Origin: Lepidodermella squamata
Taxonomy: Eukaryota; Animalia; Gastrotricha
Reading direction: 5' to 3'
NCBI GenBank assembly: GCA_047495785.1
Contig: JBLDXI010000004.1
Coordinates: 310,001 to 374,000 of the forward strand
DNA: 64,000 nt
The first letter of the stretch is position 1. Every line of letters begins with the position of its first letter. The notes under the pieces were generated by a model that did no database searches, was not told the DNA's origin, and saw nothing but the letters and a program-made list of their open reading frames with translations. Both the position numbers and the translations under genes were made by a program. Below are positions 1-64,000 of the stretch, piece by piece.

Positions 1-3000
1 TTGGCTTTGTTGTCGTAGGTTATACGCGGAGGGAAAGGCGATTCGCCTTGGGCACATCCCACCTTTTTACCCCGGCAAGTCACGGCGCCATCCGAGGCGG
101 TGCAACGCAGATGAGGAAGCTGCGGATAAAAAAAAACAAAAATTGATCGCTTCTTTTCATTCCGCTGATATAAATCACTTTTTTCAAAATGAAGCAGTAC
201 AGCAAAATGAAGTAGGATCCCAGAAACTAACTGGGGCTTATATTAAAACCCGAATTGGTGTAGCAAAGCTACCCATTTCCCTTGGTACTTCATAAGTGAA
301 ACGAAACGACAGGCAATCATTATTCCAAATTCGATTGTCAATTTTTGAATTTTGAATTCCATCAGTGCGATACACATTCAAAAATATCGAAAAATAACTC
401 ACTATGTCAGCAGCACACGTGTAGAAGTCGTCGTAACTTTGGATAAAAGCTTTGCCGTCTTCCCCGAAAGAAAATGGACTTCTCTTGATTTCAAAGAAAC
501 GCATTCAGTTAGGAGCAAACGTATGACGAGAATCCTCTTACGCCTTCTGGGCAGTAACTGTTTTTCGGCACGCAGAGTAGCAAGTTGCCGGCGTCATTTT
601 CATCATCAACGCATTGATGGTATCGGCCCTAAGAAAAAAGGTTAAACATGACACGACAGCTTTTTCACTCATAATACAAACTTGAGTGGCGTTGAGGCAC
701 AGCATCAAGCTATCGCTCAGGCTGGTCGTGCGTGTTCCGAACGGTTGGAGCTGTTTGGGAAACAGAAACGATTATTCGCATTGAAATTTGATGAATGACT
801 CACGTCGTATTGGCCATCGCCGGTTGGACATTCCTCCCGGCATGATCCACCCTCAATAGTGTCCAAGCACATTCGAATAGGCTATGAATTATCAACGTAA
901 AAGAAGTCTTGAAACTCGATTTGGTACTCACTCCTTTTCCGCAATCGTCTTTTGTCGGGTAAATCGTCGCCCCAGCGGTCTGAATCGAATTTTCATTATG
1001 GCAATCGGTAATAAAGATTGTGTACTAACCTCGCCTGAATTGCACTGCGTTGGTGCTTTCACGCAGCCTGTAAATGAAGGCTTGGACCAGTCGAAACACC
1101 GGATATGCGGATACATTTCGGGCGGGGCTAGAAATAATACATTTCGATATTTTAAAAAGTGAATTTAAATTTATTTAATTTTTTTCCGCTATCAATTCGA
1201 AATTCCGCTGGAATCATTGAGGAAATGCCGGATGACCAACGGCGTTCCGATAACTTCCGATAATAATTTCCAATGGAAAAATGACAATAGGTGAAGTGCC
1301 AACAGTGTGCAAAGTAGGATCCGGGTGCTGACGCGTTTTCCAATTTTTTCTAGGACCCAGCCAAAGGGTCCCCTGTGGTTTTGTCAACCTTCCTCTGATT
1401 GCAGTCCCCGTACTTCCCCGTACTTCGCAGTCTAGCCTTGAACCTGAACCCTAACCAAACCCAAACGCCGACCCTAAATCCGAACCCTTACTACTAACCT
1501 CAACCTCCAACCCGCGTTCCCAACGTTTTCAGCAATTATTTTGGGCAAGAAACTAGTTATGGTAATTTCGCTGCTAAAGACTGGGTTGAACATGGGTAAC
1601 GTTGTTCAAATCCAATAACTAAAAAATATCGGGGAATACAGGCCTTCAGGGGCCGAAGGCGGACCTATCCTCGCCAAGCTCAGCAAAGTTGGACATACCG
1701 TTTAAGCAATCGTTGAGAGTGCTGAATGTCGCTCCAGCTACATTTCCATTCGAACACGACGCGTTACTCGAAGCCGGTTTACATTCGACAAGAGAAAAAG
1801 TTGTGGAATCGACGCATAAAACGTGAGGTTGCTGATAGAAACGATGATTCAACTCGCAAGAATAGTAAAATCGTGGAGTTAATTAACAAACCAGGCTTGT
1901 TAAACAGTCGGCGTAGTTTCCGCCAAAATCAGTCGAAGCTCTGAAGGTTGAAACCTAGAAGATGAAAAACATGGATTCAATCTAGATTGGATGAGATAGA
2001 AAAATTTTCTCAGTCATAAAATTGGTCTAAAATTGATGGTAGCACGCGATCGAAAAAAAATGCATAAAAAAAATCTACGGCAAATTATATTAAAAGGAGC
2101 GTTATCGAAAATTAAATTCTTGAAAGAATTTCGAAAATTACCAACCAAAGTGAGAGGCGACGGGCAAGAATTTCGGCAAACGGGACCATTGGAAGACGAA
2201 CACAGCGCAGCTGGCTACGAATTTGAAAAAATCAGACATCTCGTTGGAAGTAATCTTTTAGTTTGCTCACGCCAGCAACACAATAAGCCTTGTTCATGAA
2301 TGAACCACTGTTATATTCCTATGAAAAGCAATAATCAGAATGTCAGGATTATTGACAAATATGAAGAAAAAGGCACCTGTGTCAGGTTGGCGTCAGTGCA
2401 CGGCGTAGATCGACAGCCAACAAAAGCTCGATTGCTTTTGGCGAAGCACCGGTAATTAGTCACGAAATCAGCAGTGTTGCGAACGACTTGAAAAATGTCA
2501 ATTAAATGTCAATACGTTTCAGATGCTGTAGAGAACTAACCTCGTGTAGAATCCAAGCAAGCTTGCATCGTCGCAAAAGCAGTGATCAAGGTCTGAAATT
2601 AGGTGAGCAGATTTAGGAGCAGCAGATTTAGGTGCAGTGAGCCAACAGCATAAGCCAAAAGCCATATTTTTTTGCAAAACAACACCCCTATCTCGATGAA
2701 ATTGAAATGTGTAGAAATATACATTATTAGGTTCTATGCCAATTGAGCAAACGAAAATTGAGCAACGAAAATTGAGCAAGGGCTTTTGAGCAACTAATCT
2801 CGTTTTGCTCTAAAGTCGTTTTGCTCTAATTTCGTTTGCTCTAATATCGTTGCTCAAAAGCCCTTGCTCAATTTTCGTTGCTCAATTTTCGTTTGCTCAA
2901 TTGGCATAGAACCCATTATTAATATCTGATAACGTAATTTGAGGATATTTTTTGTAAATTCTGAAGTTTCAAAATTTCAAAATTCTACCATTTCAAAATT

Positions 3001-3868
3001 TTAGAAATTTCAAAAATTTTAAATCCTACAATTTCTTAATCTCTGAAATTTCAATCAATTTCAAAATCTTTAAAATCCTTAAATTTCTGAACTTTTAAAC
3101 TCCAGCTATTTCAACATTTTTGAATTTGTAAAATCTTATCATTTCAAATTTTTTAAAATTTCAAAATCCTAAAATTTTGAAATTTAAAATTGAATTTAAA
3201 ATTTTAAAATTTTAAATTGTCAATTTACCCCGCCAGTCGGGCATGAGCTGCCTGGAATGCAGATTTGCTGAGCGTTGACGCTGCAGAGCGTTACTGGGCT
3301 GCTCTGTGATATCAAAACCACATGAGAAGAATCGAAACAACACTGGTCAATAGCGAACCATGAATCGCCTGATGACGGAACGGCATTCGTCGTACTTGGT
3401 TGCGAAATTCGTACCGATGTATTCCGCGTTCTAGTTAGAGAACATATTTTTGCGGCCGAAAATTATGAGGCATTCGAACAACTTCTTACCTGAAATTCAT
3501 CGGTACTTGAACAGCCCAAGTTGCGGGGTATGCACCGCATGTCGATTGTCTTGAAATTGAAACAGCTTCGAGCCGACTATTGAATTCGATACTGAACCTT
3601 CCTCCTAAAAGCTTGGGTAAAATAGACCTACCCCTTCTGTACAGGCAGTGAGACTTGTCAACGCAGTTCCCAACTGAAATTAAAACTAAGGGGTAACATA
3701 ATATGGAAAATTTTACCAGAATTTTACCTGGGTCTCCTCCAAGAACGAGCATGATTCTTTGCAGCCAATGAAAGAGTCGTTGAAGCGTGAGAAACAGCGC
3801 TTGTAAGTCGCTGCTTGTGAAATTGGCTCCAAATTGAGAAAAAAGATGACAGCCAGTAGAAACTTCAT
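1..3868 (-). CDS. Family gene A: secreted protein with at least 10 four-Cys repeats; runs off the left edge, CTLD presumably outside the window
   Basis: ATG at 3868; exon 1 (3868-3728) MKFLLAVIFFLNLEPISQAATYKRCFSRFNDSFIGCKESCSFLEETQ, then GT-AG micro-exons LGTALTSLTACTEG, SARSCFNFKTIDMRCIPRNLGCSSTDEFQ, VRNTADFVTNYRCFAKSNRAFVGCRSTPC, YPHIRCFDWSKPSFTGCVKAPTQC, PIRMCLDTIEGGSCREECPTG, and LPHLRCTASDGAVTCRG at the edge. Exon-for-exon homology to genes F/G. Confidence 0.82.
2730..2913. mobile_element. Palindromic MITE, Merlin-like (GG termini, 8-bp TSD), in a gene A intron
   Basis: TIR GGTTCTATGCCAATTGAGCAAACGAAAATTGAGCAAC...; direct repeat CATTATTA at 2722-2729 and 2914-2921. Confidence 0.8.
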
Positions 3869-4082
3869 TTCAACGTATTTTAACAAGAACAACTGCTTTT
3901 AGAAATAAATCTTTTCAATTAAAATATTATAAAAAAATTCTGGCTACGTTCGGGCTGATCGCGTGCTTAGTTGAATTGGCAAGAAAACATGTTTACTTCT
4001 AAAATTTGTAAAAAAGACTTGAGTCACGAATGAGTGAATGAATGAATGAAAATAACCCAAAAAAACAGAATTTCTCAAATCA

Positions 4083-5657
4083 TCAGTGTTCTTTATTTTT
4101 CGAACCGAGTAACAACAATGCTTCGTACATCTCAATACGGCGATGCCTCTTCGCCAAATCAAAGCCTGATTCGCCATTTTTATCTAAGTCATTCAAAGCT
4201 GCGCCGTATTTTACCAATAAATCAGCAGTTTTAAGATTTCCAATTGTTGAAGCATGAAGTAGAGGTGTTCGGCTGCTTTGGTCCCGAGCCGATAAATCAG
4301 CCCCGTGATCGAGTAGTTTAGCCACAAGCTTGGCATCGCCACTCCTCGAGGCTAAGCTGAGAGCGGTTTCGCGTTCTTTAAAGCTTTGTAGACCAATCTT
4401 AGCGGTTCCGTTTCGAAGCAAGGCGTCGACGATTTCGTGGTGGGAATATGAAGCCGCGTACATCAGAGCTGTTTTCCCAGAATCGTCAGTTGCATTGACA
4501 TCGGCGCCGTGTTTGATTAGCAATACGGTTAGATCAACATGATTTTTCTGGAAAATCGAAGCTTTAACATACACCGATGCTATAGATTTCCTCATTGCTC
4601 TTTTGAAATCAAAGATGAAAAATTTTGATTTTACCCTAGAAATCTGATGGCCCGTAACATTTTGAGCTAGTGGGCAATGAATATGCAAATTTGAAAAATG
4701 AATTAGAAAATGTTTCTATTGTTGGGCAGAGAAACTCTGAACAAAATAACCAGGTGCGGTCTTTGATTCTGGAGCTGCCGGGGATGGAAAAAAAATGTTT
4801 GCTGTATTTGCCGAAATGACTGGGAAACGAGCGAAGCTAAGAAATTCGATAGATTTGTCACTAAAACACGCCTCAAAAGTTCTCAAAATAGACGAAACAA
4901 CGGGCTAAATTTTCATTTTCTGGCCCGGTCTGGCTGAGCTTTTCCTGGCCCCTGAAATTCGAACTCTGAAAATAACAAATGTTTCCATTTTTATCTAATT
5001 TTTGAAGATGGAATAAGCCAATCAGCTGGAGGTTGTTTCATAAAATTTTACGCTTTCTAAAAAATTCCAGCGCCTTTTAATTATCCAAGCTTCGCGAGTG
5101 AAGAAGAATAAATTTTTCATACCATGGCTGCGTGAATCAATGCTGTTTTCCCAGTGTTATCAGCCAGGTTTACATTTGCGGGTCGGAAAATTCTAAGCGG
5201 AACATTGCATTCGCGCCTGGTTGATTGAACCCGAATTCTTAGCTCCAGCAGCATTCTCGCTATGCTCAACAGTCCCAAATTTGCCGCGTTCATAAGAGGC
5301 GTTCTGCCATTTTTATCAGCCACATTGACTTGAACAGCGTCACGCCATCGTTTCGATGCGAAAATCATTGCTACGGCGCTTTCTCGGCGATTTTTCACCG
5401 CTTCGATGAGAGGAATATTGCCATCGAAATCGGCGTAATTCAGATCAGCATCTGGGTCATTTAGCATAACTTCGATATCCACAGGCGTTCCGGTTAAAAT
5501 TGAGGCGAGCAAAGCCTCCTGCTTCAATTTTTTCCACTACAAAAATCCGGGTTGGTGAATGATACCTTGTTAGTTAGATAAGTATTATTCTCACCCTAGC
5601 CGCGGCCAGCTCCTCATCCTCTTCATCTTTAATAGATGGGCTCTCTAAGTTTGACAT
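4083..5657 (-). CDS. Ankyrin-repeat protein, 3 exons
   Basis: MSNLESPSIKDEEDEELAAAR (5657-5595) | WKKLKQEALL...GKTALIHAAM (~5536-5123) | KNHVDLTVLLIKHGADVN...stop 4083. Multiple GxTALxxAA/GADVN ankyrin motifs; phase-0 GT-AG junctions. Confidence 0.85.
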
Positions 5658-6001
5658 TTATGAGACTTAAACTGGTGGAATTTCTAAAACTGTTCTATAT
5701 CTCTGCGATGAATGGAATGGGCTCCTAAAAAACTGACTTTTATTCACGTTGATTGCTATTAGCTAGATTAATAGTTAATAAATAGATGAATGGAATTAAC
5801 TAAAATGGCCCTTTGAGCTGACGAAAAAATGAGTTTGATCAAAAGGCATTTTGGCTCCGTTTTATTGATGTGTACCTTTCTAAAGCCATTCTAGATATTT
5901 CAAAAGCAAAACCTGTCAGAACGAGTGAAAATGAATAACAACTGATAATGGGCGAGCCCGCAACAGTGCGCGAAGCGCGAATTAGGGTCATCGAACTAGG
6001 G

Positions 6002-6248
6002 CAGTGTGCAGCGAGGATGGGGAAGTTGATCGCCCCAGCTCAGCTCGACTGGGCCAGACAACAAAATGAGAATTTATCCCACTGTTTCGTTAATCTTGAT
6101 AGGTTTTGGAGCTTGTTTTTGTGGAAAATCTCCAACATTTTCGTTCGATTTTTAGTTAAAATTTCGCAAAAATTGCTGTAATTTTGGCAAAAACAGCAAA
6201 CTAATATTTCCCATCTCTAGCAGCTCAGGGATCCAGGATCGCACCCTG
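6002..6248. mobile_element. hAT-like MITE nested in a related dispersed repeat (~5964-6370)
   Basis: Ends CAGTGTGC...GCACCCTG; flanks AACTAGGG / AACTAGAG (7/8 match). An uninterrupted copy of the host repeat is at ~54901. Confidence 0.65.
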
Positions 6249-6588
6249 AACTAGAGGCTATTTTTGGGGCCACAAAGGGTTTCCCCTGTGGTTTTTATTA
6301 CGGTTTTCCAACTTGGCCATTCGAACTGGGGGAACGATACCCCTCATTCCTCCCAGTACTTCTTGCAATGGTCCGCAAAATGCGTGTTCAGGTGCTTGGT
6401 TTGTCAAATTTTCAGCTTTAAATGTTTGATCGATCAGAATACAGGATAATGGTAAGACTTTCAAAAAGTGTAACGCGAACTCTGTTTAATCACGTGAAAC
6501 GCGAGCGCACGTGCTTGTCATCACGTAAACGTTATTCTGGCTCGTAATTTTTCATTTTTACAAAAAATTAATTCCTAAAAAATAACAC

Positions 6589-8714
6589 ATGGCTGATTTA
6601 AAAGTTTACTTATCTTTGATTTTATTTTCTGTTCTGCTGACCTTGGCTCATGGACAAACGTGGCAGCGATGTTTTTCTCTTGCGAACAACAAATTTCAAC
6701 AATGCCGTCGCGTATCAAAGGGTTGCGATCCATTAACGCAATTCACGGTAACAATAATTAGCTGTAATTCAACATAGGAATTTTGGCGATAATTTGCTTA
6801 GACTGGGCCAAAGCTAAACACATCTGTACAGTGCTCTCAAGAGGTAAGTGATTAGTCTATTTATTGATGTTTCAAAATATGTCGGTGATTTTTTCAATAG
6901 AAAGCCTCGCTTTGCTACAAATTCAAGACTCTAACAACAATTTGCCGGGTTGGCCGCCAATGTATTGGGAATGAAATTTTGGTAATAATTTTTTTCGATT
7001 GCAAACTCGATTAATTATTTCATTGATATTGACATCAGGTTAAGATTTTCCAATCGAAATACCTATTGCGTGAAAATCTCGCCGATTGCGACGCGGCAGC
7101 ATTAAGTTTTGAGGCACGTTTGCCAAAATAATTTTTTTCCAACAGCATTATTGTCTTTATTTAAATTTTAAGAATCAGCCATTCAAACCGTGCTACAAAA
7201 ATTCAACCGTGCTGCTGGATACATGTGTCCCAAGAAATTTCTCGTGCCCAGCAAGAACGGTAGCAATTAATTAAATTTGAATCGAAATTTGTGAGAACTA
7301 AATCTTGTTGCTAGGTCGAAGGTCCGTGGAAAAGCAATCTTTCGCGATGCTTGAATGGTCGACGTTAGTTCAATCGGTTTCATATGAGCAATCATTTCCA
7401 GCCTCTGTGATACAGTTTCGGTGCCTGACAATGAAAAGCCGCAGATTCGGTGTTTCGATGTGAAAACGCGTGACTTCATTGCTTGCCATTTAGCCACTAC
7501 GGGTTGCCGAGCTTCAGAAACAACAAAATATTCAGGCGGTCAATTTATCAATAAATTGGTATGCATGAGAGGGGTTAGTCTTCGAAATTTTTACATATTA
7601 TTTTGAACGAATTTTCTCTGATTCTGAATTTACTTAGAATGCTGTCAAGTGTGCAGCATCGGGAGGCCTAAGCTGCTCCAATGTTTGCCCAGTCGCTTCA
7701 CGGCAGGTTAGCTAATTTCAAATCTTCAATTAATTTCACATACCACCATTTTTCCAGGGCAATCCTTACAACGAATCTTCGCAGTTCGCCTTTAATTATG
7801 CCAGCTGCTTGAATGATCTCTCTGAAGTAGGTTTTTCATGATTTTAGTGAGAGATCGCTACTGTCGGGTTGAATGTAACAGGTAATGTGTTCAAAAATGT
7901 CGATAGAAATTTATCAGAAAAATTCAGAACTCAGAATTCAAAATCAGAAAATCTTACGCCGGTACCATATTTCCTTTCATTCCATACCTAATCATTTTAT
8001 TCGTTATTTTACCAGTTTGGGTTAGGTTAGGGTTGGGTTAGGGTTGAAGGCTGGGTTTTAAAATTTGAGATTTGGTACTGATTGGAATAATCTGGAACTG
8101 AATTGAATAATTTGGCAATGATTTCATAGTATCCCAAAATTGAATCTCTTGTTACATTTTTCACGTATATTTCATTTTTTCGTTTTTTTGTAAAAACATA
8201 GCTCTTGGGGTTCGTAAGATGCCAATCATCGACTGGCAACTATACCTGCCGTCTTCGCTCACCCGGTTGCTCAGCTAACGAAGCTCAGAATCCGGCTAAT
8301 CACACCTTCGCGACTCAATGGGCATGTGACAACGTCGTGAAAACTATTCAACTTCACGTTGCTCAGCTCGACTGGTCTGCGGGCGAAGCCTACTGCGCAT
8401 CTATTTCGAAGCGAATGGCTACGATCAAAACCGATGATGATTCGTTGGTGATTGAACAGCTGTTGAGGAATGCTAGCACCACAGCAGCTTGGGTTGGGTT
8501 GAAGCTAGACAGGAGCACTGGCGAATGGCGCTGGAGCGATGGCACAGTCAATGAACCCCCATTTCGCAATCAACCATCCATCGAGGAGAACGGGTCCGTT
8601 GAATTTTGCGGCAGGAATTTTCTTGCGAATTCGAGAATGATTCTTGCGGCTGCGGATTGTAAACGAAACCAGGCTGGTGTGCTTTGCGAAGGGTTTTCTG
8701 CCGCATCAAGATGA
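6589..8714 (+). CDS. Family gene B: signal peptide, 6 four-Cys repeats, CTLD (10 exons)
   Basis: MADLKVYLSLILFSVLLTLAHG signal; exons RCFSLANNKFQQC..GC, TGPKLNTSVQC, KASLCYKFKT, NQPFKPCYK, KPQIRCFDVK, NAVKCAASGG; last exon has CTLD motifs WSAGEAYC, AWVGL, WRWSDG, VLCE; AATAAA downstream. One intron needs a GC donor at 7114. Confidence 0.85.
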
Positions 8715-9097
8715 ACATTACGTTAAGCCGTGAGAGCTTTTTGAATGATCTATTTTAGAGGAATCCGAGAAACTTGAAAATAAAATTGATATTATTGGCG
8801 CTTTTTAATCGTCACCAGAGCCAACACCCATAAAACTGAGACATAATAAACCAGCGAATTAGCCAGAAATCACCCGCAATATTGGAATAACTGGCACCGT
8901 AATTTTCAAGTTTCAGCGTTTTGCCAGAAGTGACTTAAACAGGACGTGCTGTTTATTAATATTTTTGAATGAGTGGGAATTACGAGATTCAGCGTGCCAT
9001 GCTCGAATGTGTTACAAATATAGTGCTCTAACTAGATGATATTACATTTTACAGTTTACAATCGAATTTATATGATATTACAAAATTCGCCTTTCAG

Positions 9098-9318
9098 ACG
9101 TTCAGGTTCAACGATCAGCGTGCGACGTTGAGCTTTGGATCCAACCTAAACGAATGTGAGAAGCATCGAGCTTCTTTAGACGTAAGACGTGAACTACTGT
9201 CTTGGTGACTTATGTTTGTTTTTTAGGCGCACATCAGGAATTGCAATTTCAGCGCTGCATTTCCTACGGCGCCATCCAAACATGCGTTCCGAATTCTTTC
9301 TCGTGTCCTAACAACTGA
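9098..9318 (+). pseudogene. Two orphan exons of a gene C/D-type paralog
   Basis: TFRFNDQRATLSFGSNLNECEKHRASLD and ...FQRCISYGAIQTCVPNSFSCPNN*, with TGA where paralogs have TGG. No flanking exons found. Confidence 0.75.
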
Positions 9319-10306
9319 GTTAGTTATGATATTTGTATTCAGAACTGGGAATATCTAATGCCGGTACCAAATTTCCTTTAATTCAATACCTAACGTTATT
9401 CGTTTTCTAACTGGTTATGGTTATGGCTATGGTTAGGGTTAGAGTTGAAGACTAGGTCTCAATATTGGGGATTTGACTGATTGAACTGAATTCAATGATT
9501 TTTGGTACTGAATTGAATAATTTCACCACCTAACAGATCTTGTGTGCGGTAAACTTTGCTGAAATTCTCATTAGAATCCAATGCGAGCAGAAAAACTGGT
9601 GATAAATTGCTTCATGCGATTATTGCAAAAACTTCACATTTTGGAAAAATAGCAATTTTCAATTTTCAAGTTCTGGGGTTGGATGGCACCATCCTCTTGT
9701 AAAGGCTTTATCGGGTAATTTTTCTGACAGGGAATTAGGTCAATAATCCATAAGTTCGACGTGGAAGCCACAGAAAAGATCTTAATCCCCAAACGCAAGT
9801 CGTTATGGCTTTTTAAACTTTTTGGGAAATCTGTGCCAAATTGGCGAAGCTGCCGATTTCAGCAAGGCGGATCAATTCTTTTTAGAAATCGGTGGTTCGG
9901 ATCCATCTAGGGCCATCGGAAAGTCACTTGAATCCTCTGGCAAGAACAATGAACAGCTCATGGTGGAATATTGAATGGAAAATAGCAATTTCGAAAATGA
10001 AAATTCTTTGCGAAAATCGCATGGAGCATTTTTTCCACCAGTGCTTCTGTATTCAACATAATTTCTTACGTCTGAATTCATTTTTTTGAAACAGGTTTAT
10101 TTACCTGATATTCTAAATATATTCTGAGTATAGCCAAGATGCTCCTTGAATATTCTGTATCTTATCAATACTACAAACTGACAAAAAACACGAATAAAAA
10201 CTTGTACGAATAATACGCCTGCCTTAAGAAAGCTGCACGTTCATGCGCACACGGCGCAGGTTTTATCAAGCCGTTGTTGGCAGCTGTATCTCAGCATTAA
10301 CAAAAA

Positions 10307-11795
10307 ATGCGCCACCTAATAGTTTTGATTATCGCCGAGCTTACGCTAGTATCCGGAGTAGTCGTTGCTCAAGATAACGCGATCGGATGTGGTACTGTGA
10401 GCCCTACTGCATTGGCAAAATCGCGTGGCCCAGGCAGTCAACCAGCAGGAGTGCATGAGTTTCCGTGGCTGGTTTGCTCTGATCTAATAAAAATTCAATT
10501 AAAAACAGGATGTTTGTTTTCCAAGGTTTTCCTTGAGATCAACTACAGCGGCGAAACGTCACCGTCTTACTGCGGAGCTTCCCTCATCTCGAGGCAATGG
10601 CTGATAACAGCTGCCCATTGCGTTTCGAATGACGGCGAGGCTCCAATTTCGTTCGTGCTTCATTGAATTCGCCAGTTCGATAGTCTTGTTTTTGTTTGCT
10701 CAGGATCACAGCCAAGCTAGGCCGCCATAATATCAGTGCTGTTTCAGAAGCTGGTTCTTACGAATCAGATGTATCGCTGCCTCCTTTAATTCATCCACGG
10801 CACAACGGCAGTCAGAATTTCTACGACTTTGATTTCGCTCTTCTACAACTTACGAGCCCAGTTCCTAGATTCTCTCAGCAGATTAAACCGATTTGTTTAC
10901 CCGACGAAAGGACCATGTTTCGAACCAACTCTTTGACCGCAAATTCGATCGACGGATGCGATTCAGCGGTTGCCGTTGGCTGGGGTTACTTTGCCCGCAG
11001 TTTGTTGTTTCACTTTACTCTGAAGGGGCCTGAGCGCTTGCATATATTTCAGCCAGACTGTCTGAGATTCCGAGGAAGCTCGATCTCCAGGTTCGATCTT
11101 ACCGTAACTGCTCGCTGGAATATTCCCGCGGCCGACCTGATCCAGTCACAATCACAGACTCGAAGATGTGTTTAGCCGCCGATGGCAGTGACGTTTGCTA
11201 TGGCGATTCTGGGGGCCCTCTTATGTGCTTGAAATCGAGGCAGATTTACCTGCTTGGCATAATTTCGAATGGCGATGGATTTTGCAGCGGATACATTCCT
11301 GGAATTTACAGCAGGGTCTGTAAGGTTCTCGATTGGATTTTGGACAACATAGATGTACGCAGCCAGACGAGTACTGCGGAGCAGTTTTGCCCCGTGCCTA
11401 TCATACCCGCAGGATTTGTGACGCGGGTGGACCCGGAAACGTCGGAAGATACCGGCGAAGTTCTGAGGCCTGGAACTCCTGTGGCAAGAGGGTCGGCTGT
11501 TGGCGTGAAATGCAACCCTGGTTATGCCTATTCGTCCTCTGTCTCGATTGCTTCGTGTTTTCCTCCATTTCGACCGGCGATAAACGGAAGGTGCAACCCC
11601 TCAAGTAATGAAGTTTGTGGATCCCCTCCCGTGATACAGAACGGCAACGTATCCCCTGGCCTATCAAGCGTCGGAGCTACTCGATCTATTTCATGCAGCC
11701 CGAATTTTGAGCTCCGAGGAAATGCTGCCGTAACGTGCCTTTCCAACTTAGCTTGGTCCCAACCTGGTTCTTGCGTCTCGAGGCAGCGAAGACCT
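10307..11795 (+). CDS. Secreted trypsin-like (S1A) serine protease with two C-terminal sushi/CCP domains
   Basis: Signal peptide; exons 10307-10471, 10526-10650, 10704-10999, 11053-11795 splice in frame. TAAHC, DFDFALL and GDSGGP give the catalytic triad; DVCYGDS indicates Asp in the S1 pocket. CCP motifs CNPGY and CGSPPVIQNG..CSPNFELRG..W..C. Confidence 0.9.
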
Positions 11796-11989
11796 GTAAG
11801 TTATCTGTTTTAATCTAAGATCCAGCAAAGTTAAACTTCCACCTAGAGTGAGAGCCTCAGAACCCTTACCTTTCATCTAAATTTGACTTTTTTTAATTTA
11901 TTTTAGAAGTAGAACTTTCAGGGGTCGGAGGAAACCGTGGTGGATCCGTGAATATGCATCTTTCTATCCAGGAATCTTTTTTCATCTAG

Positions 11990-12865
11990 ATTCGTGAAGT
12001 GTACGAGCAGTTGTGGGATGCAACAGCCGTGGCGAACGACGTGGCGCAGGTGCGGCAACTCGTTGCGGAGATCGACGAATCCACTGGCGGCAGATTCGAC
12101 CCGGACTGGCATAACCCAGAGATGTTTAAATGTGGTGATTGGTTCGTGAGAAATGGCACCCTGCTGCATAGTGTCGCTTGCAATAGGACTCGACCAGACC
12201 AGCGATTGCAAATTGCTCAGCTGGTCTTGGATCGTGGAGCTGATGTGGATTCCAGGGAGGATGATTACCGCAGAACGGCGTTGATGACTGCGGCTTATAG
12301 TGGGCTAGACGAAGTGGTTCGACTTCTGCTGGATCGCGGCGCTGCCATCGAGGCCGAAAATAACGGTGGCTTGACGGCGTTAATGTATGCGGCGAATGAA
12401 GGGCGAGTCGAAGTGGCTCAACTGTTGCTGGATCGCGGCGCTGCAATCGAAGCAAATAATAAAGATGGCTGGACGGCGTTGATAGTAGCGGCTTATAATG
12501 GGCGAGTCGAAGTAGTTCAACTGTTGCTGGATCTCGGCGCGGCTATCGAGGTCGAGGATAAAGATGGCTGGACGGCTTTGATGTATGCGGCTGAGAAAGG
12601 GCAAATAGAAGTAGTCCGGCTGTTGCTGGATCGCGGCGCTGCCATCGAGGCTAAGGATAACCACCTTGGCGATACGGTTCTGATGAGGGCGGCTTGGAGT
12701 GGCCAAGTCGAAGTAGTACGGCTGTTGTTGGATAAAGGTGCGAATAAGGGTGCCAGAAATTCAGTTGGCCAGACAGCTCTCGATTTGGCGATTTGCGGAA
12801 ACAAAACCGCTGCGGCCGATTTGCTAAGGTCGCGAGGAGCCAGTCGAGCAAATTTAGTTTGCTGA
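11990..12865 (+). CDS. Intronless ankyrin-repeat exon (~7 repeats), probably the terminal exon of the protease gene
   Basis: Near-tandem 99-bp repeats LLLDRGAAIEA.DKDGWTALMYAA. Open frame begins right after acceptor TTTTTTCATCTAG (11989) with no ATG at its start. AATAAA at 12874. Confidence 0.85.
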   Translation: MREVYEQLWDATAVANDVAQVRQLVAEIDESTGGRFDPDWHNPEMFKCGDWFVRNGTLLHSVACNRTRPDQRLQIAQLVLDRGADVDSREDDYRRTALMTAAYSGLDEVVRLLLDRGAAIEAENNGGLTALMYAANEGRVEVAQLLLDRGAAIEANNKDGWTALIVAAYNGRVEVVQLLLDLGAAIEVEDKDGWTALMYAAEKGQIEVVRLLLDRGAAIEAKDNHLGDTVLMRAAWSGQVEVVRLLLDKGANKGARNSVGQTALDLAICGNKTAAADLLRSRGASRANLVC

Positions 12866-12992
12866 AAGTTAAAAATAAAACTTTCTGTTTGTCTTATCTG
12901 TGGATCGGCGTCCGATGTAAAATGATATGGCTCATTGGGCCCAATAACGCCCTTATCAGAAGCAAAAGTAGTTATTTTGAGATGAGCGCGCG

Positions 12993-13157
12993 CAGTGTGC
13001 GAAGTAGGATCCGGGAACTGAGGTGTTTTCTGCTTGATTTTAGGACCCGGCCGAAGAAACCAAAGGGTCCCCCCTGTGGTTTTTTCAGCCTTTCTCTGGT
13101 TGGAGTCCCGGAGCTGGGGTGTCGCGACACCCCAGCACCCCTGTACTTCGCACCCTG
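12993..13157. mobile_element. hAT-like MITE; related copies at ~1300, ~5964, ~54900, ~57060 and ~63880
   Basis: CAGTGTGCGAAGTA...TACTTCGCACCCTG with 8-bp TSD AGCGCGCG (12985-12992 / 13158-13165). Confidence 0.8.
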
Positions 13158-14993
13158 AGCGCGCGTGAAAACAACCGTACGAATCATTTAGCAGGGCCCA
13201 ATTATATAGGACAGAACCGTAATAATAGGCATGGCATCTATATTTCGAGCAATAAAATATATTATACCCCTTTGGTCACCCCTTTGGTCGTTAATTGAGT
13301 TCACCGTTCACCGTACTGGCCGATTGAACTGAGATATCAGATCAATATTCATTTCCAGTTCTTTTGATTCACGGCTTGATTCAAGAACCTTGTTCAATCA
13401 ATCATAACCACTCATTGTCTAATTCTTTCGGCACAAATGAATCAAATCAAATCATCACAATCAATAAATCGCAATGAATCGCGAAATCTAATATCGTCAT
13501 AACATCATCTCAGTATCATCATGAGCTACCTTTTGATACTTCCAGCGAACTTGGATGACTTTTTCCCGATTTTCTAGAAATTCCTTCAAGAAAAAACAAA
13601 GTAAAACCACCGACTTCTTGGAGGATTCAATCCTGAACCTTTGCTGAAACCACGTGCGACGCACGCATATGGCACAGTTGAAAGAAGTTCACAGATTGGC
13701 CACGCTTACAATCCAATAAAAATACAAAATACCCCATTGTTAGAGGTATTCGGAAATCGCAGAAAATCCGGAAAAAAATCATCCTAGTTCGCTCCAAGTA
13801 TCAAAAGGTAGCTCTTAATGTGAAGACTTTATGTGAAGACGCCTGAAATCTCCTTCAACTCAACCTTCCTCGAAAAAGTTGTCACGGTTTATTTCCGAAT
13901 GCGAACTTCTTTCCCAATTCTTGACCAGTTCTTCCATTATTAAAGTTTTGAAAAAAATTAACGTGTTCCTCTGGGAGAGATCTGGGAGAGATCTATCAGA
14001 TGGCATTTGGTTCTTTCTGATGCGGAGAAATCGATTGTTGAGATTTTGAATTTCACGTTTTTTGCCCTCCAAGAAATTGTTAAATCAGTCACCATCTGTC
14101 AGCGAATGCGCAGAACAGCGAAAGCGACATAACAGCGAAAGTGACGAAACAGCGAAAAATCCTCCCCAAAATGCTGTGTAATGTGCTATATTAAAATCGC
14201 TGTTATGTCGCAAATTAGATTTTTCGCTGTTTTGTCGCGTTCGCTGTTTCGGGTATTCGCTGTTATGGCGGTCTGCCGCCTTTGACCAGTGTGGAATATA
14301 GAAACTTTCAACTGCCGGGTACACAGTAAAAAAAAATTCGGTGATTACCGAGCTAAAATGGCTACTCGGTGATCACCAATTTACATGTTAATTGATTCCC
14401 GGCAAAACTGAGCGTGCACCTGGTGATTACCGAGTTTTTCGGTGACAACCGAGTTGGTTACAACCGAGTTTTTGACAACCGATCTGACGAAATCGGTTAA
14501 AACCGACCGAAAAATAGGTGATAACCGACTATTAGGTTCATTTTTACCGATTTTCTTCTAGGTTATAACCGACTGCTTCAGCATGCTCAGCGGCAGCGGG
14601 CTTCTTTCTGCAGGCGCTCACCAGTATACTATGGCATAATTAGCTATTGTATGCATAAAAACGTTTCGCGTGGGATCCATTCTTAGTTTATTGATTTAAA
14701 TCTGTGCAGAACTTTTCGTCACCGGAAATATCGAATAATAATATACAGATTCACGCGAAGATTACGAAATTTTGGAGGCATCAATTACTGAGCGGAAATT
14801 ACGAAATTTTCGAGGTATTAATCGATGTTAATATTCAGAAAATCTCAGTGATAATGCGACACATGAAGATTTGAGCAAAACTGTTATATATGAGCACAAA
14901 ATGTAGCAGACACCCGCTGCAAATTATAATTTAGTCGTATACGACATGTTAGCAAAGTTTCAATAACAATACCTCAATCAATAACAGCGATAT

Positions 14994-17211
14994 TCACATT
15001 TTGACAGGCAAGTTATCGACAATAATGAAGGAGTTGCCGAGGCTGTTGGCATGAACAGAATAGGTGCGGACAACCTCGAGGTCGACTATTTTAACAACAG
15101 ACACTCTACGTGTTTCAAGAATCGGAAGTCCCATAATTTTTTTATCAAGCGTGCCGCATTTCACTTCTCTAACTAATAAACAAAAAGCATCATCGAGCCT
15201 GATTATCGAAGCAATGACAGCAAATCGTGGAATATTTTCAGCTGAAGAGAACCAAGTTGGTGAAGATTTTCCTATCATAACAGCTAGACCTTTATAAAAA
15301 AAGCTACCACAATATTTGAGCGAAAGAAAAGATTCAAAAAATCGAGGAAGGTTAAGATCGAGAGGAGCGTCATCAACAATATCAGCTAATTTCACAGTCC
15401 TAGGCTTACTACTTACAAAATTACTTTCAGCATTAAAAAAATTCAGAACCTGGAAACTACATGCATCGGCGATTTGTTTAGCAGAATTATTATGGTTGGA
15501 GACATAGCCCTTAAAGCGGGAAAGAGCCCGCTCAAATTTAAAATTGGAATGGAAGCGAATCGGTCCGTACTCAATGACTTGCGTGGCATAGTGTACCAAG
15601 TGATGAAATTTGTTTTGCAACATTTTTTCAGAGTCGTTTTCGGAATAAGTCTCAGCAACTAATGAAAGAAAAGATGCCACAAGCTCACTCATCATTTCAA
15701 TATCTTCAGAATAAAGTATCGGTGACATACAAAAAGATGTTATAACAACAGCGTATAAGAAGCATTTGTATTGGCGAGAAGCAAAAAAATTCGATTCTTT
15801 CAGTTTAGGGATAGAAGACAAAATGAGACCAAAACGAGACAGTAGAATTCGACAATGGGTAGCGCTGAGCTTGATACAAAAGTGATTGCGTCGCGGCTCC
15901 GTGAATTCGACTCGTGGGCGGCCGTCAAATTTTTCCAACATATCCCATGTGAAACTGGCAACAGCGTCGTTTAGATCTTGTAACGTCAACTTGAATTGGA
16001 CACCTGCGTACTTCAGCAAGTCTTCGAGTTGATAGTGCAGCACCCCTAAAAAAATTGCGAATGTTTGCTTGAAGCCGCTAATGATGCCAATATTTCTTAC
16101 CTTCGTACAAGTCATGCATGGGATCGTTTAACAAAAGCTGCGGAAAGTTGTAGGCTTTCAGGCGAGGATCCAGAAACACCGACCTGTGGCCGGTAAGATT
16201 GAAATTGGAACATCTGAATCGAACAAAAAATGTATTGAATAAAAGCGCAGTCTCATCCCTTACTGTTTGGTCTTTGCCGCTGAAGTCTTTTGACCCAGAA
16301 TAACCTCGACGGCGACGCGGATGGAGTCGACAGTTCTCAGCCCTGACTCGATGAAACTACGAAGAAAATCCTTCCGCAGCAAAACACATTTTCGACAGGT
16401 TGAAGCCGATTTACTGAAGCTTTTTTGCATCCCAGCCAAGTCATGAGCTGCAAGAGAGTCGGCGGCAATCGCAACCATGACACACTGGGCAGTGCCTTGA
16501 GGCAACGACATAATTTGCTCGAGATCGGCAAACAGCCTCGTAAGAACGACATCCAAATCTGTTTGAAAAGACATTTACTAAGGCCAACGTTCAAATGAAA
16601 CTTTCTTACGCGCACTCGTTGCAACTTCTATGTCTTTGGCGTTTGCGATAGCCAATAGGAATACATTAGAGGCCGGATCAAACAGTCCAATTTCGGCAAA
16701 GCTCCATGAGTAAATCGAATATTTATGGTTAGCGGCGAAGGGTCCGATCGCGTTCGTAAATGTCATTTCGTCGTAAAAAATAACCAATGGAATGACGAAG
16801 GAGGCAATTGTCAACCTGATGAGTCTCTGAACCTGGCGACCATGGATCATAGATCGATAAACAGTGACATTTTCACCCATTTCCAGCAGCTTCGTTTTCG
16901 CAAAATTTGCAGCAAATTCGGCATTCTCGGATAGAATTGCATTAATTTGCGGTATGACCGGCAGGTAAATCCAAGAGCCGATTTTTTCCGGTTCGACGTC
17001 CGCCCATTTCTTGACGAGGAATATAGAAAACTAATGAATAAAAAAATGAAATGAAACTAATCTGTTATACCTCAAACGTTGCTTTACGACGATATGCCGT
17101 ACGAGTGGAACCGAAGAGGTAATCAACGTTAGACGCACTCGTGGCTTTGTCGATAACATCCAGAAAATGCCGGGGGAACCCCCGTACTGTCGCCGTTCGT
17201 GTCGTGGACAT
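14994..17211 (-). CDS. CMC/EnSpm-type DDE transposase, spliced, reading frame apparently intact
   Basis: Motifs TAYRRK, WIYLPVIPQI, LVIFYDE, AADSLAAH..SF..CRKC, DPMHDLYEG|VLHY, KFHHLVHY..YGP....NFKFER, joined by short GT-AG introns in frame. The 5' end is uncertain. Confidence 0.85.
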
Positions 17212-19513
17212 CTTTGTTTCTTTGTTTGTTTGTTTGTATGCACCCATGACCCATGTGCAATGTGTTTGCAATGCTTGACCACACGCCTACGTACACGCAT
17301 ACCAAGCATACCGTGACTTGTCAGAATGCAATCGTAATGCAATTTTCAGTCGATGACTACCCGCCTAAGGCCTAAGAAGTCATTCCAACCACTAGCCAAC
17401 AACTAGGTAAACCGTTGTGCACGGACGGAAAATAATTGCTTCTTGCTTCGCGATTTTAGTTCACACAGCGCTCACATCATACAAGAACATCATACAAGCC
17501 CACGTCATACGAAACAAACCATAAACCTTAGCCCAAGTTCATGCCGTCGTGAATGTTAGATTTCGAATAGTGTAAACAACAAGCTCACATCATACAAGAA
17601 CATCATACAAGCCCACGTCATACGAAACAAACCGTAAACCTTAGCCCAAGTTCATGCGGTCGTGAATGTTAGAATTTCGAATAGTGTAAACAATGAAGTG
17701 GGGCAGGGCAGCTCGTTCAGAGCCCATGTGTTTTACCGCAGTTTTACGAGAACTTCACGGCAAAATTTCGTAATACTTCGTAAAAATTCGGCAAGCGGCA
17801 AGAAATGCAAAATTTGCAAAATTTACATTATATACGTGCGGGGCAGTAGCTCGTTCGAAACCGTGTGCTTCAATGCTCCGGAGGCAACGATTTCCACTTT
17901 CGTTGCTCTGAGGCAACCATGGTGTCGCCGGAAGATGCATTAGACTCGGTCCTAATCAATGAGGCTTTAACGTTGTTCTCCTCGACAGTCGTGGCAGAAA
18001 GTTGACGCGTGGAAGTCGGCTTGTTGCGTTGCTGCTGCCGTATGAGCACGACGTCGTCATGACGGCGTTGTCTCAGAGCCACAAAAGTGGAAATCATTGA
18101 CTACGGAGCATCGAAGCACACGGTTTCGAACGAGCTACTGCCCCGCACGTATATAATGCAAATTTTGCCGCATTTTTACGAGGCGATCACGGCAAAATTT
18201 CGTAAAAGACTTCAACAAATGTCTCCGTCTCTAATCAACGATCAACAAGTGTCCGAATCGAAGGCAGATTTAGTGTTTTCTTAGTCTTAGTCGAGGGCCG
18301 AGGCTGGAACTCAATGACATTTTGTGATGTGCTCTAAATTATTGTGATACGCTCAAATCGACGAACGAATTCGGTCCAAGAGTGGAGTGTGTGGAGAAAA
18401 ACGAGAGTGTATCGTTGACTCCGGAGCATCGAAGCACACGGTTTCTGAACGAGCTGCCCCGCACAACATCATTGCAATCTCAACGAGGGTGTTGCGGCGA
18501 TTAGTTTGAAGGATCTTGTTTTCCGCTATCGCCTGTACGTCAGTCGGGCTATTTCGGTGAATCAGCATTGCCTTTCAGGACATATAAGTCAGTAAAGCGA
18601 CGTCGGACTTGGGTTAATGTCGTCTGCGGCACGGTTCGACTGATTGGCAACAGCAGCAACAGTTGCGCCGGGAGAACCAATTTGACATCTTTCTCTGACT
18701 TCAAACAGTGTATTGTTTACACTGTTATGTGGATAAAATTGTTATTTATGAGTCGTTAGACGAGTAAACCCAATAAAAGTGCCTTCGAGTTCAACTGCGG
18801 CAAACTTTGTATTACGTCCAGGGCAGCTCGTTCAGGAACGATGTGCTTCGATGGTCTGTTGTCGACGATACAATTTTGTGGTCCGAATTAAACTCGATCC
18901 CAGCAAATGAGGCTTTCCTTTTCCTCGACATTCGGAGCCGCAATACGGCGCGTAGAATTCGGCTTGTTTCCTTGCTACATGGTTGTCCCAGAACTCCAGA
19001 GCCTCCGGTAAACCCGTGGACTCCGGAGCATGGAAGCCCGCGGTTTCTGAACGAACTGCCCTGCGCAACCTCATTACCTACAATCCTGAGGACGCTGACT
19101 ACCAGGCGTTGCCGATTCCTTAAGCGTAAGCGTGTTTTCGGATGTTTAGGTGTTTAGGTGTTTAGATGTTTTCGGATGACAGAATAGCAACAGGTGATAA
19201 GATGTGGCTTTCGAACGATTTTTCATATGTTCGCTCGTTTTGATGGAGTTCGCTCTTACTCAGTGATCGGAAGCAACTATTACTTTTTGTGCGGTATGAC
19301 TATAGGCCTAAACTTTTATGTGTGAAACAAATCCTGAACAACGTCGCCGCTACAATGTTATCCACGTGTAAACAATACACTGTTTAAGGTTTAGCAATTC
19401 AAAGAAAGGTGTCAAATGGGTTCCCCCGGCGCTACTGTAGCAGCTACGCTGCTGCTGTTGCCAATACCCGACTATCCATATAAGAAACCTGAAAAATTCA
19501 CATTGAATTATGA

Positions 19514-20026
19514 CTACTCAGAACTTAAAATATTTACAACGAACGTTATCACGAATGAAATCAGAGCTTGCGAGGCGCGATACTGATATTTCAATGCAAA
19601 TGCAAATGTTTCGATTCTTGATCGCACCATTATTAGGTCTGGTCCGCTGGGCGGCGCGCGTTTGGGCGTCGTTGGAATTCTGTCGTCGCCTTCTTCAGTC
19701 GGAGTACCTTGAATCAACTCGTCGCCTTCTTCAGTCGGAGTACCTTGAATCAACTCGTCGCCTTCTTCAGTCGGAGTACCTTGAATCAACTCGTCGCCTT
19801 CTTCAGTCGGAGTACCTTGAATCAACTCGTCGCCTTCTTCAGTCGGAGCAGCTGATTTGCGCTGAATTTTACACGGAGGCTCCGATAGGTTGGAAGAAGT
19901 TGAAGGCGCAGCTGGATCGGCTGACGCACCCGCTTTCGATTTCGCGCATTGCTTCTTGTGATCTTTGAGTATATGCAACCTCATTGTCCGAAAGCCGCAC
20001 TTGCATTTTTTCGTGGTAGGTCCCAT
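19514..20026 (-). CDS. Transposon-internal ORF with a 12-aa (36-bp) tandem repeat PTEEGDELIQGT
   Basis: 170-aa ORF; N-terminal CKCG..HxxxxHxxxC; about 5 copies of a 36-bp unit at ~19684-19850. Confidence 0.4.
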   Translation of the reverse strand: MGPTTKKCKCGFRTMRLHILKDHKKQCAKSKAGASADPAAPSTSSNLSEPPCKIQRKSAAPTEEGDELIQGTPTEEGDELIQGTPTEEGDELIQGTPTEEGDELIQGTPTEEGDDRIPTTPKRAPPSGPDLIMVRSRIETFAFALKYQYRASQALISFVITFVVNILSSE

Positions 20027-20244
20027 TTAAAAGCTTCCTAAATAACGACTTCAAACGAATTCTAGGTACTAGGGATGCATTATTGAGCATTCATTCAATG
20101 AAAACGTAAGAGAATTGATGGTAAGAGCGAATCGAACGTGAGCAGTTTAAGTAGGTCAGATGATATGGAAACATGAAAAACATAATCAAAACAAAATCAA
20201 GTCAATTCAAGAAAGTCTCAGCTGAATGTGCATCACGTCAACAG

Positions 20245-21874
20245 TTAGTTGTCGGAATCAAAGTCGACTTCATTCTGGGAAACCGGTTGCAGCGGCGGTG
20301 TCTTTGGGTCATTTCTCTGCTTCTTAGGAGCGGGCTTAATAGGCGACTCTTCTAAAACTGTTTCTTTCTCCGTCTTCTTCTTCGGAACAGCAGGACGAGA
20401 AGCCGCTGGACGTGGAGTCTTCTTTGTTTCAACCGGTTCAGCATCTGCAGGTTCTTTCTCCGTCTTCTTCTTTGGAGCAACAGGACGAGAAGCCGCTGGA
20501 CGTGGAGTCTTCTTTGTTTCAACCGGTTCAGCATCTGCAGGTTCTTTCTCCGTCTTCTTCTTTGGAGCAACAGGACGAGAAGCCGCTGGACGTGGAGTCT
20601 TCTTTGTTTCAACCGGTTCAGCATCTGCAGGTTCTTTCTCCGTCTTCTTCTTCGGAACAGCAGGACGTGGAGTCTTCCTTGTTTCAACCAGTTCGGCATC
20701 TGCAGGTTCTTGCTCCGTCTTCTTCTTCGGAGCAACAGGACGTGGAGTCTTCTTTGTTTCAACCAGTTCGGCATCTGCAGTTTCTTGCTCCGTCTTCTTC
20801 TTCGGAGCAACAGGACGTGGAGTCTTCTTTGTTTCAACCAGTTCGGCAGCTTCTTCGTCATCAGATTCTTCTTCTTCGTCGTCAGATTCTTCTTCTTCGT
20901 CGTCAGATTCTTCTTCTTCGTCATCAGATTCTCCTTCTTCGTCATCAGATTCTTCTTCTTCTTCTTCTTCTTCTTCAAAGAACGAAGCAACTATGTCATC
21001 TAAATTCTCTTGCAGCGTCATCGAGCCGGAAGCTTCATGCGTATCGCCTTTGCTTTCGTCATTTGATTTCGCTGTCTTCGCCTTTCTTCCTGGCTTTTTC
21101 TTCCGTCTCTGGTTCTTGCGTTTCGGAGTGTTTACTTCATCCTCATCGCCGCCGCCGCCTTTCTTCTTGTTGTTCATGGATTGTGACAGCTTCTCTCGAA
21201 AAATTAACTAAAATAAAGACCCTAGATTAAATATGCACATGTATAATCTGGATAGACTGAACTATACCTCATGACTGAACTCCGTCGTTTGCAGCTGCAA
21301 CAGCCAAGGGTAAGCCACCCGAAATTGATCGGCTACGTAACTGTAATCTGAGCTTCTGAAGCGGCGCCCGGGGTTCCTTTCGAGTAAGTAGCGAATAATG
21401 CATTGTCTTAACGAGTTCCAGGAGAATCTTAGGCAGTTGTTGTTCATTTCTGCTTCAAGGAGTGGATTTATAGCCGCGAAGTCGAGCTCATTGATTTCGA
21501 AATGAAAAGGTGGTTCGTCTTTCTGTAAATATAAGAATTAAATTACATGCTAATTCCTAATGAATGATTCGCTAATTCTGATACCTTGTTCTTGGCATTC
21601 CGGATAGAGTCAAGCATTCCACGAAAGGCTACGCGATAGCCGATCTTGCTAGGCGGAAAAACCTCATTGATCACCTCATCTGTCGTTTTCGACTCATCCA
21701 TTAGATCTTCAACCACTGTAAGGCCAGCATCTATGACAGGATGGGCATGAAAGTCAACGCTGCGCAATTCGAGTAATGAACAATACCCTCCAGGATATCA
21801 AAAATGCCATCTCTGATGTCTTCGGGTTGATTGAATTTCCCGAAAGTTCGCATCAATCGCTCTCTTCCCGCCAT
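20245..21874 (-). CDS. Transposon accessory ORF: SAM-like N-terminus, acidic tract, Lys/Pro-rich repeats
   Basis: Spliced MAGRERLMRT.. | AGLTVVEDL..KIGYRVAFRGMLDSIR (SAM-like) | ..YVADQFRVAYPWL.. | LIFREKLSQSMNNKK, followed by EEESDD repeats and 25-30 aa repeats. Confidence 0.65.
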
Positions 21875-22464
21875 GGTCACTAATCAATAAGTGGCTAAAA
21901 AACAAGGAAAAGGAAATGAAATAAAAGAAGGGTATCTTTATGATAAAGTTATATAGCCGGCAGAAAATGTATGAGGATTAGAAAAGACAGAAGGTGTACA
22001 GAAGTAGAAGCGGTTGGAGCGGTTGAACGTCGGCATGACCGTTGTTCACCGCTCACAGCAATGCGAGCGCATGCCGCTTTGAGATTTGAGACAAATTTGA
22101 GACAAAATAACATTATTTTGCATACAATAAATAGAAAATTTAATATTGCATCATCTTCAATTAAATTGAATACCTGTCATGAAATTTGAGCGTTAAAATG
22201 GAACTTGTGTGAGGCCCTCACCACCGCGGCTCTAAGGTTAGGTCAACCTCATGCCGGCGACTTCGTTTGAAAATTCAAAACCTGCGTGTCACACGATACA
22301 CAACTCACGTGAAATGTCTGGCCAGAATCCTTCAAAAAAAGAAATAGCAGTGCAATTCCCTGAAATTAAGGAGCTTCGGGATGTCATGCCGTACGGCCGT
22401 GAGTTATCTGCTTTTCAATCCTTGCAAGTAATCCAGCATTTTTATTTCATTAGACAAGCTTGTT

Positions 22465-22848
22465 ATGGCCTGTCAAAAGCAGCAAGTCGATGAAAGGGTC
22501 AATCCTACCCCGACCTTGCCTCCAATACCGAGTAACGAATCATCACCCAGCCGCATTTCGATTGCTAGCTCTTCAAGAAACTCCATTCTAACGGTCAAGC
22601 GTCGACGAAAGAAGACGACTTTATCACAACGCAAGGACCTTCAACTGCCAAATGGACATATTGTGAAAGTCCAAATCGGCGTTCGGCCGAAGTGCTGCCG
22701 TTGTCGCGATAACACTTACTACAGATGTGTTACATGCGTTGGTGACAAGAAACCCGCAATGTGCAACGGCAAATGTGCTTTCGATTACCACGGTTTGGAT
22801 TTTGATACAAATGAGCTTGAATCTGGGCAAATGTCCCCTTCTTTGTAA
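22465..22848 (+). CDS. Transposon-internal exon with a Cys/His zinc-finger-like motif
   Basis: RPKCCRCRDNTYYRCVTCVGDKKPAMCNGKCAFDYH resembles the C-terminal cysteine-rich domain of piggyBac-type transposases; basic NLS-like KRRRKK upstream. Confidence 0.55.
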   Translation: MACQKQQVDERVNPTPTLPPIPSNESSPSRISIASSSRNSILTVKRRRKKTTLSQRKDLQLPNGHIVKVQIGVRPKCCRCRDNTYYRCVTCVGDKKPAMCNGKCAFDYHGLDFDTNELESGQMSPSL

Positions 22849-24189
22849 ATGAAATTTATTATGCTAAAATTGTGACTTTTTAACAGATATATGCGCAATC
22901 TAGATCGTGGTGATCGGAAACACATTTGCCGTTGTGATAATATGTTTTGTTGTTATGTCGTTAGATATACCTCGAATTTTACATCGAATTGAAAGAATGA
23001 CTTCTTATAATATTCTGATAGATTTATAATCAATAGGTACATAATAATGACAGAAGGCAATAATTACACTATGCAGCCGTTTGGGAAAGCGTGGAGACGC
23101 CCGCCCCGCCAGCCAACGGCACTTGAAGTCGCTAACAGCCTGGTTAGGGCCGTTGACAAACTGGAAAAGGAGAACGCCGGTGAGATTAATTTAAGAAAAT
23201 TGCAATTATGTATTAATTCTGTTGCTTTTTAGATCTCAAGACGAAGATAGCTGAAAAAGAAAGCAAAATTGGATCACTATGGAGCGATTTGTCTCAGCTG
23301 AAGAGCGAACTGGCAGATGCACAGAAACGACTGGTAGTTTCTTCTTCATTTTTCTTTATATTCAAAAATACCTGCTTTTTGTAAATTAAGGATTGGAAGG
23401 AAAAATTGCTTCATGAATCAACTGAACTGGTTTTGGCCCTAACTGAGAATGTGACAGTCGAAAGCGAGATTCCACATGTAATACCCTTTAAAAATGTGTG
23501 TGTGTTTCTCAAGTAAACTATTTCTTCTATATCTCAGGGTCGCAAACTTCCAAAAACAATAGCGATAGACGCTGGCGATTGGCTGAAAAATGCTCGACTG
23601 CCTTATGCCGTGGAAAAGCCGAAAAAACGACTCGCTGACTGGTAGCAATTCTAACTCACAAGGCGAGCAATGACGAGCATCCCAAAAACTTGAGAACTAT
23701 CAGAAATTTGTTTGGCTTAACTCCTTGCATAAATTTTCATCAAAGCTTACTGTTGTACTTAATTCTCAATTATAATCAAAGTTATATCGCAAAGTTATAT
23801 CGCAAATATCGCTTCACTATGTGCCAATGTATAGCCGAGGAGAAGTAAAACATTTCATTGAAAAGGCTTAATCCTTTTTGACTTCTTCAACAAAGGTGAA
23901 AACTGATAGAGTAATTCCTTTCAGAAATCAAACATTGTCATGGTTGAAACCCCCGCTGTCGTGATGAACAAAATTAGATTCAATCAGATATCGAGTTCGA
24001 CCAAGTTCAGTCGCAGGTATTAGGTTTTCACAACAGCAGAGAAAGCTGAAGGAGGTTTTTCCCTGGAAAATTCAATATTATGGCTGAACATTCGTAAAAA
24101 AATCAATCGAACTCGAAAAATCGATAACTTGATCGACCTATAATCGATAATCCATCGGCAATAATTAAAAATAAATCGAATTCGAGAAA

Positions 24190-24345
24190 TCGATAATTTG
24201 ATCGATCGATGTTCGATAATCGATAATTTGATCGATCGATGTTCGATAATCGATAATTTGATCGATCGATGTTCGATAATCGATAATTTGATCGATCGAT
24301 GTTCGATAATCGATAATTTGATCGATCGATGTTCGATAATCGATA
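24190..24345. repeat. 30-bp tandem repeat, about 5 copies, inside the transposon
   Basis: Unit CGATAATTTGATCGATCGATGTTCGATAAT. Confidence 0.9.
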
Positions 24346-24850
24346 GCCGATTATCGATTTTCTATGCAATGCTAAATACACTCAAGTAACCTCAAATAAT
24401 CTTAACCGAGTAGTATAAAACTCGGTTATGCCGGATTTTCTTCATTTGTTTAGTTTACAACCGACTTATTATACTCGGTTATAGCGGAATTTGGCAAAAA
24501 GTCGGTTGCAAACTCAGTTTTGCCGGGAATTAACGCCGAAAAATAGTAATCACCGATTTTTGTAATCGGTGGTGACTGAGTTATTTTTTACTGTGTATGA
24601 GCTGAAAAAATCTTTCAAAAGTTTTGAAGTCTGGGAATTTTGAAAATTGGGGAATAGTACTGATATTATATCTATGGTTCTTGTTTATATGTTGCTGCCG
24701 CCTGAAACATGTTTACGCTAAAAAGAAAAGTTAAGCGTGCCTAGTGCCTAGGCGCGTGTCTTCTCAAAAAAAATGCCATTCGTATTTCATTCGCATTTTC
24801 GATTGACCGTTATTATTTCATTATGTTCGCTAGAGTTTTTCAATAAAATA

Positions 24851-26229
24851 ATGTCTTATTACACCAATATTTTGGTTTTGCTTATGCTGGCGTCGTGGGG
24901 CATGGCTTCAGGGAAGAAGCAGTTGAACTGGGTTCGGTGCTTCTCGAAGCAGAGCAACAAATTCACCAGCTGCGTTCTGGCTGCGGATGGTTGTGATCCA
25001 CTCAAAGAATATCAGGTTTGCCATGATTGAATTTCAAACAATAACCCTGGCCTCAAATTAATATCTCTATCGACAGGTGGGCTCCGTTTTCCGAACAACC
25101 GACGCCTGTAACACTGGGGTGAGTTTCTACGCTTGCTATATTTTTGTTAATTGTTGATCTGCTTTGGCTATAGAATGGCCGAATGTGCTACAAATACGGG
25201 GCTCTTACCACGTTTTGCGTTCCCGGAAATGTTGGCTGCAACAATGCTGGTGATATGAATGTAAGTCTAATTGACCATGGATGAAATTATTCGCAATCAT
25301 CAACTTTGCTGCAGACGTTTTGGTTCGGCGATCAGACGCAGGCTTTGAGCTTGAAATACAACCTCAACGAATGCGAGAAGAAGCGAGCTGTTTTCGATGT
25401 GAGAAACTTCTAAACCACGATAATCATTTGAATGATTGGTTTCTTCATATCATAGAAATTACAATTCCGGCGTTGTACCTCTAACAACGTCTTTAAAACA
25501 TGTGTTCCGGACCCTTACTCTTGCCCCGAAAACTGGGTTAGTCTGTCGAAGCTTCGAAAATTTGCCTAGCTTTTTTGCCTTACCCAACTAGGTCACGGAG
25601 CCAACTTTGTACTCGAATCTAACATCGTGCATGAGCAGTGGGGGCGGAACACCCCCTGTGAGTTTGCGCTGGGTCCTATTCATTCGAACTGGGTCACCGA
25701 ATATTATGTTTTACAGTCTGCCTACTTCCGTTGCGTCGGCAAAAGTGACGCAGCAATTCGTTGCGTGGCGAATACAGCTGGTTGCAACGCGGCTACTGAA
25801 CTTCGAATTCCGGCTTCTATCGAATATGCTGACCAGACCAGCTGCCAGAATGCGACTAAAAGATATTTTGTGATAAACTTCTTCGACCATGGAAGTATTG
25901 CCGCGCCGGCTTGCGTCGCTGCCAATGGTACTCTGGCTACAATCAGGTCGGACGCTGAGTTGGTTACTGCTAAAGGAGCGTTGGCGGCAAAATCAGGTCT
26001 TAACGATGCGTGGATCGGCCTCGCCCGTCAGAACAATGTGCTCAAATGGATCGATGGCTCTGATTTCATTTACATCGAAAATCAGTGGACGCTAGCGGGT
26101 GGCCCAGCAATAGAAGGCGATGCTTGTGTTATGATGATGAAGAGCACATCGCCAACCCCTGATTTTTACTACATTTTGCTTCAGTGTTCCAATACGGGAA
26201 CCTTCGCCCTATGCGAGGCGTTTTCTTGA
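24851..26229 (+). CDS. Family gene C: signal peptide, 4 four-Cys repeats, CTLD (7 exons)
   Basis: MSYYTNILVLLMLASWGMASG; exons VGSVFRTTDACNTG, NGRMCYKYG, TFWFGDQ, KLQFRRCTSNN, VTEPTLYSNLTSCMSSGGGTPP, SAYFRC...AWIGL..WIDG..ALCE. All junctions phase 0. Confidence 0.87.
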
Positions 26230-26409
26230 TGAGACTGGGATTAGTAACGCGAATCTCTTAGTGAGAATTAAAATTTGATGATGAGAAATAATTGAAGTGA
26301 AATAAAATTGCCAAGAGGTTTTTCGAGTTTTCCAATGCTTATAGGTACATCTTCAAAGTAAGAGAGTGAGAGTGAGGCCAGTATCAGGTCTAGCCGTCAA
26401 TAACAACTA

Positions 26410-27404
26410 CCGTATTACCCCGCTTAATCTTGTGACTAATACCACTGGACTCGACACGCACTAAAACTAATAGTAACCCATGTACTAGGTGCGCGCGTGG
26501 ACATGCGCGCGCGCAGGCCGCAACAGGGCGTATGCGGGCACCCACGTGCTGCGAGGCGGGCGTGTTTTTAGTGACACCGTCTCATTTGGGTACCGATATT
26601 TCATCAACCGTGAGGAATATAGGGGAGAAATTTATATCAGTGAGTAGATCTCTCCTTGTCATACACCCGCATGCAAGTCATATTTTGATTGGATGAAGTG
26701 GGAGAAAATTGTAAGGTGTGCGAATAGGCTTCATATGAGTGGCCGCGCTCCCTGCTGATAAATCAAACCGCGATAAAATTTATATTGGGGTGAATGGGAG
26801 GATGTGATCTATCGGATGAAATTAATTCAATTCTATTACTCGTGAAGGACTTCGCAAAAAAGGGGCCCAAACAATGCACATGCTGCGTGCCCAGGTGTAA
26901 AAAGGCACGGTTACGTGCGCGCGCCGGTAGTCATGCTACTTGTTCTCCCTCTTGTGCTCTTACTATAACGAATTTTAAAATGAAATTTAGTTTGGGGTAA
27001 ATGGCAGGATTTGTTCTATAGCACTGACTTTTCCCGGTATTTCTATCAATAATTGTTTTGTCAAAAAAGGGGCCCAAATGAGACTTGTTGAAGTTTTCGT
27101 TGCAAAGAGAGCGCGGTTGCGTAACTATTAGTGCGCGCGCCGCGCGCTGTCTACAGCCCGCGCCTGTGTGTGTCGAGTCCAGTGGTATTAGTCACAAGCG
27201 CTTAATACGACACCCCGTTGCGCCACTTTGAAGGGATACCCACTAATCCCCTTGACCCCCAACGAGGAAACACCTTGTTTTAACGCTCAATCATGGTTGG
27301 GCGCAGTTTACGCGATGGTTTCCGATGTTCAAATACTATCCCCCATAATAGTGGAGAGGGTCAAAGTGGCGCAACGGGGTGTCGTATTAAGCGGGGTAAT
27401 ACGG
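26410..27404. mobile_element. Tc1/mariner/pogo-like MITE (TA TSD) interrupted by a nested element
   Basis: TIR CCGTATTACCCCGCTTAATACGACACCCCGTTGCGCCACTTTGA; TA on both flanks. Confidence 0.8.
26429..27198. mobile_element. Nested non-autonomous TIR element with 8-bp TSD
   Basis: 29-bp TIR CTTGTGACTAATACCACTGGACTCGACAC; TSD CGCTTAAT (26421-26428 / 27199-27206). Confidence 0.85.
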
Positions 27405-29610
27405 TATGAATATTTGCCCCAGCAGGGTGCGATCTTGGATCCCGAGTTGCTGGGGATGAAAAAATATGTTTTGCTGTATTTTCCAACATGCAAAATGACT
27501 AGTAATTTCAACTAAAATCGCACAAAGCGAGAAATTTTCGAAGATTTCTCAATGAAACGGGCTTCAAAATCTCTCAAAATGACAAAAGAGTGAAATCAAT
27601 TCTCATTTTGTTGAGAAATTCTGAAGAAAATCGATTAAAATCATAGATAAGGCAATACTCTATGGAGTAATTTCCCCCGATCCGGAACCCTGAGCTCGTT
27701 TGGCGCAGCCAAACGAATCGAGGGGTTCCAGTGAGTATTGTATTTCTCCATAGGGTAGCCATTGGGCAATCCTATTCCCACATGCCCACAATCCCGAGCT
27801 AGTTTTCGCCTTAGTTTCTTTCCGCCTTCTTTCCGCCTTTCCGCCTTAGTTTCTTTCTAAATGCCTGAAAAATGTCAAATCGACCAACTTTTGAATCAAT
27901 GTTTTGACAAACGGCATTTTTTTAAAATTGGTAATTTTTTCGTGGAACAAATTTTCGCGCCCTCCCAAGCGAGAATCTTCATTCCAGGACCATTATAAGG
28001 TACAGTGCTCCCTTGCTACCTGCACCCTGGCTACGTGCAATTCCCTCGTTATCTGCCACACTTTTACAGCCCCCTCAAAATTGGTGATTAAATAATTTTT
28101 ATAAGTGGGAGAAAAAGTATTTACAAAATTGAATTTATTAAAGCTCAAGAAAATAGCTTTACTACCAACGCTGGCCGAGCCACAGCTTTTTTAGCAATGA
28201 AAAGGCGCTGCCGGTTAAACTTTGATCGACGCGGGGAATTTCAACAGCTAATTTGTTGCTTTTTGAATAATTTTCGCTCTCCAATAAGGAAGATGATCCA
28301 ATTGTTAAAGGCCGGCCAAATTTGATGTGAATTAGCTGAAGACGAGAAATGTTTCGGTCAGAAACTAGACGAACAGCATGGCCTTGAAAAGAGTAAATCG
28401 TTTGATAGGAAGTTGAAAAGGCACGGTGGAAAATGAAGTTATTAAGTAAAACGAACGGCGATTTTTACGAGCTCGCGGTCGCCCCGCATTTTTCATGACG
28501 CCACTCATGTTTTTCACTGCTCGCAACGGCACGCGAATTTTCCAGTCGGGCTGTCCACTGTCCAGCTACAAGAAAACAACTGCGCAACCGATTTGGGCGT
28601 GTGGTATTGAGGTCATTTGGGCTGGTGACGTTATAAGCTATTTTTCAGCTCAATTCTATTGTCTTTCAAGCCGACCCGGACAACGGACGAGAAAAGTATC
28701 GATTTTTAACAAGTAAATTGAGGGATTTCTGTTCATCTCCATTGGGAATAAAATATCAGAGAATAAATGTCTATCAACTCGAAAATTCTTAAAATAAAAT
28801 CTACACGGTGTTCGTGAGGATCGCAGCCACTGGCAGCTGCTTAATTGTTTGCTGAAGCAGCGAACCTAGTTCACCTCAATGATCAGGCAATTAATCCATT
28901 TAATTATGGCAAACCACTCAAACATTTGAAATTTGCAGAACAAATAAAATAAAAAAGTCAATTTTCTAGCTAAATAATCTCAATTTTGACGAGGATAATA
29001 AACCCACTCTTGATATTATTGTTTATAGCTGGCTTTGGTTTATTAGCCTTCGTTCGCGTATGGACCGGCATCGTAGCCATCTACGATGCCGGTCCATACG
29101 CGAACCCATTTTCTATACTTTGAGATGAATTTGAAAAGCGGATTAATCAATGGTAATTGATTTATTGCGAAGAAAATTCCTGCAAGAAGTCGGAGCAATC
29201 GAGATTCGCAATGATTCCCAGTGATTTTGCTCAATTTTCCCAGTGACGTGTACAGACTATGCTGTAGGATCGATTGGAACCATTATTTTTATTTTTTTTC
29301 ATGTAATTCGTGCCCAATTGCGGAGATTTCTTTGGAAATTATTTTCTTCATTTATTCTTCATAATAAAATTGAAAATGCTTCAAAACTGCACTCAATCGA
29401 GAGAAACACGGACTTGAACTATTCAACACGCGCCGAACAAAAAACGGACACGTGACACGTTCCATATCGCACCATAAGGAGCGTCGCCGTGAAAAATATC
29501 AAAAACAACAACAACAACGCACCGTCATTCACGATTCATTCGATACAATTTTTACAAAATTCATATCGTAAATTTTTAACCGATTTTTTTTCCAAGGCTC
29601 ATTCGATCAA

Positions 29611-32600
29611 ATGGTTTGGGTTCACTGTGCTCTCCTTCTAACCCTATTGCTGGCGTCAAGTGACCCGGCTTCAGGTAAAGAATTAAACTGGGTCCGCTGC
29701 TTCTCGCAGTTCAGCAACCGATTCACCAACTGCATACCAGCCGCCGATGGCTGTAATCCACTCACCGAATACCAGGTTTGCAAGGATTTACTTGCAGTAA
29801 CATGGAGATTGTTGAATTCTTCACCAACTAGTGGGGCGGCATTTTTCGAACAACTGGCGTCTGCAACACTGGGGTTAGCTTTATTCTTCAGTTTATTTTT
29901 GCTAATTAATGCCCTGTTTTGTCTATAGAATGCCCGAATGTGCTACAAATACGAGGCTATTACTCCGTTTTGCGTACCTGGTAACATTGGCTGTAACAAC
30001 CCTGGTGATATGAATGTTAGCCTCGTTCCATTTTTGAAGTCTCAAAATCATAGACAACTCTATACAGATCGGAAACTAGCGATCTTCCTATAGTAAATAA
30101 ATTCACACCAAAACGTGAAAAAGTGGGCACGCGACACGCGACCTTCATTTTTATTCACTCACCGCCCTATCCGCCCATTGTAATTTTCCCGATTTTTAAT
30201 TATTTTCTAAAATTCCCAGAGAAAATGTTTCATTTCCCACAAATTTTAAACAAATTTTCGGGAATACTAGAAGCGCTCCCCTATCGAATGAATCCCGTCT
30301 CATGAGACGGTTTTTTTCTAACTTTTTTAAAATTATCTCAAAGTTGGTCACTTTTACGAAAAATCGCCATTTCGAGAGTCTTTCGGGACGGTAAAATTAT
30401 TCATTTAAGCCGAAAAATTCTGAGAAAAATACTATGATCTTATTCGATTTTTGCTCTATCCAACGATATAAAATTTGAGCGAATCATAATTTTTTATGAA
30501 TTTCGCGAAATTTTCGGACTTGTAATATTGGGATTTTGCGTGATAATGTTTTTCTAAAAATAGCTATTAGGTTTTTTGTAGCTATTTTTAGCCCGCTCAA
30601 AGTATTATCAAGCGAATGCAAAAAAATGAAGGTCGCGTGCCCACTTTTTCACGTTTTGGTGTGAATTTATTTACTATAGGAAGATCGCTAGTTTCCGATC
30701 TGTATAGAGTTGTCTATGCTCAAAATCTTATTTTTCTGCTTTTTCACATCGTTGAAGTAATATGCCTTTTGTATTTCAGACGTTCTGGTTCAACGATCAG
30801 AATGCGACGTTGAGTTTAAAATACAACCTCAACGAATGTGAGAAGCAACGAGCTGTTTTCGATGTAAGAACTTCCAAACCTCTGTTGACAGTGGTCGTGA
30901 TCAATTGTTGTTCAACCATCGTAGAAATCCGCGAAATTCCGGCGCTGCACCTCGAACAATGTCATCAAAACCTGCGTTCCCGATCCCTTCACTTGCCCTG
31001 AAAACTGGGTTAGTTTTGTTGAATTTTCCTATGTTGATTCAAAAACTCACTTTAATTACTCAATTATTCCTCTTCTAGATCACTGAATCGACGATTTACT
31101 CAGATTTAACGTCGTGCATAAACAGCACGGGTGAGTCAAAGATTAAAATCGGTTATTTGAAATGGCTAAGATAAATTCTCAATCTAAATATATGGAATAA
31201 GGGGCCTTTATTTTTCGGCAAATTTAATCATTAGTGAATTGAGGTATTTCCGTCAAAACAAATTTATCAGTGATTGAAAGAAAATTCCGGGAATTTTCAT
31301 TCATCAGTGCACAGCGTAATAAATTATTGAGAAAATAAAAAATAACACTAGCTATGTTTTTTTAATCACAGTCACTGTTCCGATCAGCGAGAAGCCGCAT
31401 ATCCGATGTTTCGATTCGGCAACAAGCAAATTCAGCGACTGCCGACCTCAAAGCTCTGGCTGCCTTGCTAACAATGAAACTCAGCAATATTCCAGCAAAG
31501 TCTACATCAACCGTGCATCTTGTCTGCTAGGAGTGAGATCTCAAATAGCTTTTTGCATCTTATCAGTTATTACGCTTGTTTGACAGAATGCTGTTTCGTG
31601 CAAGGATTCATCCAACCGAACGTCGTGCTACGCAGCTTGTCCCCAAGATCAAACTCAGGTACCACTCAAATGCCCGGTTTTCTCCATAATTTACAGTTTT
31701 TCTATAACAGGTTAAGCTGTTCTCGGAATCGGGCACGTTCCAGCTGAATCACGACAAATGCATCAATGACGTATCGCCTCCTGTGAGTTCACATCTTTAA
31801 ATATGTCAGGGTTCCATAATTATATGTATCCAACGCAGCTAGGTTAAATAGTTTAATAGTTTAGATGGATCATTAGTAATTTTTCGGCAATCAGACAAAT
31901 TTTGAAAGAAGCCAATTTTCCATTGATTGTCCGGCTTTTCTGATGTGCCCCTTTGGTTATATAGTTAACCTGGCTTGGCTATGAGTTTGGGGTTCTCGGC
32001 AACTCGGAAATGAATTCGCCTTAAAGAAATTTGTTTTAGCAGTTATAACTAGTGAAAAATGGGTGTAAACGAATTCTACTTATTTACATAGAAACTTGCT
32101 AAAATTATAATTTGATAATATCGAAAATTCCGGCTTGCAAAATCCGGTTATCAAGATGGGTAGCGGTTTCATCAACCGCCTCTCATAGTGGGCTGGTGGA
32201 TTAACCAAAAAAACAATAAACATATTGTTATTTGCGGGCTCGTTCCCTTGTTTTCGTAGCCGTTGTGTTATGCGCAATTGTTGAATAATTGCTCTTTAAA
32301 TTCCGAAATTTCAGGCCAAAAAGTGCTCATACATTCGTTTTTCAAGCATTTCCATTTAGCTAAATCTGAACAAAATGTAGATCAATTAAGATTGGGTGGG
32401 CTCAGTCAAAGACCGCAAGGGAGACGCTTATATCTCGATTTTCCTTCTTCCAACCAGTTCTGCTATTTTACTTTGCTCTCAGCTTTTTTGACGACGATGC
32501 TATCGACCATTGCGCAATGGCTATGTAATGGTTAGCATTAAAGCGGGCTATGGTTTTTGCGATCGCTACAAATCTTAATTTTGACAAATAATGTGGGTTG

Positions 32601-33695
32601 TCTGCAAAAAGAGCAAGCGAAAAGCAGCAAAACGAGAGGCCATTTTTCTGATCTTGAATCATGGGAGATCTTAGCAGAACGTTGCAGATTAACAACATTG
32701 TGGAACCACTGGCGAGTTGAACTTAGGCGCGCACGCTGATTGGTCAATTTATCGTTTATACGGCATTGGTCGCTCTCACCCGGCAAAACTCCGGAGTGGA
32801 ACAATTTAGTCGTGCGATCCACTGATAAATTATTTTATATTTATGCAAAAATGATCTTGCCACACCCTCTGCACGTTTCCATTGACCACGAGCGTAAACT
32901 CCATGTTAATCGTGTTAAATTGCTGCGGCAAAAAACACTTGTTGTCAAAAATCTTATGGATCGCACGACAGAACGTTTCATCCAGGAGTCAGAGCGACGA
33001 TCGATTGACCAATCAGCGCGCGCTTTGGATTGGACTTTCAAGTGGTCACACAATGTATGATTCATTTTATACGAGACTAACGGGGGGGGGGGGGGGGGGG
33101 GGGAAGAGGGGCGTGATGTGAGCGAGCACTTTATTATCACCTGGCTTTATTACTATCATTTTAACCAAAGCCGGCTGGGTATTTCCGCTGCGTCGACAAC
33201 AGCGATGGCGCTGTTAATTGCGTCGCCGAGTCGGCAGGCTGCAATGCGGCAACTCAGCTTCGAATTCCGGCTAATGTGGTCTATCCGGACGAGAACACTT
33301 GCAAGAGTGCGACCAAGAAGTACACGGGGGTGTTTAATTATCAACTCAGAGCTTATTACCTGCCCAAATGCGCCGAGATAAATGCTACATTCGCCACGAT
33401 TAGGTCTGACGCTGAGCTAGCCGCCGCTAGGCTCGTGCTCCTGCAGGCTAGCCATGCACAAGGTTCCACGGTTTATTCCACATTGGTCGCTCTCACCCGG
33501 CAAAACGGCATACTCAAATGGGATGACGGATCGAGCTTCACTTTCGACGCAACGCAATGGGTTATGGTTCCATCTGATGATGGGTGTGCTCGTTTAGTTT
33601 ACTATACTAAAGATTCACGACCGAACGATTTTTACTATTCGGTAGATGATTGTGATAATACCTATTCATACGCTATCTTATGCGAGTATTTTTAG
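29611..33695 (+). CDS. Family gene D: signal peptide, 6 four-Cys repeats, CTLD (10 exons)
   Basis: MVWVHCALLLTLLLASS; exons WGGIFRTTGVCNTG, NARMCYKY, TFWFNDQ, KSAKFRRC, ITESTIYSDLTSC, KPHIRCFDSATSK, NAVSCKDS, VKLFSESG, PAGYFRC...KWDDG..ILCEYF. Confidence 0.85.
30049..30718. mobile_element. MITE with CATAG termini and 8-bp TSD (P-element-like), in gene D intron 3
   Basis: ~85-bp TIR CATAGACAACTCTATACAGATCGG...; TSD CTCAAAAT (30041-30048 / 30719-30726). A partial related copy ends at 46824. Confidence 0.88.
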
Positions 33696-35720
33696 TGAAG
33701 CTATCGAGCCTTTTTCTGAAAATTTCTCGCGACGAAGTAAAGTGAATAATTGCATGTGATTAAAAAAGAGAGATAATTGATCTAAATAATAGATAATTCC
33801 GCCGTGCATTTAGAAATAAAGTGTGCGTGAAGTAATAGTGAAACATGTATGCTCTTCTACGGGGCACTTTGATGACTCTGATTACGCTCAGTAATTGTGA
33901 TGATTATGGTATCGCTGTGGTACACTTTTCTTTTGAACTATTCCTTGTGAGATTGTCGTAAGAAGCCGAAGTAAAATGATAATATTTGGGGAGATTTGGG
34001 GAGTATTCTTCCGACACTTCAAAAATTAATTAATTCTAAATGCTTCACCGAGCATTTAGAATTAAGCTGGGTTCACTAATGTGCGACAGCGGCGACGTTT
34101 TATTTATCGCGTGGAAATTTCACAAATCCGCGGAGCAACAGTCCCGTGATAGTCACAGTCGCGCGCGCACACGACAATCGCAGTGCAAGACACATTTCCG
34201 CACACAGGTTTTGATCACACGTTCGAGGATGTTTATAAGGAGCATAATCATCTCTACTTTTCATATCTTCATTTTGCTGATGACTAGTGATGCGCGCCGA
34301 TTATTTTTTCTTTAATCGATTAAAATTCGATTTCCACGATAATCGAATCGTGTTAATCGCGATTAAATCGTCAATCGAATCGCCCGACAAATCAAATCGA
34401 TTAATCGTGGACGCTGTATTAAATTCAAGTAAAATCATAATCAGATAGGCTTGTTTTTAACAAATATTTGAACGCGCTTCTAGCATTACTATCAACTCGT
34501 ATCCTCAATCTGACAATTCCACGAGATTCTACGCAAAAAACTGAGTAATTCTATGTGTTACTCGACCTAAATTCTGATTCCTCGTGAAAAACTACCCTCT
34601 CCGGGATTTCTAAGGGGGGTTTCGACATTTATTTTTATAATCCAATTAATTGATCAATTCAATACCCGGAAACCAAATTTTGATTGCGCGATTTCTTCAC
34701 AACCATTCGTTTTGATGAAAATTTGGGATCTAGGGTAACTTTTTACGCTGAACAAGATAATGCGAACCGTTAATTGATAGAGACCATTGGATGAGCGCAA
34801 ATCGATAATCGATAATCGATAATCAATCAGTTTCCTGTTATGCATGCAATATTCAAATAGCGAATAGATTTTTCTTAACAAAGCATCCTCCTCATCGAAC
34901 AAAGTGCTTAGAAAAAAGAATGCAATAGAAGAAAAAAAGAAATAGGAACGAACGTATGCAGATTCGCCTCTACACTGTCTTGTCAGAACATCTATCATAG
35001 CCGATTAATCGGGCGATTAATCGATGCCAGGAAAGACGATTTTGGGACGAGCGCCATGATTAAAATTCGATTCGACTTAAATTCGACTTTAGCTGACGGT
35101 ATTTTTTGACTGAGAATAGTTTAAAATTGCTTTAAACTTGCATGTTTACGATAAATTGTGCCAATAAATAATGGTAAACATCGCTTATAATTAGGTAGCT
35201 TTTCATGGCTACGCCGAAATCAGGACAAGCAATATCGTAATGAGAAATTAAATTAGCTATAACTCGGAAAAAGGCACGAATTTGAAATATTATTTCAAAA
35301 TGTGGTTGGGTAAAGCGATGATCGTGTTTCGCTGGCATTGCGCGCGCCAGTCTTTCCGTGCGATGTAGCATAGAGAGTAACATCTCTGAGTCTCCTTAGG
35401 AACTTACAGTGTTTCGGCGGCGAGGCTGTGAGCATAATTCCCAAAAAATAATCGAAACCAATAAATTCCGAGGTTTCAAAAAACTACCCTTTTATTTTAT
35501 GCTTTATAAAAAAAAAGAGATTGAAAAGATATCCTAGAAAAAACCCAAGCTTGTTTTCAATTGAAAAATAGGTCGAATAGTTTTTCTGTGTCCTCGGACA
35601 CAACAACTGGCCAGATGTGTTTACGATTCATGTGTTTGTTTCCACGTAAAAATAGTCACATAATTTTTGCCATTCATTGATTTTATTTCATCAACGATTT
35701 CGTTAAATTATTTCTTTAGA

Positions 35721-37943
35721 ATGGCCGCGAGCAATTGTTTGATTATCGCGATTTTCTTTGCTGCCAGTATCAGTCTTACATCGGGCCAGTATGTTCGATG
35801 CTTCTCGCTGGTCAACAACATATTTACGTCGTGTGTACCGGCCAAAAAGGGCTGCGATCCTCTTCGCGAATATCAGGTAAATCCGATATGAAACGCTTTG
35901 TCGTTGAATTTCTTGCTTCAATTTTAGTTGGGGCGAATTTTCCTACGAGCTGGCGTTTGCGGTCGCGGCGTGAGTTTTGAGGCCTAGTTCTTATCGAAGA
36001 GTGTTATCGAAAAGCGAAATTTTTTATAAATGTTGTGAAGGCCTTTTATTTCAGTTTTTTCTCATTTTTTTTTTTATTTTTAGAATGGCCGTATGTGCTA
36101 CAAATACGACTTGCTTACTCCGATTTGTGTACCTGGTACGGTTGGTTGCGGCAAACCCGGCCAAATGAGCGTGAGTGACCTTAACGTATCCTTTTGTGAT
36201 AAACTCGGGGTTTGAGCGAAGTTGAGCGTTTTACTCTTTCCCATAGAAAGTTCTCTTGAAAAAATTATTCATTTTTTAAGACTTGAATTGGAATTTTGAA
36301 ACCATGGTCGAACGTCGAACCAATTTTATTTTTCAGCTGTTTTGGTTCAACAGCTCTTCTCCTCAATTGAATTTGAGATACAACCTCAACAACTGCGAGA
36401 TGAAAAAAGCTGATTTTCCGGTAAGCGATAAATCATTGCGAAAGCATGAATCTCTATTCAAATATTCATATTCAGAATCTCCAATTCAGGCGTTGCTCGT
36501 CAAACGGCGACTTGAAAACATGCGTCCCGGACCCGTACACGTGCCCGAACAACTGGGTAAGAATTAAGCTCAGCTAATCTTCATTCATTCAATTCACTGA
36601 TTTGTTTTATTTCTGGTAAAAATCAATCGAAATTTCCCCAATTTAAAATTTAATGCTGACTTTGCTTTTCCAAAGAAAATAGAGCCGACACTGTATCTGA
36701 ATCTTTCCGCTTGTACCAATGGATCGCGTAAGTTCAAGAAAAACTCACCGTTAAAATGGTTTTTTTTATATATTTCTTTGTTTACAAAGTGAGCGTTCCT
36801 GATAGTGAGAAACCTCAAGTTCGCTGTTTTGAAAAACAGACTCGAAAATTCACCGACTGCCGCATGCGAAGTCCTGGCTGTATTCCTAACACAGAAGTAC
36901 AGCTATATCCGACTGTATTTTACAGCAATCGCGAAAACTGCCTTAAAGGAGTGAGCTTTATAAAATTGCTGATAATCTAACAAATTTTGGTTATTTTAGA
37001 AAGCTGTTCAATGCAAGGATTCATCGGATGCCAAAGGCTGCTATGCTCAGTGCCCGAAAGATCGAACGGAGGTAACTGCTTAATTAGCGTCAACATTCTC
37101 TTATAGGTTCGACTTTTCAGGTCAAGGCTTATTTGGATGATCAGCTTTTCAAAGTCAACCACGATGCATGTATCAAGGAAATAACACCTGCGAACACGGT
37201 GAGTCATCTGTTCGCTTTCATCTTAGCTTTCTTCCTTCATTTGTCGAAGTTCGGATTTTATCTGGCGCATTGGGTTTGGTTTGATTTGATTGAGGGTTCA
37301 AATCATGGATTTGATTGAGGGTTCAAATCATGGATTTGATTGAGGGTTCAAATCATGGATTTGATTGAGGGTTCAAATCATGGATTTGATTCATTAAATC
37401 AACATTAAATCAAAGGGCTGTTACATTTATTTCTGTAATTTGTAGACAGGTCTTTGGCGTTGCGTCGACAAGAGCAGTGGTGCGATAGCGTGCTGGAGCA
37501 GTACAGTGGGTTGCCATCCCACAGCCGATCTGCACATCCCTGACAACATTCTCTATCCTGACCGGGACACTTGCAGAGCCGCCAAGAAGAAGTTCATCCT
37601 GCTACCCGGGACTTTCGATCACTCTGCCGGCTCTGCAGCGTGCGAACAGGCCAATTACAGGTTCGGCACCGTGCGATTGGATGCTGAGCTGTATTTACTC
37701 AGAAGCGAGCTGAGGAAGATATCGGTCTCGCTAGCTTGGATTGGCCTGACGTATACTTCCAACTCGTTCAAATGGTTCGATGGCAGTTCTTTCAGGATTA
37801 ATGCAACGCAATGGACCAATCTGGCTGCAGCGAGAACTATGAGCTGCTTCGGCATGGTTCGCGATGCCGCAGTGAATGATTACTTGTATCAAGGAGAGGA
37901 TTGTGGCAGTAGCGCGAGCCATGCGGTTTGCGAGACATTTTGA
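35721..37943 (+). CDS. Family gene E: signal peptide, 6 four-Cys repeats, CTLD (10 exons)
   Basis: MAASNCLIIAIFFAASISLTSG; exons LGRIFLRAGVCGRG, NGRMCYKYD, LFWFNSS, NLQFRRCSS, KPQVRCFEKQ, KAVQCKDS, TGLWRCVD...AWIGL..WFDG..AVCE. Confidence 0.85.
37286..37390. repeat. 25-bp tandem repeat, about 4 copies, in a gene E intron
   Basis: Unit TGAGGGTTCAAATCATGGATTTGAT. Confidence 0.9.
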
Positions 37944-39872
37944 AAGCCTGTGATGAAAAAGATATTATTTATGATGTGAATGCCCGCGGAGGATGATGAG
38001 TAAAATCAGCATTCAATTTGATATCGATGCATTTTTCAACAGATTGGGAATTTCCAACGGATTTTCAACGGGATACAAACTTTTGAGAGCCCAATCCTTG
38101 GAGATGAGGTCCTTTCTCCATAATTTCTGAAATTCGAAAATTCTTATCGATTAGGCTTGAAGTGGAGATTGGAGATGCACGTCTAGTTTTATCGCAGCAT
38201 TTAAATATCAAGTAACTTTCCTCGCTGTAAAGCTAACCTTCGCGTGCAGGAAGACAATGGAACCCGTACGAGATAAGCCTTCTTGAATGGGTCATTCACT
38301 GGGTGATAAAACTTCGAACTTCGGTGGATATTTTAGCACATCACAGCTAGCAAGAAGTTTAGGTGTGGTGTAATAACAGAACGAAGATGCCGTTCAGGGA
38401 TTTCACTAAAAAATTCACGACTCAACACGTATTTCCAGTGATCCGACTAGGTCCAGCTCTGAGGGGGTAAATCAAGCATTTTGAGCCAAAATTTCCAAAT
38501 CAACACTCACGTTTTTCAGAAATTTTCGAACGCCAAGGGGGTTTTGTTTACCCCCCTTACCCCCGTACTCGGAGCACAGGGTATTTCCCAGAATAGCACC
38601 AAAAACACTTGCAGCTTGCAGCCTAAACAAGCTGGTAGTATTCCATCCTAAGTGTCATAGAGCGAGTAGGACCGCGAAACTGGTAGGATTACAAATTACA
38701 AAACTCGACATAAGGGTCCCCCCTTTGGGCTTTGAATGAGCTCACCGATTGCAAACGCGGCGAACGCTTTCGAAAATTCATCGGAAAAGAAATTAAGGTA
38801 AGCATGCATTTTAACTATTTAATCGATTGGCTTCACCATCATTTTCACCAAAGTTATTATTTTTTTCAGAAGAATTATGTCGACCTCAGACCTCAGACCT
38901 CAGACCTAAATTTTTAATGAACACTTATATTTCGGTATCTATATTTCAATTACATCTACATCTACCATCTACCCTACGGTGCAGTCGCTGGCAGAGTGGA
39001 GCAATCCCAGGTAATGTGCTGCGAATTTTAGTCCAAATTCTATTCGATTCTCTAGAATTTTCGCAGAAACTCTGCTTCCTACGGCAGATTTCTGCTACTG
39101 GAATGAAAGCTTGCTAAGCTGTGCCGTCTAAATTATTCCCAAAACTGAATAGTTTCCTTCATAATAGATTGCGTTGCGAAAACTCTATCACAGTGTGTTG
39201 AAAATTGGGGTTCCAAGTACTTATAGATTAGTCATGTCAAAAATATGTATAGTTACACCTGAAGCTATATTTCAGATACGGAACAGATATATAGTTAATA
39301 TTCGAATAAATATATTTTTTAAATATTAACAATATAGTTTGTGCTTAGAAAATTCAAAATAAATGAACACAATGCATTATTTATTAATAACTTGTTTTGG
39401 CCTTTGCCAAGAGAATAAGTGGAGTATAATCACATTAAATATTGATTTCACGATGCGAAAGAAAAACATAGTCAGTCGTCAGTCATGGATTTGAATAAAT
39501 GTATCAACGCTGCCAAGATTAGATAGAATATTGCTCGCAGGCGACATAACGTACTGATTCCGTGCATGCCACCAGTACTAACTTGTAATCGCCTGCCTCC
39601 TCGTCGAATTTTACGTTGACGCAAAGCTCAGTTGGCGATGGAGCAAATGCGGGCACAAAACCGTCGCTGGTATCAGGGTGCTCCGTGCCGTCTTCCCAGA
39701 CGAGCCTGTTATCCGCTGTTTTGATCAAGCCAAGCCATGCGTTGAACTTTGGCGGCTCAAACTGACCCTCCTTATTAATGATGTTGAACCTGAGTTCGCC
39801 GAAATCGGGAAATGTTTTCGGCATAGCTAGCTGACCTTTGTTGCTACGACACAGTTCGATAGCCGCACTTCG

Positions 39873-42800
39873 TTCGTGTTGCGACGTAAGGGACCGCCTG
39901 TACTAGCGCATATTTCTATATATTATTATACCGCTACATTGCGGTTGTTTACAACTGCGGAGCGGTTGGATCCCAAATTACTATCTTTGGTTCAAGGGCT
40001 ATAAAATTGCCATTAGCTGCGATTGCTATCGTGCGTTCTTGGACTCTTGGAGAGAAAAGAGAAATTCAACTTTTTCGCCTATCATTCCTATAATTCTTCA
40101 AATTTTTCTCGCTTTCTTCTGGAATTCTTCGATTGCAGATTTAACAGGTAGCAAAAACGAGCTGCCGTGACCAATGAAAAACTATTATTATACGTGACTC
40201 GGTGCCGTAAATCTTTATTTTCAATGCAGCGAAATAATTGAAATGAACAAAGGAAATGAAACTAAGAGAACAATTCATCACACTTTGTTTAACAGAAATG
40301 GCGATAACAGGTTGAATATATCGAAAGAGCCAGCACTCTGCAATAGTATAGTAGCGACCTTACGCCGTAATTTTCCATTTCCGATTCCCGATCCATATCC
40401 AATATCCAATCTTTATCCAATCAGCTATAACTCAAGTGCCGAATTGGAGTAAAAGTTGGAGTATAATAATCCTAATCAACAATGCAGAATTTAAAATTTA
40501 ACACAGCAGCTAATAGGATGTACTTTACTACTTTAATAGCTGCGAGAGATATTGCAATAAGATTTTAATGAATTATTATTACGTATTATAGAAACGAGCC
40601 ATTCTAAATTAAAAGTTCCTCTGATTTCTACGAAAAAGTATAGAATGATATTCATGCACATGTAATATTATTGAAAGTAGATCTCGCCCCTGGAAGTTTT
40701 GGCGGATAAATCTTTGAATTAGGAAACAAGAGGTCTTCAAAGTTTTCTGAAAATGTATCACTTAAAACCGAAATGAACTAACAATTTTCGTTGACGGCGA
40801 AACTCCATTGGTTAACTAATTAACTAAGTAACGATAACTATATTGATAAGCCCCAGAAATGGCTTAGCGTCGTTGAATAACTCTGATTTGGGCATGTTTA
40901 CGTCAGGGACAAGTAAAAGGTGATAGCAGAGTTTTTATGTGAACGAAGACGGAAGCAAACTTGTCACCCGTCAACTGTCTGTAACTGACGTGAACAAGCC
41001 CAAATCTGAGTTGTATTCAACGACGCTAACGACTACGGTATGACTACGGCGCAGTGATGGCGGTTCATTCTGCTTTGACTGCTTTGGTTTAGCTTTTTTC
41101 TTCCATTTAAAATGTCTACATCTATTGGATACCAATTAAGTGTTAAATTTCAATACCTAGAGCAGATCAGATTTGTCTCCAAAAAGCTGCGCTTTGATTT
41201 AGGATCTAGCCTTGACAAGCAGAACAAACCGCTCCATTGCTCCAGAAATCTACCCGTAAACCGTTCTCATCGCAAAGTACGCGCCACTTATTTGCCTTCA
41301 ATTACTCTGAAACTCTGAAACAGTGTGGTCCACGGCCGGAAAATGGCGAGTCACCAACCGGAGTCAAAATTGGGCCAAAGAGTCAAAACCATTCAAACGC
41401 CGATAAACCACGTCTAAATATCACTCCAATTCCCGTTCTAGCTCGAAAATTGCTCTCGCTATATTCACCTGTCGCTGCAACTTTTCGGGGGGTTCGACTG
41501 GTTTGTAACAAAATTCGTCATTTTTGCGCCTTTGTAACTTGTAGAAAAATAGCTCCCTGCGAGCAAAGCGAGCTTCAGCTGAGGATATTTCTTCGACTTT
41601 TTGGACTTTTTTGATGAGTGTGGAGTCAAAGCATCTCATTTTGGAGTCAAACTCAGAGCCGGAGTCAAGTTTAGCTAGGTTATTTGTGACTCTTTCCGGA
41701 GTCAAGCTCGGCTTAGTAATAATCGGAGTCACACATGAGTAAAAAAAATCCCAAAAGAGTCAAAATGGTTTGGGAGTCACACTTTGGACCACACAGCCCT
41801 GAAAGTTATTCTGCATTCTCGCCATTAGATTTAAGTGCCGTAAGCATTCCTGATTGACCAAATTATAGTTAAGATTCCAGCTAAAATGATCAAGTGGATG
41901 CGCATTGTAAATTATACTTCTGCGCATGATTGCTTTCTTTGATAACTACTGTTAGTCCGTGGCATTTTGCTCTTTGGCCGTCGGTTCAACACCATCAGAC
42001 TAAATGTGACGTACTATTTCATTAAGAAGTCCGCGCAAAAATCGTGAATCCCAAACTCAAATGGTGGGTCACGTTTTGTCGTATCATGCCAAGCGAGTTG
42101 CATGTCAAGCATTTCTCGAATACAGCGGTTTCGTTGCTAATTGCTAATCATCAATCATCGCTAAATCGCTAACCAGATCACATTACCAAGGCAATCCGCT
42201 ATCTTTCTTAGGATACATGGATACAAGTCATACTAGCAATTCTCGAATGCTACCAACTTCGTAAACTTTGGGTGATTCTACTATTGACCTCATGTGGCTG
42301 CGAGCTGCGAATCTGCTTCAGCGATTCCGCGAGCTTCGCGCAAGGTTATAGTTCAGTTTGTCGCAACAGCTCAACTGCTCATATTTGATAAAATATGAAA
42401 TGCGATTAGAAAAATACGTGATCGCTTTTTCATGCAATAAAATTTAAGCCGAAATGCCTGCGAGCTGCGAGATAATGGAGAAGGATAACCACTAAATAGT
42501 TTATAACTAATCGCGTAATAAGTGCTCTCTTGGCATTTTCATGATAGTAGAAAAATTGGCTCATAGTCCATACTTCCGTAATATGCATTTTTCGTGATGA
42601 TAACTGCATGGGTCGCATAAAATTATGCTCCGGGAATGGGAAACTAAAAAGTAAGCCCATTCGAACGCAGACTCTGGTCATGTTTGAACAATAAGTGGTG
42701 GATAGTCATGGTTCAACGTCACTATACAGAGAGAGTGCGAGAGAGAGACAGAGACTTTACCCTATCAGTTTACCCTATGGATATTGATAGAATTGATAGA

Positions 42801-43137
42801 ATTGAATAACAAAAATTATATTATATATTATAATTATAAAATTGATAGAATTATCCTAGACTACGCTCGAAGGGAACGAAGGTGAAATCAAGAAGAGGAG
42901 GATAAATTTGGTTGATCTTAAGAATTTAGCCATGATAACGGAGAAATTGTCTGAAGCGTTTGTGCGTAGTACGCATTCTGCATTCTGGTAGCGTTGCAAC
43001 CGTTCGGTATCGGATGCGCCGCAATAATGATGCTATTACCCGCAAATAAAAAGTAGCTTATATTACCAGTACCAAGTATTTTATTACAAACAGCATGGAA
43101 GTACTGCCTAACGCGGTCTCTTACGTCGCAACACGAA
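39873..43137. mobile_element. Non-autonomous TIR element inserted at CG
   Basis: 25-bp TIR TTCGTGTTGCGACGTAAG(G/A)GACCGC; empty site CTTCGCGTCAT in paralog G (~54352). Contains a nested hAT-like MITE at ~41321-41796 and a hairpin at ~40864-41029. Confidence 0.85.
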
Positions 43138-46100
43138 CGCGTCATAAAGCTTCCTCCTAAAATAATATAGTGATAATTCCTCGTGGTGTCATCGCAGGTT
43201 CGGTTGTTTGAGAAGACGGTCGACGACGGATATTGCGTTTCACCATCTAAGCAGCGGCTACGGCAGCTGAGAGTTTCGTCTGGCGCGACACAACTGTAAA
43301 ATCTGTAACGAAAAAGCAGAATCAAGCGATTGGAAATGAAGAAAAATTCTTTAAATTTCCTATTGCAATGCATTGATAAATTTGAGTAACTCAAGCTCAT
43401 TACAAATGCCTTCTCACTTTGGGGCTTATTAAAGAATAATCAGCGTGAAAGGGTAGAAACAACTTTAATTTGAACGTTTGGGTGTAATGTATACATTGTA
43501 AAAAAATCCCGCTATTTAGGGTCTTTCAATAACCCTCGCAGCCGAAATTAAGCCGAAATTAAGCAGGAATAGCCCTGCCTGTAAGGAATAGCCCTGCCTG
43601 TAAGGAATAGCCCTGCCTGTAAGCCCTTAATTATTGCCGTTAACCACCTTCGATAATTTTCAGCCCTACTCAATTTGCGCAACGAGCCCGAACCCTCGAT
43701 CGACTTTTCTACCTTTCTACAAAAACGCACAAAAAACCAACAAAAATCGACAAAAACTAAAATACAAAAATAAAATAATAACATAAAACTCGAAATTATG
43801 AACTGCCTATGATAATGTTCAACTTATAAATGCTACGAGCCCTAGATAGCATGGGGGCAATATATTTTCATGCTCTAATGTCATTCTTATGTGCCTATAG
43901 CGCCGGCCGGCGGAGGGCCTATATAAATAAAACTACGACATGCTAAGCAAATAAGCCCCATCCCAGCCTTTACCTGGAAAAATAATTCGCTTCAAGGTTA
44001 ATTAGACGGTCCTATCTACGTCACATGAAATATGGAGCAGATAATAACAATTCGCGATTCGCAAAAATACTAGTTCGATGTTCACACCGATTCGGCTTAT
44101 CAATTTCCACAATAAAAAAGTAAAACGATGAGAACTCACGGGCCGGCACAAGCTTCGAATACATCGTAAGGATAAACAACCCCGTAATCATTCGCATTCG
44201 GTTTCTAGTGAAACAAAATTCAACTCAATAATATTCAGTTCGCGATTATTTTACTCGGTACCTACCGCTCCATCTGGGCACGATACCCCTTGAGGAACGC
44301 AAACCGCGGGGTAATTAGTTGTGCTATCTATGCATCGGGTGAATGGTGCCTAAGACGGCTATTGAGTTGAAGCAATTTAAAAATGAATCAAATAGCCCAC
44401 CGTATCAGCTTTATAGCAAAAACCCAAATTCTCGGATTTCGAAGATTCCGATGTACCGAAAGTGCCGAACTGAAAAAGTCAAAATGCGAAGTTCTTAATT
44501 GTGATAACAATCAGGAGGTCTTACTTCAAATTTGCCAGTTCCTGTTGGGCAGGTTTCTTTGCAGCTGCCACCTTTGAGAGAATCGTAGCACAGTTTCACG
44601 ATCTATTGTACCGCAAGTACCAAGAATAAAAGATGTTTGCCTGTAGGTATTTCGATAATCTCACCCCAGGTTCAACCTCAGCAACTTGCTCACATATCGC
44701 GAATTTCGACGTGCCATTGCAAAAAATCGGGTCGTAACGGAAAGACTGATAAAGCAAATCATAAACCATGACGACGCAAACATCGATTGGGTGGTTATAG
44801 ATGGAATCAATCTGCTCTTCACCTTCTTCAGTTGGTGCAAGGGCAGCAGTCCAGTGCTTATAGTCGAAAGTATAAGTAGTTTCGTCGTCCCAAAACACCG
44901 ATCCATTAGCGTATTTTGTCAAACCAACCCACGCTGTGAAACGGCCTCGTCCCATGGTGGCCTGCGACACTGCGTACGCGCTAGCTGCTTGCATCACTTC
45001 GAAGTCGCCCTCGGCCTTCATCATCGCTAGTCTGGCGTCGTTAACGGTGCACAGCTCAGAAGCATCGTTCACTGTCAAGTCGACCGATCCTCCGTAAACG
45101 AAAAACTGCCTCTTCGCTTGTTGGCACTTGGACAGGGATGAGAACGTAACCGTGTCTGGGTTGCGTGTTTCAGTCGGTAGGCAGCTGCCTGTTCGGCAGT
45201 TGACGGATCCGTCCGAAGCTTCACACCTTAAATACCTAAAAAAAATGGAAAAATACAGATTAAATTCAGCAAAGAAATTTGAAATAGGTAATCTACTATA
45301 CTACTACGATATTTTTATACTGGTATGCATGTCATTGTCTTTTTCCTAATTTCCTAACTTTCTTTGTTGATATCTACATAATGACCTCTTCACGTCGAAT
45401 CTAATTGTACTAATCATGCTTCTTTTTCAGCTGAGCTGTCCTACATCCCTTGGATATTAATGCTCATAAATAAATAATAAATAAAATTGGAATTGGGATC
45501 ATTTAACGGAGTGCCCTGAAAATGAGTCGAAGAAACGGGGGGGAAAATCCGCACATTATTCACTACACTTATACTGCCCTAATTGACTCTGTCCCACAAT
45601 TACATTTTTTGTTTTCGCTAACATTGTCGAGCTGCCTTCTGTTGGGTGTAACAGCTTTAAAATAAATAAATAAATACAAAATCGAAAAGGTATTGTGATC
45701 GGAATTCTTCAGTGTTAAGAAAAAGCGTACAAAGTATAAAGTTATATCATCGACTTCTCATTATCCCGAATTCTGAAGCGGATGTTTCTGAACTTTGGTA
45801 CTAGAAATCCTCAAGAAATGCTTACAGGCAAAGTCTAGGAATGTTGACTTGGTAAAATTCTTATGTAGCTAGTTCTTCTTCAGATAACAAAAAGTGACCA
45901 ATGGGTCCAATTTACTGGACAAATTTTATATTGCCGCATAGAGAAAATTCTGATCGTGGATGAAATGATTTTTCTGAAATTTTCAAAAAATTTTATAAAG
46001 ACGTTTACCGTCCTGAAAGACTCTTGAAATGGCGATATTTCGTAAAATTGACCAATTTCAAGAAACTTTAAAAAAATTTAGAAATAAACCGTATCGTGAG

Positions 46101-46183
46101 ACGGGACTCATTCGATAGAGGAGAGCTTCTAGTATTCCGGAATATTTTTTCAAATTTGTGGGAAATGAAAGATTTCCTCTGGT

Positions 46184-46656
46184 TACATTACATTAGATTA
46201 CATCATCTTCTTTCATCGTCTTGAGAGAAAGAGTAAAACAACAAAACCTAATACAGAAAGAGAACGAGACGACGAAATAAACTTCACTCCCGTGTACCTG
46301 CGCCATGCTAGGATCAGATGGGCGATCTTCGCAATGACAAGTGTGGGAGGAGAACCAGCGTTTTCTGCCGATTCTATAGAGTCTGGCCAATATATCCAAG
46401 TCAATTCATATATTTTTCAAACACGAATTCATTTAAATCGAAATATCGGTTTTGATGGTAGCAAGCTACTCATCCTTTATGTTATTTATCGTCGTTCGCC
46501 ATGTAATTCTATCCTGAGAGATAGCGTTGGCTTCATCCACAGTTCAAATGTTAAATTTTTTCAATTGCCGATTTGTGCAATCAATTAATCGTAATTTTGG
46601 TCGACCCTGGGGTCTTTTCCAATCGTCCAAAGGTTCCCAATAGCGAATTTGTTTGG
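46184..46656 (-). mobile_element. 5'-truncated RTE-clade non-LTR retrotransposon
   Basis: C-terminal WEP..WKRPQGRPKLR..D...QDRITWR motif; short tandem (ATGTA-like) tail; 11-bp TSD TTTCCTCTGGT (46173-46183 / 46657-46667). Inserted in a CATAG-type MITE. Confidence 0.82.
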
Positions 46657-47296
46657 TTTCCTCTGGTAATTTTAGAAAATAATTAAAAATCGAAACAATT
46701 ACAATGGGTGGATAGGGCGATGAGTGAATAAAAATAGGTCGCGTGCCCACTTTTTCACGTTTTGGTGTAAATTTATTTACTATAGGAAGATCGCTAGTTT
46801 CCGATCTGTATAGAGTAGTCTATGAATAAAATAATTCAGCGTTTCCCCAACCGTATATCCTATGCGAGCTTTTATCCTGTGGGCCTCAAAAAGACAAAAT
46901 GACAGAAAATAGATCAAAACTAAGATATGAGGCATTTTCGGACCATTTTCAGAACCGAAAACTAAAGAAAACCGTCATCTAAAGCTGACTTATACCTAAA
47001 AGGGCATCGGAAAATTCCGCGCTATAAAAACGTTGCGTTGATATTCCGCTTGGGTGGGATTCCACCCAAGGTGACTGATAAGGGTTAAGAGGTTATAGTC
47101 GTTTTCAGGTGTCAAATTCTAAAATTTCCTCGGTTCGCTCGCAAGTTTGAAGATAAATTAAAATTCACTAGAACTATTCCAATTTCGAGCTAGGCTGCAA
47201 TATTACCTTGACTTCAATTTCTCAATAGCTCAACAGATTCCCTTTCCCAACCTAATTTCATTATATTTAGCATGGTGTCCTACGAGCCATGATTAC

Positions 47297-49754
47297 AGCC
47301 GCTTTTACACTACTACTAAGCGAATGGTAAATGATGGTAAACGATGGTAATTACTCAATTGTTGAATAACAAGGATTAGCTTGTTTTTGCTTATTTTCAC
47401 GGTTTTATCGTGATTTTGAGAAAATAAACATGATTAAAACAGTTTACAACGTGATTAATTTTTCGTCTTAACGGATAGGAAGCCTGAGCCTTATTCGATG
47501 CCTAGTCGAATTTAATGAAAAAATTATCGTGTAAATTCCGCGATTCCGCGATGTGTTTCTGTAAATTTGTTGGACCAAATATCCTTGCTTCGTCACCTTA
47601 AACTCGCGGCTTCTCCGCGTTTGGAAATTGTAGAGATGCCAATTTTGGCTATTTTAATTATTTTTCTAGGTATTTCTTGACAGCTTTTCCACACAAAATT
47701 GCTGTAAAATTATTAATTGGTCTCACTTTTAGCGGAACCGAAAATGCCTATTGCGGAACCAAATTTGGCCGAAAACGGAAACTAAAATGCCCAAAATGCA
47801 TTTTCCGAATTTCCAGATTAATTTCAAAAAATCAAAAAACTTAAAAAACTAAAAAAATTTCCAAGTCTAGAAATATGGGTCTACAGCCAATTTAATTGCT
47901 CGCTGAAAAATCGCCCGGGGTTTACCGATTCTCTTGTCGCATCAAGAAATAATTTCAAACTTCGAATTTATGGTTTATAACGATAATTTTAGAAAGTCGA
48001 GAAATCGTCGCAATTTCGGTAATCCATATCAAAAGGACTCCTCAAAATGTTTCTGAAAATTGCCTGATTTTTAGCCTGATTTCCTGTCATTTTTTGATAA
48101 TAATCAAATAATATTTAAAAAAATATATCGCGAAGAGTAAAAAATGCGGAAATTATCGTGGTTCGAACCTTGATCGGAAAATAAGGAAGTTCGATATCGG
48201 TTCCGTTAAAATTGATCAATACGCTAAATTATTTCGGTTTTCATTCCTGAACGTAGCCTAGGAAATTAAATTCTCCCGTTTCAGGATTTTTGATTGTATT
48301 TCCCTCAATTTATGAAGTAATCCGAGGCCATATTTCGAAGGCCATAATGTGAACGCTAAGAATAAAAACGAATCCGTTAAAAATCGAAAGCGGCAAATTC
48401 TTCATTTTGCTGTGTTACTCACTCACCATCTGTTGTCACAAAACGTCGTTTTTAGACTAGCGGAGGGTTACGGAGGGGTTCGTTAATGCCATCAGTTGCC
48501 AGACGCTTTGTTTTGATTACGCAACTGCGCTCTCGCGAAAAAAGTGAATTTTCATTTTTTAATTGGTTTTCTGAGTGAAAATGCCCTGAGAATTATTTTT
48601 ACTGAAAAATGAGTTGTAGCTAAAGGAAATTAAGTTTAGGTTGGGCCGAAATCAAATTCAGCTACCAGCAAATTAATTTTCGTGGCTATGGCACTCAAAA
48701 TTGAGGCTGGACAAAATCATTTTGCTGCATTTCACTGCTGTGAAGAATATTTTGAATGTCGAATGTGACATCAAAATGTGTTGTATTTTATTATTTTATT
48801 TTATTATTTTTTATACATGTCGTTCTTTAAAGCAAGGACCGCGACGATGTTTTTCATATTTTGTAGAGGTCGAAATGGGGGAAGATTAAAAATTAAAAAT
48901 TATTATAAATCTGCTGTTATAGCGTGTAAAATAACCAAAATTACCGAAGCTGGAGTTTTCCGGGTTTTCCCCGTAAATCTTTAATTTCTACGGTAAATCG
49001 CGGATATAGGCTGGAAGATTCTTCCCATAGGTTTGATTTTGAAAGAATTCAGCTAGATTTCCTCCAAAAACTTGCAAAAATCAATAACGATAACTTATGG
49101 AACACGCTGAATTTCTTTCGGCTACTACTCTTATTCGTTAAATTGCGATTAAAAAGGATCAAATTTTTTCCTCGGTTTTTTATTCCAAAAATTTGAAAAT
49201 TTAAAAAATGGTTGCGTAAATCTTGGGACAAGTTTTATTTGTTGTAGGTCACGACTTTTATTAGAAAAATAGGGCGAAATTCTCAATCCGTGACCATCTA
49301 AATGGTGAACCGATTTTAAAAAAATTATCGACGTTAGGGTTGATAGTCAAATATTGTTTGCTCATCAGATTTCCAATTTGAATATGGCAAAATTAGTAAA
49401 TTTAATCAGATAATCAAATTATTGAAGAAATTCAACGTGCCTAAATATTCCACTAATTGAGGCTACAAGTAAAAATAACTTTCAAGTACCCATAAAGAAG
49501 AAATTATACTTCTAAAATTCATTTTTGAAATTGCTTTCTTGACGCTTTGGAAAAAAATCGAGATTCAAATTTCCGAAATTCCTCAGTTGCGTAATCGAAA
49601 TTTGTCTTAACAGAGCCTCTAAATAGAGCATAGTAACCGATGGCGTTAACGAACGCCTCCGTACCCCTCCGTCGTGTAAAAACGACGACAATCATTTGTA
49701 ATTACCATCAATTACCATCGTTTACCATTCGAATGGTGTAGTGTAAAAGCGGCT
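47297..49754. mobile_element. Non-autonomous TIR element, possibly PIF/Harbinger-like
   Basis: TIR AGCCGCTTTTACACTAC with subterminal ATGGTAA repeats at both ends; TSD not clear. Confidence 0.6.
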
Positions 49755-49769
49755 TATGTGGCGCTACTG

Positions 49770-50398
49770 CAGGGGTTCCCAAACTTTTTGTCTGGTAGGA
49801 CACAGTAGTGTCCTATCAGAATGGCTCGTAGGACACCTTGCTGAAATGAATGAAATTTGGTTTGGAATGGGTAAAATTTTTTGAGCAACAAATTGATTGC
49901 TTGTTTAAATTGGTTTTTGATGGCTACCGAGCTCGAAATAGATAAAATCCCGGATAAAATTCAAACTAAACGCGAGCGAAGCGAGAAAATTTTTAGAATT
50001 CGACACTGAAAAACGACGTATAACATCTTAAAATTGAGGATATGCCTTGGGGTTTTCCCAGAAATTCACTCATCATTTATCATAATCATGAATATCTATC
50101 ATTTATCGTCTCAGAGATTCAACCAAACCACGCGGAAAGTACCGGTTCCCGTCCGATCGGAGGTTTTCATAAAATATTTAACAAATAGGCAACTTGCGAG
50201 CGAAGCGAGCTTTAGCTGACGGTTTTTTCCCGATTTTGAGTCTGAAAATAGTCCAATAATGGCTTGTTTCTTAGTGTGGATCTACCTATTTTTGTCCTTC
50301 TGTCATTTTGAGGCCCATAGGACACAAGTGTCCTACAGGACACTTGAAAGTTGGCTTAGTACACGAGTGTCCTATAGGACACGGTTTGGGAAACGCTG
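49770..50398. mobile_element. hAT-like MITE
   Basis: CAGGGGTTCCCAAAC...GTTTGGGAAACGCTG; TSD CGCTACTG on both sides. A truncated inverted copy is at ~46837-47290. Confidence 0.82.
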
Positions 50399-53300
50399 CG
50401 CTACTGTGTCATACGAGGCAATAAGTTTGGGAACCGGTGAAATAATTCTCCCTCATGAATGAAAAAAAACGGGAATAATTTTATGCCTAAACTCTCAAAT
50501 CTGGTGCTGAAATCTCATTCTATAAAGTTTCAAAAATGGCTTTAATACTAATGAAAATGATGAATGGCATTGTTCAACCCAACCCAACTAGAAATCGTCT
50601 CTAAACTAAGCCAGGCCATGTAAAATAGCTGGCTCTGAAGGCTTTGTGACTTTGATCAGATAGCCATAACATCGAATGACTTACTTATTAGTATAAGTAG
50701 CTTGCTTTGCCAGACAGTCCGCGTAATTGCTCGTGAAGTCAGTTTTATTGAAGAAAGTTTCAACCTGGAAAATGAGATCGAACCGAAATAGTAACAGATC
50801 ATGGGTTCCGGCGAGAAGAATTACCAGCGTGAACGGGGACGGGCATCGGCTACGGCAAACTAATTCGCTTGACGTCGCTTGACACAAAGCCGCTGGCTGT
50901 AAAATAATGAGCTGTAATTACATTGAAATTAGGAAAAATTCTACTCACCCCAGCGAGGCAACGTGCTTTATCGGCGAAAGCCTCCGGGCTATAGTCCTGA
51001 AATTATGAAAAATTATAGATCATATTCGAGAATTTGGGACCTGTATCACTTACTCTAGTCATGAGAGCCGCATCGCATTGGCTTGCCTGGCAGCCAACAA
51101 AGGAGCGATCGCTGGTCAAAAAGCATCGCAGGTTTGTCGAAAAATCGCTTGTATTTCTGACGACTGAAACAAGACAACCAATTATAAGAAGATGATTGGA
51201 AAACGGGCCTCGATCTCACTATTGGCCGCTGTCATACAAGCCTGAGTGTCCACGTCCCAGTATCTCACCAAAGTCTATGAAATATTAAAAAATAATATAA
51301 ATTGTGCAATAATATTACAGGGTTTACCCAGTTGTTGGGGCAGTTGTTAGTGAATGGGATGCAGATGGACTGTCCGTTGTTATTGCATTGCGTGGCTGGG
51401 AAGGTCTGTGAACAGATAATATTACTCAAAGAGCTCTCGGTAGCTCATTAGACAAACCAGGAAATTTCGTATTTTCGCACGGCAGGTTCGGTACATCACG
51501 CCAAATAAGGTGCCGATGTATCTTTCAATCTGAAATTATAACGAAGATTTTAAAAAGAGAAACTAATGACTAAAGAACATATAAAATTGATGGATTTTCA
51601 TTTTATAATTTAATAATAATTTAATAATTTAATAATTTAATACTTTAATATAATTTCGAATTCATATGAATTGCGAAGCCAAATTAAAATTAAACAACTT
51701 ATTTTTTTCAAATTAGCCTTAAAATAAACCAAAATGTCAACAAACCTCAATTTCATCAGCTGAACAGCTAATCTTGCCAGGCAGGCATCGCATGTTGATT
51801 GTTTTGTAGTTGAAACAGCTTCGGGCCCACTGCGGAAAAATTGGCAATACAAATTTGAGACGTAATCAAATTGAACTGACTCCAGTTCTACAGCCTGACA
51901 AAGTCGCAAAAGTTGCTCCGAGCTGAGTAAAAACAAAAAAATCACATGATATTAGGGAATTAATTTGGTAAATTTTGCGAACCTGATACTCTTGAAGAAT
52001 CAAACACTGTGTTTTGCAGCCGTTGAACGTATCGTTAGTCCGTGAGAAGCATCGCACGTAGGTAGCAGCCTGGGCCGTTGATATCAGCCCGATGGCAAGG
52101 CAGATAAAATTCAGTGTTTTCATTGGTAAGAAATCGTATGTAATTTTTGTAACGTAAAATGAAAAACCTGGTTGAAAAAAGAATGAATGAATAAAAGTCA
52201 TTAAACCAAATCTGATACTGGCAATAATGATTGCGTATGCTCATGGGTTGTTTATTTCAATAAACGCTCGCACACGATTCGAAAATACGTTAAAAACATA
52301 TTTGTTTTTAATCCGTGTCCAAGCACACAGAAGCGATGAAAATAGAACGAAAAAAAGTGTTTTCAATAAAATCACGGAAATGGCTAGCAGCAATTTATCA
52401 TTAACCCTTTAGCTACCAACACGTGGTAACACGTTGTAGAGGTGTTTGTTATCGGCTAGGTACTTAGGCTATTTTTTTCGGGTTGTTTTAACCGCCTATT
52501 GACCCTGCGCTATCAAATTCGATAATTTATTATTTTATGAATTCAATCATTTTCGATAAATTTTCGAAATTAAAATTTCACGGACATGGGTGAACAAGCA
52601 GCGCATGGGCGATGACAAAATCGACGCGAAATGCTCGAGTTAGTCCTCACCTGCGATTCGATTTTTGTTGTGTTTTTATGCTTCATGATCATATTTTATC
52701 GATTGCTGCCAATAAAAAATTCGATCGGTTCAATGGGAACAGAAATAAGCCGAGAAAATAAACTGAAATTAGCTTTTTTCTTGTCAAATGGAACGGGGCT
52801 GCTGCTAAGGTCCTGTCTTAGATCCAGATAACATTTGATAAATGATACAGATTAGCGGAATGACCAGATGCAGTTAGCGGAACCAAATTTGCTGTATCGG
52901 TACAAAATTTTGGAATTTTCTAGTGGCCTGAAATCGCTTTTCGGATATTTCTTGCGGGTCAGTATTGACCACAATAATTGTAGAAAAATCACCAGTAAAT
53001 TTAGCGTAACATTTTCTACGAGACAGAGTGTCCAATTCAGAACTCATGCGCCTCATCTAAAATTCGTAGAATTGTTCAAAAAATGACTCTTGGCATATTT
53101 CGAATTTGGTTCCGCAAAAAGGAAATTTGGTTCCGATACAGCATATTTGATTCCGCTCACCGCTCATCGTAAATGTGGTTACGCTAAAAGATATTCTGAG
53201 AAACAACCACCCCATTTACCGCAACGGGTAAACTCGTATAATCATACGTGTTAACCCGGCACCCGGCAGCGAATTACACGTGTTAACGCGGGGTTTTCGC

Positions 53301-54002
53301 AAAAAATATCAGTTTTGAAATAGATCAGGATTTCATTCTCACACTACGTGTAAACCCGTATGATATACCCGAATGATACGTGTAAACACATTTTTCGCCG
53401 AAAAAACTGCAACGTTTATCAGGGGCGTAGCCAGGATTTCGGTTTGGTAGTTGTTTTTTTGCTGACGAGATGGAGCCGAGTCGGCATGACCAAATCGAGT
53501 GCGGAGAATCCACATATGAATGAATTTCGAGTATATCTATGAATTTCGAGTATATCTATAAATATCGCATGAGCATGGGTACTAACACTATATTTTTTGA
53601 GCGAATGCTATATTTGTCTGATATAGCACGAGTAAAGAGTCTATATCTGAACGGAGCCGGCCGAGATTTACGAATCGGAACGAGTCGAAGACGAGAGGAG
53701 ATGAGTAAATCGAGTACGGCGAGTTCAGATATAGACGATTTACGAGTGCTGTATCAAAAAATATTGCATGAGCACATCTACAAACACTATATTTTTGAAA
53801 CGAATGCTATATTTCAAATTTGAAAAATAGATGTTTGTTTCAAAGCGAAAACTATGAACGATAAATGATTTATTTATTAGTAAGATATTTCGGTATATCA
53901 TATGGTATATATTGATTTCACGATGCGAAAGAAAAAACATAGTCAGTCGTCAGTCATGGATTTGAATAAAAGCATCGTAGAGTCAGCTCAACGCTGCCAA
54001 GA

Positions 54003-57000
54003 TTAGATAGAATATTGCTCGCAGGCGACATAACGTACTGATTCCGTGCATGCCACCAGTACTAGGAAGTACACGCGTGCCCCCTCGTCGAATTTGATGG
54101 TGACGCAAAGCTCAGTTGGCGATGGAGCAAATGCGTACACAAGACCGTCGCTTGAATCAGGGTGCTCCGTGCCGTCTTCCCAGACCAGCCTGTTATCCGT
54201 TGTTTTGATCAAGCCGAGCCATGCAGCGAACTTTGGCGGCTCAATCTGACCCTCCTTACTAATGATGATCTTCCTGAGTGCTGTTACATCGGGGAATGTT
54301 TTCGGCATAGCTAGCTGAGCATTGTTGCTGCGACACAGTTCGATAGCCGCACTTCGCGTCATGAAGCTTCCTCCAGCAATCAAAAAAATCTTCGAGGCGT
54401 CATCGCAGATTCGGTTGTTCGAGAAGACGTTCGACGACGGATATTGCGTTTCGCCATCTAAGCAGCGGCTACGGCAACTGAGAGTTTGGTCTGGCGCAAC
54501 GCAGCTGTAAAGTCTGCAACGAAAAAAGCAGAATCCACCGATTTGAAATGAATAAAAATTCTTTGAATTATCTATTGCAATTCATTGATGAATTTGAGTA
54601 ACTCAAGCTCATTACATATGCAAAGGAGAGACTTTAATTTGTAGCTTATTATTTACAAATTATTCAAATTATTTACAAATATGTTTACAAATATGTTAGC
54701 CGAATCGTTTAAAAATAAATTGGATATATTTCCAGAATTTAATATGAAATTTAAAAAGTTAATTAATTATACAAAATCTCTTACCATCTCGACACCATTT
54801 ATTTTAATTTTTTAAATCTCTCTGGGTAACTTGTGACATCGACTCTAGCCATCCCTAACCATCCCAGTACTTCACGCGGTGGCAAGCACAGAGAGGCAAG
54901 CAGTGCGCGAAGTTGGACCTTCGAACTAGGGGGTATTTTCGGGCCCCAATTTTATGACCGAAGGATCCCCTGTGGTTTTTCGTGGTTTTTTCCACTTCAG
55001 CCGGCGCGCTCCGAGTGCGGCGTCCTATCTACGTCACATGAAGACAGAACAAATTCGCGATCCTCGGAAATACTAGTTCGACACACCAATTCGGCTTATT
55101 TTCGCAATAAATCTTAAAATGATGAGAACTCACGGGCCTGCACAAACTTCGAATACATCGTAAGTGTAACCATTCGCATCCGGTGTCTAAAGAAACAAAA
55201 TTCAAATCAATAAATATTCAGTCCGCGATTACTTGGGACCTACCGTTCCAGCTGGGCACGACACCCCTTCAGGAGCGCAAACCGCAGGGTAATAAGTCGT
55301 GCTATCCACGCATCGGATGAATGGTGACTAAGAAGGCAAGAGATGGCTATTAAGTTGAAGCAATTTAAAAATGAATCAAATAGCCCACCGTATCAGCTTT
55401 ATAGCAAAACCCCAAATTCGCGAATTTTGAAGATTCCGATGTACCGAAAGTGCTAAGCTAAAAAAGTCAAAATGCGAAGTTCTTGATAACAATTGGGAGG
55501 TTTTACTTCAAATTTGCCAGTTCCTGTTGGGCAGGTTTCCTTACAGCTGCCACCTTTGAGGGAATCGTAGCACAATTTCACGATCTATTGTGCCATGTGC
55601 CACAAGTACCAGGAATTAAAGACGTTTGCCTAGAGGTATTTCGAAAGCTCACCCCAGGTTCAACCTCAGCAACTTTCTCACACATCGCGAATTTCGACGT
55701 GCCATTGCAAAAAATCGGGTCGTAACGGAAAGACAGATAAAACGAATCATAAACCATGAGGACGCAAACATCGATTGGGTGGTTATAGATTGAATCGGGC
55801 TGATAATCACTATTACCAGTTTGTGTAAGTCCAACAGTCCAGTGCTTATCATCGAAAGTATAAGTAGTTCCGTCGTCCCAAAACACCGATCCATTGGCGT
55901 ATTTTGACAAACCAACCCACGCTGTGAAACCGCCTCGGCTCAAATTGCTCTGCGACACTGTGACAGCGCTAGCTGCTTGCTCCACGTCGAAGTCGCCCTC
56001 GGCCTTCATCATCGCCAGTTTGGCGTCGTTTGCGGCGCACAGCGCAGAAGCTTCGGCTCGTGTCAAGTCGGCCGATCCTCCGTAAACGAAAAACTGCCTT
56101 TTCGCTTGTTGGCACTTGGACAGAGATGAGAACGAAACCGTGTCTGGGTTGCGTGTTTCAGTCGGTAGGCAGCTGCCTGTTCGACAGTTGACGGAACCGT
56201 CCGAAGCTTCACATCTGAGATACACTAGGAAAAAAAGTAGGTTTATTAGCTGATTTTTAGCTGGGAGCCAAAACTGAGTCATGCAATTTGCATGCAAAAA
56301 CATAGCTAATTAGAGGGACATAGGAGGGTTTATTAGCCTATCCCAGCCATGACCCGAGCTAATTAGCTTGTCTTTCATTGTGAGACAAAATAATGCAGCC
56401 GTGAGACAATGAAAATCTAGCTAAATAGCTAAGCTAGGCTAATAAACCCTCCTATGTCCCTCTAATTAGCTATGTTTTTGCATGCAAATTGACGACTCAG
56501 TTTTGGCTCCCAGCTAAAAATCAGCTAATAAACCTACTTTTTTTCCTAGTGTACCTACATAAAATAGAAAAATACAGATTTAATTTCAGCAAAGAAATTG
56601 TAAATAATCTACTTGGAATTGAGATCATTTTACCGAGAGCACTGAAAATGAGTTGTTGGAGAAAAGGGGAAGAAATCCGCACAGTAATAACAATCGAAAA
56701 TTGATTGCAAATATTCAGATATTCGCAAATATTCGATATTTCATTATCGAGAAAAATTATCATAAAAACGTAGAAATCATGCTCAACACCTAACACTGCT
56801 GAGTTAGTAACAAGCTGCGTAATTGTCGTAGATTACACATCGTGAGATGCTAATGCCGCGTTCAAGATCAATGAACGAGGATCCGAACGATATCAAGGCA
56901 GCTTAGAAAATGAGCTTTGAAGTATTGATGAAAACTTCTCATTCTGAAAAATTCCTAAAGGACACTCGTTTACTATGCGAGCTTTCAAGTGTCCTGTAGA

Positions 57001-60000
57001 ACACTAGTATCCTACGGGCCTCAATATGACAAAATGAGGGTATATGGGGGAATGAGGGGTATCGTACCCCCCAGTTCACAAGGCTAAATTTGAAAATCCT
57101 CAAAAAAACCACAGGGGGGACCCTATGATCATAAAATATGGGGCCGAAAATACCCCCTAGTGCGAGGATCCTACTTCGAGCACTGATAGAAATAAGGAAT
57201 GTATTAGCAATAAATATTTGTTTGTCCCTCGTGAATTAAACAAATTGTTTCCCCTCCGATGGAATGTACAGAATATTGCGCTGGGGCTCACTTCCCGCTT
57301 GTTCGCTCACTTCCCGGTCATCTAATGATCGGCAGGCAAAATGAGAATAATTCTATGCCTTAAAGCTCGAATCTAGTGCTGAAAGGACGAATGAAATTGA
57401 TCGAACTCAACCCAACTCAACTAGAAATCATCGTCTCTAAACAAAATTGAGTCAGGTAAAATTGATGGTTTCAATGGTTTTGTGACTTTGATCAGATAGT
57501 CAAAACGTTGAAAGACTTACCCATTAGTATAAGTAGCTTGCTTTGCCAGGCAGTCAACGTAATTGCTCGTGAAATCGGTTTTATTGAAGAAAGTAGAAAC
57601 CTGGAAAATGAGATCGTATAGTAAAAGATCATGGGTTCCGGCGAGAAGAATTACCAGCGTGAACGGGGACGGACATCGGCTACGGCAAACTGCTTCGCTT
57701 GACGTCGCTTGACACAAAGCCGCTGGCTGTAAAATAATGAGACGTAATTGCATTGAAATTAGGAAAAAATCAACTCACCCCAGCCAGGCAACGTGCTTTA
57801 TCGGCGAAAGCCTCCGGGCTATAGTCCTGAAATTGTGAGAAAATTATAGATCATATTCGAGAATTTGAGACCTGTATCACTCACCCTAGTCATGAGAGCC
57901 GCATCGCATTGGCTTGCCTGGCAGCCAACAAAGGAGCGATCGCTGGTCAAAAAGCATCGCAGGTTTGTCGAAAAATCGCTTGTATTTCTGACGACTGAAA
58001 CAAGACAACCAATTATAAGACGATAATTGGAAAACGGGCCTCGATCTCACTATTGGCCGCTGTCATACAAGCTTGAGTGTCCACGTCCCAGTATCTCACC
58101 AAAGTCTATGAAATATTTAAAAAATAATAAAAATTGTGCAATAATATTACAAGGTTTACCCAGTTGTTGGGGCAGTTGTTAGTGAATGGGATGCAGATGG
58201 ACTGTCCGTTGTTATTGCATTGCGTGGCTGGGGAGGTCTGTGAAAAGATCAAAGGTCAAATATTCTCAACAGCTCATTCTCAGACAAACCAGGAAATTGC
58301 GAATTTTCGCACGGCAGGTTCGGTACATCACGCCAAATAAGGTGCCGATGTATCTTTCAATCTGAAATTAGCAGCAAGCAATGTTTTATTCGATCAAAAC
58401 AAATTAACTAGCACCGGCCACGGGTGGGCTTTGGGCGCGTCCTGGAATATTTTCGAATCAACACAATAAATACAGACAAAATACATATTATCTATACATA
58501 CACGTGCATAACATATAGTTATAATATAAGTTATAATACATAATATAAAGTTATAATACATATAGTTCTGATCATGACGTGGGAATTATTTAAATAAATT
58601 GGCGAAGACAGAAAAGAGAGGACAGGAGAATTACGCATTAATTGTTATTACTCTGAGGCCAGACAAAAAAGAATAAAGTTTTCTCATTTAACACCCATTT
58701 CGTGAAACAAATTTGTCGAATTCCAACCTCTGCTAGGAATGAACTAGTAAATCGCGAATTCTACCTCGACCCACCTGAACTTGTCCTCACAAAATCAGCC
58801 GTCAGGTATTTTCTACGACTCAAGTTTGAGAACGAGCATGTGCTTATCAAAACTGCCTTTGACATTATTGACGCAAATAAAAATTTATATCGCAATATTT
58901 TCAAAAATTTGCAAAGTGACGTCGAAAAACTTGGGGGCGCCAACATCTTCACCGCCACTTCTCAATTTGAGGGTTTGGCTCATCTTGGAAAGTGGTACGA
59001 AGTGTGGATAACAAACAACAAAAAATCTATAGCTAATGATTTAAAAACTATATACCAAAATCCTGTTTTTACAGACGAAAATTTCGACAAATTGCTGCTA
59101 TATTCTAATGCTCAAAATGCTTTTTGGTCGGTGAAAAATATTAGGATACTCAGTATGATTAGGACAAACTCTCTTCATAAACCCTTTTGCTATATCGATA
59201 ACTTAGGATTGAAATGCATTTTCTGTCTTAAACATGGTGATTCGCTTGCTACGCCTATTAGAAATTTCCAAGATACTATAGATCTAATATGCCACCTCTA
59301 TATTGAATGTAAATTTATCCCGAACCACACTCCTCTAACACAACTAGCCTCGTTCGATAGTATCAATCATGATGTTAATAATTTTGCCAATTCAATTATC
59401 GAATCCATAGTAACTTGCAAATCCGTCAACAATATCGCACTGTCACACATCTTAACTATAGCTTCTAACTACCGACTCGCTCTTAAATTACACGTTTACC
59501 CAAACAATCTGAAATTATAACGAAGATTTTCAAAAAGAGAAACTAATGAGTATAAAAATATTAAATTCCTTATAATATTCTATAATTTCGAATTGTAATG
59601 AATTGCCAAATTAAAAATATTTTTTTTTTCATTAAAATTAGCCTTAAAATAAACCAAAATGTCAACAAACCTCAATTTCATCAGCTGAACAGCTAATCTT
59701 GCCAGGCAGGCATCGCATGTTGATTGTTTTGTAGTTGAAACAGCTTCGGGCCCACTGCGGAAAAATTAGCAATACAAATTTGAGACGTAATAAAATTGAA
59801 CTGACTCCAGTTCTACAGCCTGACAAAGTCGCAAAAGTTGCTCCGAGCTGATTGAAAACAAAAAAAATCATTAGATATTAGGGAATTAATTTGGTAAATT
59901 TTGCGAACCTGATACTCTTGAAGAATCGAACACTGTGTTTTGCAGCCGTTGAACGTATCGTTAGTCCGTGAGAAGCATCGCACGTAGGTAGCAGCTTGGG

Positions 60001-60049
60001 CCGTTGATATCAGCCCGATGGCTAGGCAGATAAAATTCAGTGTTTTCAT
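54003..60049 (-). CDS. Family gene G: signal peptide, 6 repeats, CTLD1, 3 repeats, CTLD2; duplicate of F, two splice acceptors hit by TEs
   Basis: Exon 1 60049-59909; then LGATFATLSGCRTG, WARSCFNYK, TSPATQCNNN, LRCFLTSDRS, PAALCQATS, YLRCEASDG+CTLD1 (AWVGL, WDDG, AMCE), IVKLCYDS, TRCVDSTT, and CTLD2 (AWLGL, WEDG, VACE). Confidence 0.78.
56223..56551. mobile_element. CACTA-type MITE with TA duplication, inserted at the start of the gene G CTLD1 exon
   Basis: Long TIR CACTAGGAAAAAAAGTAGGTTTATTAGCTG...; TA at 56221-56222 and 56552-56553; absent from paralog F. Confidence 0.88.
58371..59504. mobile_element. 5'-truncated, partly inverted L1/Tx1-like non-LTR retrotransposon
   Basis: 13-bp TSD CAATCTGAAATTA (58358-58370 / 59505-59517). 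Plus-strand ORF fragment with CxxC...HxxxxC (zf-RVT-like). Minus-strand segment ends in AATAAA and a short TGC tail. Empty site in gene F at ~51527. Confidence 0.8.
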
Positions 60050-60799
60050 TGGTAAGAAATCGTATGTAATTTTTGTAACGTAAAATGAAAAACCTGGTTG
60101 AAAAAAGAATGAATGAATAAAAGTCATTAAACCAAATCTGATACTGGCAATAATGATTGCGTATGCTCATGGGTTGTTTATTTCAATAAACGCTCGCACA
60201 CGATTCGAAAATACGTTAAAAACATATTTGTTTTTAATCCGTGTCCAAGCACACAGAAGCGATAAAAATAGAACGAAAAAAAGTGTTTTCAATAAAATCA
60301 CGGAAATGACTAGCAGCAATTTTTTATTAGGAAGTGGCTATTGGCACCCGCTGTGAATAGTCTTCTTAGTTAAGCTTATTCTTCGAAAAGTTACCGTTTT
60401 GTTAGTTCGAAGACGAAATTGTTATTGGTCATGTTCATATTATTGTTAAGTACTGTTTATTGAAAAAGGCTGTTCCCATTCTTTTTATCTGATTGCACGT
60501 ACTATCAGCCTTTCTTTCATGATTTCGGCATCATTTGCAATAGCAAAAGTTCGTGAATTGACTATTGACTGATCGAACAACAACCTGAAGCCTCCAATCG
60601 CCAACGCCAGACTACTTGAGTTTTGGCTTCAGACATCAGACATTTCTAAGTATAGTTATGATTACCGCAGCCTTTCTTGTAGGATGATGGTTATTTTTAG
60701 CACGCTTGCCCGAACAGCCAAGCGGTCTTTCAGAGTAAAGATCTCAATATCACCATGTTCAAGGTAGTACATGCCTAGAAATCACCCGTCAAAAACACT

Positions 60800-61840
60800 G
60801 TCTCCCATTGGTTTCTTGTGGAGCGGAGTAAATATTTCTTAGTTACCGTGACTTTTTGTGGGGTCACCGCGGTTATTCACGCTTTATACCTTCGGATGCA
60901 TTCTGTCGGGAAAATGGAGTTTTTCGGGATATTCGGAACATTTATCATTTATGATATTTGCAAACAATTCAGCGGTCAAATGGACGCTCAAATGAGTGAA
61001 TCTACTCGGAGACATAAATAAGTTACTCGGAGGCAATAAAACAAGAAAAAGCCGGTGTTGCCATACTAACTCGTGGGCAGGATTGATCTCCTTCTGACAT
61101 ACCTGCTGTGTTAGATCTCAATATCTGGTCAGATCTTCAAGATGGCCGATGTCCCATGTAATGAAATCTGCTTAATTTGCATTGTTACTAACTGTTTTCT
61201 TGTAGGACAGAGCGTATATTTCTTAGTTACCATGTCTTTTTGAGGGGTCACCGTGGTTTTTCGCGTTTTATGGCTTAGGATGCATTTAGACGTTAAAATG
61301 GAGTTTTTCGGGTTTATCGGAACTTTATTGACGTTAGCAAAAAATTCAACGGTCAGATTGCGGTAAAATTGGTTGATATTGCTAAGAGACTATATCAGTA
61401 CGAAGACCAGGCAGGAAATCTGGTGTCGCCGCCGTAATTCGAGCGCAGGATCGACTTTCATCTGCCATACCCGCTCTGGTTAGGCGTCATCATTAGGTCA
61501 TATGAACAACCTTAAGGATAGTCCATCGCTTGAAATAACCTGGCAAGAGCAATATTTCTCATCGTTTCTTTGTAGAATAGAGTGTATATTTTTAGTTGCC
61601 ATTGATTTTAGGTTGGTCAGCGCGGTTTTTCAGCTTCAGTGGCTTGGATTGCATTTTTCGGCTTTTTCGGAACATTTTTGATGCTAGATAGCAATTCAGC
61701 GGTTAGATCGCGGCTAAAACAATTGAATTTTATAAGAGGCTACATCAGTTTGACGATAAAACAGAAAAAAGCGGGTGTTGCCGCCCACCCTCGAGCGCAG
61801 GGTCAGCTTTCCTATGTCATACCCATCCTGGTAAGAGGAC
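60800..61840. repeat. Diverged ~380-bp tandem repeat, about 3 copies
   Basis: TATTTCTTAGTTACC..GGTCACCG..TTTTTCGG..CGGAAC..AATTCAGCGGT..GGTGTTGCC recurs at ~60833, ~61217 and ~61586. Confidence 0.65.
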
Positions 61841-62730
61841 GTGTCAACGCGTTGTAGCCGCATTCCTTCGTGATGTGTGCGGTGATTAGAGGTCCATGCA
61901 TGAGTCTTAGTCATTATTTGAATATATAGCTATAATTGTGTTAAAATTCTGCAGAAACTTCAATCAAAGGAAATCGAAGAAACACAGAAACAATCACAGA
62001 AACAACTGATCGTTATTAAACTGTTCCGGTAGCAGCCCCGCGCCCCCGCAAACGAGTGATCAACGTGCAATTGCGAATTGGATCTCAGTTATCAGTCTCT
62101 GAGCGTTGTCTCAGTTATCCTGGCTGTTCTAAAATCCGGTGGTATCAGTGAATTCTTCACTGAAACGGTGCTATTATCTCACTTTTAACGACGTGCTCCT
62201 CCGCCGGATGCCACCAATTAGTATGCAAGCGCAGCTTATATGACGCTTTGTTAGACACTTAACTTGATTTGAATGGTACGAATGGTCGTGCCATGTTGAT
62301 TTTCCTTATTAAGGGTGCTAAGGATGCTAAATTAGTTAGTGAGACGCTATGGAGACGCTCGTCTTTGTTATTCGTTACTTGCCAAGGACATCCTTGGCAA
62401 AACGGCTTTTAGTAAGGATGCAGCGTCACTGGTCCGCCTAGTAAGGGTGGCTTACTGAGACGATCCATACTCAGAATTCTCTGTCTCAAAGTCTAAGCGA
62501 TCTAAGGAAGTGATCTCAGATAGAGCTGTCCTTAGATGGATCCTTGGAATGCAGTCCTTACTAAACATGTTGTTGCCAGGGTTATACTTCAAGGGCATTT
62601 CGCAATTGAAAATAAAATTAAAAATTATTATTAAAAGTGTTTAAAAATTATTTTAGCAAATTAACCGGCAGATTTTTTTTCGCGACTACAGCAGGATGTT
62701 CGGTTTCGAAAGGAACACCCTGTATCTTAC

Positions 62731-63752
62731 GCCCTCCGGGCAGAGTCTGTCTTTCGGCACGCAGAATAGCAATATCTCATTTGATTCATAATTGTTTACG
62801 CATTTAAGGTGTTGACCCTAAGAAAAAAAGGCGAAAATTGTCCTGGCTTCTTCCAACTATGCATGACGCCATATCATCTCTCGATAACTCACCACAAAAT
62901 CGGCAGTGTTGCGAACGACTTGAAAAAAGGGAAATTCAATGCTGTGCTGTTCTAGATGCTGTAGAACCATAGATAATAATAAAGATCGGAAGCTTACGAT
63001 CCTGCCATAGTGTCAAAATTTTAGGGTGCAAAGGTCACAATGTGCAAAGCCACATTTTTGTGCGTTTTATTTGAGCCATGTGCGCCTAGCTAAATGCATG
63101 TAAAATCGACCCATTTTTAAATTGATTTTTTGAAAAACGTCATTTTTCTGAATTTTTGATAATTTTTATCCTAGTACAACTTTTTCCGCTCTTTCAAACG
63201 AGACCAGGCTCGACTTCCTAGGACCTTTGCAAGGCCACATAGATATTCGCAAAGTAGGCCACAAAATCACGAAGATCGACGGGAATAAAAGTTATATATT
63301 TCGATAGCTTAGCCCATCCTGGTAAAGAAAATATTTTTTCTGAAATTTTCTGATCAAATTTTAACAATTTTTTCCGCCCCGACATAATCGACAAATTTCG
63401 ATCTTCGCAATTTTGTGACCTACTTTGCGAATATCTAGATGGCCTTGAAGTCGAGCCTGGTCTCGTTTGAAAGAGCGGAAAAAGTTGTACTAGGATAAAA
63501 ATTATCAAAAATTCAGAAAAATGACGTTTTTCAAAAAATCAATTTAAAAATGGGTCGATTTTACATGCATTTAGCTAGGCGCACATGGCTCAAATAATAC
63601 GAACAAAACTGTGGCTTTGCACATGGTGACCTTTGCACTCTAAAATTGTGACACTATGGCAGGATCGTAAGCTTCCGATCTTTATTATTATCTATGTGTA
63701 GAACTAACATCGTGTAAAATCCAAGCATCGTGGCAAAAGCAGTGATTGTAGT
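62731..63752 (-). pseudogene. Fragment of a gene A-like paralog (H)
   Basis: Exons TTITAFATM (8-nt deletion versus gene A gives a frameshift), VRNTADFV, and GQHLKCVNNYESNEILLFCVPKDRLCPEG (homolog of gene A GRYHQCVDD..LCVPKNSYCPEG). Confidence 0.7.
62968..63696. mobile_element. Foldback MITE with CATAG termini and 8-bp TSD (P-element-like)
   Basis: TIR of about 250 bp beginning CATAGATAATAATAAAGATCGG; TSD TGTAGAAC (62960-62967 / 63697-63704). The homologous gene A intron at ~2525 lacks it. Confidence 0.9.
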
Positions 63753-64000
63753 CTGAAATCAGGCAGGCAATTTTAGTAGCAATCGAAAACGTAGATCGAA
63801 ATTGAGAAATGGATACATTTGACATTTTTTAAATTAACTAAATTAATTTTTTTTATAAATTCTAAAATTCCAAAAAACCAGTGAGCGAAGTAGGATCCTC
63901 GGGGTACTTACGGGTATATTTTCAGTGCCGAATTTTTCGGAACCTCTCGAGTTATCCCGTACTCACCCCATCCCTCCCCCTCCTCCGCCCTTCTCTCCCG

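Follow-up and report, generated by a model that had tools for sequence, protein, structure and literature searches.

Seven paralogous genes, A to G by position, and a number of exon fragments lie within a 64-kb window (the whole stretch of DNA that was analysed) of contig JBLDXI010000004.1 of Lepidodermella squamata. Each gene encodes a signal peptide, an ordered series of 4-10 four-cysteine modules of about 45 residues and one or two CTLDs. The four-cysteine module is previously undescribed, secreted CTLD expansions as such being already known. As far as can be judged from sequence searches, the family comprises at least 150 units and hundreds of paralogs and is known from no other organism in the searches made. 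We give roughly an even chance to the reading that these genes encode lineage-restricted, expressed, secreted glycoproteins acting as soluble recognition molecules, in which a conserved stalk of modules carries variable CTLD heads. The features of the window are as follows.

1..3868, continuing past the window start, minus strand: gene A, signal peptide and repeats 1-10 (exon reading with AG/GT marks; 3-Cys motifs)
From about 116 to about 400 bases beyond the window start, minus strand: last exon of gene A (repeat 10 and CTLD)
6589..8714, plus strand: gene B, signal peptide, six repeats (by exon homology) and CTLD
8202-8714, plus strand: gene B CTLD exon (Pfam Lectin_C, 35.1 bits)
9256..9306, plus strand: lone repeat-3-type 3-Cys exon, a gene fragment (cysteine-pattern scan)
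24851..26229, plus strand: gene C, four repeats and CTLD, 7 exons, 345 aa (exon table; Pfam Lectin_C, 27.2 bits)
25717-26229, plus strand: gene C exon for last repeat and CTLD, equivalent of gene D 33171..33695
28803..28862, minus strand: repeat-1-like remnant (RCFSK... motif) between genes C and D (motif scan)
29611..33695, plus strand: gene D, six repeats and CTLD, 10 exons, 441 aa (exon table, splice sites all GT-AG)
29611-29775, 29832-29873, 29929-30015, 30780-30863 and 30925-31008, plus strand: gene D exons 1-5
31079-31130, 31372-31532, 31587-31658, 31717-31770 and 33171-33692, plus strand: gene D exons 6-10
31372..31532, plus strand: gene D repeat 4, a whole four-Cys module in a single exon, the sequence that was folded
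7416-7573 (gene B) and 36790-36950 (gene E), plus strand: equivalents of the gene D repeat-4 exon
33171..33695, plus strand: gene D exon for repeat 6 and CTLD (AlphaFold2 and Foldseek); equivalents at 8202-8714 in B, 25717-26229 in C and 37446-37943 in E
35721..37943, plus strand: gene E, six repeats and CTLD, 10 exons, 428 aa (exon table; Pfam Lectin_C, 27.5 bits)
52123 down to 39519, minus strand: gene F, six repeats, CTLD (45240-44680), three repeats, CTLD
39871..43139, no strand assigned: 3.27-kb transposon inside the last CTLD exon of gene F (F-to-G alignment breakpoints 43138 and 39872)
60049 down to 54003, minus strand: gene G, six repeats, CTLD (56228-55662), three repeats, CTLD (54518-54003)

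A first-pass annotation, made from the sequence without database searches, had proposed seven paralogs with signal peptides, four-Cys repeats and terminal CTLDs, and all seven were recovered. Exon reading reproduced the architectures it gave for C (four repeats and a CTLD), for D and E (six and a CTLD) and for F and G (six, a CTLD, three more and a second CTLD). Its minimum of ten repeats for gene A matches the ten that we read, the CTLD exon running on beyond the window start, where the upstream locus L072:1595-2083 (minus strand) supplies the remainder of repeat 10 and the CTLD. For gene B, six repeats and a CTLD were likewise traced by exon homology, but no in-frame donor follows the 1-Cys exon of its repeat 2 (about 7042-7113); gene B either skips this exon, giving 408 aa with an odd number of cysteines (27), or is decaying. 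Two fragments had been noted; we place fragments at 9256-9306 and 28803-28862, and a further one, a degenerate copy of exon 1, immediately before the window start, just outside it.

Most modules are encoded by a 3-Cys exon followed by a 1-Cys exon, with GT-AG splice sites and introns that are mostly of about 50-60 nt and in phase 0, an organization that had been noticed at first reading and is seen in the exon tables of C, D and E. In these three genes AG and GT flank every exon and the assembled reading frames contain no stops. The introns of gene C are all GT-AG, phase 0 and 54-61 nt long. Genes D and E have eight of nine introns in phase 0, the junction of repeats 3 and 4 being in phase 1; repeats 1, 2, 3 and 5 each follow the two-exon pattern, repeat 4 occupies one exon, and the CTLD exon also encodes repeat 6. 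Cysteine spacing in the six repeats of gene D is, in order, C-10-C-6-C-17-C, C-9-C-6-C-26-C, C-8-C-6-C-16-C, C-10-C-6-C-19-C, C-8-C-3-C-20-C and C-9-C-6-C-19-C, after which come the four cysteines of the CTLD. Gene G, whose large exons are all open, is a recent duplicate of gene F, in which introns are larger. In F the final CTLD exon lies in two pieces (43307-43138 and 39872-39519, minus strand), between which lies the transposon, with 27-nt terminal inverted repeats that are 96% complementary and sit exactly at the breakpoint ends. Two of the seven genes in the window thus look damaged, B by an unusable exon and F by the transposon.

The module has four invariant cysteines, and a profile of 47 units gave 27 matches with an independent E below 0.05 in a six-frame translation of the window (best 5e-27, gene D repeat 4). 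A Pfam-A scan of 17 exon translations at E up to 10 yielded no real match to it: the trivial matches (CHCH, 0.11; beta-defensin, 0.035; Pex26, 0.22; TMEM174, 0.081) were all far below cut-offs, and the named cysteine-rich domains (EGF, sushi/CCP, Kazal, Kunitz, TSP1, FN1/FN2, ShK and others) gave no profile match. A profile search of PDB sequences returned nothing at E up to 10, and no true relative was present among 1.84 billion representative proteins. The combination of module and CTLD was not found in the literature searched, and may have been described elsewhere under another name. That the repeat was not recognised as a named domain at first reading is therefore upheld by Pfam, PDB sequences, the representative proteins and the searched literature.

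Folding a single repeat, a check that the first-pass annotation had proposed, produced a confident AlphaFold2 model without a convincing structural relative. The model (gene D repeat 4, 47-sequence alignment, pLDDT 89.8) is a beta-hairpin followed by a C-terminal helix. Its nearest shapes are bacterial MbtH-like proteins only, and the likeness is weak (Z 4.5 or less): Z of 4.4-4.5, well under the tool's meaningful level, with an rmsd of 1.6-1.7 Å over 43 residues, TM of about 0.64 by query, 9-13% sequence identity and a Foldseek E above 1. MbtH-like proteins are cytoplasmic partners of adenylation domains and have conserved tryptophans. Those of non-ribosomal peptide synthetases share an antiparallel beta-sheet followed by a helix with the module, but are cytoplasmic, bacterial and free of disulfides. 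Membership of this family (PF03621) is ruled out by the lack of a Pfam match, by a likeness confined to shape and by the signal peptides found here; most likely the modelled resemblance reflects a shared simple topology, not kinship. A Kunitz-type fold is also ruled out, with four cysteines against the Kunitz six and no Kunitz entry in the Foldseek, VIA-align or atlas results.

The CTLDs are genuine by profile, fold and framework residues. Eight CTLD exons were tested against Pfam Lectin_C (curated cut-off 22.6 bits): five score 23.4-35.1 bits, one scores 19.7 and two have no match at E 0.01; the first CTLD of gene F reaches 26.6 bits and the second of gene G 23.4. Of the four framework cysteines, C67 and C171 are invariant across an alignment of 24 paralogs and the other two, C139 and C161, reach at least 90% conservation; the core motif is W-I/V-A/G-L. 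The AlphaFold2 model of gene D repeat 6 and CTLD has a pLDDT above 90 across the CTLD, for which Foldseek returned 198 PDB matches at E up to 0.001 (down to 4e-6); the best 50 of the 198 are all CTLD-type, and include CD23, dectin-2, CLEC9A, PLA2R CTLD7 and rhodocetin. The D and C proteins as assembled contain none of the motifs EPN, QPD, EPD, QPN and WND, and the loop that follows the conserved WDDGS motif reads as short and variable among paralogs. With EPN/QPD and WND absent, these are not classical calcium-dependent carbohydrate-recognition domains, and 'lectin' activity cannot be assumed. Snake-venom C-type lectin-like proteins also lack sugar binding, and a secreted, cysteine-rich multigene family of symmetric small exons, with non-canonical CTLDs and rhodocetin among the best structural matches, could encode toxins or effectors directed at prey, predators or competitors. 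We find this hardly probable at all: many immune CTLDs rank at least as high as rhodocetin, the proteins, at 345-441 aa or more, are large and long-stalked, unlike compact venom lectins, and nothing indicates a venom apparatus.

The proteins open with a hydrophobic signal, have no hydrophobic span further on and reach a stop shortly beyond the CTLD, in keeping with the secreted modular family first proposed. They contain 3-5 N-glycosylation sequons and an even number of cysteines when mature (28 in D, 20 in C), and are predicted on these features to be secreted, disulfide bonded and glycosylated.

Stalk and head differ in their rates of change. The four-Cys modules have dN/dS of about 0.3 (0.27-0.5), while patches of the CTLD reach about 1.0-1.3 and the CTLDs of genes F and G compare at 1.1-1.25. 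Significant purifying selection was detected at 53 sites of the 199-column alignment of repeat 6 and CTLD, 24 of them inside the module's 51 columns; two sites have a nominal excess of amino-acid changes (p<0.05 without multiple-testing correction), a count that gaps in the loop alignment can inflate. The pattern in the heads fits relaxed or diversifying evolution, short of proof of positive selection. The 'rapidly diversifying' system of the first-pass annotation thus holds for the CTLD patches only and not for the modules, which are conserved.

Such conserved, ordered, disulfide-rich modules would also suit a structural rod. The proteins could then belong to a matrix, adhesive, tube or house, or biomineral, with the modules as mechanical units and the terminal CTLD binding matrix or mineral. 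Tandem cysteine-rich modules are present in structural fibres in the literature, CTLDs occur in biomineral matrices (sea-urchin spicules and mollusc shells have CTLD-containing matrix proteins), and the missing sugar-binding motifs accord with such a use. We nevertheless think a structural role unlikely, although not negligibly so, because hundreds of paralogs with near-neutral change in CTLD patches would be unusual for a structural material and the assembled proteins have no low-complexity, Gly/Pro/Ser-rich or acidic mineral-binding regions.

Under the recognition reading that we prefer, each protein would be a chain of small four-Cys modules, presumably with two disulfides each, bearing one or two CTLDs at or near its C-terminal end. 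A stiff, glycosylated stalk would be built from the conserved modules and might, in addition, dock on a common partner or permit multimers. The heads, which vary in a few patches of their surface, would have a wide range of targets, for instance the surfaces of microbes or foreign cells, and would most likely bind them with no canonical calcium-dependent sugar site. We infer that ligands would be bound by the variable patches, and likewise any part in immunity; the immune, allorecognition, adhesive or venom role put forward at first reading is suggested by the architecture.

Expression is indicated by assembled contigs from a run that is presumed to be RNA (X1), many of them derived from paralogs that are 90-95% identical. 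X1 coverage is confined to exon-bearing bins, with zero at 26300-27499 and 27900-29499 and only a trace (0.9-1.6) at 27500-27899, and a DNA run (X2) covers all bins. Mapping to exons, another of the checks proposed at the outset, shows X1 contigs joining three predicted exon pairs: exon 2 to exon 3 of gene D (29872/3 to 29929), exon 3 to exon 4 of gene D (30015 to where the exon at 30780 begins) and exons 4 and 5 of gene C, where the contigs continue unaligned past 25398 in sequence that reads as the beginning of the exon at 25456. Neither the X1 contigs nor the exon tables gave any sign of alternative splicing. The first-pass annotation was to be abandoned if the repeat matched a described family of this architecture or if transcripts failed to join these exons; it survives, since X1 contigs join the micro-exons and the repeat has no match in the databases and literature searched.

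The genome was searched, as had been suggested, with a repeat profile, built from 11 of the window's single-exon units. There were 942 genome candidates, and the 150 that were scored all had E at or below 5e-12, one with an internal stop. By contig, 93 of the 150 lie on C4 (2.95 Mb) and 32 on C64 (0.93 Mb), together 83%; the super-cluster extends over most of C4, with more copies on C64. C64 may be a second haplotype of the C4 region. Identical copies occur in inverted orientation and on a second contig, and represent either recent large duplications or uncollapsed haplotypes.

These copies, the fragments between genes, the unusable exon of B and the transposon in F could all be seen as signs that most of the family arose as a side effect when an unstable region underwent segmental duplication, with many copies decaying and little function. 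This is very unlikely in view of the single stop-bearing match among the 150 best, the clear purifying selection on modules (24 significant sites in 51 columns) and exons that are transcribed and spliced in contigs of the probable RNA run. Clustering on C4 and its possible second haplotype, a conserved stalk with variable heads, and CTLDs of F and G that diverged at dN/dS of about 1.1-1.25 soon after duplication would also be expected of self/non-self or gamete recognition (allorecognition or sperm-egg binding), for which many variable clustered paralogs could give individual or species specificity. We judge this decidedly unlikely: the proteins have no transmembrane anchor and nothing else that would point to display at the cell surface, and the allorecognition systems known so far usually depend on a small number of highly polymorphic genes, not on hundreds of paralogs.

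Several known systems bear comparison with this family. Mollusc (Biomphalaria) CREPs and FREPs, the latter with known somatic diversification, carry immunoglobulin-type domains ahead of a C-type lectin or fibrinogen head. Like the present family, they are multigene, begin with a signal peptide, repeat their recognition or stalk domains towards the N terminus and end in a lectin-type head, but the N-terminal module here is a four-Cys unit without Pfam match and no exon scanned has an immunoglobulin-type Pfam match; these are not FREPs or CREPs, and the comparison is one of layout only. In vertebrate collectins and selectins the lectin head is carried by a stalk made of collagen or of EGF and CCP repeats. 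The ligand-binding CTLD on a repetitive stalk is a likeness, whereas here the stalk domain differs and there is no trimerising collagen or coiled coil, no EPN/QPD and WND site and no membrane anchor; the assembled proteins contain a signal peptide, four-Cys modules and CTLD only, and the exon translations read have no Gly-X-Y run, which excludes collectins, with their collagen-like Gly-X-Y stalk and alpha-helical neck. Schistosome micro-exon genes also make secreted products from runs of short symmetric exons (6-36 nt) that can in principle be skipped without frameshift; the exons here are of 42-87 nt, each encodes half a folded cysteine module and one junction is in phase 1. CTLD expansions in nematodes (CLEC), bivalves, amphioxus and sea urchins number hundreds of genes, mostly secreted and clustered and many without a sugar-binding motif (compare PMC10140915). 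The present genome is similarly CTLD-rich (774 first-look candidates), but the partner domains of those expansions are named (CUB, VWA, EGF, CCP), unlike the module here, which is unnamed and was found in no other organism in our searches.

A bolder proposal, possible yet doubtful, is that the module is a new extracellular fold of one poorly sampled animal lineage and that this hundreds-strong family is the lineage's main diversified humoral recognition repertoire, a counterpart of FREPs, VCBPs and sea-urchin 185/333, in which symmetric phase-0 micro-exons and module triplets would permit new combinations by exon skipping or unequal crossing-over. Lineage-specific secreted lectin-like expansions appear to be a route to specific recognition without antibodies in many invertebrates, and FREPs, VCBPs, 185/333 and nematode CLECs each changed views of innate immunity. 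If the proteins are instead structural or reproductive, the domain and the scale of its expansion still need explaining. What the family offers is a compact disulfide domain that is modelled with confidence and has no relatives in sequence and structure libraries of very large size, module types in fixed order, a conserved stalk clearly set apart from variable heads, and a genomic super-cluster. It is therefore a concrete and testable candidate recognition repertoire for an animal without a described one, and supplies structural biology with a new small domain.

The window consists of eukaryotic DNA of about 40% G+C. Long ORFs are few in it, but the ORF list includes eight that resemble lectin domains, as well as starts of signal-peptide type with an R-C-F motif behind them. 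Scanning the six-frame translation for repeat motifs (R-C-[FY]-x-C-x-C and C-x(7-11)-C-x(2-7)-C) placed the motifs in seven ordered series (three minus-strand, four plus-strand), each of which was read with possible acceptor and donor sites marked to give seven genes, A to G, named by position. Complete reading frames were assembled for three of these genes.

Assembled reading frames
Gene C: 7 exons, 345 aa
Gene D: 10 exons, 441 aa
Gene E: 10 exons, 428 aa

AG and GT flank every exon of genes C, D and E and there are no internal stops. The cluster of seven paralogs combining cysteine repeats with C-type lectin-like domains (CTLDs), as proposed in a first-pass annotation, is confirmed. Exon sizes are kept across the paralogs (about 160, 42, 87, 84, 81-84, 52, 161, 72 and 54 nt, then an exon of about 500 nt), and introns are mostly 49-73 nt long. 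The annotation had described these introns as mostly phase 0, which holds for eight of the nine in each of genes D and E; the exception is the phase-1 junction of repeats 3 and 4, whose donor and acceptor match in genes B, D and E. Gene A, for which at least ten repeats had been predicted, has ten, and its final exon (repeat 10 and CTLD) finishes about 400 bases before the window start. The layout claimed for genes F and G was read in the same order in both, with six repeats, a CTLD, three further repeats and a second CTLD. Two models are imperfect. In gene B, the 1-Cys exon of repeat 2 offers only phase-1 donors and the next exon requires phase 0, while the last CTLD exon of gene F is broken at 43138/39872 by a 3.27-kb element. 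A gene fragment lies some 750-900 bases upstream of the window start, where it adjoins the end of gene A.

Insertion and gene fragment
39871-43139: DNA transposon of 3.27 kb interrupting gene F's final CTLD exon; its 27-nt terminal inverted repeats (96% complementarity) coincide exactly with the breakpoints
1089-1247 of the sequence upstream of the window start (L072), plus strand: degenerate copy of the family's exon 1 (signal peptide and repeat 1) that has lost its first cysteine

The transposon may be non-autonomous, its internal ORFs being short.

Exon joining was checked against two public runs in which the region is present, a DNA run (X2) and a probable RNA run (X1), for which the label 'RNA?' is the tool's guess. 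The DNA run covered all bins of the 6-kb stretch examined; coverage by the probable RNA run was restricted to exon-bearing bins of genes C and D, with none at 26300-27499 and 27900-29499 and a trace at 27500-27899. Three joints in the X1 contigs agree with the gene models to the base. The first (29872/3 to 29929) joins exons 2 and 3 of gene D, one extra letter being a synonymous difference in the last codon; at the second, position 30015 is followed by thirty letters from the start of gene D exon 4 (T-F-W-F-N-D-Q-N-A-T); and at the third, contigs ending at 25398 run on into the start of gene C exon 5 (K-L-Q-F-R-R-C-T-S-N). These matches indicate that cDNA-like molecules join the predicted micro-exons, the evidence being assembled contigs, many of them from paralogs that are 90-95% identical, which are silent on expression level or tissue.

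The repeat is a module of about 45 residues with four invariant cysteines, the first preceded by R and the third by G. It had not been recognized as a named domain in the first-pass annotation, and our searches likewise revealed no family. At E up to 10, Pfam gave only trivial sub-threshold matches to the repeat and PDB sequences gave no relative of it. A profile search of 1.84 billion representative proteins returned four weak matches, of which the two inspected were unrelated repeat proteins. Nothing was found with a repeat 6 and CTLD exon query in a word-based protein search, which covers only proteins of 96-304 aa and may miss full-length relatives, nor for the module in an atlas search by sequence features, and the single locus found among metagenome contigs with a single-module query was a chance match on a high-GC bacterial contig. 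Folding a single repeat from a 47-sequence alignment gave a confident model (pLDDT 89.8), in which a beta-hairpin (residues 7-12 and 18-23), two short bridges and a C-terminal helix are predicted. Foldseek found no match to this model in the PDB at E up to 0.001, and the best Z in an exhaustive VIA-align comparison with 48,161 chains was 4.5, where values under 8 may, according to the tool's guidance, mean only a common arrangement. Bacterial MbtH-like proteins topped all three structural searches, with rmsd of 1.6-1.7 Å over 43 residues and identity of 9-13%. These proteins are, moreover, cytoplasmic and lack disulfides, and together with the low Z this leads us to read the predicted likeness as a simple topology common to both. 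Kunitz-like, CHCH (twin Cx9C) and defensin-like identities were rejected on the Pfam and structure searches. Within these searches, which have little power for short domains and leave room for very distant kinship, the module is an unnamed domain.

The Pfam Lectin_C curated cut-off was passed by five of the eight lectin-like exons tested, and a predicted model of gene D repeat 6 and CTLD, built from 24 paralogs, had pLDDT above 90 across the CTLD. This model produced 198 Foldseek matches in the PDB at E up to 0.001, with CD23, dectin-2, rhodocetin, CLEC9A and PLA2R among the best; an atlas search by sequence features with the CTLD exon returned generic CTLD clusters only. The four framework cysteines and a W-I-G-L-type core are conserved, a short loop follows the conserved W-D-D-G-S motif, and none of EPN, QPD and WND is present. 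Retention of the fold and framework in the absence of these motifs indicates that the heads are CTLDs and are not classical calcium-dependent sugar-binding domains.

A profile built from 11 single-exon units was used to search the assembly (121 Mb in 151 contigs). There were 942 first-look module candidates, and the 150 that were scored all had E at or below 5e-12, with an internal stop in one. Ninety-three of the scored matches are scattered between 40 kb and 2.9 Mb on the window's own contig (C4, 2.95 Mb), and 32 lie on a second contig (C64, 0.93 Mb), several of which share identical E-values with C4 matches. Comparison of C64 with C4 at 1.19-1.50 Mb found many matches with the same E-values, and within C4, some members that encode identical proteins are inverted relative to one another at a distance of about 50 kb (466939/527425 and 478647/519660). 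Part of the count thus reflects recent large duplications or an uncollapsed second haplotype: the copies come either from a large inverted duplication together with another copy of the cluster, or from a haplotype left uncollapsed. For Pfam Lectin_C there were 774 first-look candidates genome-wide. In the same assembly, only about four Wnt loci were found (contigs C24, C54, C42 and C14), three of them with most of the coding sequence in one long open frame of about 500 aa, which is unusual for animal Wnt genes; their presence marks the genome as that of an animal. COX1 was not found in the assembly, and innexin and connexin gave no matches in a genome search that had no positive control and may miss short-exon genes.

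Repeat-4 units from 40 places are nearly uniform, including a conserved N-E-T sequon, and differences among the repeat 6 and CTLD exons are greatest in a few stretches of the CTLD. Pairwise Nei-Gojobori analysis of 20 paralogous repeat 6 and CTLD exons put dN/dS at 0.28 in the repeat and about 0.5 in the CTLD, while for the recent pair F/G the values were 1.1-1.25 in the CTLD versus 0.2 in the repeat. In sliding windows over the closer pairs, where the framework gave 0.1-0.4, pN/pS rose above 1 at three points: immediately behind the repeat (strand 1 through helix 1), where helix 2 ends, and in the loop that follows W-D-D-G-S...Q-W. A tree-based counting test of 43 paralogs gave a global ratio of 0.66, 0.27-0.5 for the repeat and 0.95-1.3 for the CTLD patches; 53 sites were significantly conserved, 24 of them in the 51 columns of the repeat, and only two sites had a nominal amino-acid excess (p<0.05, uncorrected). 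What can safely be said is that the stalk of repeats is conserved and that evolution in patches of the head is fast, close to neutrality. The 'rapidly diversifying' system of the first-pass annotation is only partly supported, since the repeats are conserved and change in the patches is compatible with either relaxed constraint or diversification of the heads. Diversifying selection on the heads is plausible; positive selection is not established, the patches reaching 1.0-1.3 with two sites only at p<0.05 uncorrected. Gene conversion homogenizing the stalk was hinted at by a drop in pairwise dS within the module; tree-based synonymous counts, however, fall only slightly there, and we make no claim for it. 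The family could also be a largely functionless product of duplication, but the intact frames, purifying selection and splicing weaken this explanation and we consider it very unlikely.

Other sequences are interspersed with the family members in the window.

Neighbouring features
4083-5527, minus strand: two ankyrin-repeat ORFs (201 and 136 aa) between genes A and B
10307-12865, plus strand: ORFs between genes B and C with a signal peptide, a trypsin-type protease (GDSGGP), two CCP/sushi-like stretches and ankyrin repeats
14994-16115, minus strand: 373-aa ORF matching Pfam DUF4218 (28.3 bits versus a cut-off of 27)
20245-21177, minus strand: 310-aa ORF with an acidic Glu/Asp-Ser run, then about six tandem Lys/Pro/Thr-rich units of about 20 aa (E-T-K-K-T-P-R-P...)
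24103-24381: short tandem DNA repeat just upstream of gene C, translating as repeated S-N-I-D-R-S-N-Y-R-L units
58702-59520, plus strand (opposite to gene G): 272-aa ORF inside gene G intron 3

DUF4218 is a domain of transposase-associated proteins, and the 373-aa ORF is probably part of a transposon. The 272-aa ORF, probably an inserted element, had no Pfam match at E 0.01; the intron that holds it is 1309 nt long, versus an estimated 300 nt or so for the equivalent gap in gene F. The DNA at 20245-21177 is open in several frames, as is typical of a coding minisatellite. By analogy, the trypsin-type protease and two putative CCP domains between genes B and C recall the lectin-protease pairs of complement-like systems.

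Clustered multigene families whose products set a lectin-type head on a repeat stalk are also familiar from nematode CLECs and the CTLD expansions of bivalves and amphioxus (PMC10140915), from mollusc CREPs and FREPs, and from the collectins and selectins of vertebrates. The partner domain places the present family outside all of these groups, as does the sugar site in the case of the collectins, and our literature search found no published description of the module and CTLD architecture. One C-type lectin-only protein per species has been reported for sponges and 48 CTLD proteins for a placozoan (36 membrane receptors and 12 that lack a membrane span), and rotifers are reported to have no lectin-family expansions; by these figures, hundreds of members would be unusual in any of the three groups.

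The assembled proteins have an N-terminal hydrophobic signal, no later hydrophobic span, and end no more than a few residues beyond the CTLD. They contain 3-5 N-glycosylation sequons, and their cysteine count is even after removal of the signal peptide. From the signal, sequons and even cysteines we infer secreted, glycosylated, disulfide-bonded rods. Such rods could be structural or adhesive matrix proteins, which we think unlikely, or could serve in allorecognition or gamete recognition, which appears improbable; that they are toxins is highly improbable. The interpretation in the first-pass annotation, of a secreted recognition or effector system, is partly supported, and our best explanation, about as likely as not, is a repertoire of soluble recognition proteins. 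The genes make up a CTLD family whose partner domain is new. In a recognition repertoire, the heads would bind varied targets through their variable patches, without a canonical calcium-sugar site, while the conserved modules would supply reach and might dock onto a common partner.

What the first reader, a model, noticed from the sequence alone, without database searches (positions are those of the whole stretch)
10307..12880. Probable secreted chimera: trypsin protease, two CCP domains, ankyrin repeats
A consensus donor (CCT|GTAAGT, 11795/11796, phase 0) follows the second CCP. The ankyrin frame opens exactly at an acceptor (11989|ATT CGT GAA GTG, phase 0). No AATAAA lies between them and one follows the ankyrin stop. 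The product has a signal peptide and no obvious TM segment. Ankyrin repeats are normally intracellular (latrotoxins are a known secreted exception), and CCPs normally precede the protease domain, as in C1r/C1s/MASP and factor B.
Basis: partly seen in the sequence, partly recalled or inferred. Interest (0 to 1): 0.8.

Follow-up and report, generated by a model that had tools for sequence, protein, structure and literature searches.

The report
Secreted protease–sushi–ankyrin fusion gene
This is most likely one intact five-exon gene for a secreted protein that joins a trypsin-type protease, through two sushi modules, to eight ankyrin repeats (normally an intracellular binding module), and it is one of at least about fifty such genes in this animal's genome.

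Summary

**Gene model.** Five exons (10307-10471, 10526-10650, 10704-10999, 11053-11795, 11990-12865) give 734 codons:
- a signal peptide;
- an S1 protease with His57, Asp102, Ser195 and Asp189 present;
- two CCP (sushi) modules;
- eight ankyrin repeats.

**Evidence for the CCP-to-ankyrin splice (11795|11990, phase 0/0).**
- The donor and acceptor are kept in every paralogue examined, while the intron sequence and length (50 to about 1900 nt) are not.
- The ankyrin exon has no ATG for 43 codons, yet those codons are under purifying selection (dN/dS 0.23).
- At least 49 of 79 ankyrin-exon copies in the genome have trypsin/CCP exons upstream on the same strand.
- A distant relative (P0054, 892 aa, from an ENA metagenome contig) encodes signal peptide, trypsin, sushi and ankyrin in one uninterrupted reading frame.

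**Signs of an extracellular ankyrin domain.** It has four conserved cysteines, three conserved N-glycosylation sequons and no transmembrane segment. Variability is concentrated on the canonical binding face.

**Likely role.** A secreted "binder plus protease". The function itself is inferred.

**Status.** I found no paper describing this architecture. The scan had already noted the same family on other DNA of this genome (s1-401890).

The parts
10307..10471 (+). Exon 1 (55 codons). ATG at 10307. Predicted signal peptide 10307-10369 (h-region LIVLIIAELTLVSGVVVA, likely cleavage VVA|QD), then a GPGSQPAG..EFPW stretch in place of the canonical IVGG activation N-terminus.
   Evidence: ORF and sequence; Kyte-Doolittle maximum 2.35; start and donor conserved in paralogues; N-terminal motif.
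10472..10525 (+). Intron 1 (54 nt, GT..AG, phase 0).
   Evidence: Paralogue DNA alignment loses similarity inside it and regains it at the acceptor.
10526..10650 (+). Exon 2 (125 nt). Protease segment with TAAHC; His57 codon at 10616-10618.
   Evidence: Pfam Trypsin E=7.5e-08; motif conserved in paralogues; dN/dS 0.23.
10651..10703 (+). Intron 2 (53 nt, GT..AG, phase 2).
   Evidence: Conserved donor and acceptor positions in paralogues.
10704..10999 (+). Exon 3 (296 nt). Protease segment with the DFALL motif; Asp102 codon at 10831-10833.
   Evidence: Pfam Trypsin; motif conserved; dN/dS 0.16.
11000..11052 (+). Intron 3 (53 nt, GT..AG, phase 1).
   Evidence: Frame change between ORFs 10696-11175 and 11166-11813 is resolved only by this intron; positions conserved.
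11053..11795 (+). Exon 4 (743 nt).
- C-terminal half of the protease: Asp189 at 11190-11192, Ser195 in GDSGGP at 11208-11210.
- Divergent CCP1, about 11388-11594.
- Canonical CCP2, 11616-11774.
- Linker SRQRRP, ending at the GTAAGT donor.
   Evidence: Pfam Trypsin 1.2e-15 and Sushi 8.9e-12 with 2 stretches; alignment to chymotrypsin places D189 and S195; dN/dS 0.12 (protease part) and 0.24 (CCP part).
11796..11989 (+). Intron 4 (194 nt, GTAAGT..TAG, phase 0). Stops in all three frames and no polyA signal.
   Evidence: The homologous intron is 50 to about 1900 nt of unrelated sequence in paralogues.
11990..12865 (+). Exon 5 (291 codons plus stop at 12863-12865).
- Ankyrin domain of 8 repeats.
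- Beta-hairpin insertion at residues 42-56 (12113-12157).
- Four conserved Cys: residues 48, 64, about 270 and the C-terminal 291.
- Sequons at residues 55, 65 and 271.
   Evidence: Pfam Ank_2 1.2e-88; AlphaFold2 pLDDT 94; Foldseek to consensus ankyrin proteins and ankyrin-B/G; conservation.
12874..12879 (+). AATAAA polyadenylation signal, 9 nt after the stop codon.

Best explanation
Window 10307-12865 (+) is one intact five-exon gene of 734 codons. It belongs to a family of at least about 50 copies expanded in this lineage.

How it most likely works:
- The product enters the secretory pathway through an N-terminal signal peptide.
- It consists of a trypsin-fold serine protease with an Arg/Lys-type S1 pocket, then two CCP/sushi modules acting as a spacer, then an eight-repeat ankyrin domain spliced on directly (11795 joined to 11990).
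- The ankyrin domain is an extracellular-adapted variant, with probable cap disulfides and N-glycan sites. Its concave face differs between paralogues.
- The ankyrin domain most likely binds a target that differs from copy to copy and so brings the conserved protease to it. In effect the recognition and protease roles of a complement-like or clotting-like system sit in one chain.

Shown: the gene structure, the conserved linkage, purifying selection on every exon, and the existence of the fused architecture as one ORF in another organism.

Inferred: secretion, glycosylation and disulfides, catalytic activity, and the binder-plus-protease function.
For: **Splice and linkage**
- The donor ...RP|GTAAGT and the acceptor TAG|(V/I)REVYEQLW are conserved in 7 of 7 close loci and in the wider family, with unrelated intron sequence between them.
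- Paralogue L031 has a 50-nt CCP-to-ankyrin intron, which is this genome's usual intron size.
- Every family ankyrin exon examined, except one divergent subfamily (L038), begins at that acceptor. None but L041 (Met at residue 4) has an early Met; first Met at residue 44 in the window copy and 52-164 in most others. The first 43 codons nonetheless have dN/dS 0.23.
- 49 of 79 ankyrin N-cap exons have trypsin/CCP upstream on the same strand, and 50 of 68 trypsin/CCP matches have the ankyrin exon downstream.

**Selection**
- All exons are under purifying selection against 15-28 paralogues, with dN/dS 0.12-0.49.

**Outside this genome**
- P0054, a single uninterrupted 892-codon ORF on a eukaryotic metagenome contig, encodes signal peptide, Trypsin, Sushi and ankyrin repeats.
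- Related contigs carry single ORFs of CCP-SRCR-SRCR-ankyrin with no transmembrane segment, downstream of trypsin-sushi ORFs.
- The ankyrin N-cap hairpin, with its Cys residues and N-x-S/T sequon, is shared with those relatives.

**Protein features**
- No hydrophobic segment beyond the signal peptide.
- The catalytic triad and D189 are present.
- Variability is concentrated at the DARPin-type binding positions: dN 0.77 against 0.19, and dN/dS 1.04 against 0.59.
Against: - There is no transcript or protein evidence. The only public run holding the locus is genomic.
- Read-through of the donor would end the protein five codons later, at 11811-11813, so a short protease-CCP isoform is possible.
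- The canonical IVGG activation N-terminus is replaced by GPGS, so classical zymogen activation, and perhaps activity, is in doubt.
- dN/dS at the binding face is not significantly above 1 (95% CI 0.63-1.66). dS is also raised there, so relaxed constraint or gene conversion of the framework could explain the pattern.
- Sequon counts are only modestly above shuffled expectation.
- The signal peptide was judged by hydropathy and the -3/-1 rule, not by a dedicated predictor.
Confidence: 0.78

Rival explanations
1. These are two separate genes. A secreted protease-CCP gene ends at the stop at 11811-11813 after the unspliced GTAAGT, and an independent ankyrin gene has its own promoter or 5' exon.
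For: No RNA evidence links the exons. An in-frame stop follows five codons after the donor. Intron 4 (194 nt) is longer than the other three (53-54 nt).
Against: - The ankyrin frame has no ATG for 43 constrained codons.
- The acceptor lies exactly at the start of homology in all copies.
- The intron is only 50 nt in L031 and 116 nt in L028.
- The linkage is kept in about 50 paralogues.
- A one-ORF fusion exists in P0054.
Confidence: 0.05
2. It is one gene, but the two halves act apart. Either the short intron-retaining isoform is the main product, or the precursor is cut at the RQRR|P motif by a furin-type convertase, releasing a free secreted ankyrin protein and a free protease-CCP.
For: R-Q-R-R immediately precedes the exon junction and is kept in the closest subfamily: the window copy, L015, L018, L019, L020, L036 and L045 keep RQRR, L013 and L017 have the near variants SQRR and RLRR, and L040 has RRRR. 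The read-through stop lies nearby.
Against: The motif is not family-wide: SEQQRP, SAKQRP, ARLP and VIETPS are found elsewhere. It is absent from P0054 and the SRCR-ankyrin relatives. No cleavage or isoform data exist.
Confidence: 0.12
3. It is an offensive secreted protein, a digestive or venom-like toxin, rather than a recognition molecule. The ankyrin part would act on or inside prey or competitor cells, as in latrotoxins or ankyrin effectors of intracellular bacteria.
For: Secreted ankyrin proteins that are known are mostly toxins or effectors (general knowledge; papers listed). Large tandem expansions and fast-evolving surfaces are also typical of toxin families.
Against: There is no latrotoxin-type N-terminal domain or any pore-forming module, only Trypsin, Sushi and Ank in Pfam. 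There are no expression data to place it in a gland. The organism is unidentified.
Confidence: 0.15
4. It is a decaying or non-functional copy, or an assembly artefact that juxtaposes unrelated exons.
For: The window copy lacks the middle CCP exon found in paralogues L013 and L017. Repeats flank the gene.
Against: All five exons are open with GT-AG introns. dN/dS against paralogues is 0.12-0.49. Independent DNA contigs cover the junction region without differences (records 3-5). The loss of the CCP exon keeps the frame.
Confidence: 0.03

Closest known systems
Unannotated metagenome-derived eukaryotic proteins of the P0054 type. P0054 is from ENA ERZ27332993, contig k141_1024265. Neighbours P0160, P0044 and P0159 have downstream CCP-SRCR-SRCR-ankyrin ORFs.
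   Same: - Signal peptide, S1 protease, sushi modules after the protease and a C-terminal ankyrin array, with no transmembrane segment.
- 35% identity over the protease/CCP part and 35% over the ankyrin part.
- The same Cys- and sequon-bearing hairpin in the first ankyrin repeats.
   Different: - P0054 keeps a canonical ...LIGG activation N-terminus and has more sushi modules.
- Its relatives insert SRCR domains, and no SRCR lies next to the family loci in this genome.
- P0054 is intron-less across the fusion.
- None of these proteins carries a name or a published description.
Complement and clotting mosaic serine proteases (C1r, C1s, MASP, factor B/C2, Limulus factor C).
   Same: Secreted S1 protease combined with CCP modules. 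The logic is that a recognition module directs a protease. Like factor B/C2, it lacks a classical free Ile16 N-terminus (general knowledge).
   Different: - The CCPs follow the protease instead of preceding it.
- There are no CUB, EGF, vWA or LCCL modules.
- The recognition part would be an ankyrin array in the same chain, rather than a separate lectin or C1q.
- Sequence similarity is only at the generic S1 level.
Alpha-latrotoxin and related spider toxins.
   Same: Ankyrin repeats working outside the producing cell; a gene family expansion.
   Different: Latrotoxins have a specific N-terminal wing/body region and about 20 repeats. By general knowledge they have no signal peptide and are released by holocrine secretion. 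Here there is a signal peptide, a protease and CCPs, and no latrotoxin-type region.
Consensus-type and designed ankyrin repeat proteins (DARPins; PDB 4o60) and the ankyrin-B/G membrane-binding domains.
   Same: The fold matches: Foldseek E=4e-17, TM 0.87 by target, 41% identity to 4o60. Variability sits at the same positions that are randomised in DARPins (2, 3, 5, 13, 14, plus 10 and 16 here).
   Different: This is a natural domain that is routed to the ER. It has an N-cap beta-hairpin insertion, four conserved Cys and conserved sequons.

Membership tests
S1 (chymotrypsin-fold) serine peptidases, Pfam PF00089 | Significant match to the family profile | tested here: met
   Exon-wise hits above the 20.6-bit cut-off: 32.9, 23.7 and 58.3 bits. 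PDB phmmer gives chymotrypsin at 2.8e-15.
S1 (chymotrypsin-fold) serine peptidases, Pfam PF00089 | Catalytic triad His57, Asp102, Ser195 | tested here: met
   TAAHC (His codon 10616-10618), DFALL (Asp codon 10831-10833) and GDSGGP (Ser codon 11208-11210).
S1 (chymotrypsin-fold) serine peptidases, Pfam PF00089 | Zymogen activation site giving an Ile16-Val-Gly-Gly N-terminus | tested here: not met
   The homologous stretch reads (R)GPGSQPAG..EFPW in the window and its paralogues. The distant relative P0054 keeps LIGG. Membership in the fold family stands, but the classical activation mechanism is doubtful.
S1 (chymotrypsin-fold) serine peptidases, Pfam PF00089 | Proteolytic activity | not testable with these tools
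   Needs a recombinant protein and Arg/Lys substrates.
CCP / Sushi module, Pfam PF00084 | Profile match with four Cys and the conserved Trp | tested here: met
   CCP2 (11616-11774) matches profile positions 1-56 and the protein as a whole scores E=8.9e-12 against Sushi. CCP1 (11388-11594) is a second, weaker stretch with four Cys but no Trp.
Ankyrin repeat domain, Pfam PF12796 / PF00023 | Tandem 33-residue helix-turn-helix repeats forming a solenoid | tested here: met
   Ank_2 E=1.2e-88. The AlphaFold2 model has pLDDT 94 with 8 helix pairs. Foldseek matches ankyrin proteins.
C1r/C1s/MASP-type complement proteases | CUB-EGF-CUB-CCP-CCP-protease order | tested here: not met
   No CUB or EGF hit, and the CCPs are C-terminal to the protease.
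Latrotoxins | Latrotoxin N-terminal region followed by about 20 ankyrin repeats, with no signal peptide | tested here: not met
   The N-terminal part is signal peptide, Trypsin and Sushi, and there are 8 repeats.
Uncharacterised trypsin-sushi-(SRCR)-ankyrin secreted family (P0054 type) | Same domain order in one polypeptide, and a shared Cys/sequon hairpin in the ankyrin N-cap | tested here: met
   The order is shown for P0054 as one ORF. BLASTP of the ankyrin parts gives 4e-34 and aligns KCGD..NGT..ACN with KCCD..NSS..ACS. For the window gene the single polypeptide rests on the inferred splice.
Uncharacterised trypsin-sushi-(SRCR)-ankyrin secreted family (P0054 type) | Expression as one transcript and secretion | not testable with these tools
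   No RNA run holds the locus.

The most novel reading that the evidence does not exclude
The roughly 50 paralogues form a germline-encoded repertoire of natural extracellular ankyrin binders, 'natural DARPins', each wired to its own trypsin-like protease. That would be a previously undescribed type of secreted recognition-effector system for immunity, symbiont management or allorecognition in a small-intron invertebrate. Relatives in at least one other lineage add SRCR domains.
Probability: 0.3. Interest if true: 0.85.

Novelty: new variant of a known kind. Interest (0 to 1): 0.68.

Why it matters
Ankyrin repeats are a standard example of an intracellular binding scaffold, and their extracellular use is known almost only from toxins and from engineered DARPins.

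A large, conserved animal gene family that routes ankyrin arrays through the secretory pathway would be new in two ways. It fuses them to extracellular modules and to a protease. It also equips them with cap cysteines and glycosylation sites.

If so, nature would have used this scaffold outside the cell as a variable recognition module. That would be comparable in logic to leucine-rich-repeat receptors or to MBL-MASP, but in a single chain.

The family also offers natural examples of oxidation-tolerant, glycosylated ankyrin scaffolds, and a set of testable protease-binder pairs.

Tried and rejected
**RNA evidence.** One contig covers 11763-12016 unspliced. The contig 'joints' 11802 to 11993 and 11803 to 12564 have short sides (27-28 nt) and wrong lengths (190 and 760 nt). 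I take them as paralogue or repeat alignments, not splicing.

**Word-based protein searches.**
- The ankyrin N-cap of a long paralogue found nothing.
- Exon 4 found only two weak trypsins.

**ESM Atlas look-ups.** These gave only generic trypsin and ankyrin clusters.

**Literature searches.** None found a paper describing the architecture. A search for the metagenome sample accessions also found nothing relevant.

**Organism identification.**
- COX1 is absent from the assembly, so there was no mitochondrial clue.
- ATP synthase subunit c hits are all nuclear.
- The organism stays unidentified. It is an animal-type genome of 121 Mb with introns of about 53 nt. A sponge is only a guess, based on the SRCR/sushi-rich relatives.

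**Ideas tested and dropped.**
- SRCR modules inside the longer paralogue introns: none found near the family loci.
- A furin site as a family-wide feature: rejected, since it is confined to one subfamily.
- Positive selection on the binding face: not demonstrated. dN/dS is 1.04 with CI 0.63-1.66 on the a-priori positions. The value of 1.20 included position 10, which I added after seeing the alignment.

**Not run.** The complex-prediction tool was not used, because no binding claim between defined partners is made.
Full report
**1. What is there**

The window is part of a 121-Mb eukaryotic assembly (G000:C4:310001-374000) with very short introns.

Reading 10100-13300 and aligning it with four paralogous loci gives a five-exon model on the + strand:
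- E1 10307-10471
- E2 10526-10650
- E3 10704-10999
- E4 11053-11795
- E5 11990-12865, with the stop at 12863-12865

The introns are 54, 53, 53 and 194 nt, all GT-AG. The total is 734 codons.

Pfam, run exon by exon, finds Trypsin in E2, E3 and E4, Sushi twice in E4, and ankyrin repeats in E5 at Ank_2 1.2e-88.

So are the absence of a polyA signal in between and the AATAAA at 12874.

**2. Is the CCP-to-ankyrin join real?**

No transcript data could be obtained. The single public run that holds the locus is a DNA assembly whose contigs cover the intron unspliced. The case therefore rests on comparison, and it is strong.

(a) *Paralogues.* Searching the genome with the ankyrin exon gave at least 197 matches, including eight full-length paralogues at 58-68% identity.
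- Six of those eight carry the trypsin and CCP exons upstream on the same strand within the 6 kb fetched.
- In all seven loci, counting the window, the last CCP ends ...R-R-P|GTAAGT (GTGAGT in one). The ankyrin frame opens at ...TTTAG|(V/I)REVYEQLW.
- The sequence in between is unrelated and ranges from 185 to 1898 nt.

(b) *Wider family.* Using the coordinates, 49 of 79 ankyrin N-cap exons have a trypsin/CCP match upstream on the same strand within 12 kb, mostly within 2.5 kb. Conversely, 50 of 68 trypsin/CCP matches have the ankyrin exon downstream. These are lower bounds.

(c) *No independent start.* Every family ankyrin exon examined, except one divergent subfamily (L038), starts exactly at that acceptor, and none but L041 (Met at residue 4) has an early Met. 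The first Met lies at residue 44 in the window copy and at residues 52-164 in most others. Yet the first 43 codons have a median dN/dS of 0.23. They are therefore translated and need an upstream exon.

(d) *No room for a second gene.* In paralogue L031 the intron between the CCP and ankyrin exons is only 50 nt, and in L028 it is 116 nt. That leaves no space for a second promoter and first exon.

(e) *Outside this genome.* An exhaustive HMMER search with exon 4, followed by Pfam on the full-span hits, found P0054.
- P0054 is an 892-aa protein with a signal peptide, Trypsin (57-301), several Sushi modules and a C-terminal ankyrin array.
- It is encoded as a single uninterrupted ORF (L021:8001-10679) on a 19-kb eukaryotic metagenome contig, next to kinesin and LSD1-like genes.
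- Its closer relatives lie on contigs where a trypsin-sushi ORF is followed, on the same strand, by sushi/SRCR ORFs and then by single ORFs reading CCP-SRCR-SRCR-ankyrin. There is no hydrophobic segment between the extracellular modules and the repeats.
- The ankyrin parts align at 35% identity (E=4e-34). They share the unusual first-repeat insertion, KCGD..NGTLLHSVACN against KCCD..NSSALICAACS.

The fusion is therefore an established architecture and not an accident of this locus.

**3. Is every part functional?**

Against 15-28 paralogues, the window copy gives these median dN/dS values:

| Part | dN/dS |
|---|---|
| E1 | 0.32 |
| E2 | 0.23 |
| E3 | 0.16 |
| Protease part of E4 | 0.12 |
| CCP part of E4 | 0.24 |
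| Ankyrin exon (E5) | 0.49 |

*Protease.*
- The triad is present: TAAHC, DFALL and GDSGGP. Alignment to chymotrypsin puts an Asp at position 189, with Gly216 and Gly226 by inspection (the two glycines are my own reading of the sequence, not a tool result). This predicts Arg/Lys specificity.
- The canonical IVGG N-terminus is replaced by a conserved GPGS(Q/H)P.G motif throughout this genome's family, whereas P0054 keeps LIGG.
- Classical zymogen activation therefore seems unlikely. Activity may depend on a cofactor or substrate, as in factor B/C2. This last point is an analogy from general knowledge and was not tested.

*Other copies.* Two distant paralogues have TAAQC (L042, L043), which may make them pseudo-proteases.

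*This copy.* It has two CCPs where L013 and L017 have three. The middle CCP exon and its flanking introns are missing, and the frame is kept.

**4. The ankyrin domain**

AlphaFold2, run on a 7-paralogue alignment, gives a confident model (pLDDT 94, pTM 0.90). It has eight helix pairs and a beta-hairpin (residues 42-56) inserted in the second repeat. Foldseek's best matches are consensus or designed ankyrin proteins (4o60, 41% identity) and ankyrin-B/G.

Several features point to the secretory pathway:
- Four Cys are conserved in at least 8 of 9 paralogues: two flank the hairpin, one lies in the C-cap, and one is the very last residue.
- Three sequons are conserved in at least 7 of 9. The hairpin sequon is also present in the metagenome relatives.
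- No transmembrane segment exists anywhere after the signal peptide.

Overall sequon counts are only modestly above shuffled expectation (P about 0.02-0.2 per sequence). The argument therefore rests on positional conservation.

**5. Variation between copies**

Folding the alignment onto the 33-residue repeat shows high entropy at positions 2, 3, 5, 10, 13, 14 and 16 and near-invariance elsewhere.

On the positions chosen a priori from DARPin design (2, 3, 5, 13, 14, 33 in five repeats):

| Positions | Pooled dN | dS | dN/dS | Bootstrap 95% CI |
|---|---|---|---|---|
| A-priori binding face | 0.77 | 0.74 | 1.04 | 0.63-1.66 |
| All other repeat positions | 0.19 | 0.33 | 0.59 | 0.44-0.77 |

The binding face is thus the part that differs between copies, but positive selection is not demonstrated. 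The raised dS at these positions suggests that framework homogenisation or saturation contributes.

**6. Mechanism proposed**

- Shown: one gene model; a conserved fusion; constraint on all parts.
- Inferred: the protein is secreted, and the ankyrin array binds a target that differs from copy to copy. The CCPs space it from a conserved trypsin-like protease, which then cleaves the bound target or a downstream substrate.

The RQRR motif just before the junction could be a convertase site that separates the halves. It is confined to one subfamily, so I treat it as a side hypothesis. Whether the system serves immunity, symbiont handling, allorecognition, digestion or offence cannot be decided without expression and binding data.

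**7. Comparison and novelty**

It is a member of the S1, CCP and ankyrin superfamilies. It is not a MASP/C1r-type protease, because there is no CUB or EGF and the CCPs follow the protease. It is not a latrotoxin. Its true relatives are unnamed metagenome proteins of the P0054 type.

I found no paper describing a trypsin-sushi-ankyrin or SRCR-ankyrin secreted protein. The sponge immune-transcriptome papers I read list ankyrin, sushi and SRCR genes separately (PMC6208332, PMC8242945).

The scan had already noted the same family about 1.65 Mb further along this contig (s1-401890). I saw that note before testing the binding-face variation. I re-derived its main points independently on this locus. 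I also added the one-ORF homologue, the 50-nt intron, the genome-wide linkage count and the per-exon selection figures.

**8. Limits**

- All searches and the fold were done exon by exon, by reference.
- The organism is unidentified. The assembly has no COX1.
- No tool here predicts signal peptides, so the call rests on hydropathy and the small-residue -3/-1 rule.

Noticed in passing
window 12990-13165: A roughly 166-bp interspersed repeat starts 125 nt after the gene's stop. At least 40 copies at 90-95% identity are scattered over many contigs (411 first-look candidates). It contains an internal 30-bp palindrome and has no Rfam match. It looks like a young MITE- or SINE-like element. Depth in the DNA run reaches about 18,000 there.
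   Followed up: partly
window 11594-11616, compared with L013 and L017: The window copy has lost the middle CCP exon together with both flanking introns, in frame (CNPSSNEVCG). The closest paralogues have three CCPs in separate exons.
   Followed up: partly
window 10400-10470 and the paralogues in L013-L047: The whole family in this genome replaces the IVGG activation N-terminus of S1 proteases by a conserved GPGS(Q/H)PxG motif. The distant metagenome relative P0054 keeps LIGG.
   Followed up: partly
L042 and L043 (G000:C64:669400-675200 and C85:124800-131000): These family members read TAAQC instead of TAAHC, so the catalytic His is replaced by Gln. They may be pseudo-protease members.
   Followed up: no
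L037 and L038 (G000:C30:134600-140000 and C60:38400-43800): In this divergent subfamily the last CCP and the ankyrin frame are only about 17-32 nt apart and in different frames. The junction does not fit a normal intron, and I could not resolve it.
   Followed up: no
G000:C4:1.92-2.08 Mb, C64:0.29-0.86 Mb, C36:0.53-0.58 Mb, C42:0.20-0.24 Mb: The family sits in several tandem clusters. Ankyrin exons range from 227 to 952 codons, about 6 to 28 repeats. L003 and L005 are nearly identical in their repeats, which suggests recent duplication or gene conversion.
   Followed up: partly
window 9368-9551 and 14152-14335: Further high-depth stretches in the DNA run (about 3,500 and 6,000, against a background of about 50-90). 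These are probably other interspersed repeats flanking the gene.
   Followed up: no
whole assembly G000: No COX1 match anywhere, so the mitochondrial genome seems to be absent from the 151-contig assembly.
   Followed up: no
L022, L024 and L027 (ENA metagenome contigs): Eukaryotic contigs in microbial metagenome assemblies carry trypsin-sushi-SRCR-ankyrin gene strings. The source organism, perhaps a host animal of the sampled microbiome, is unknown.
   Followed up: partly
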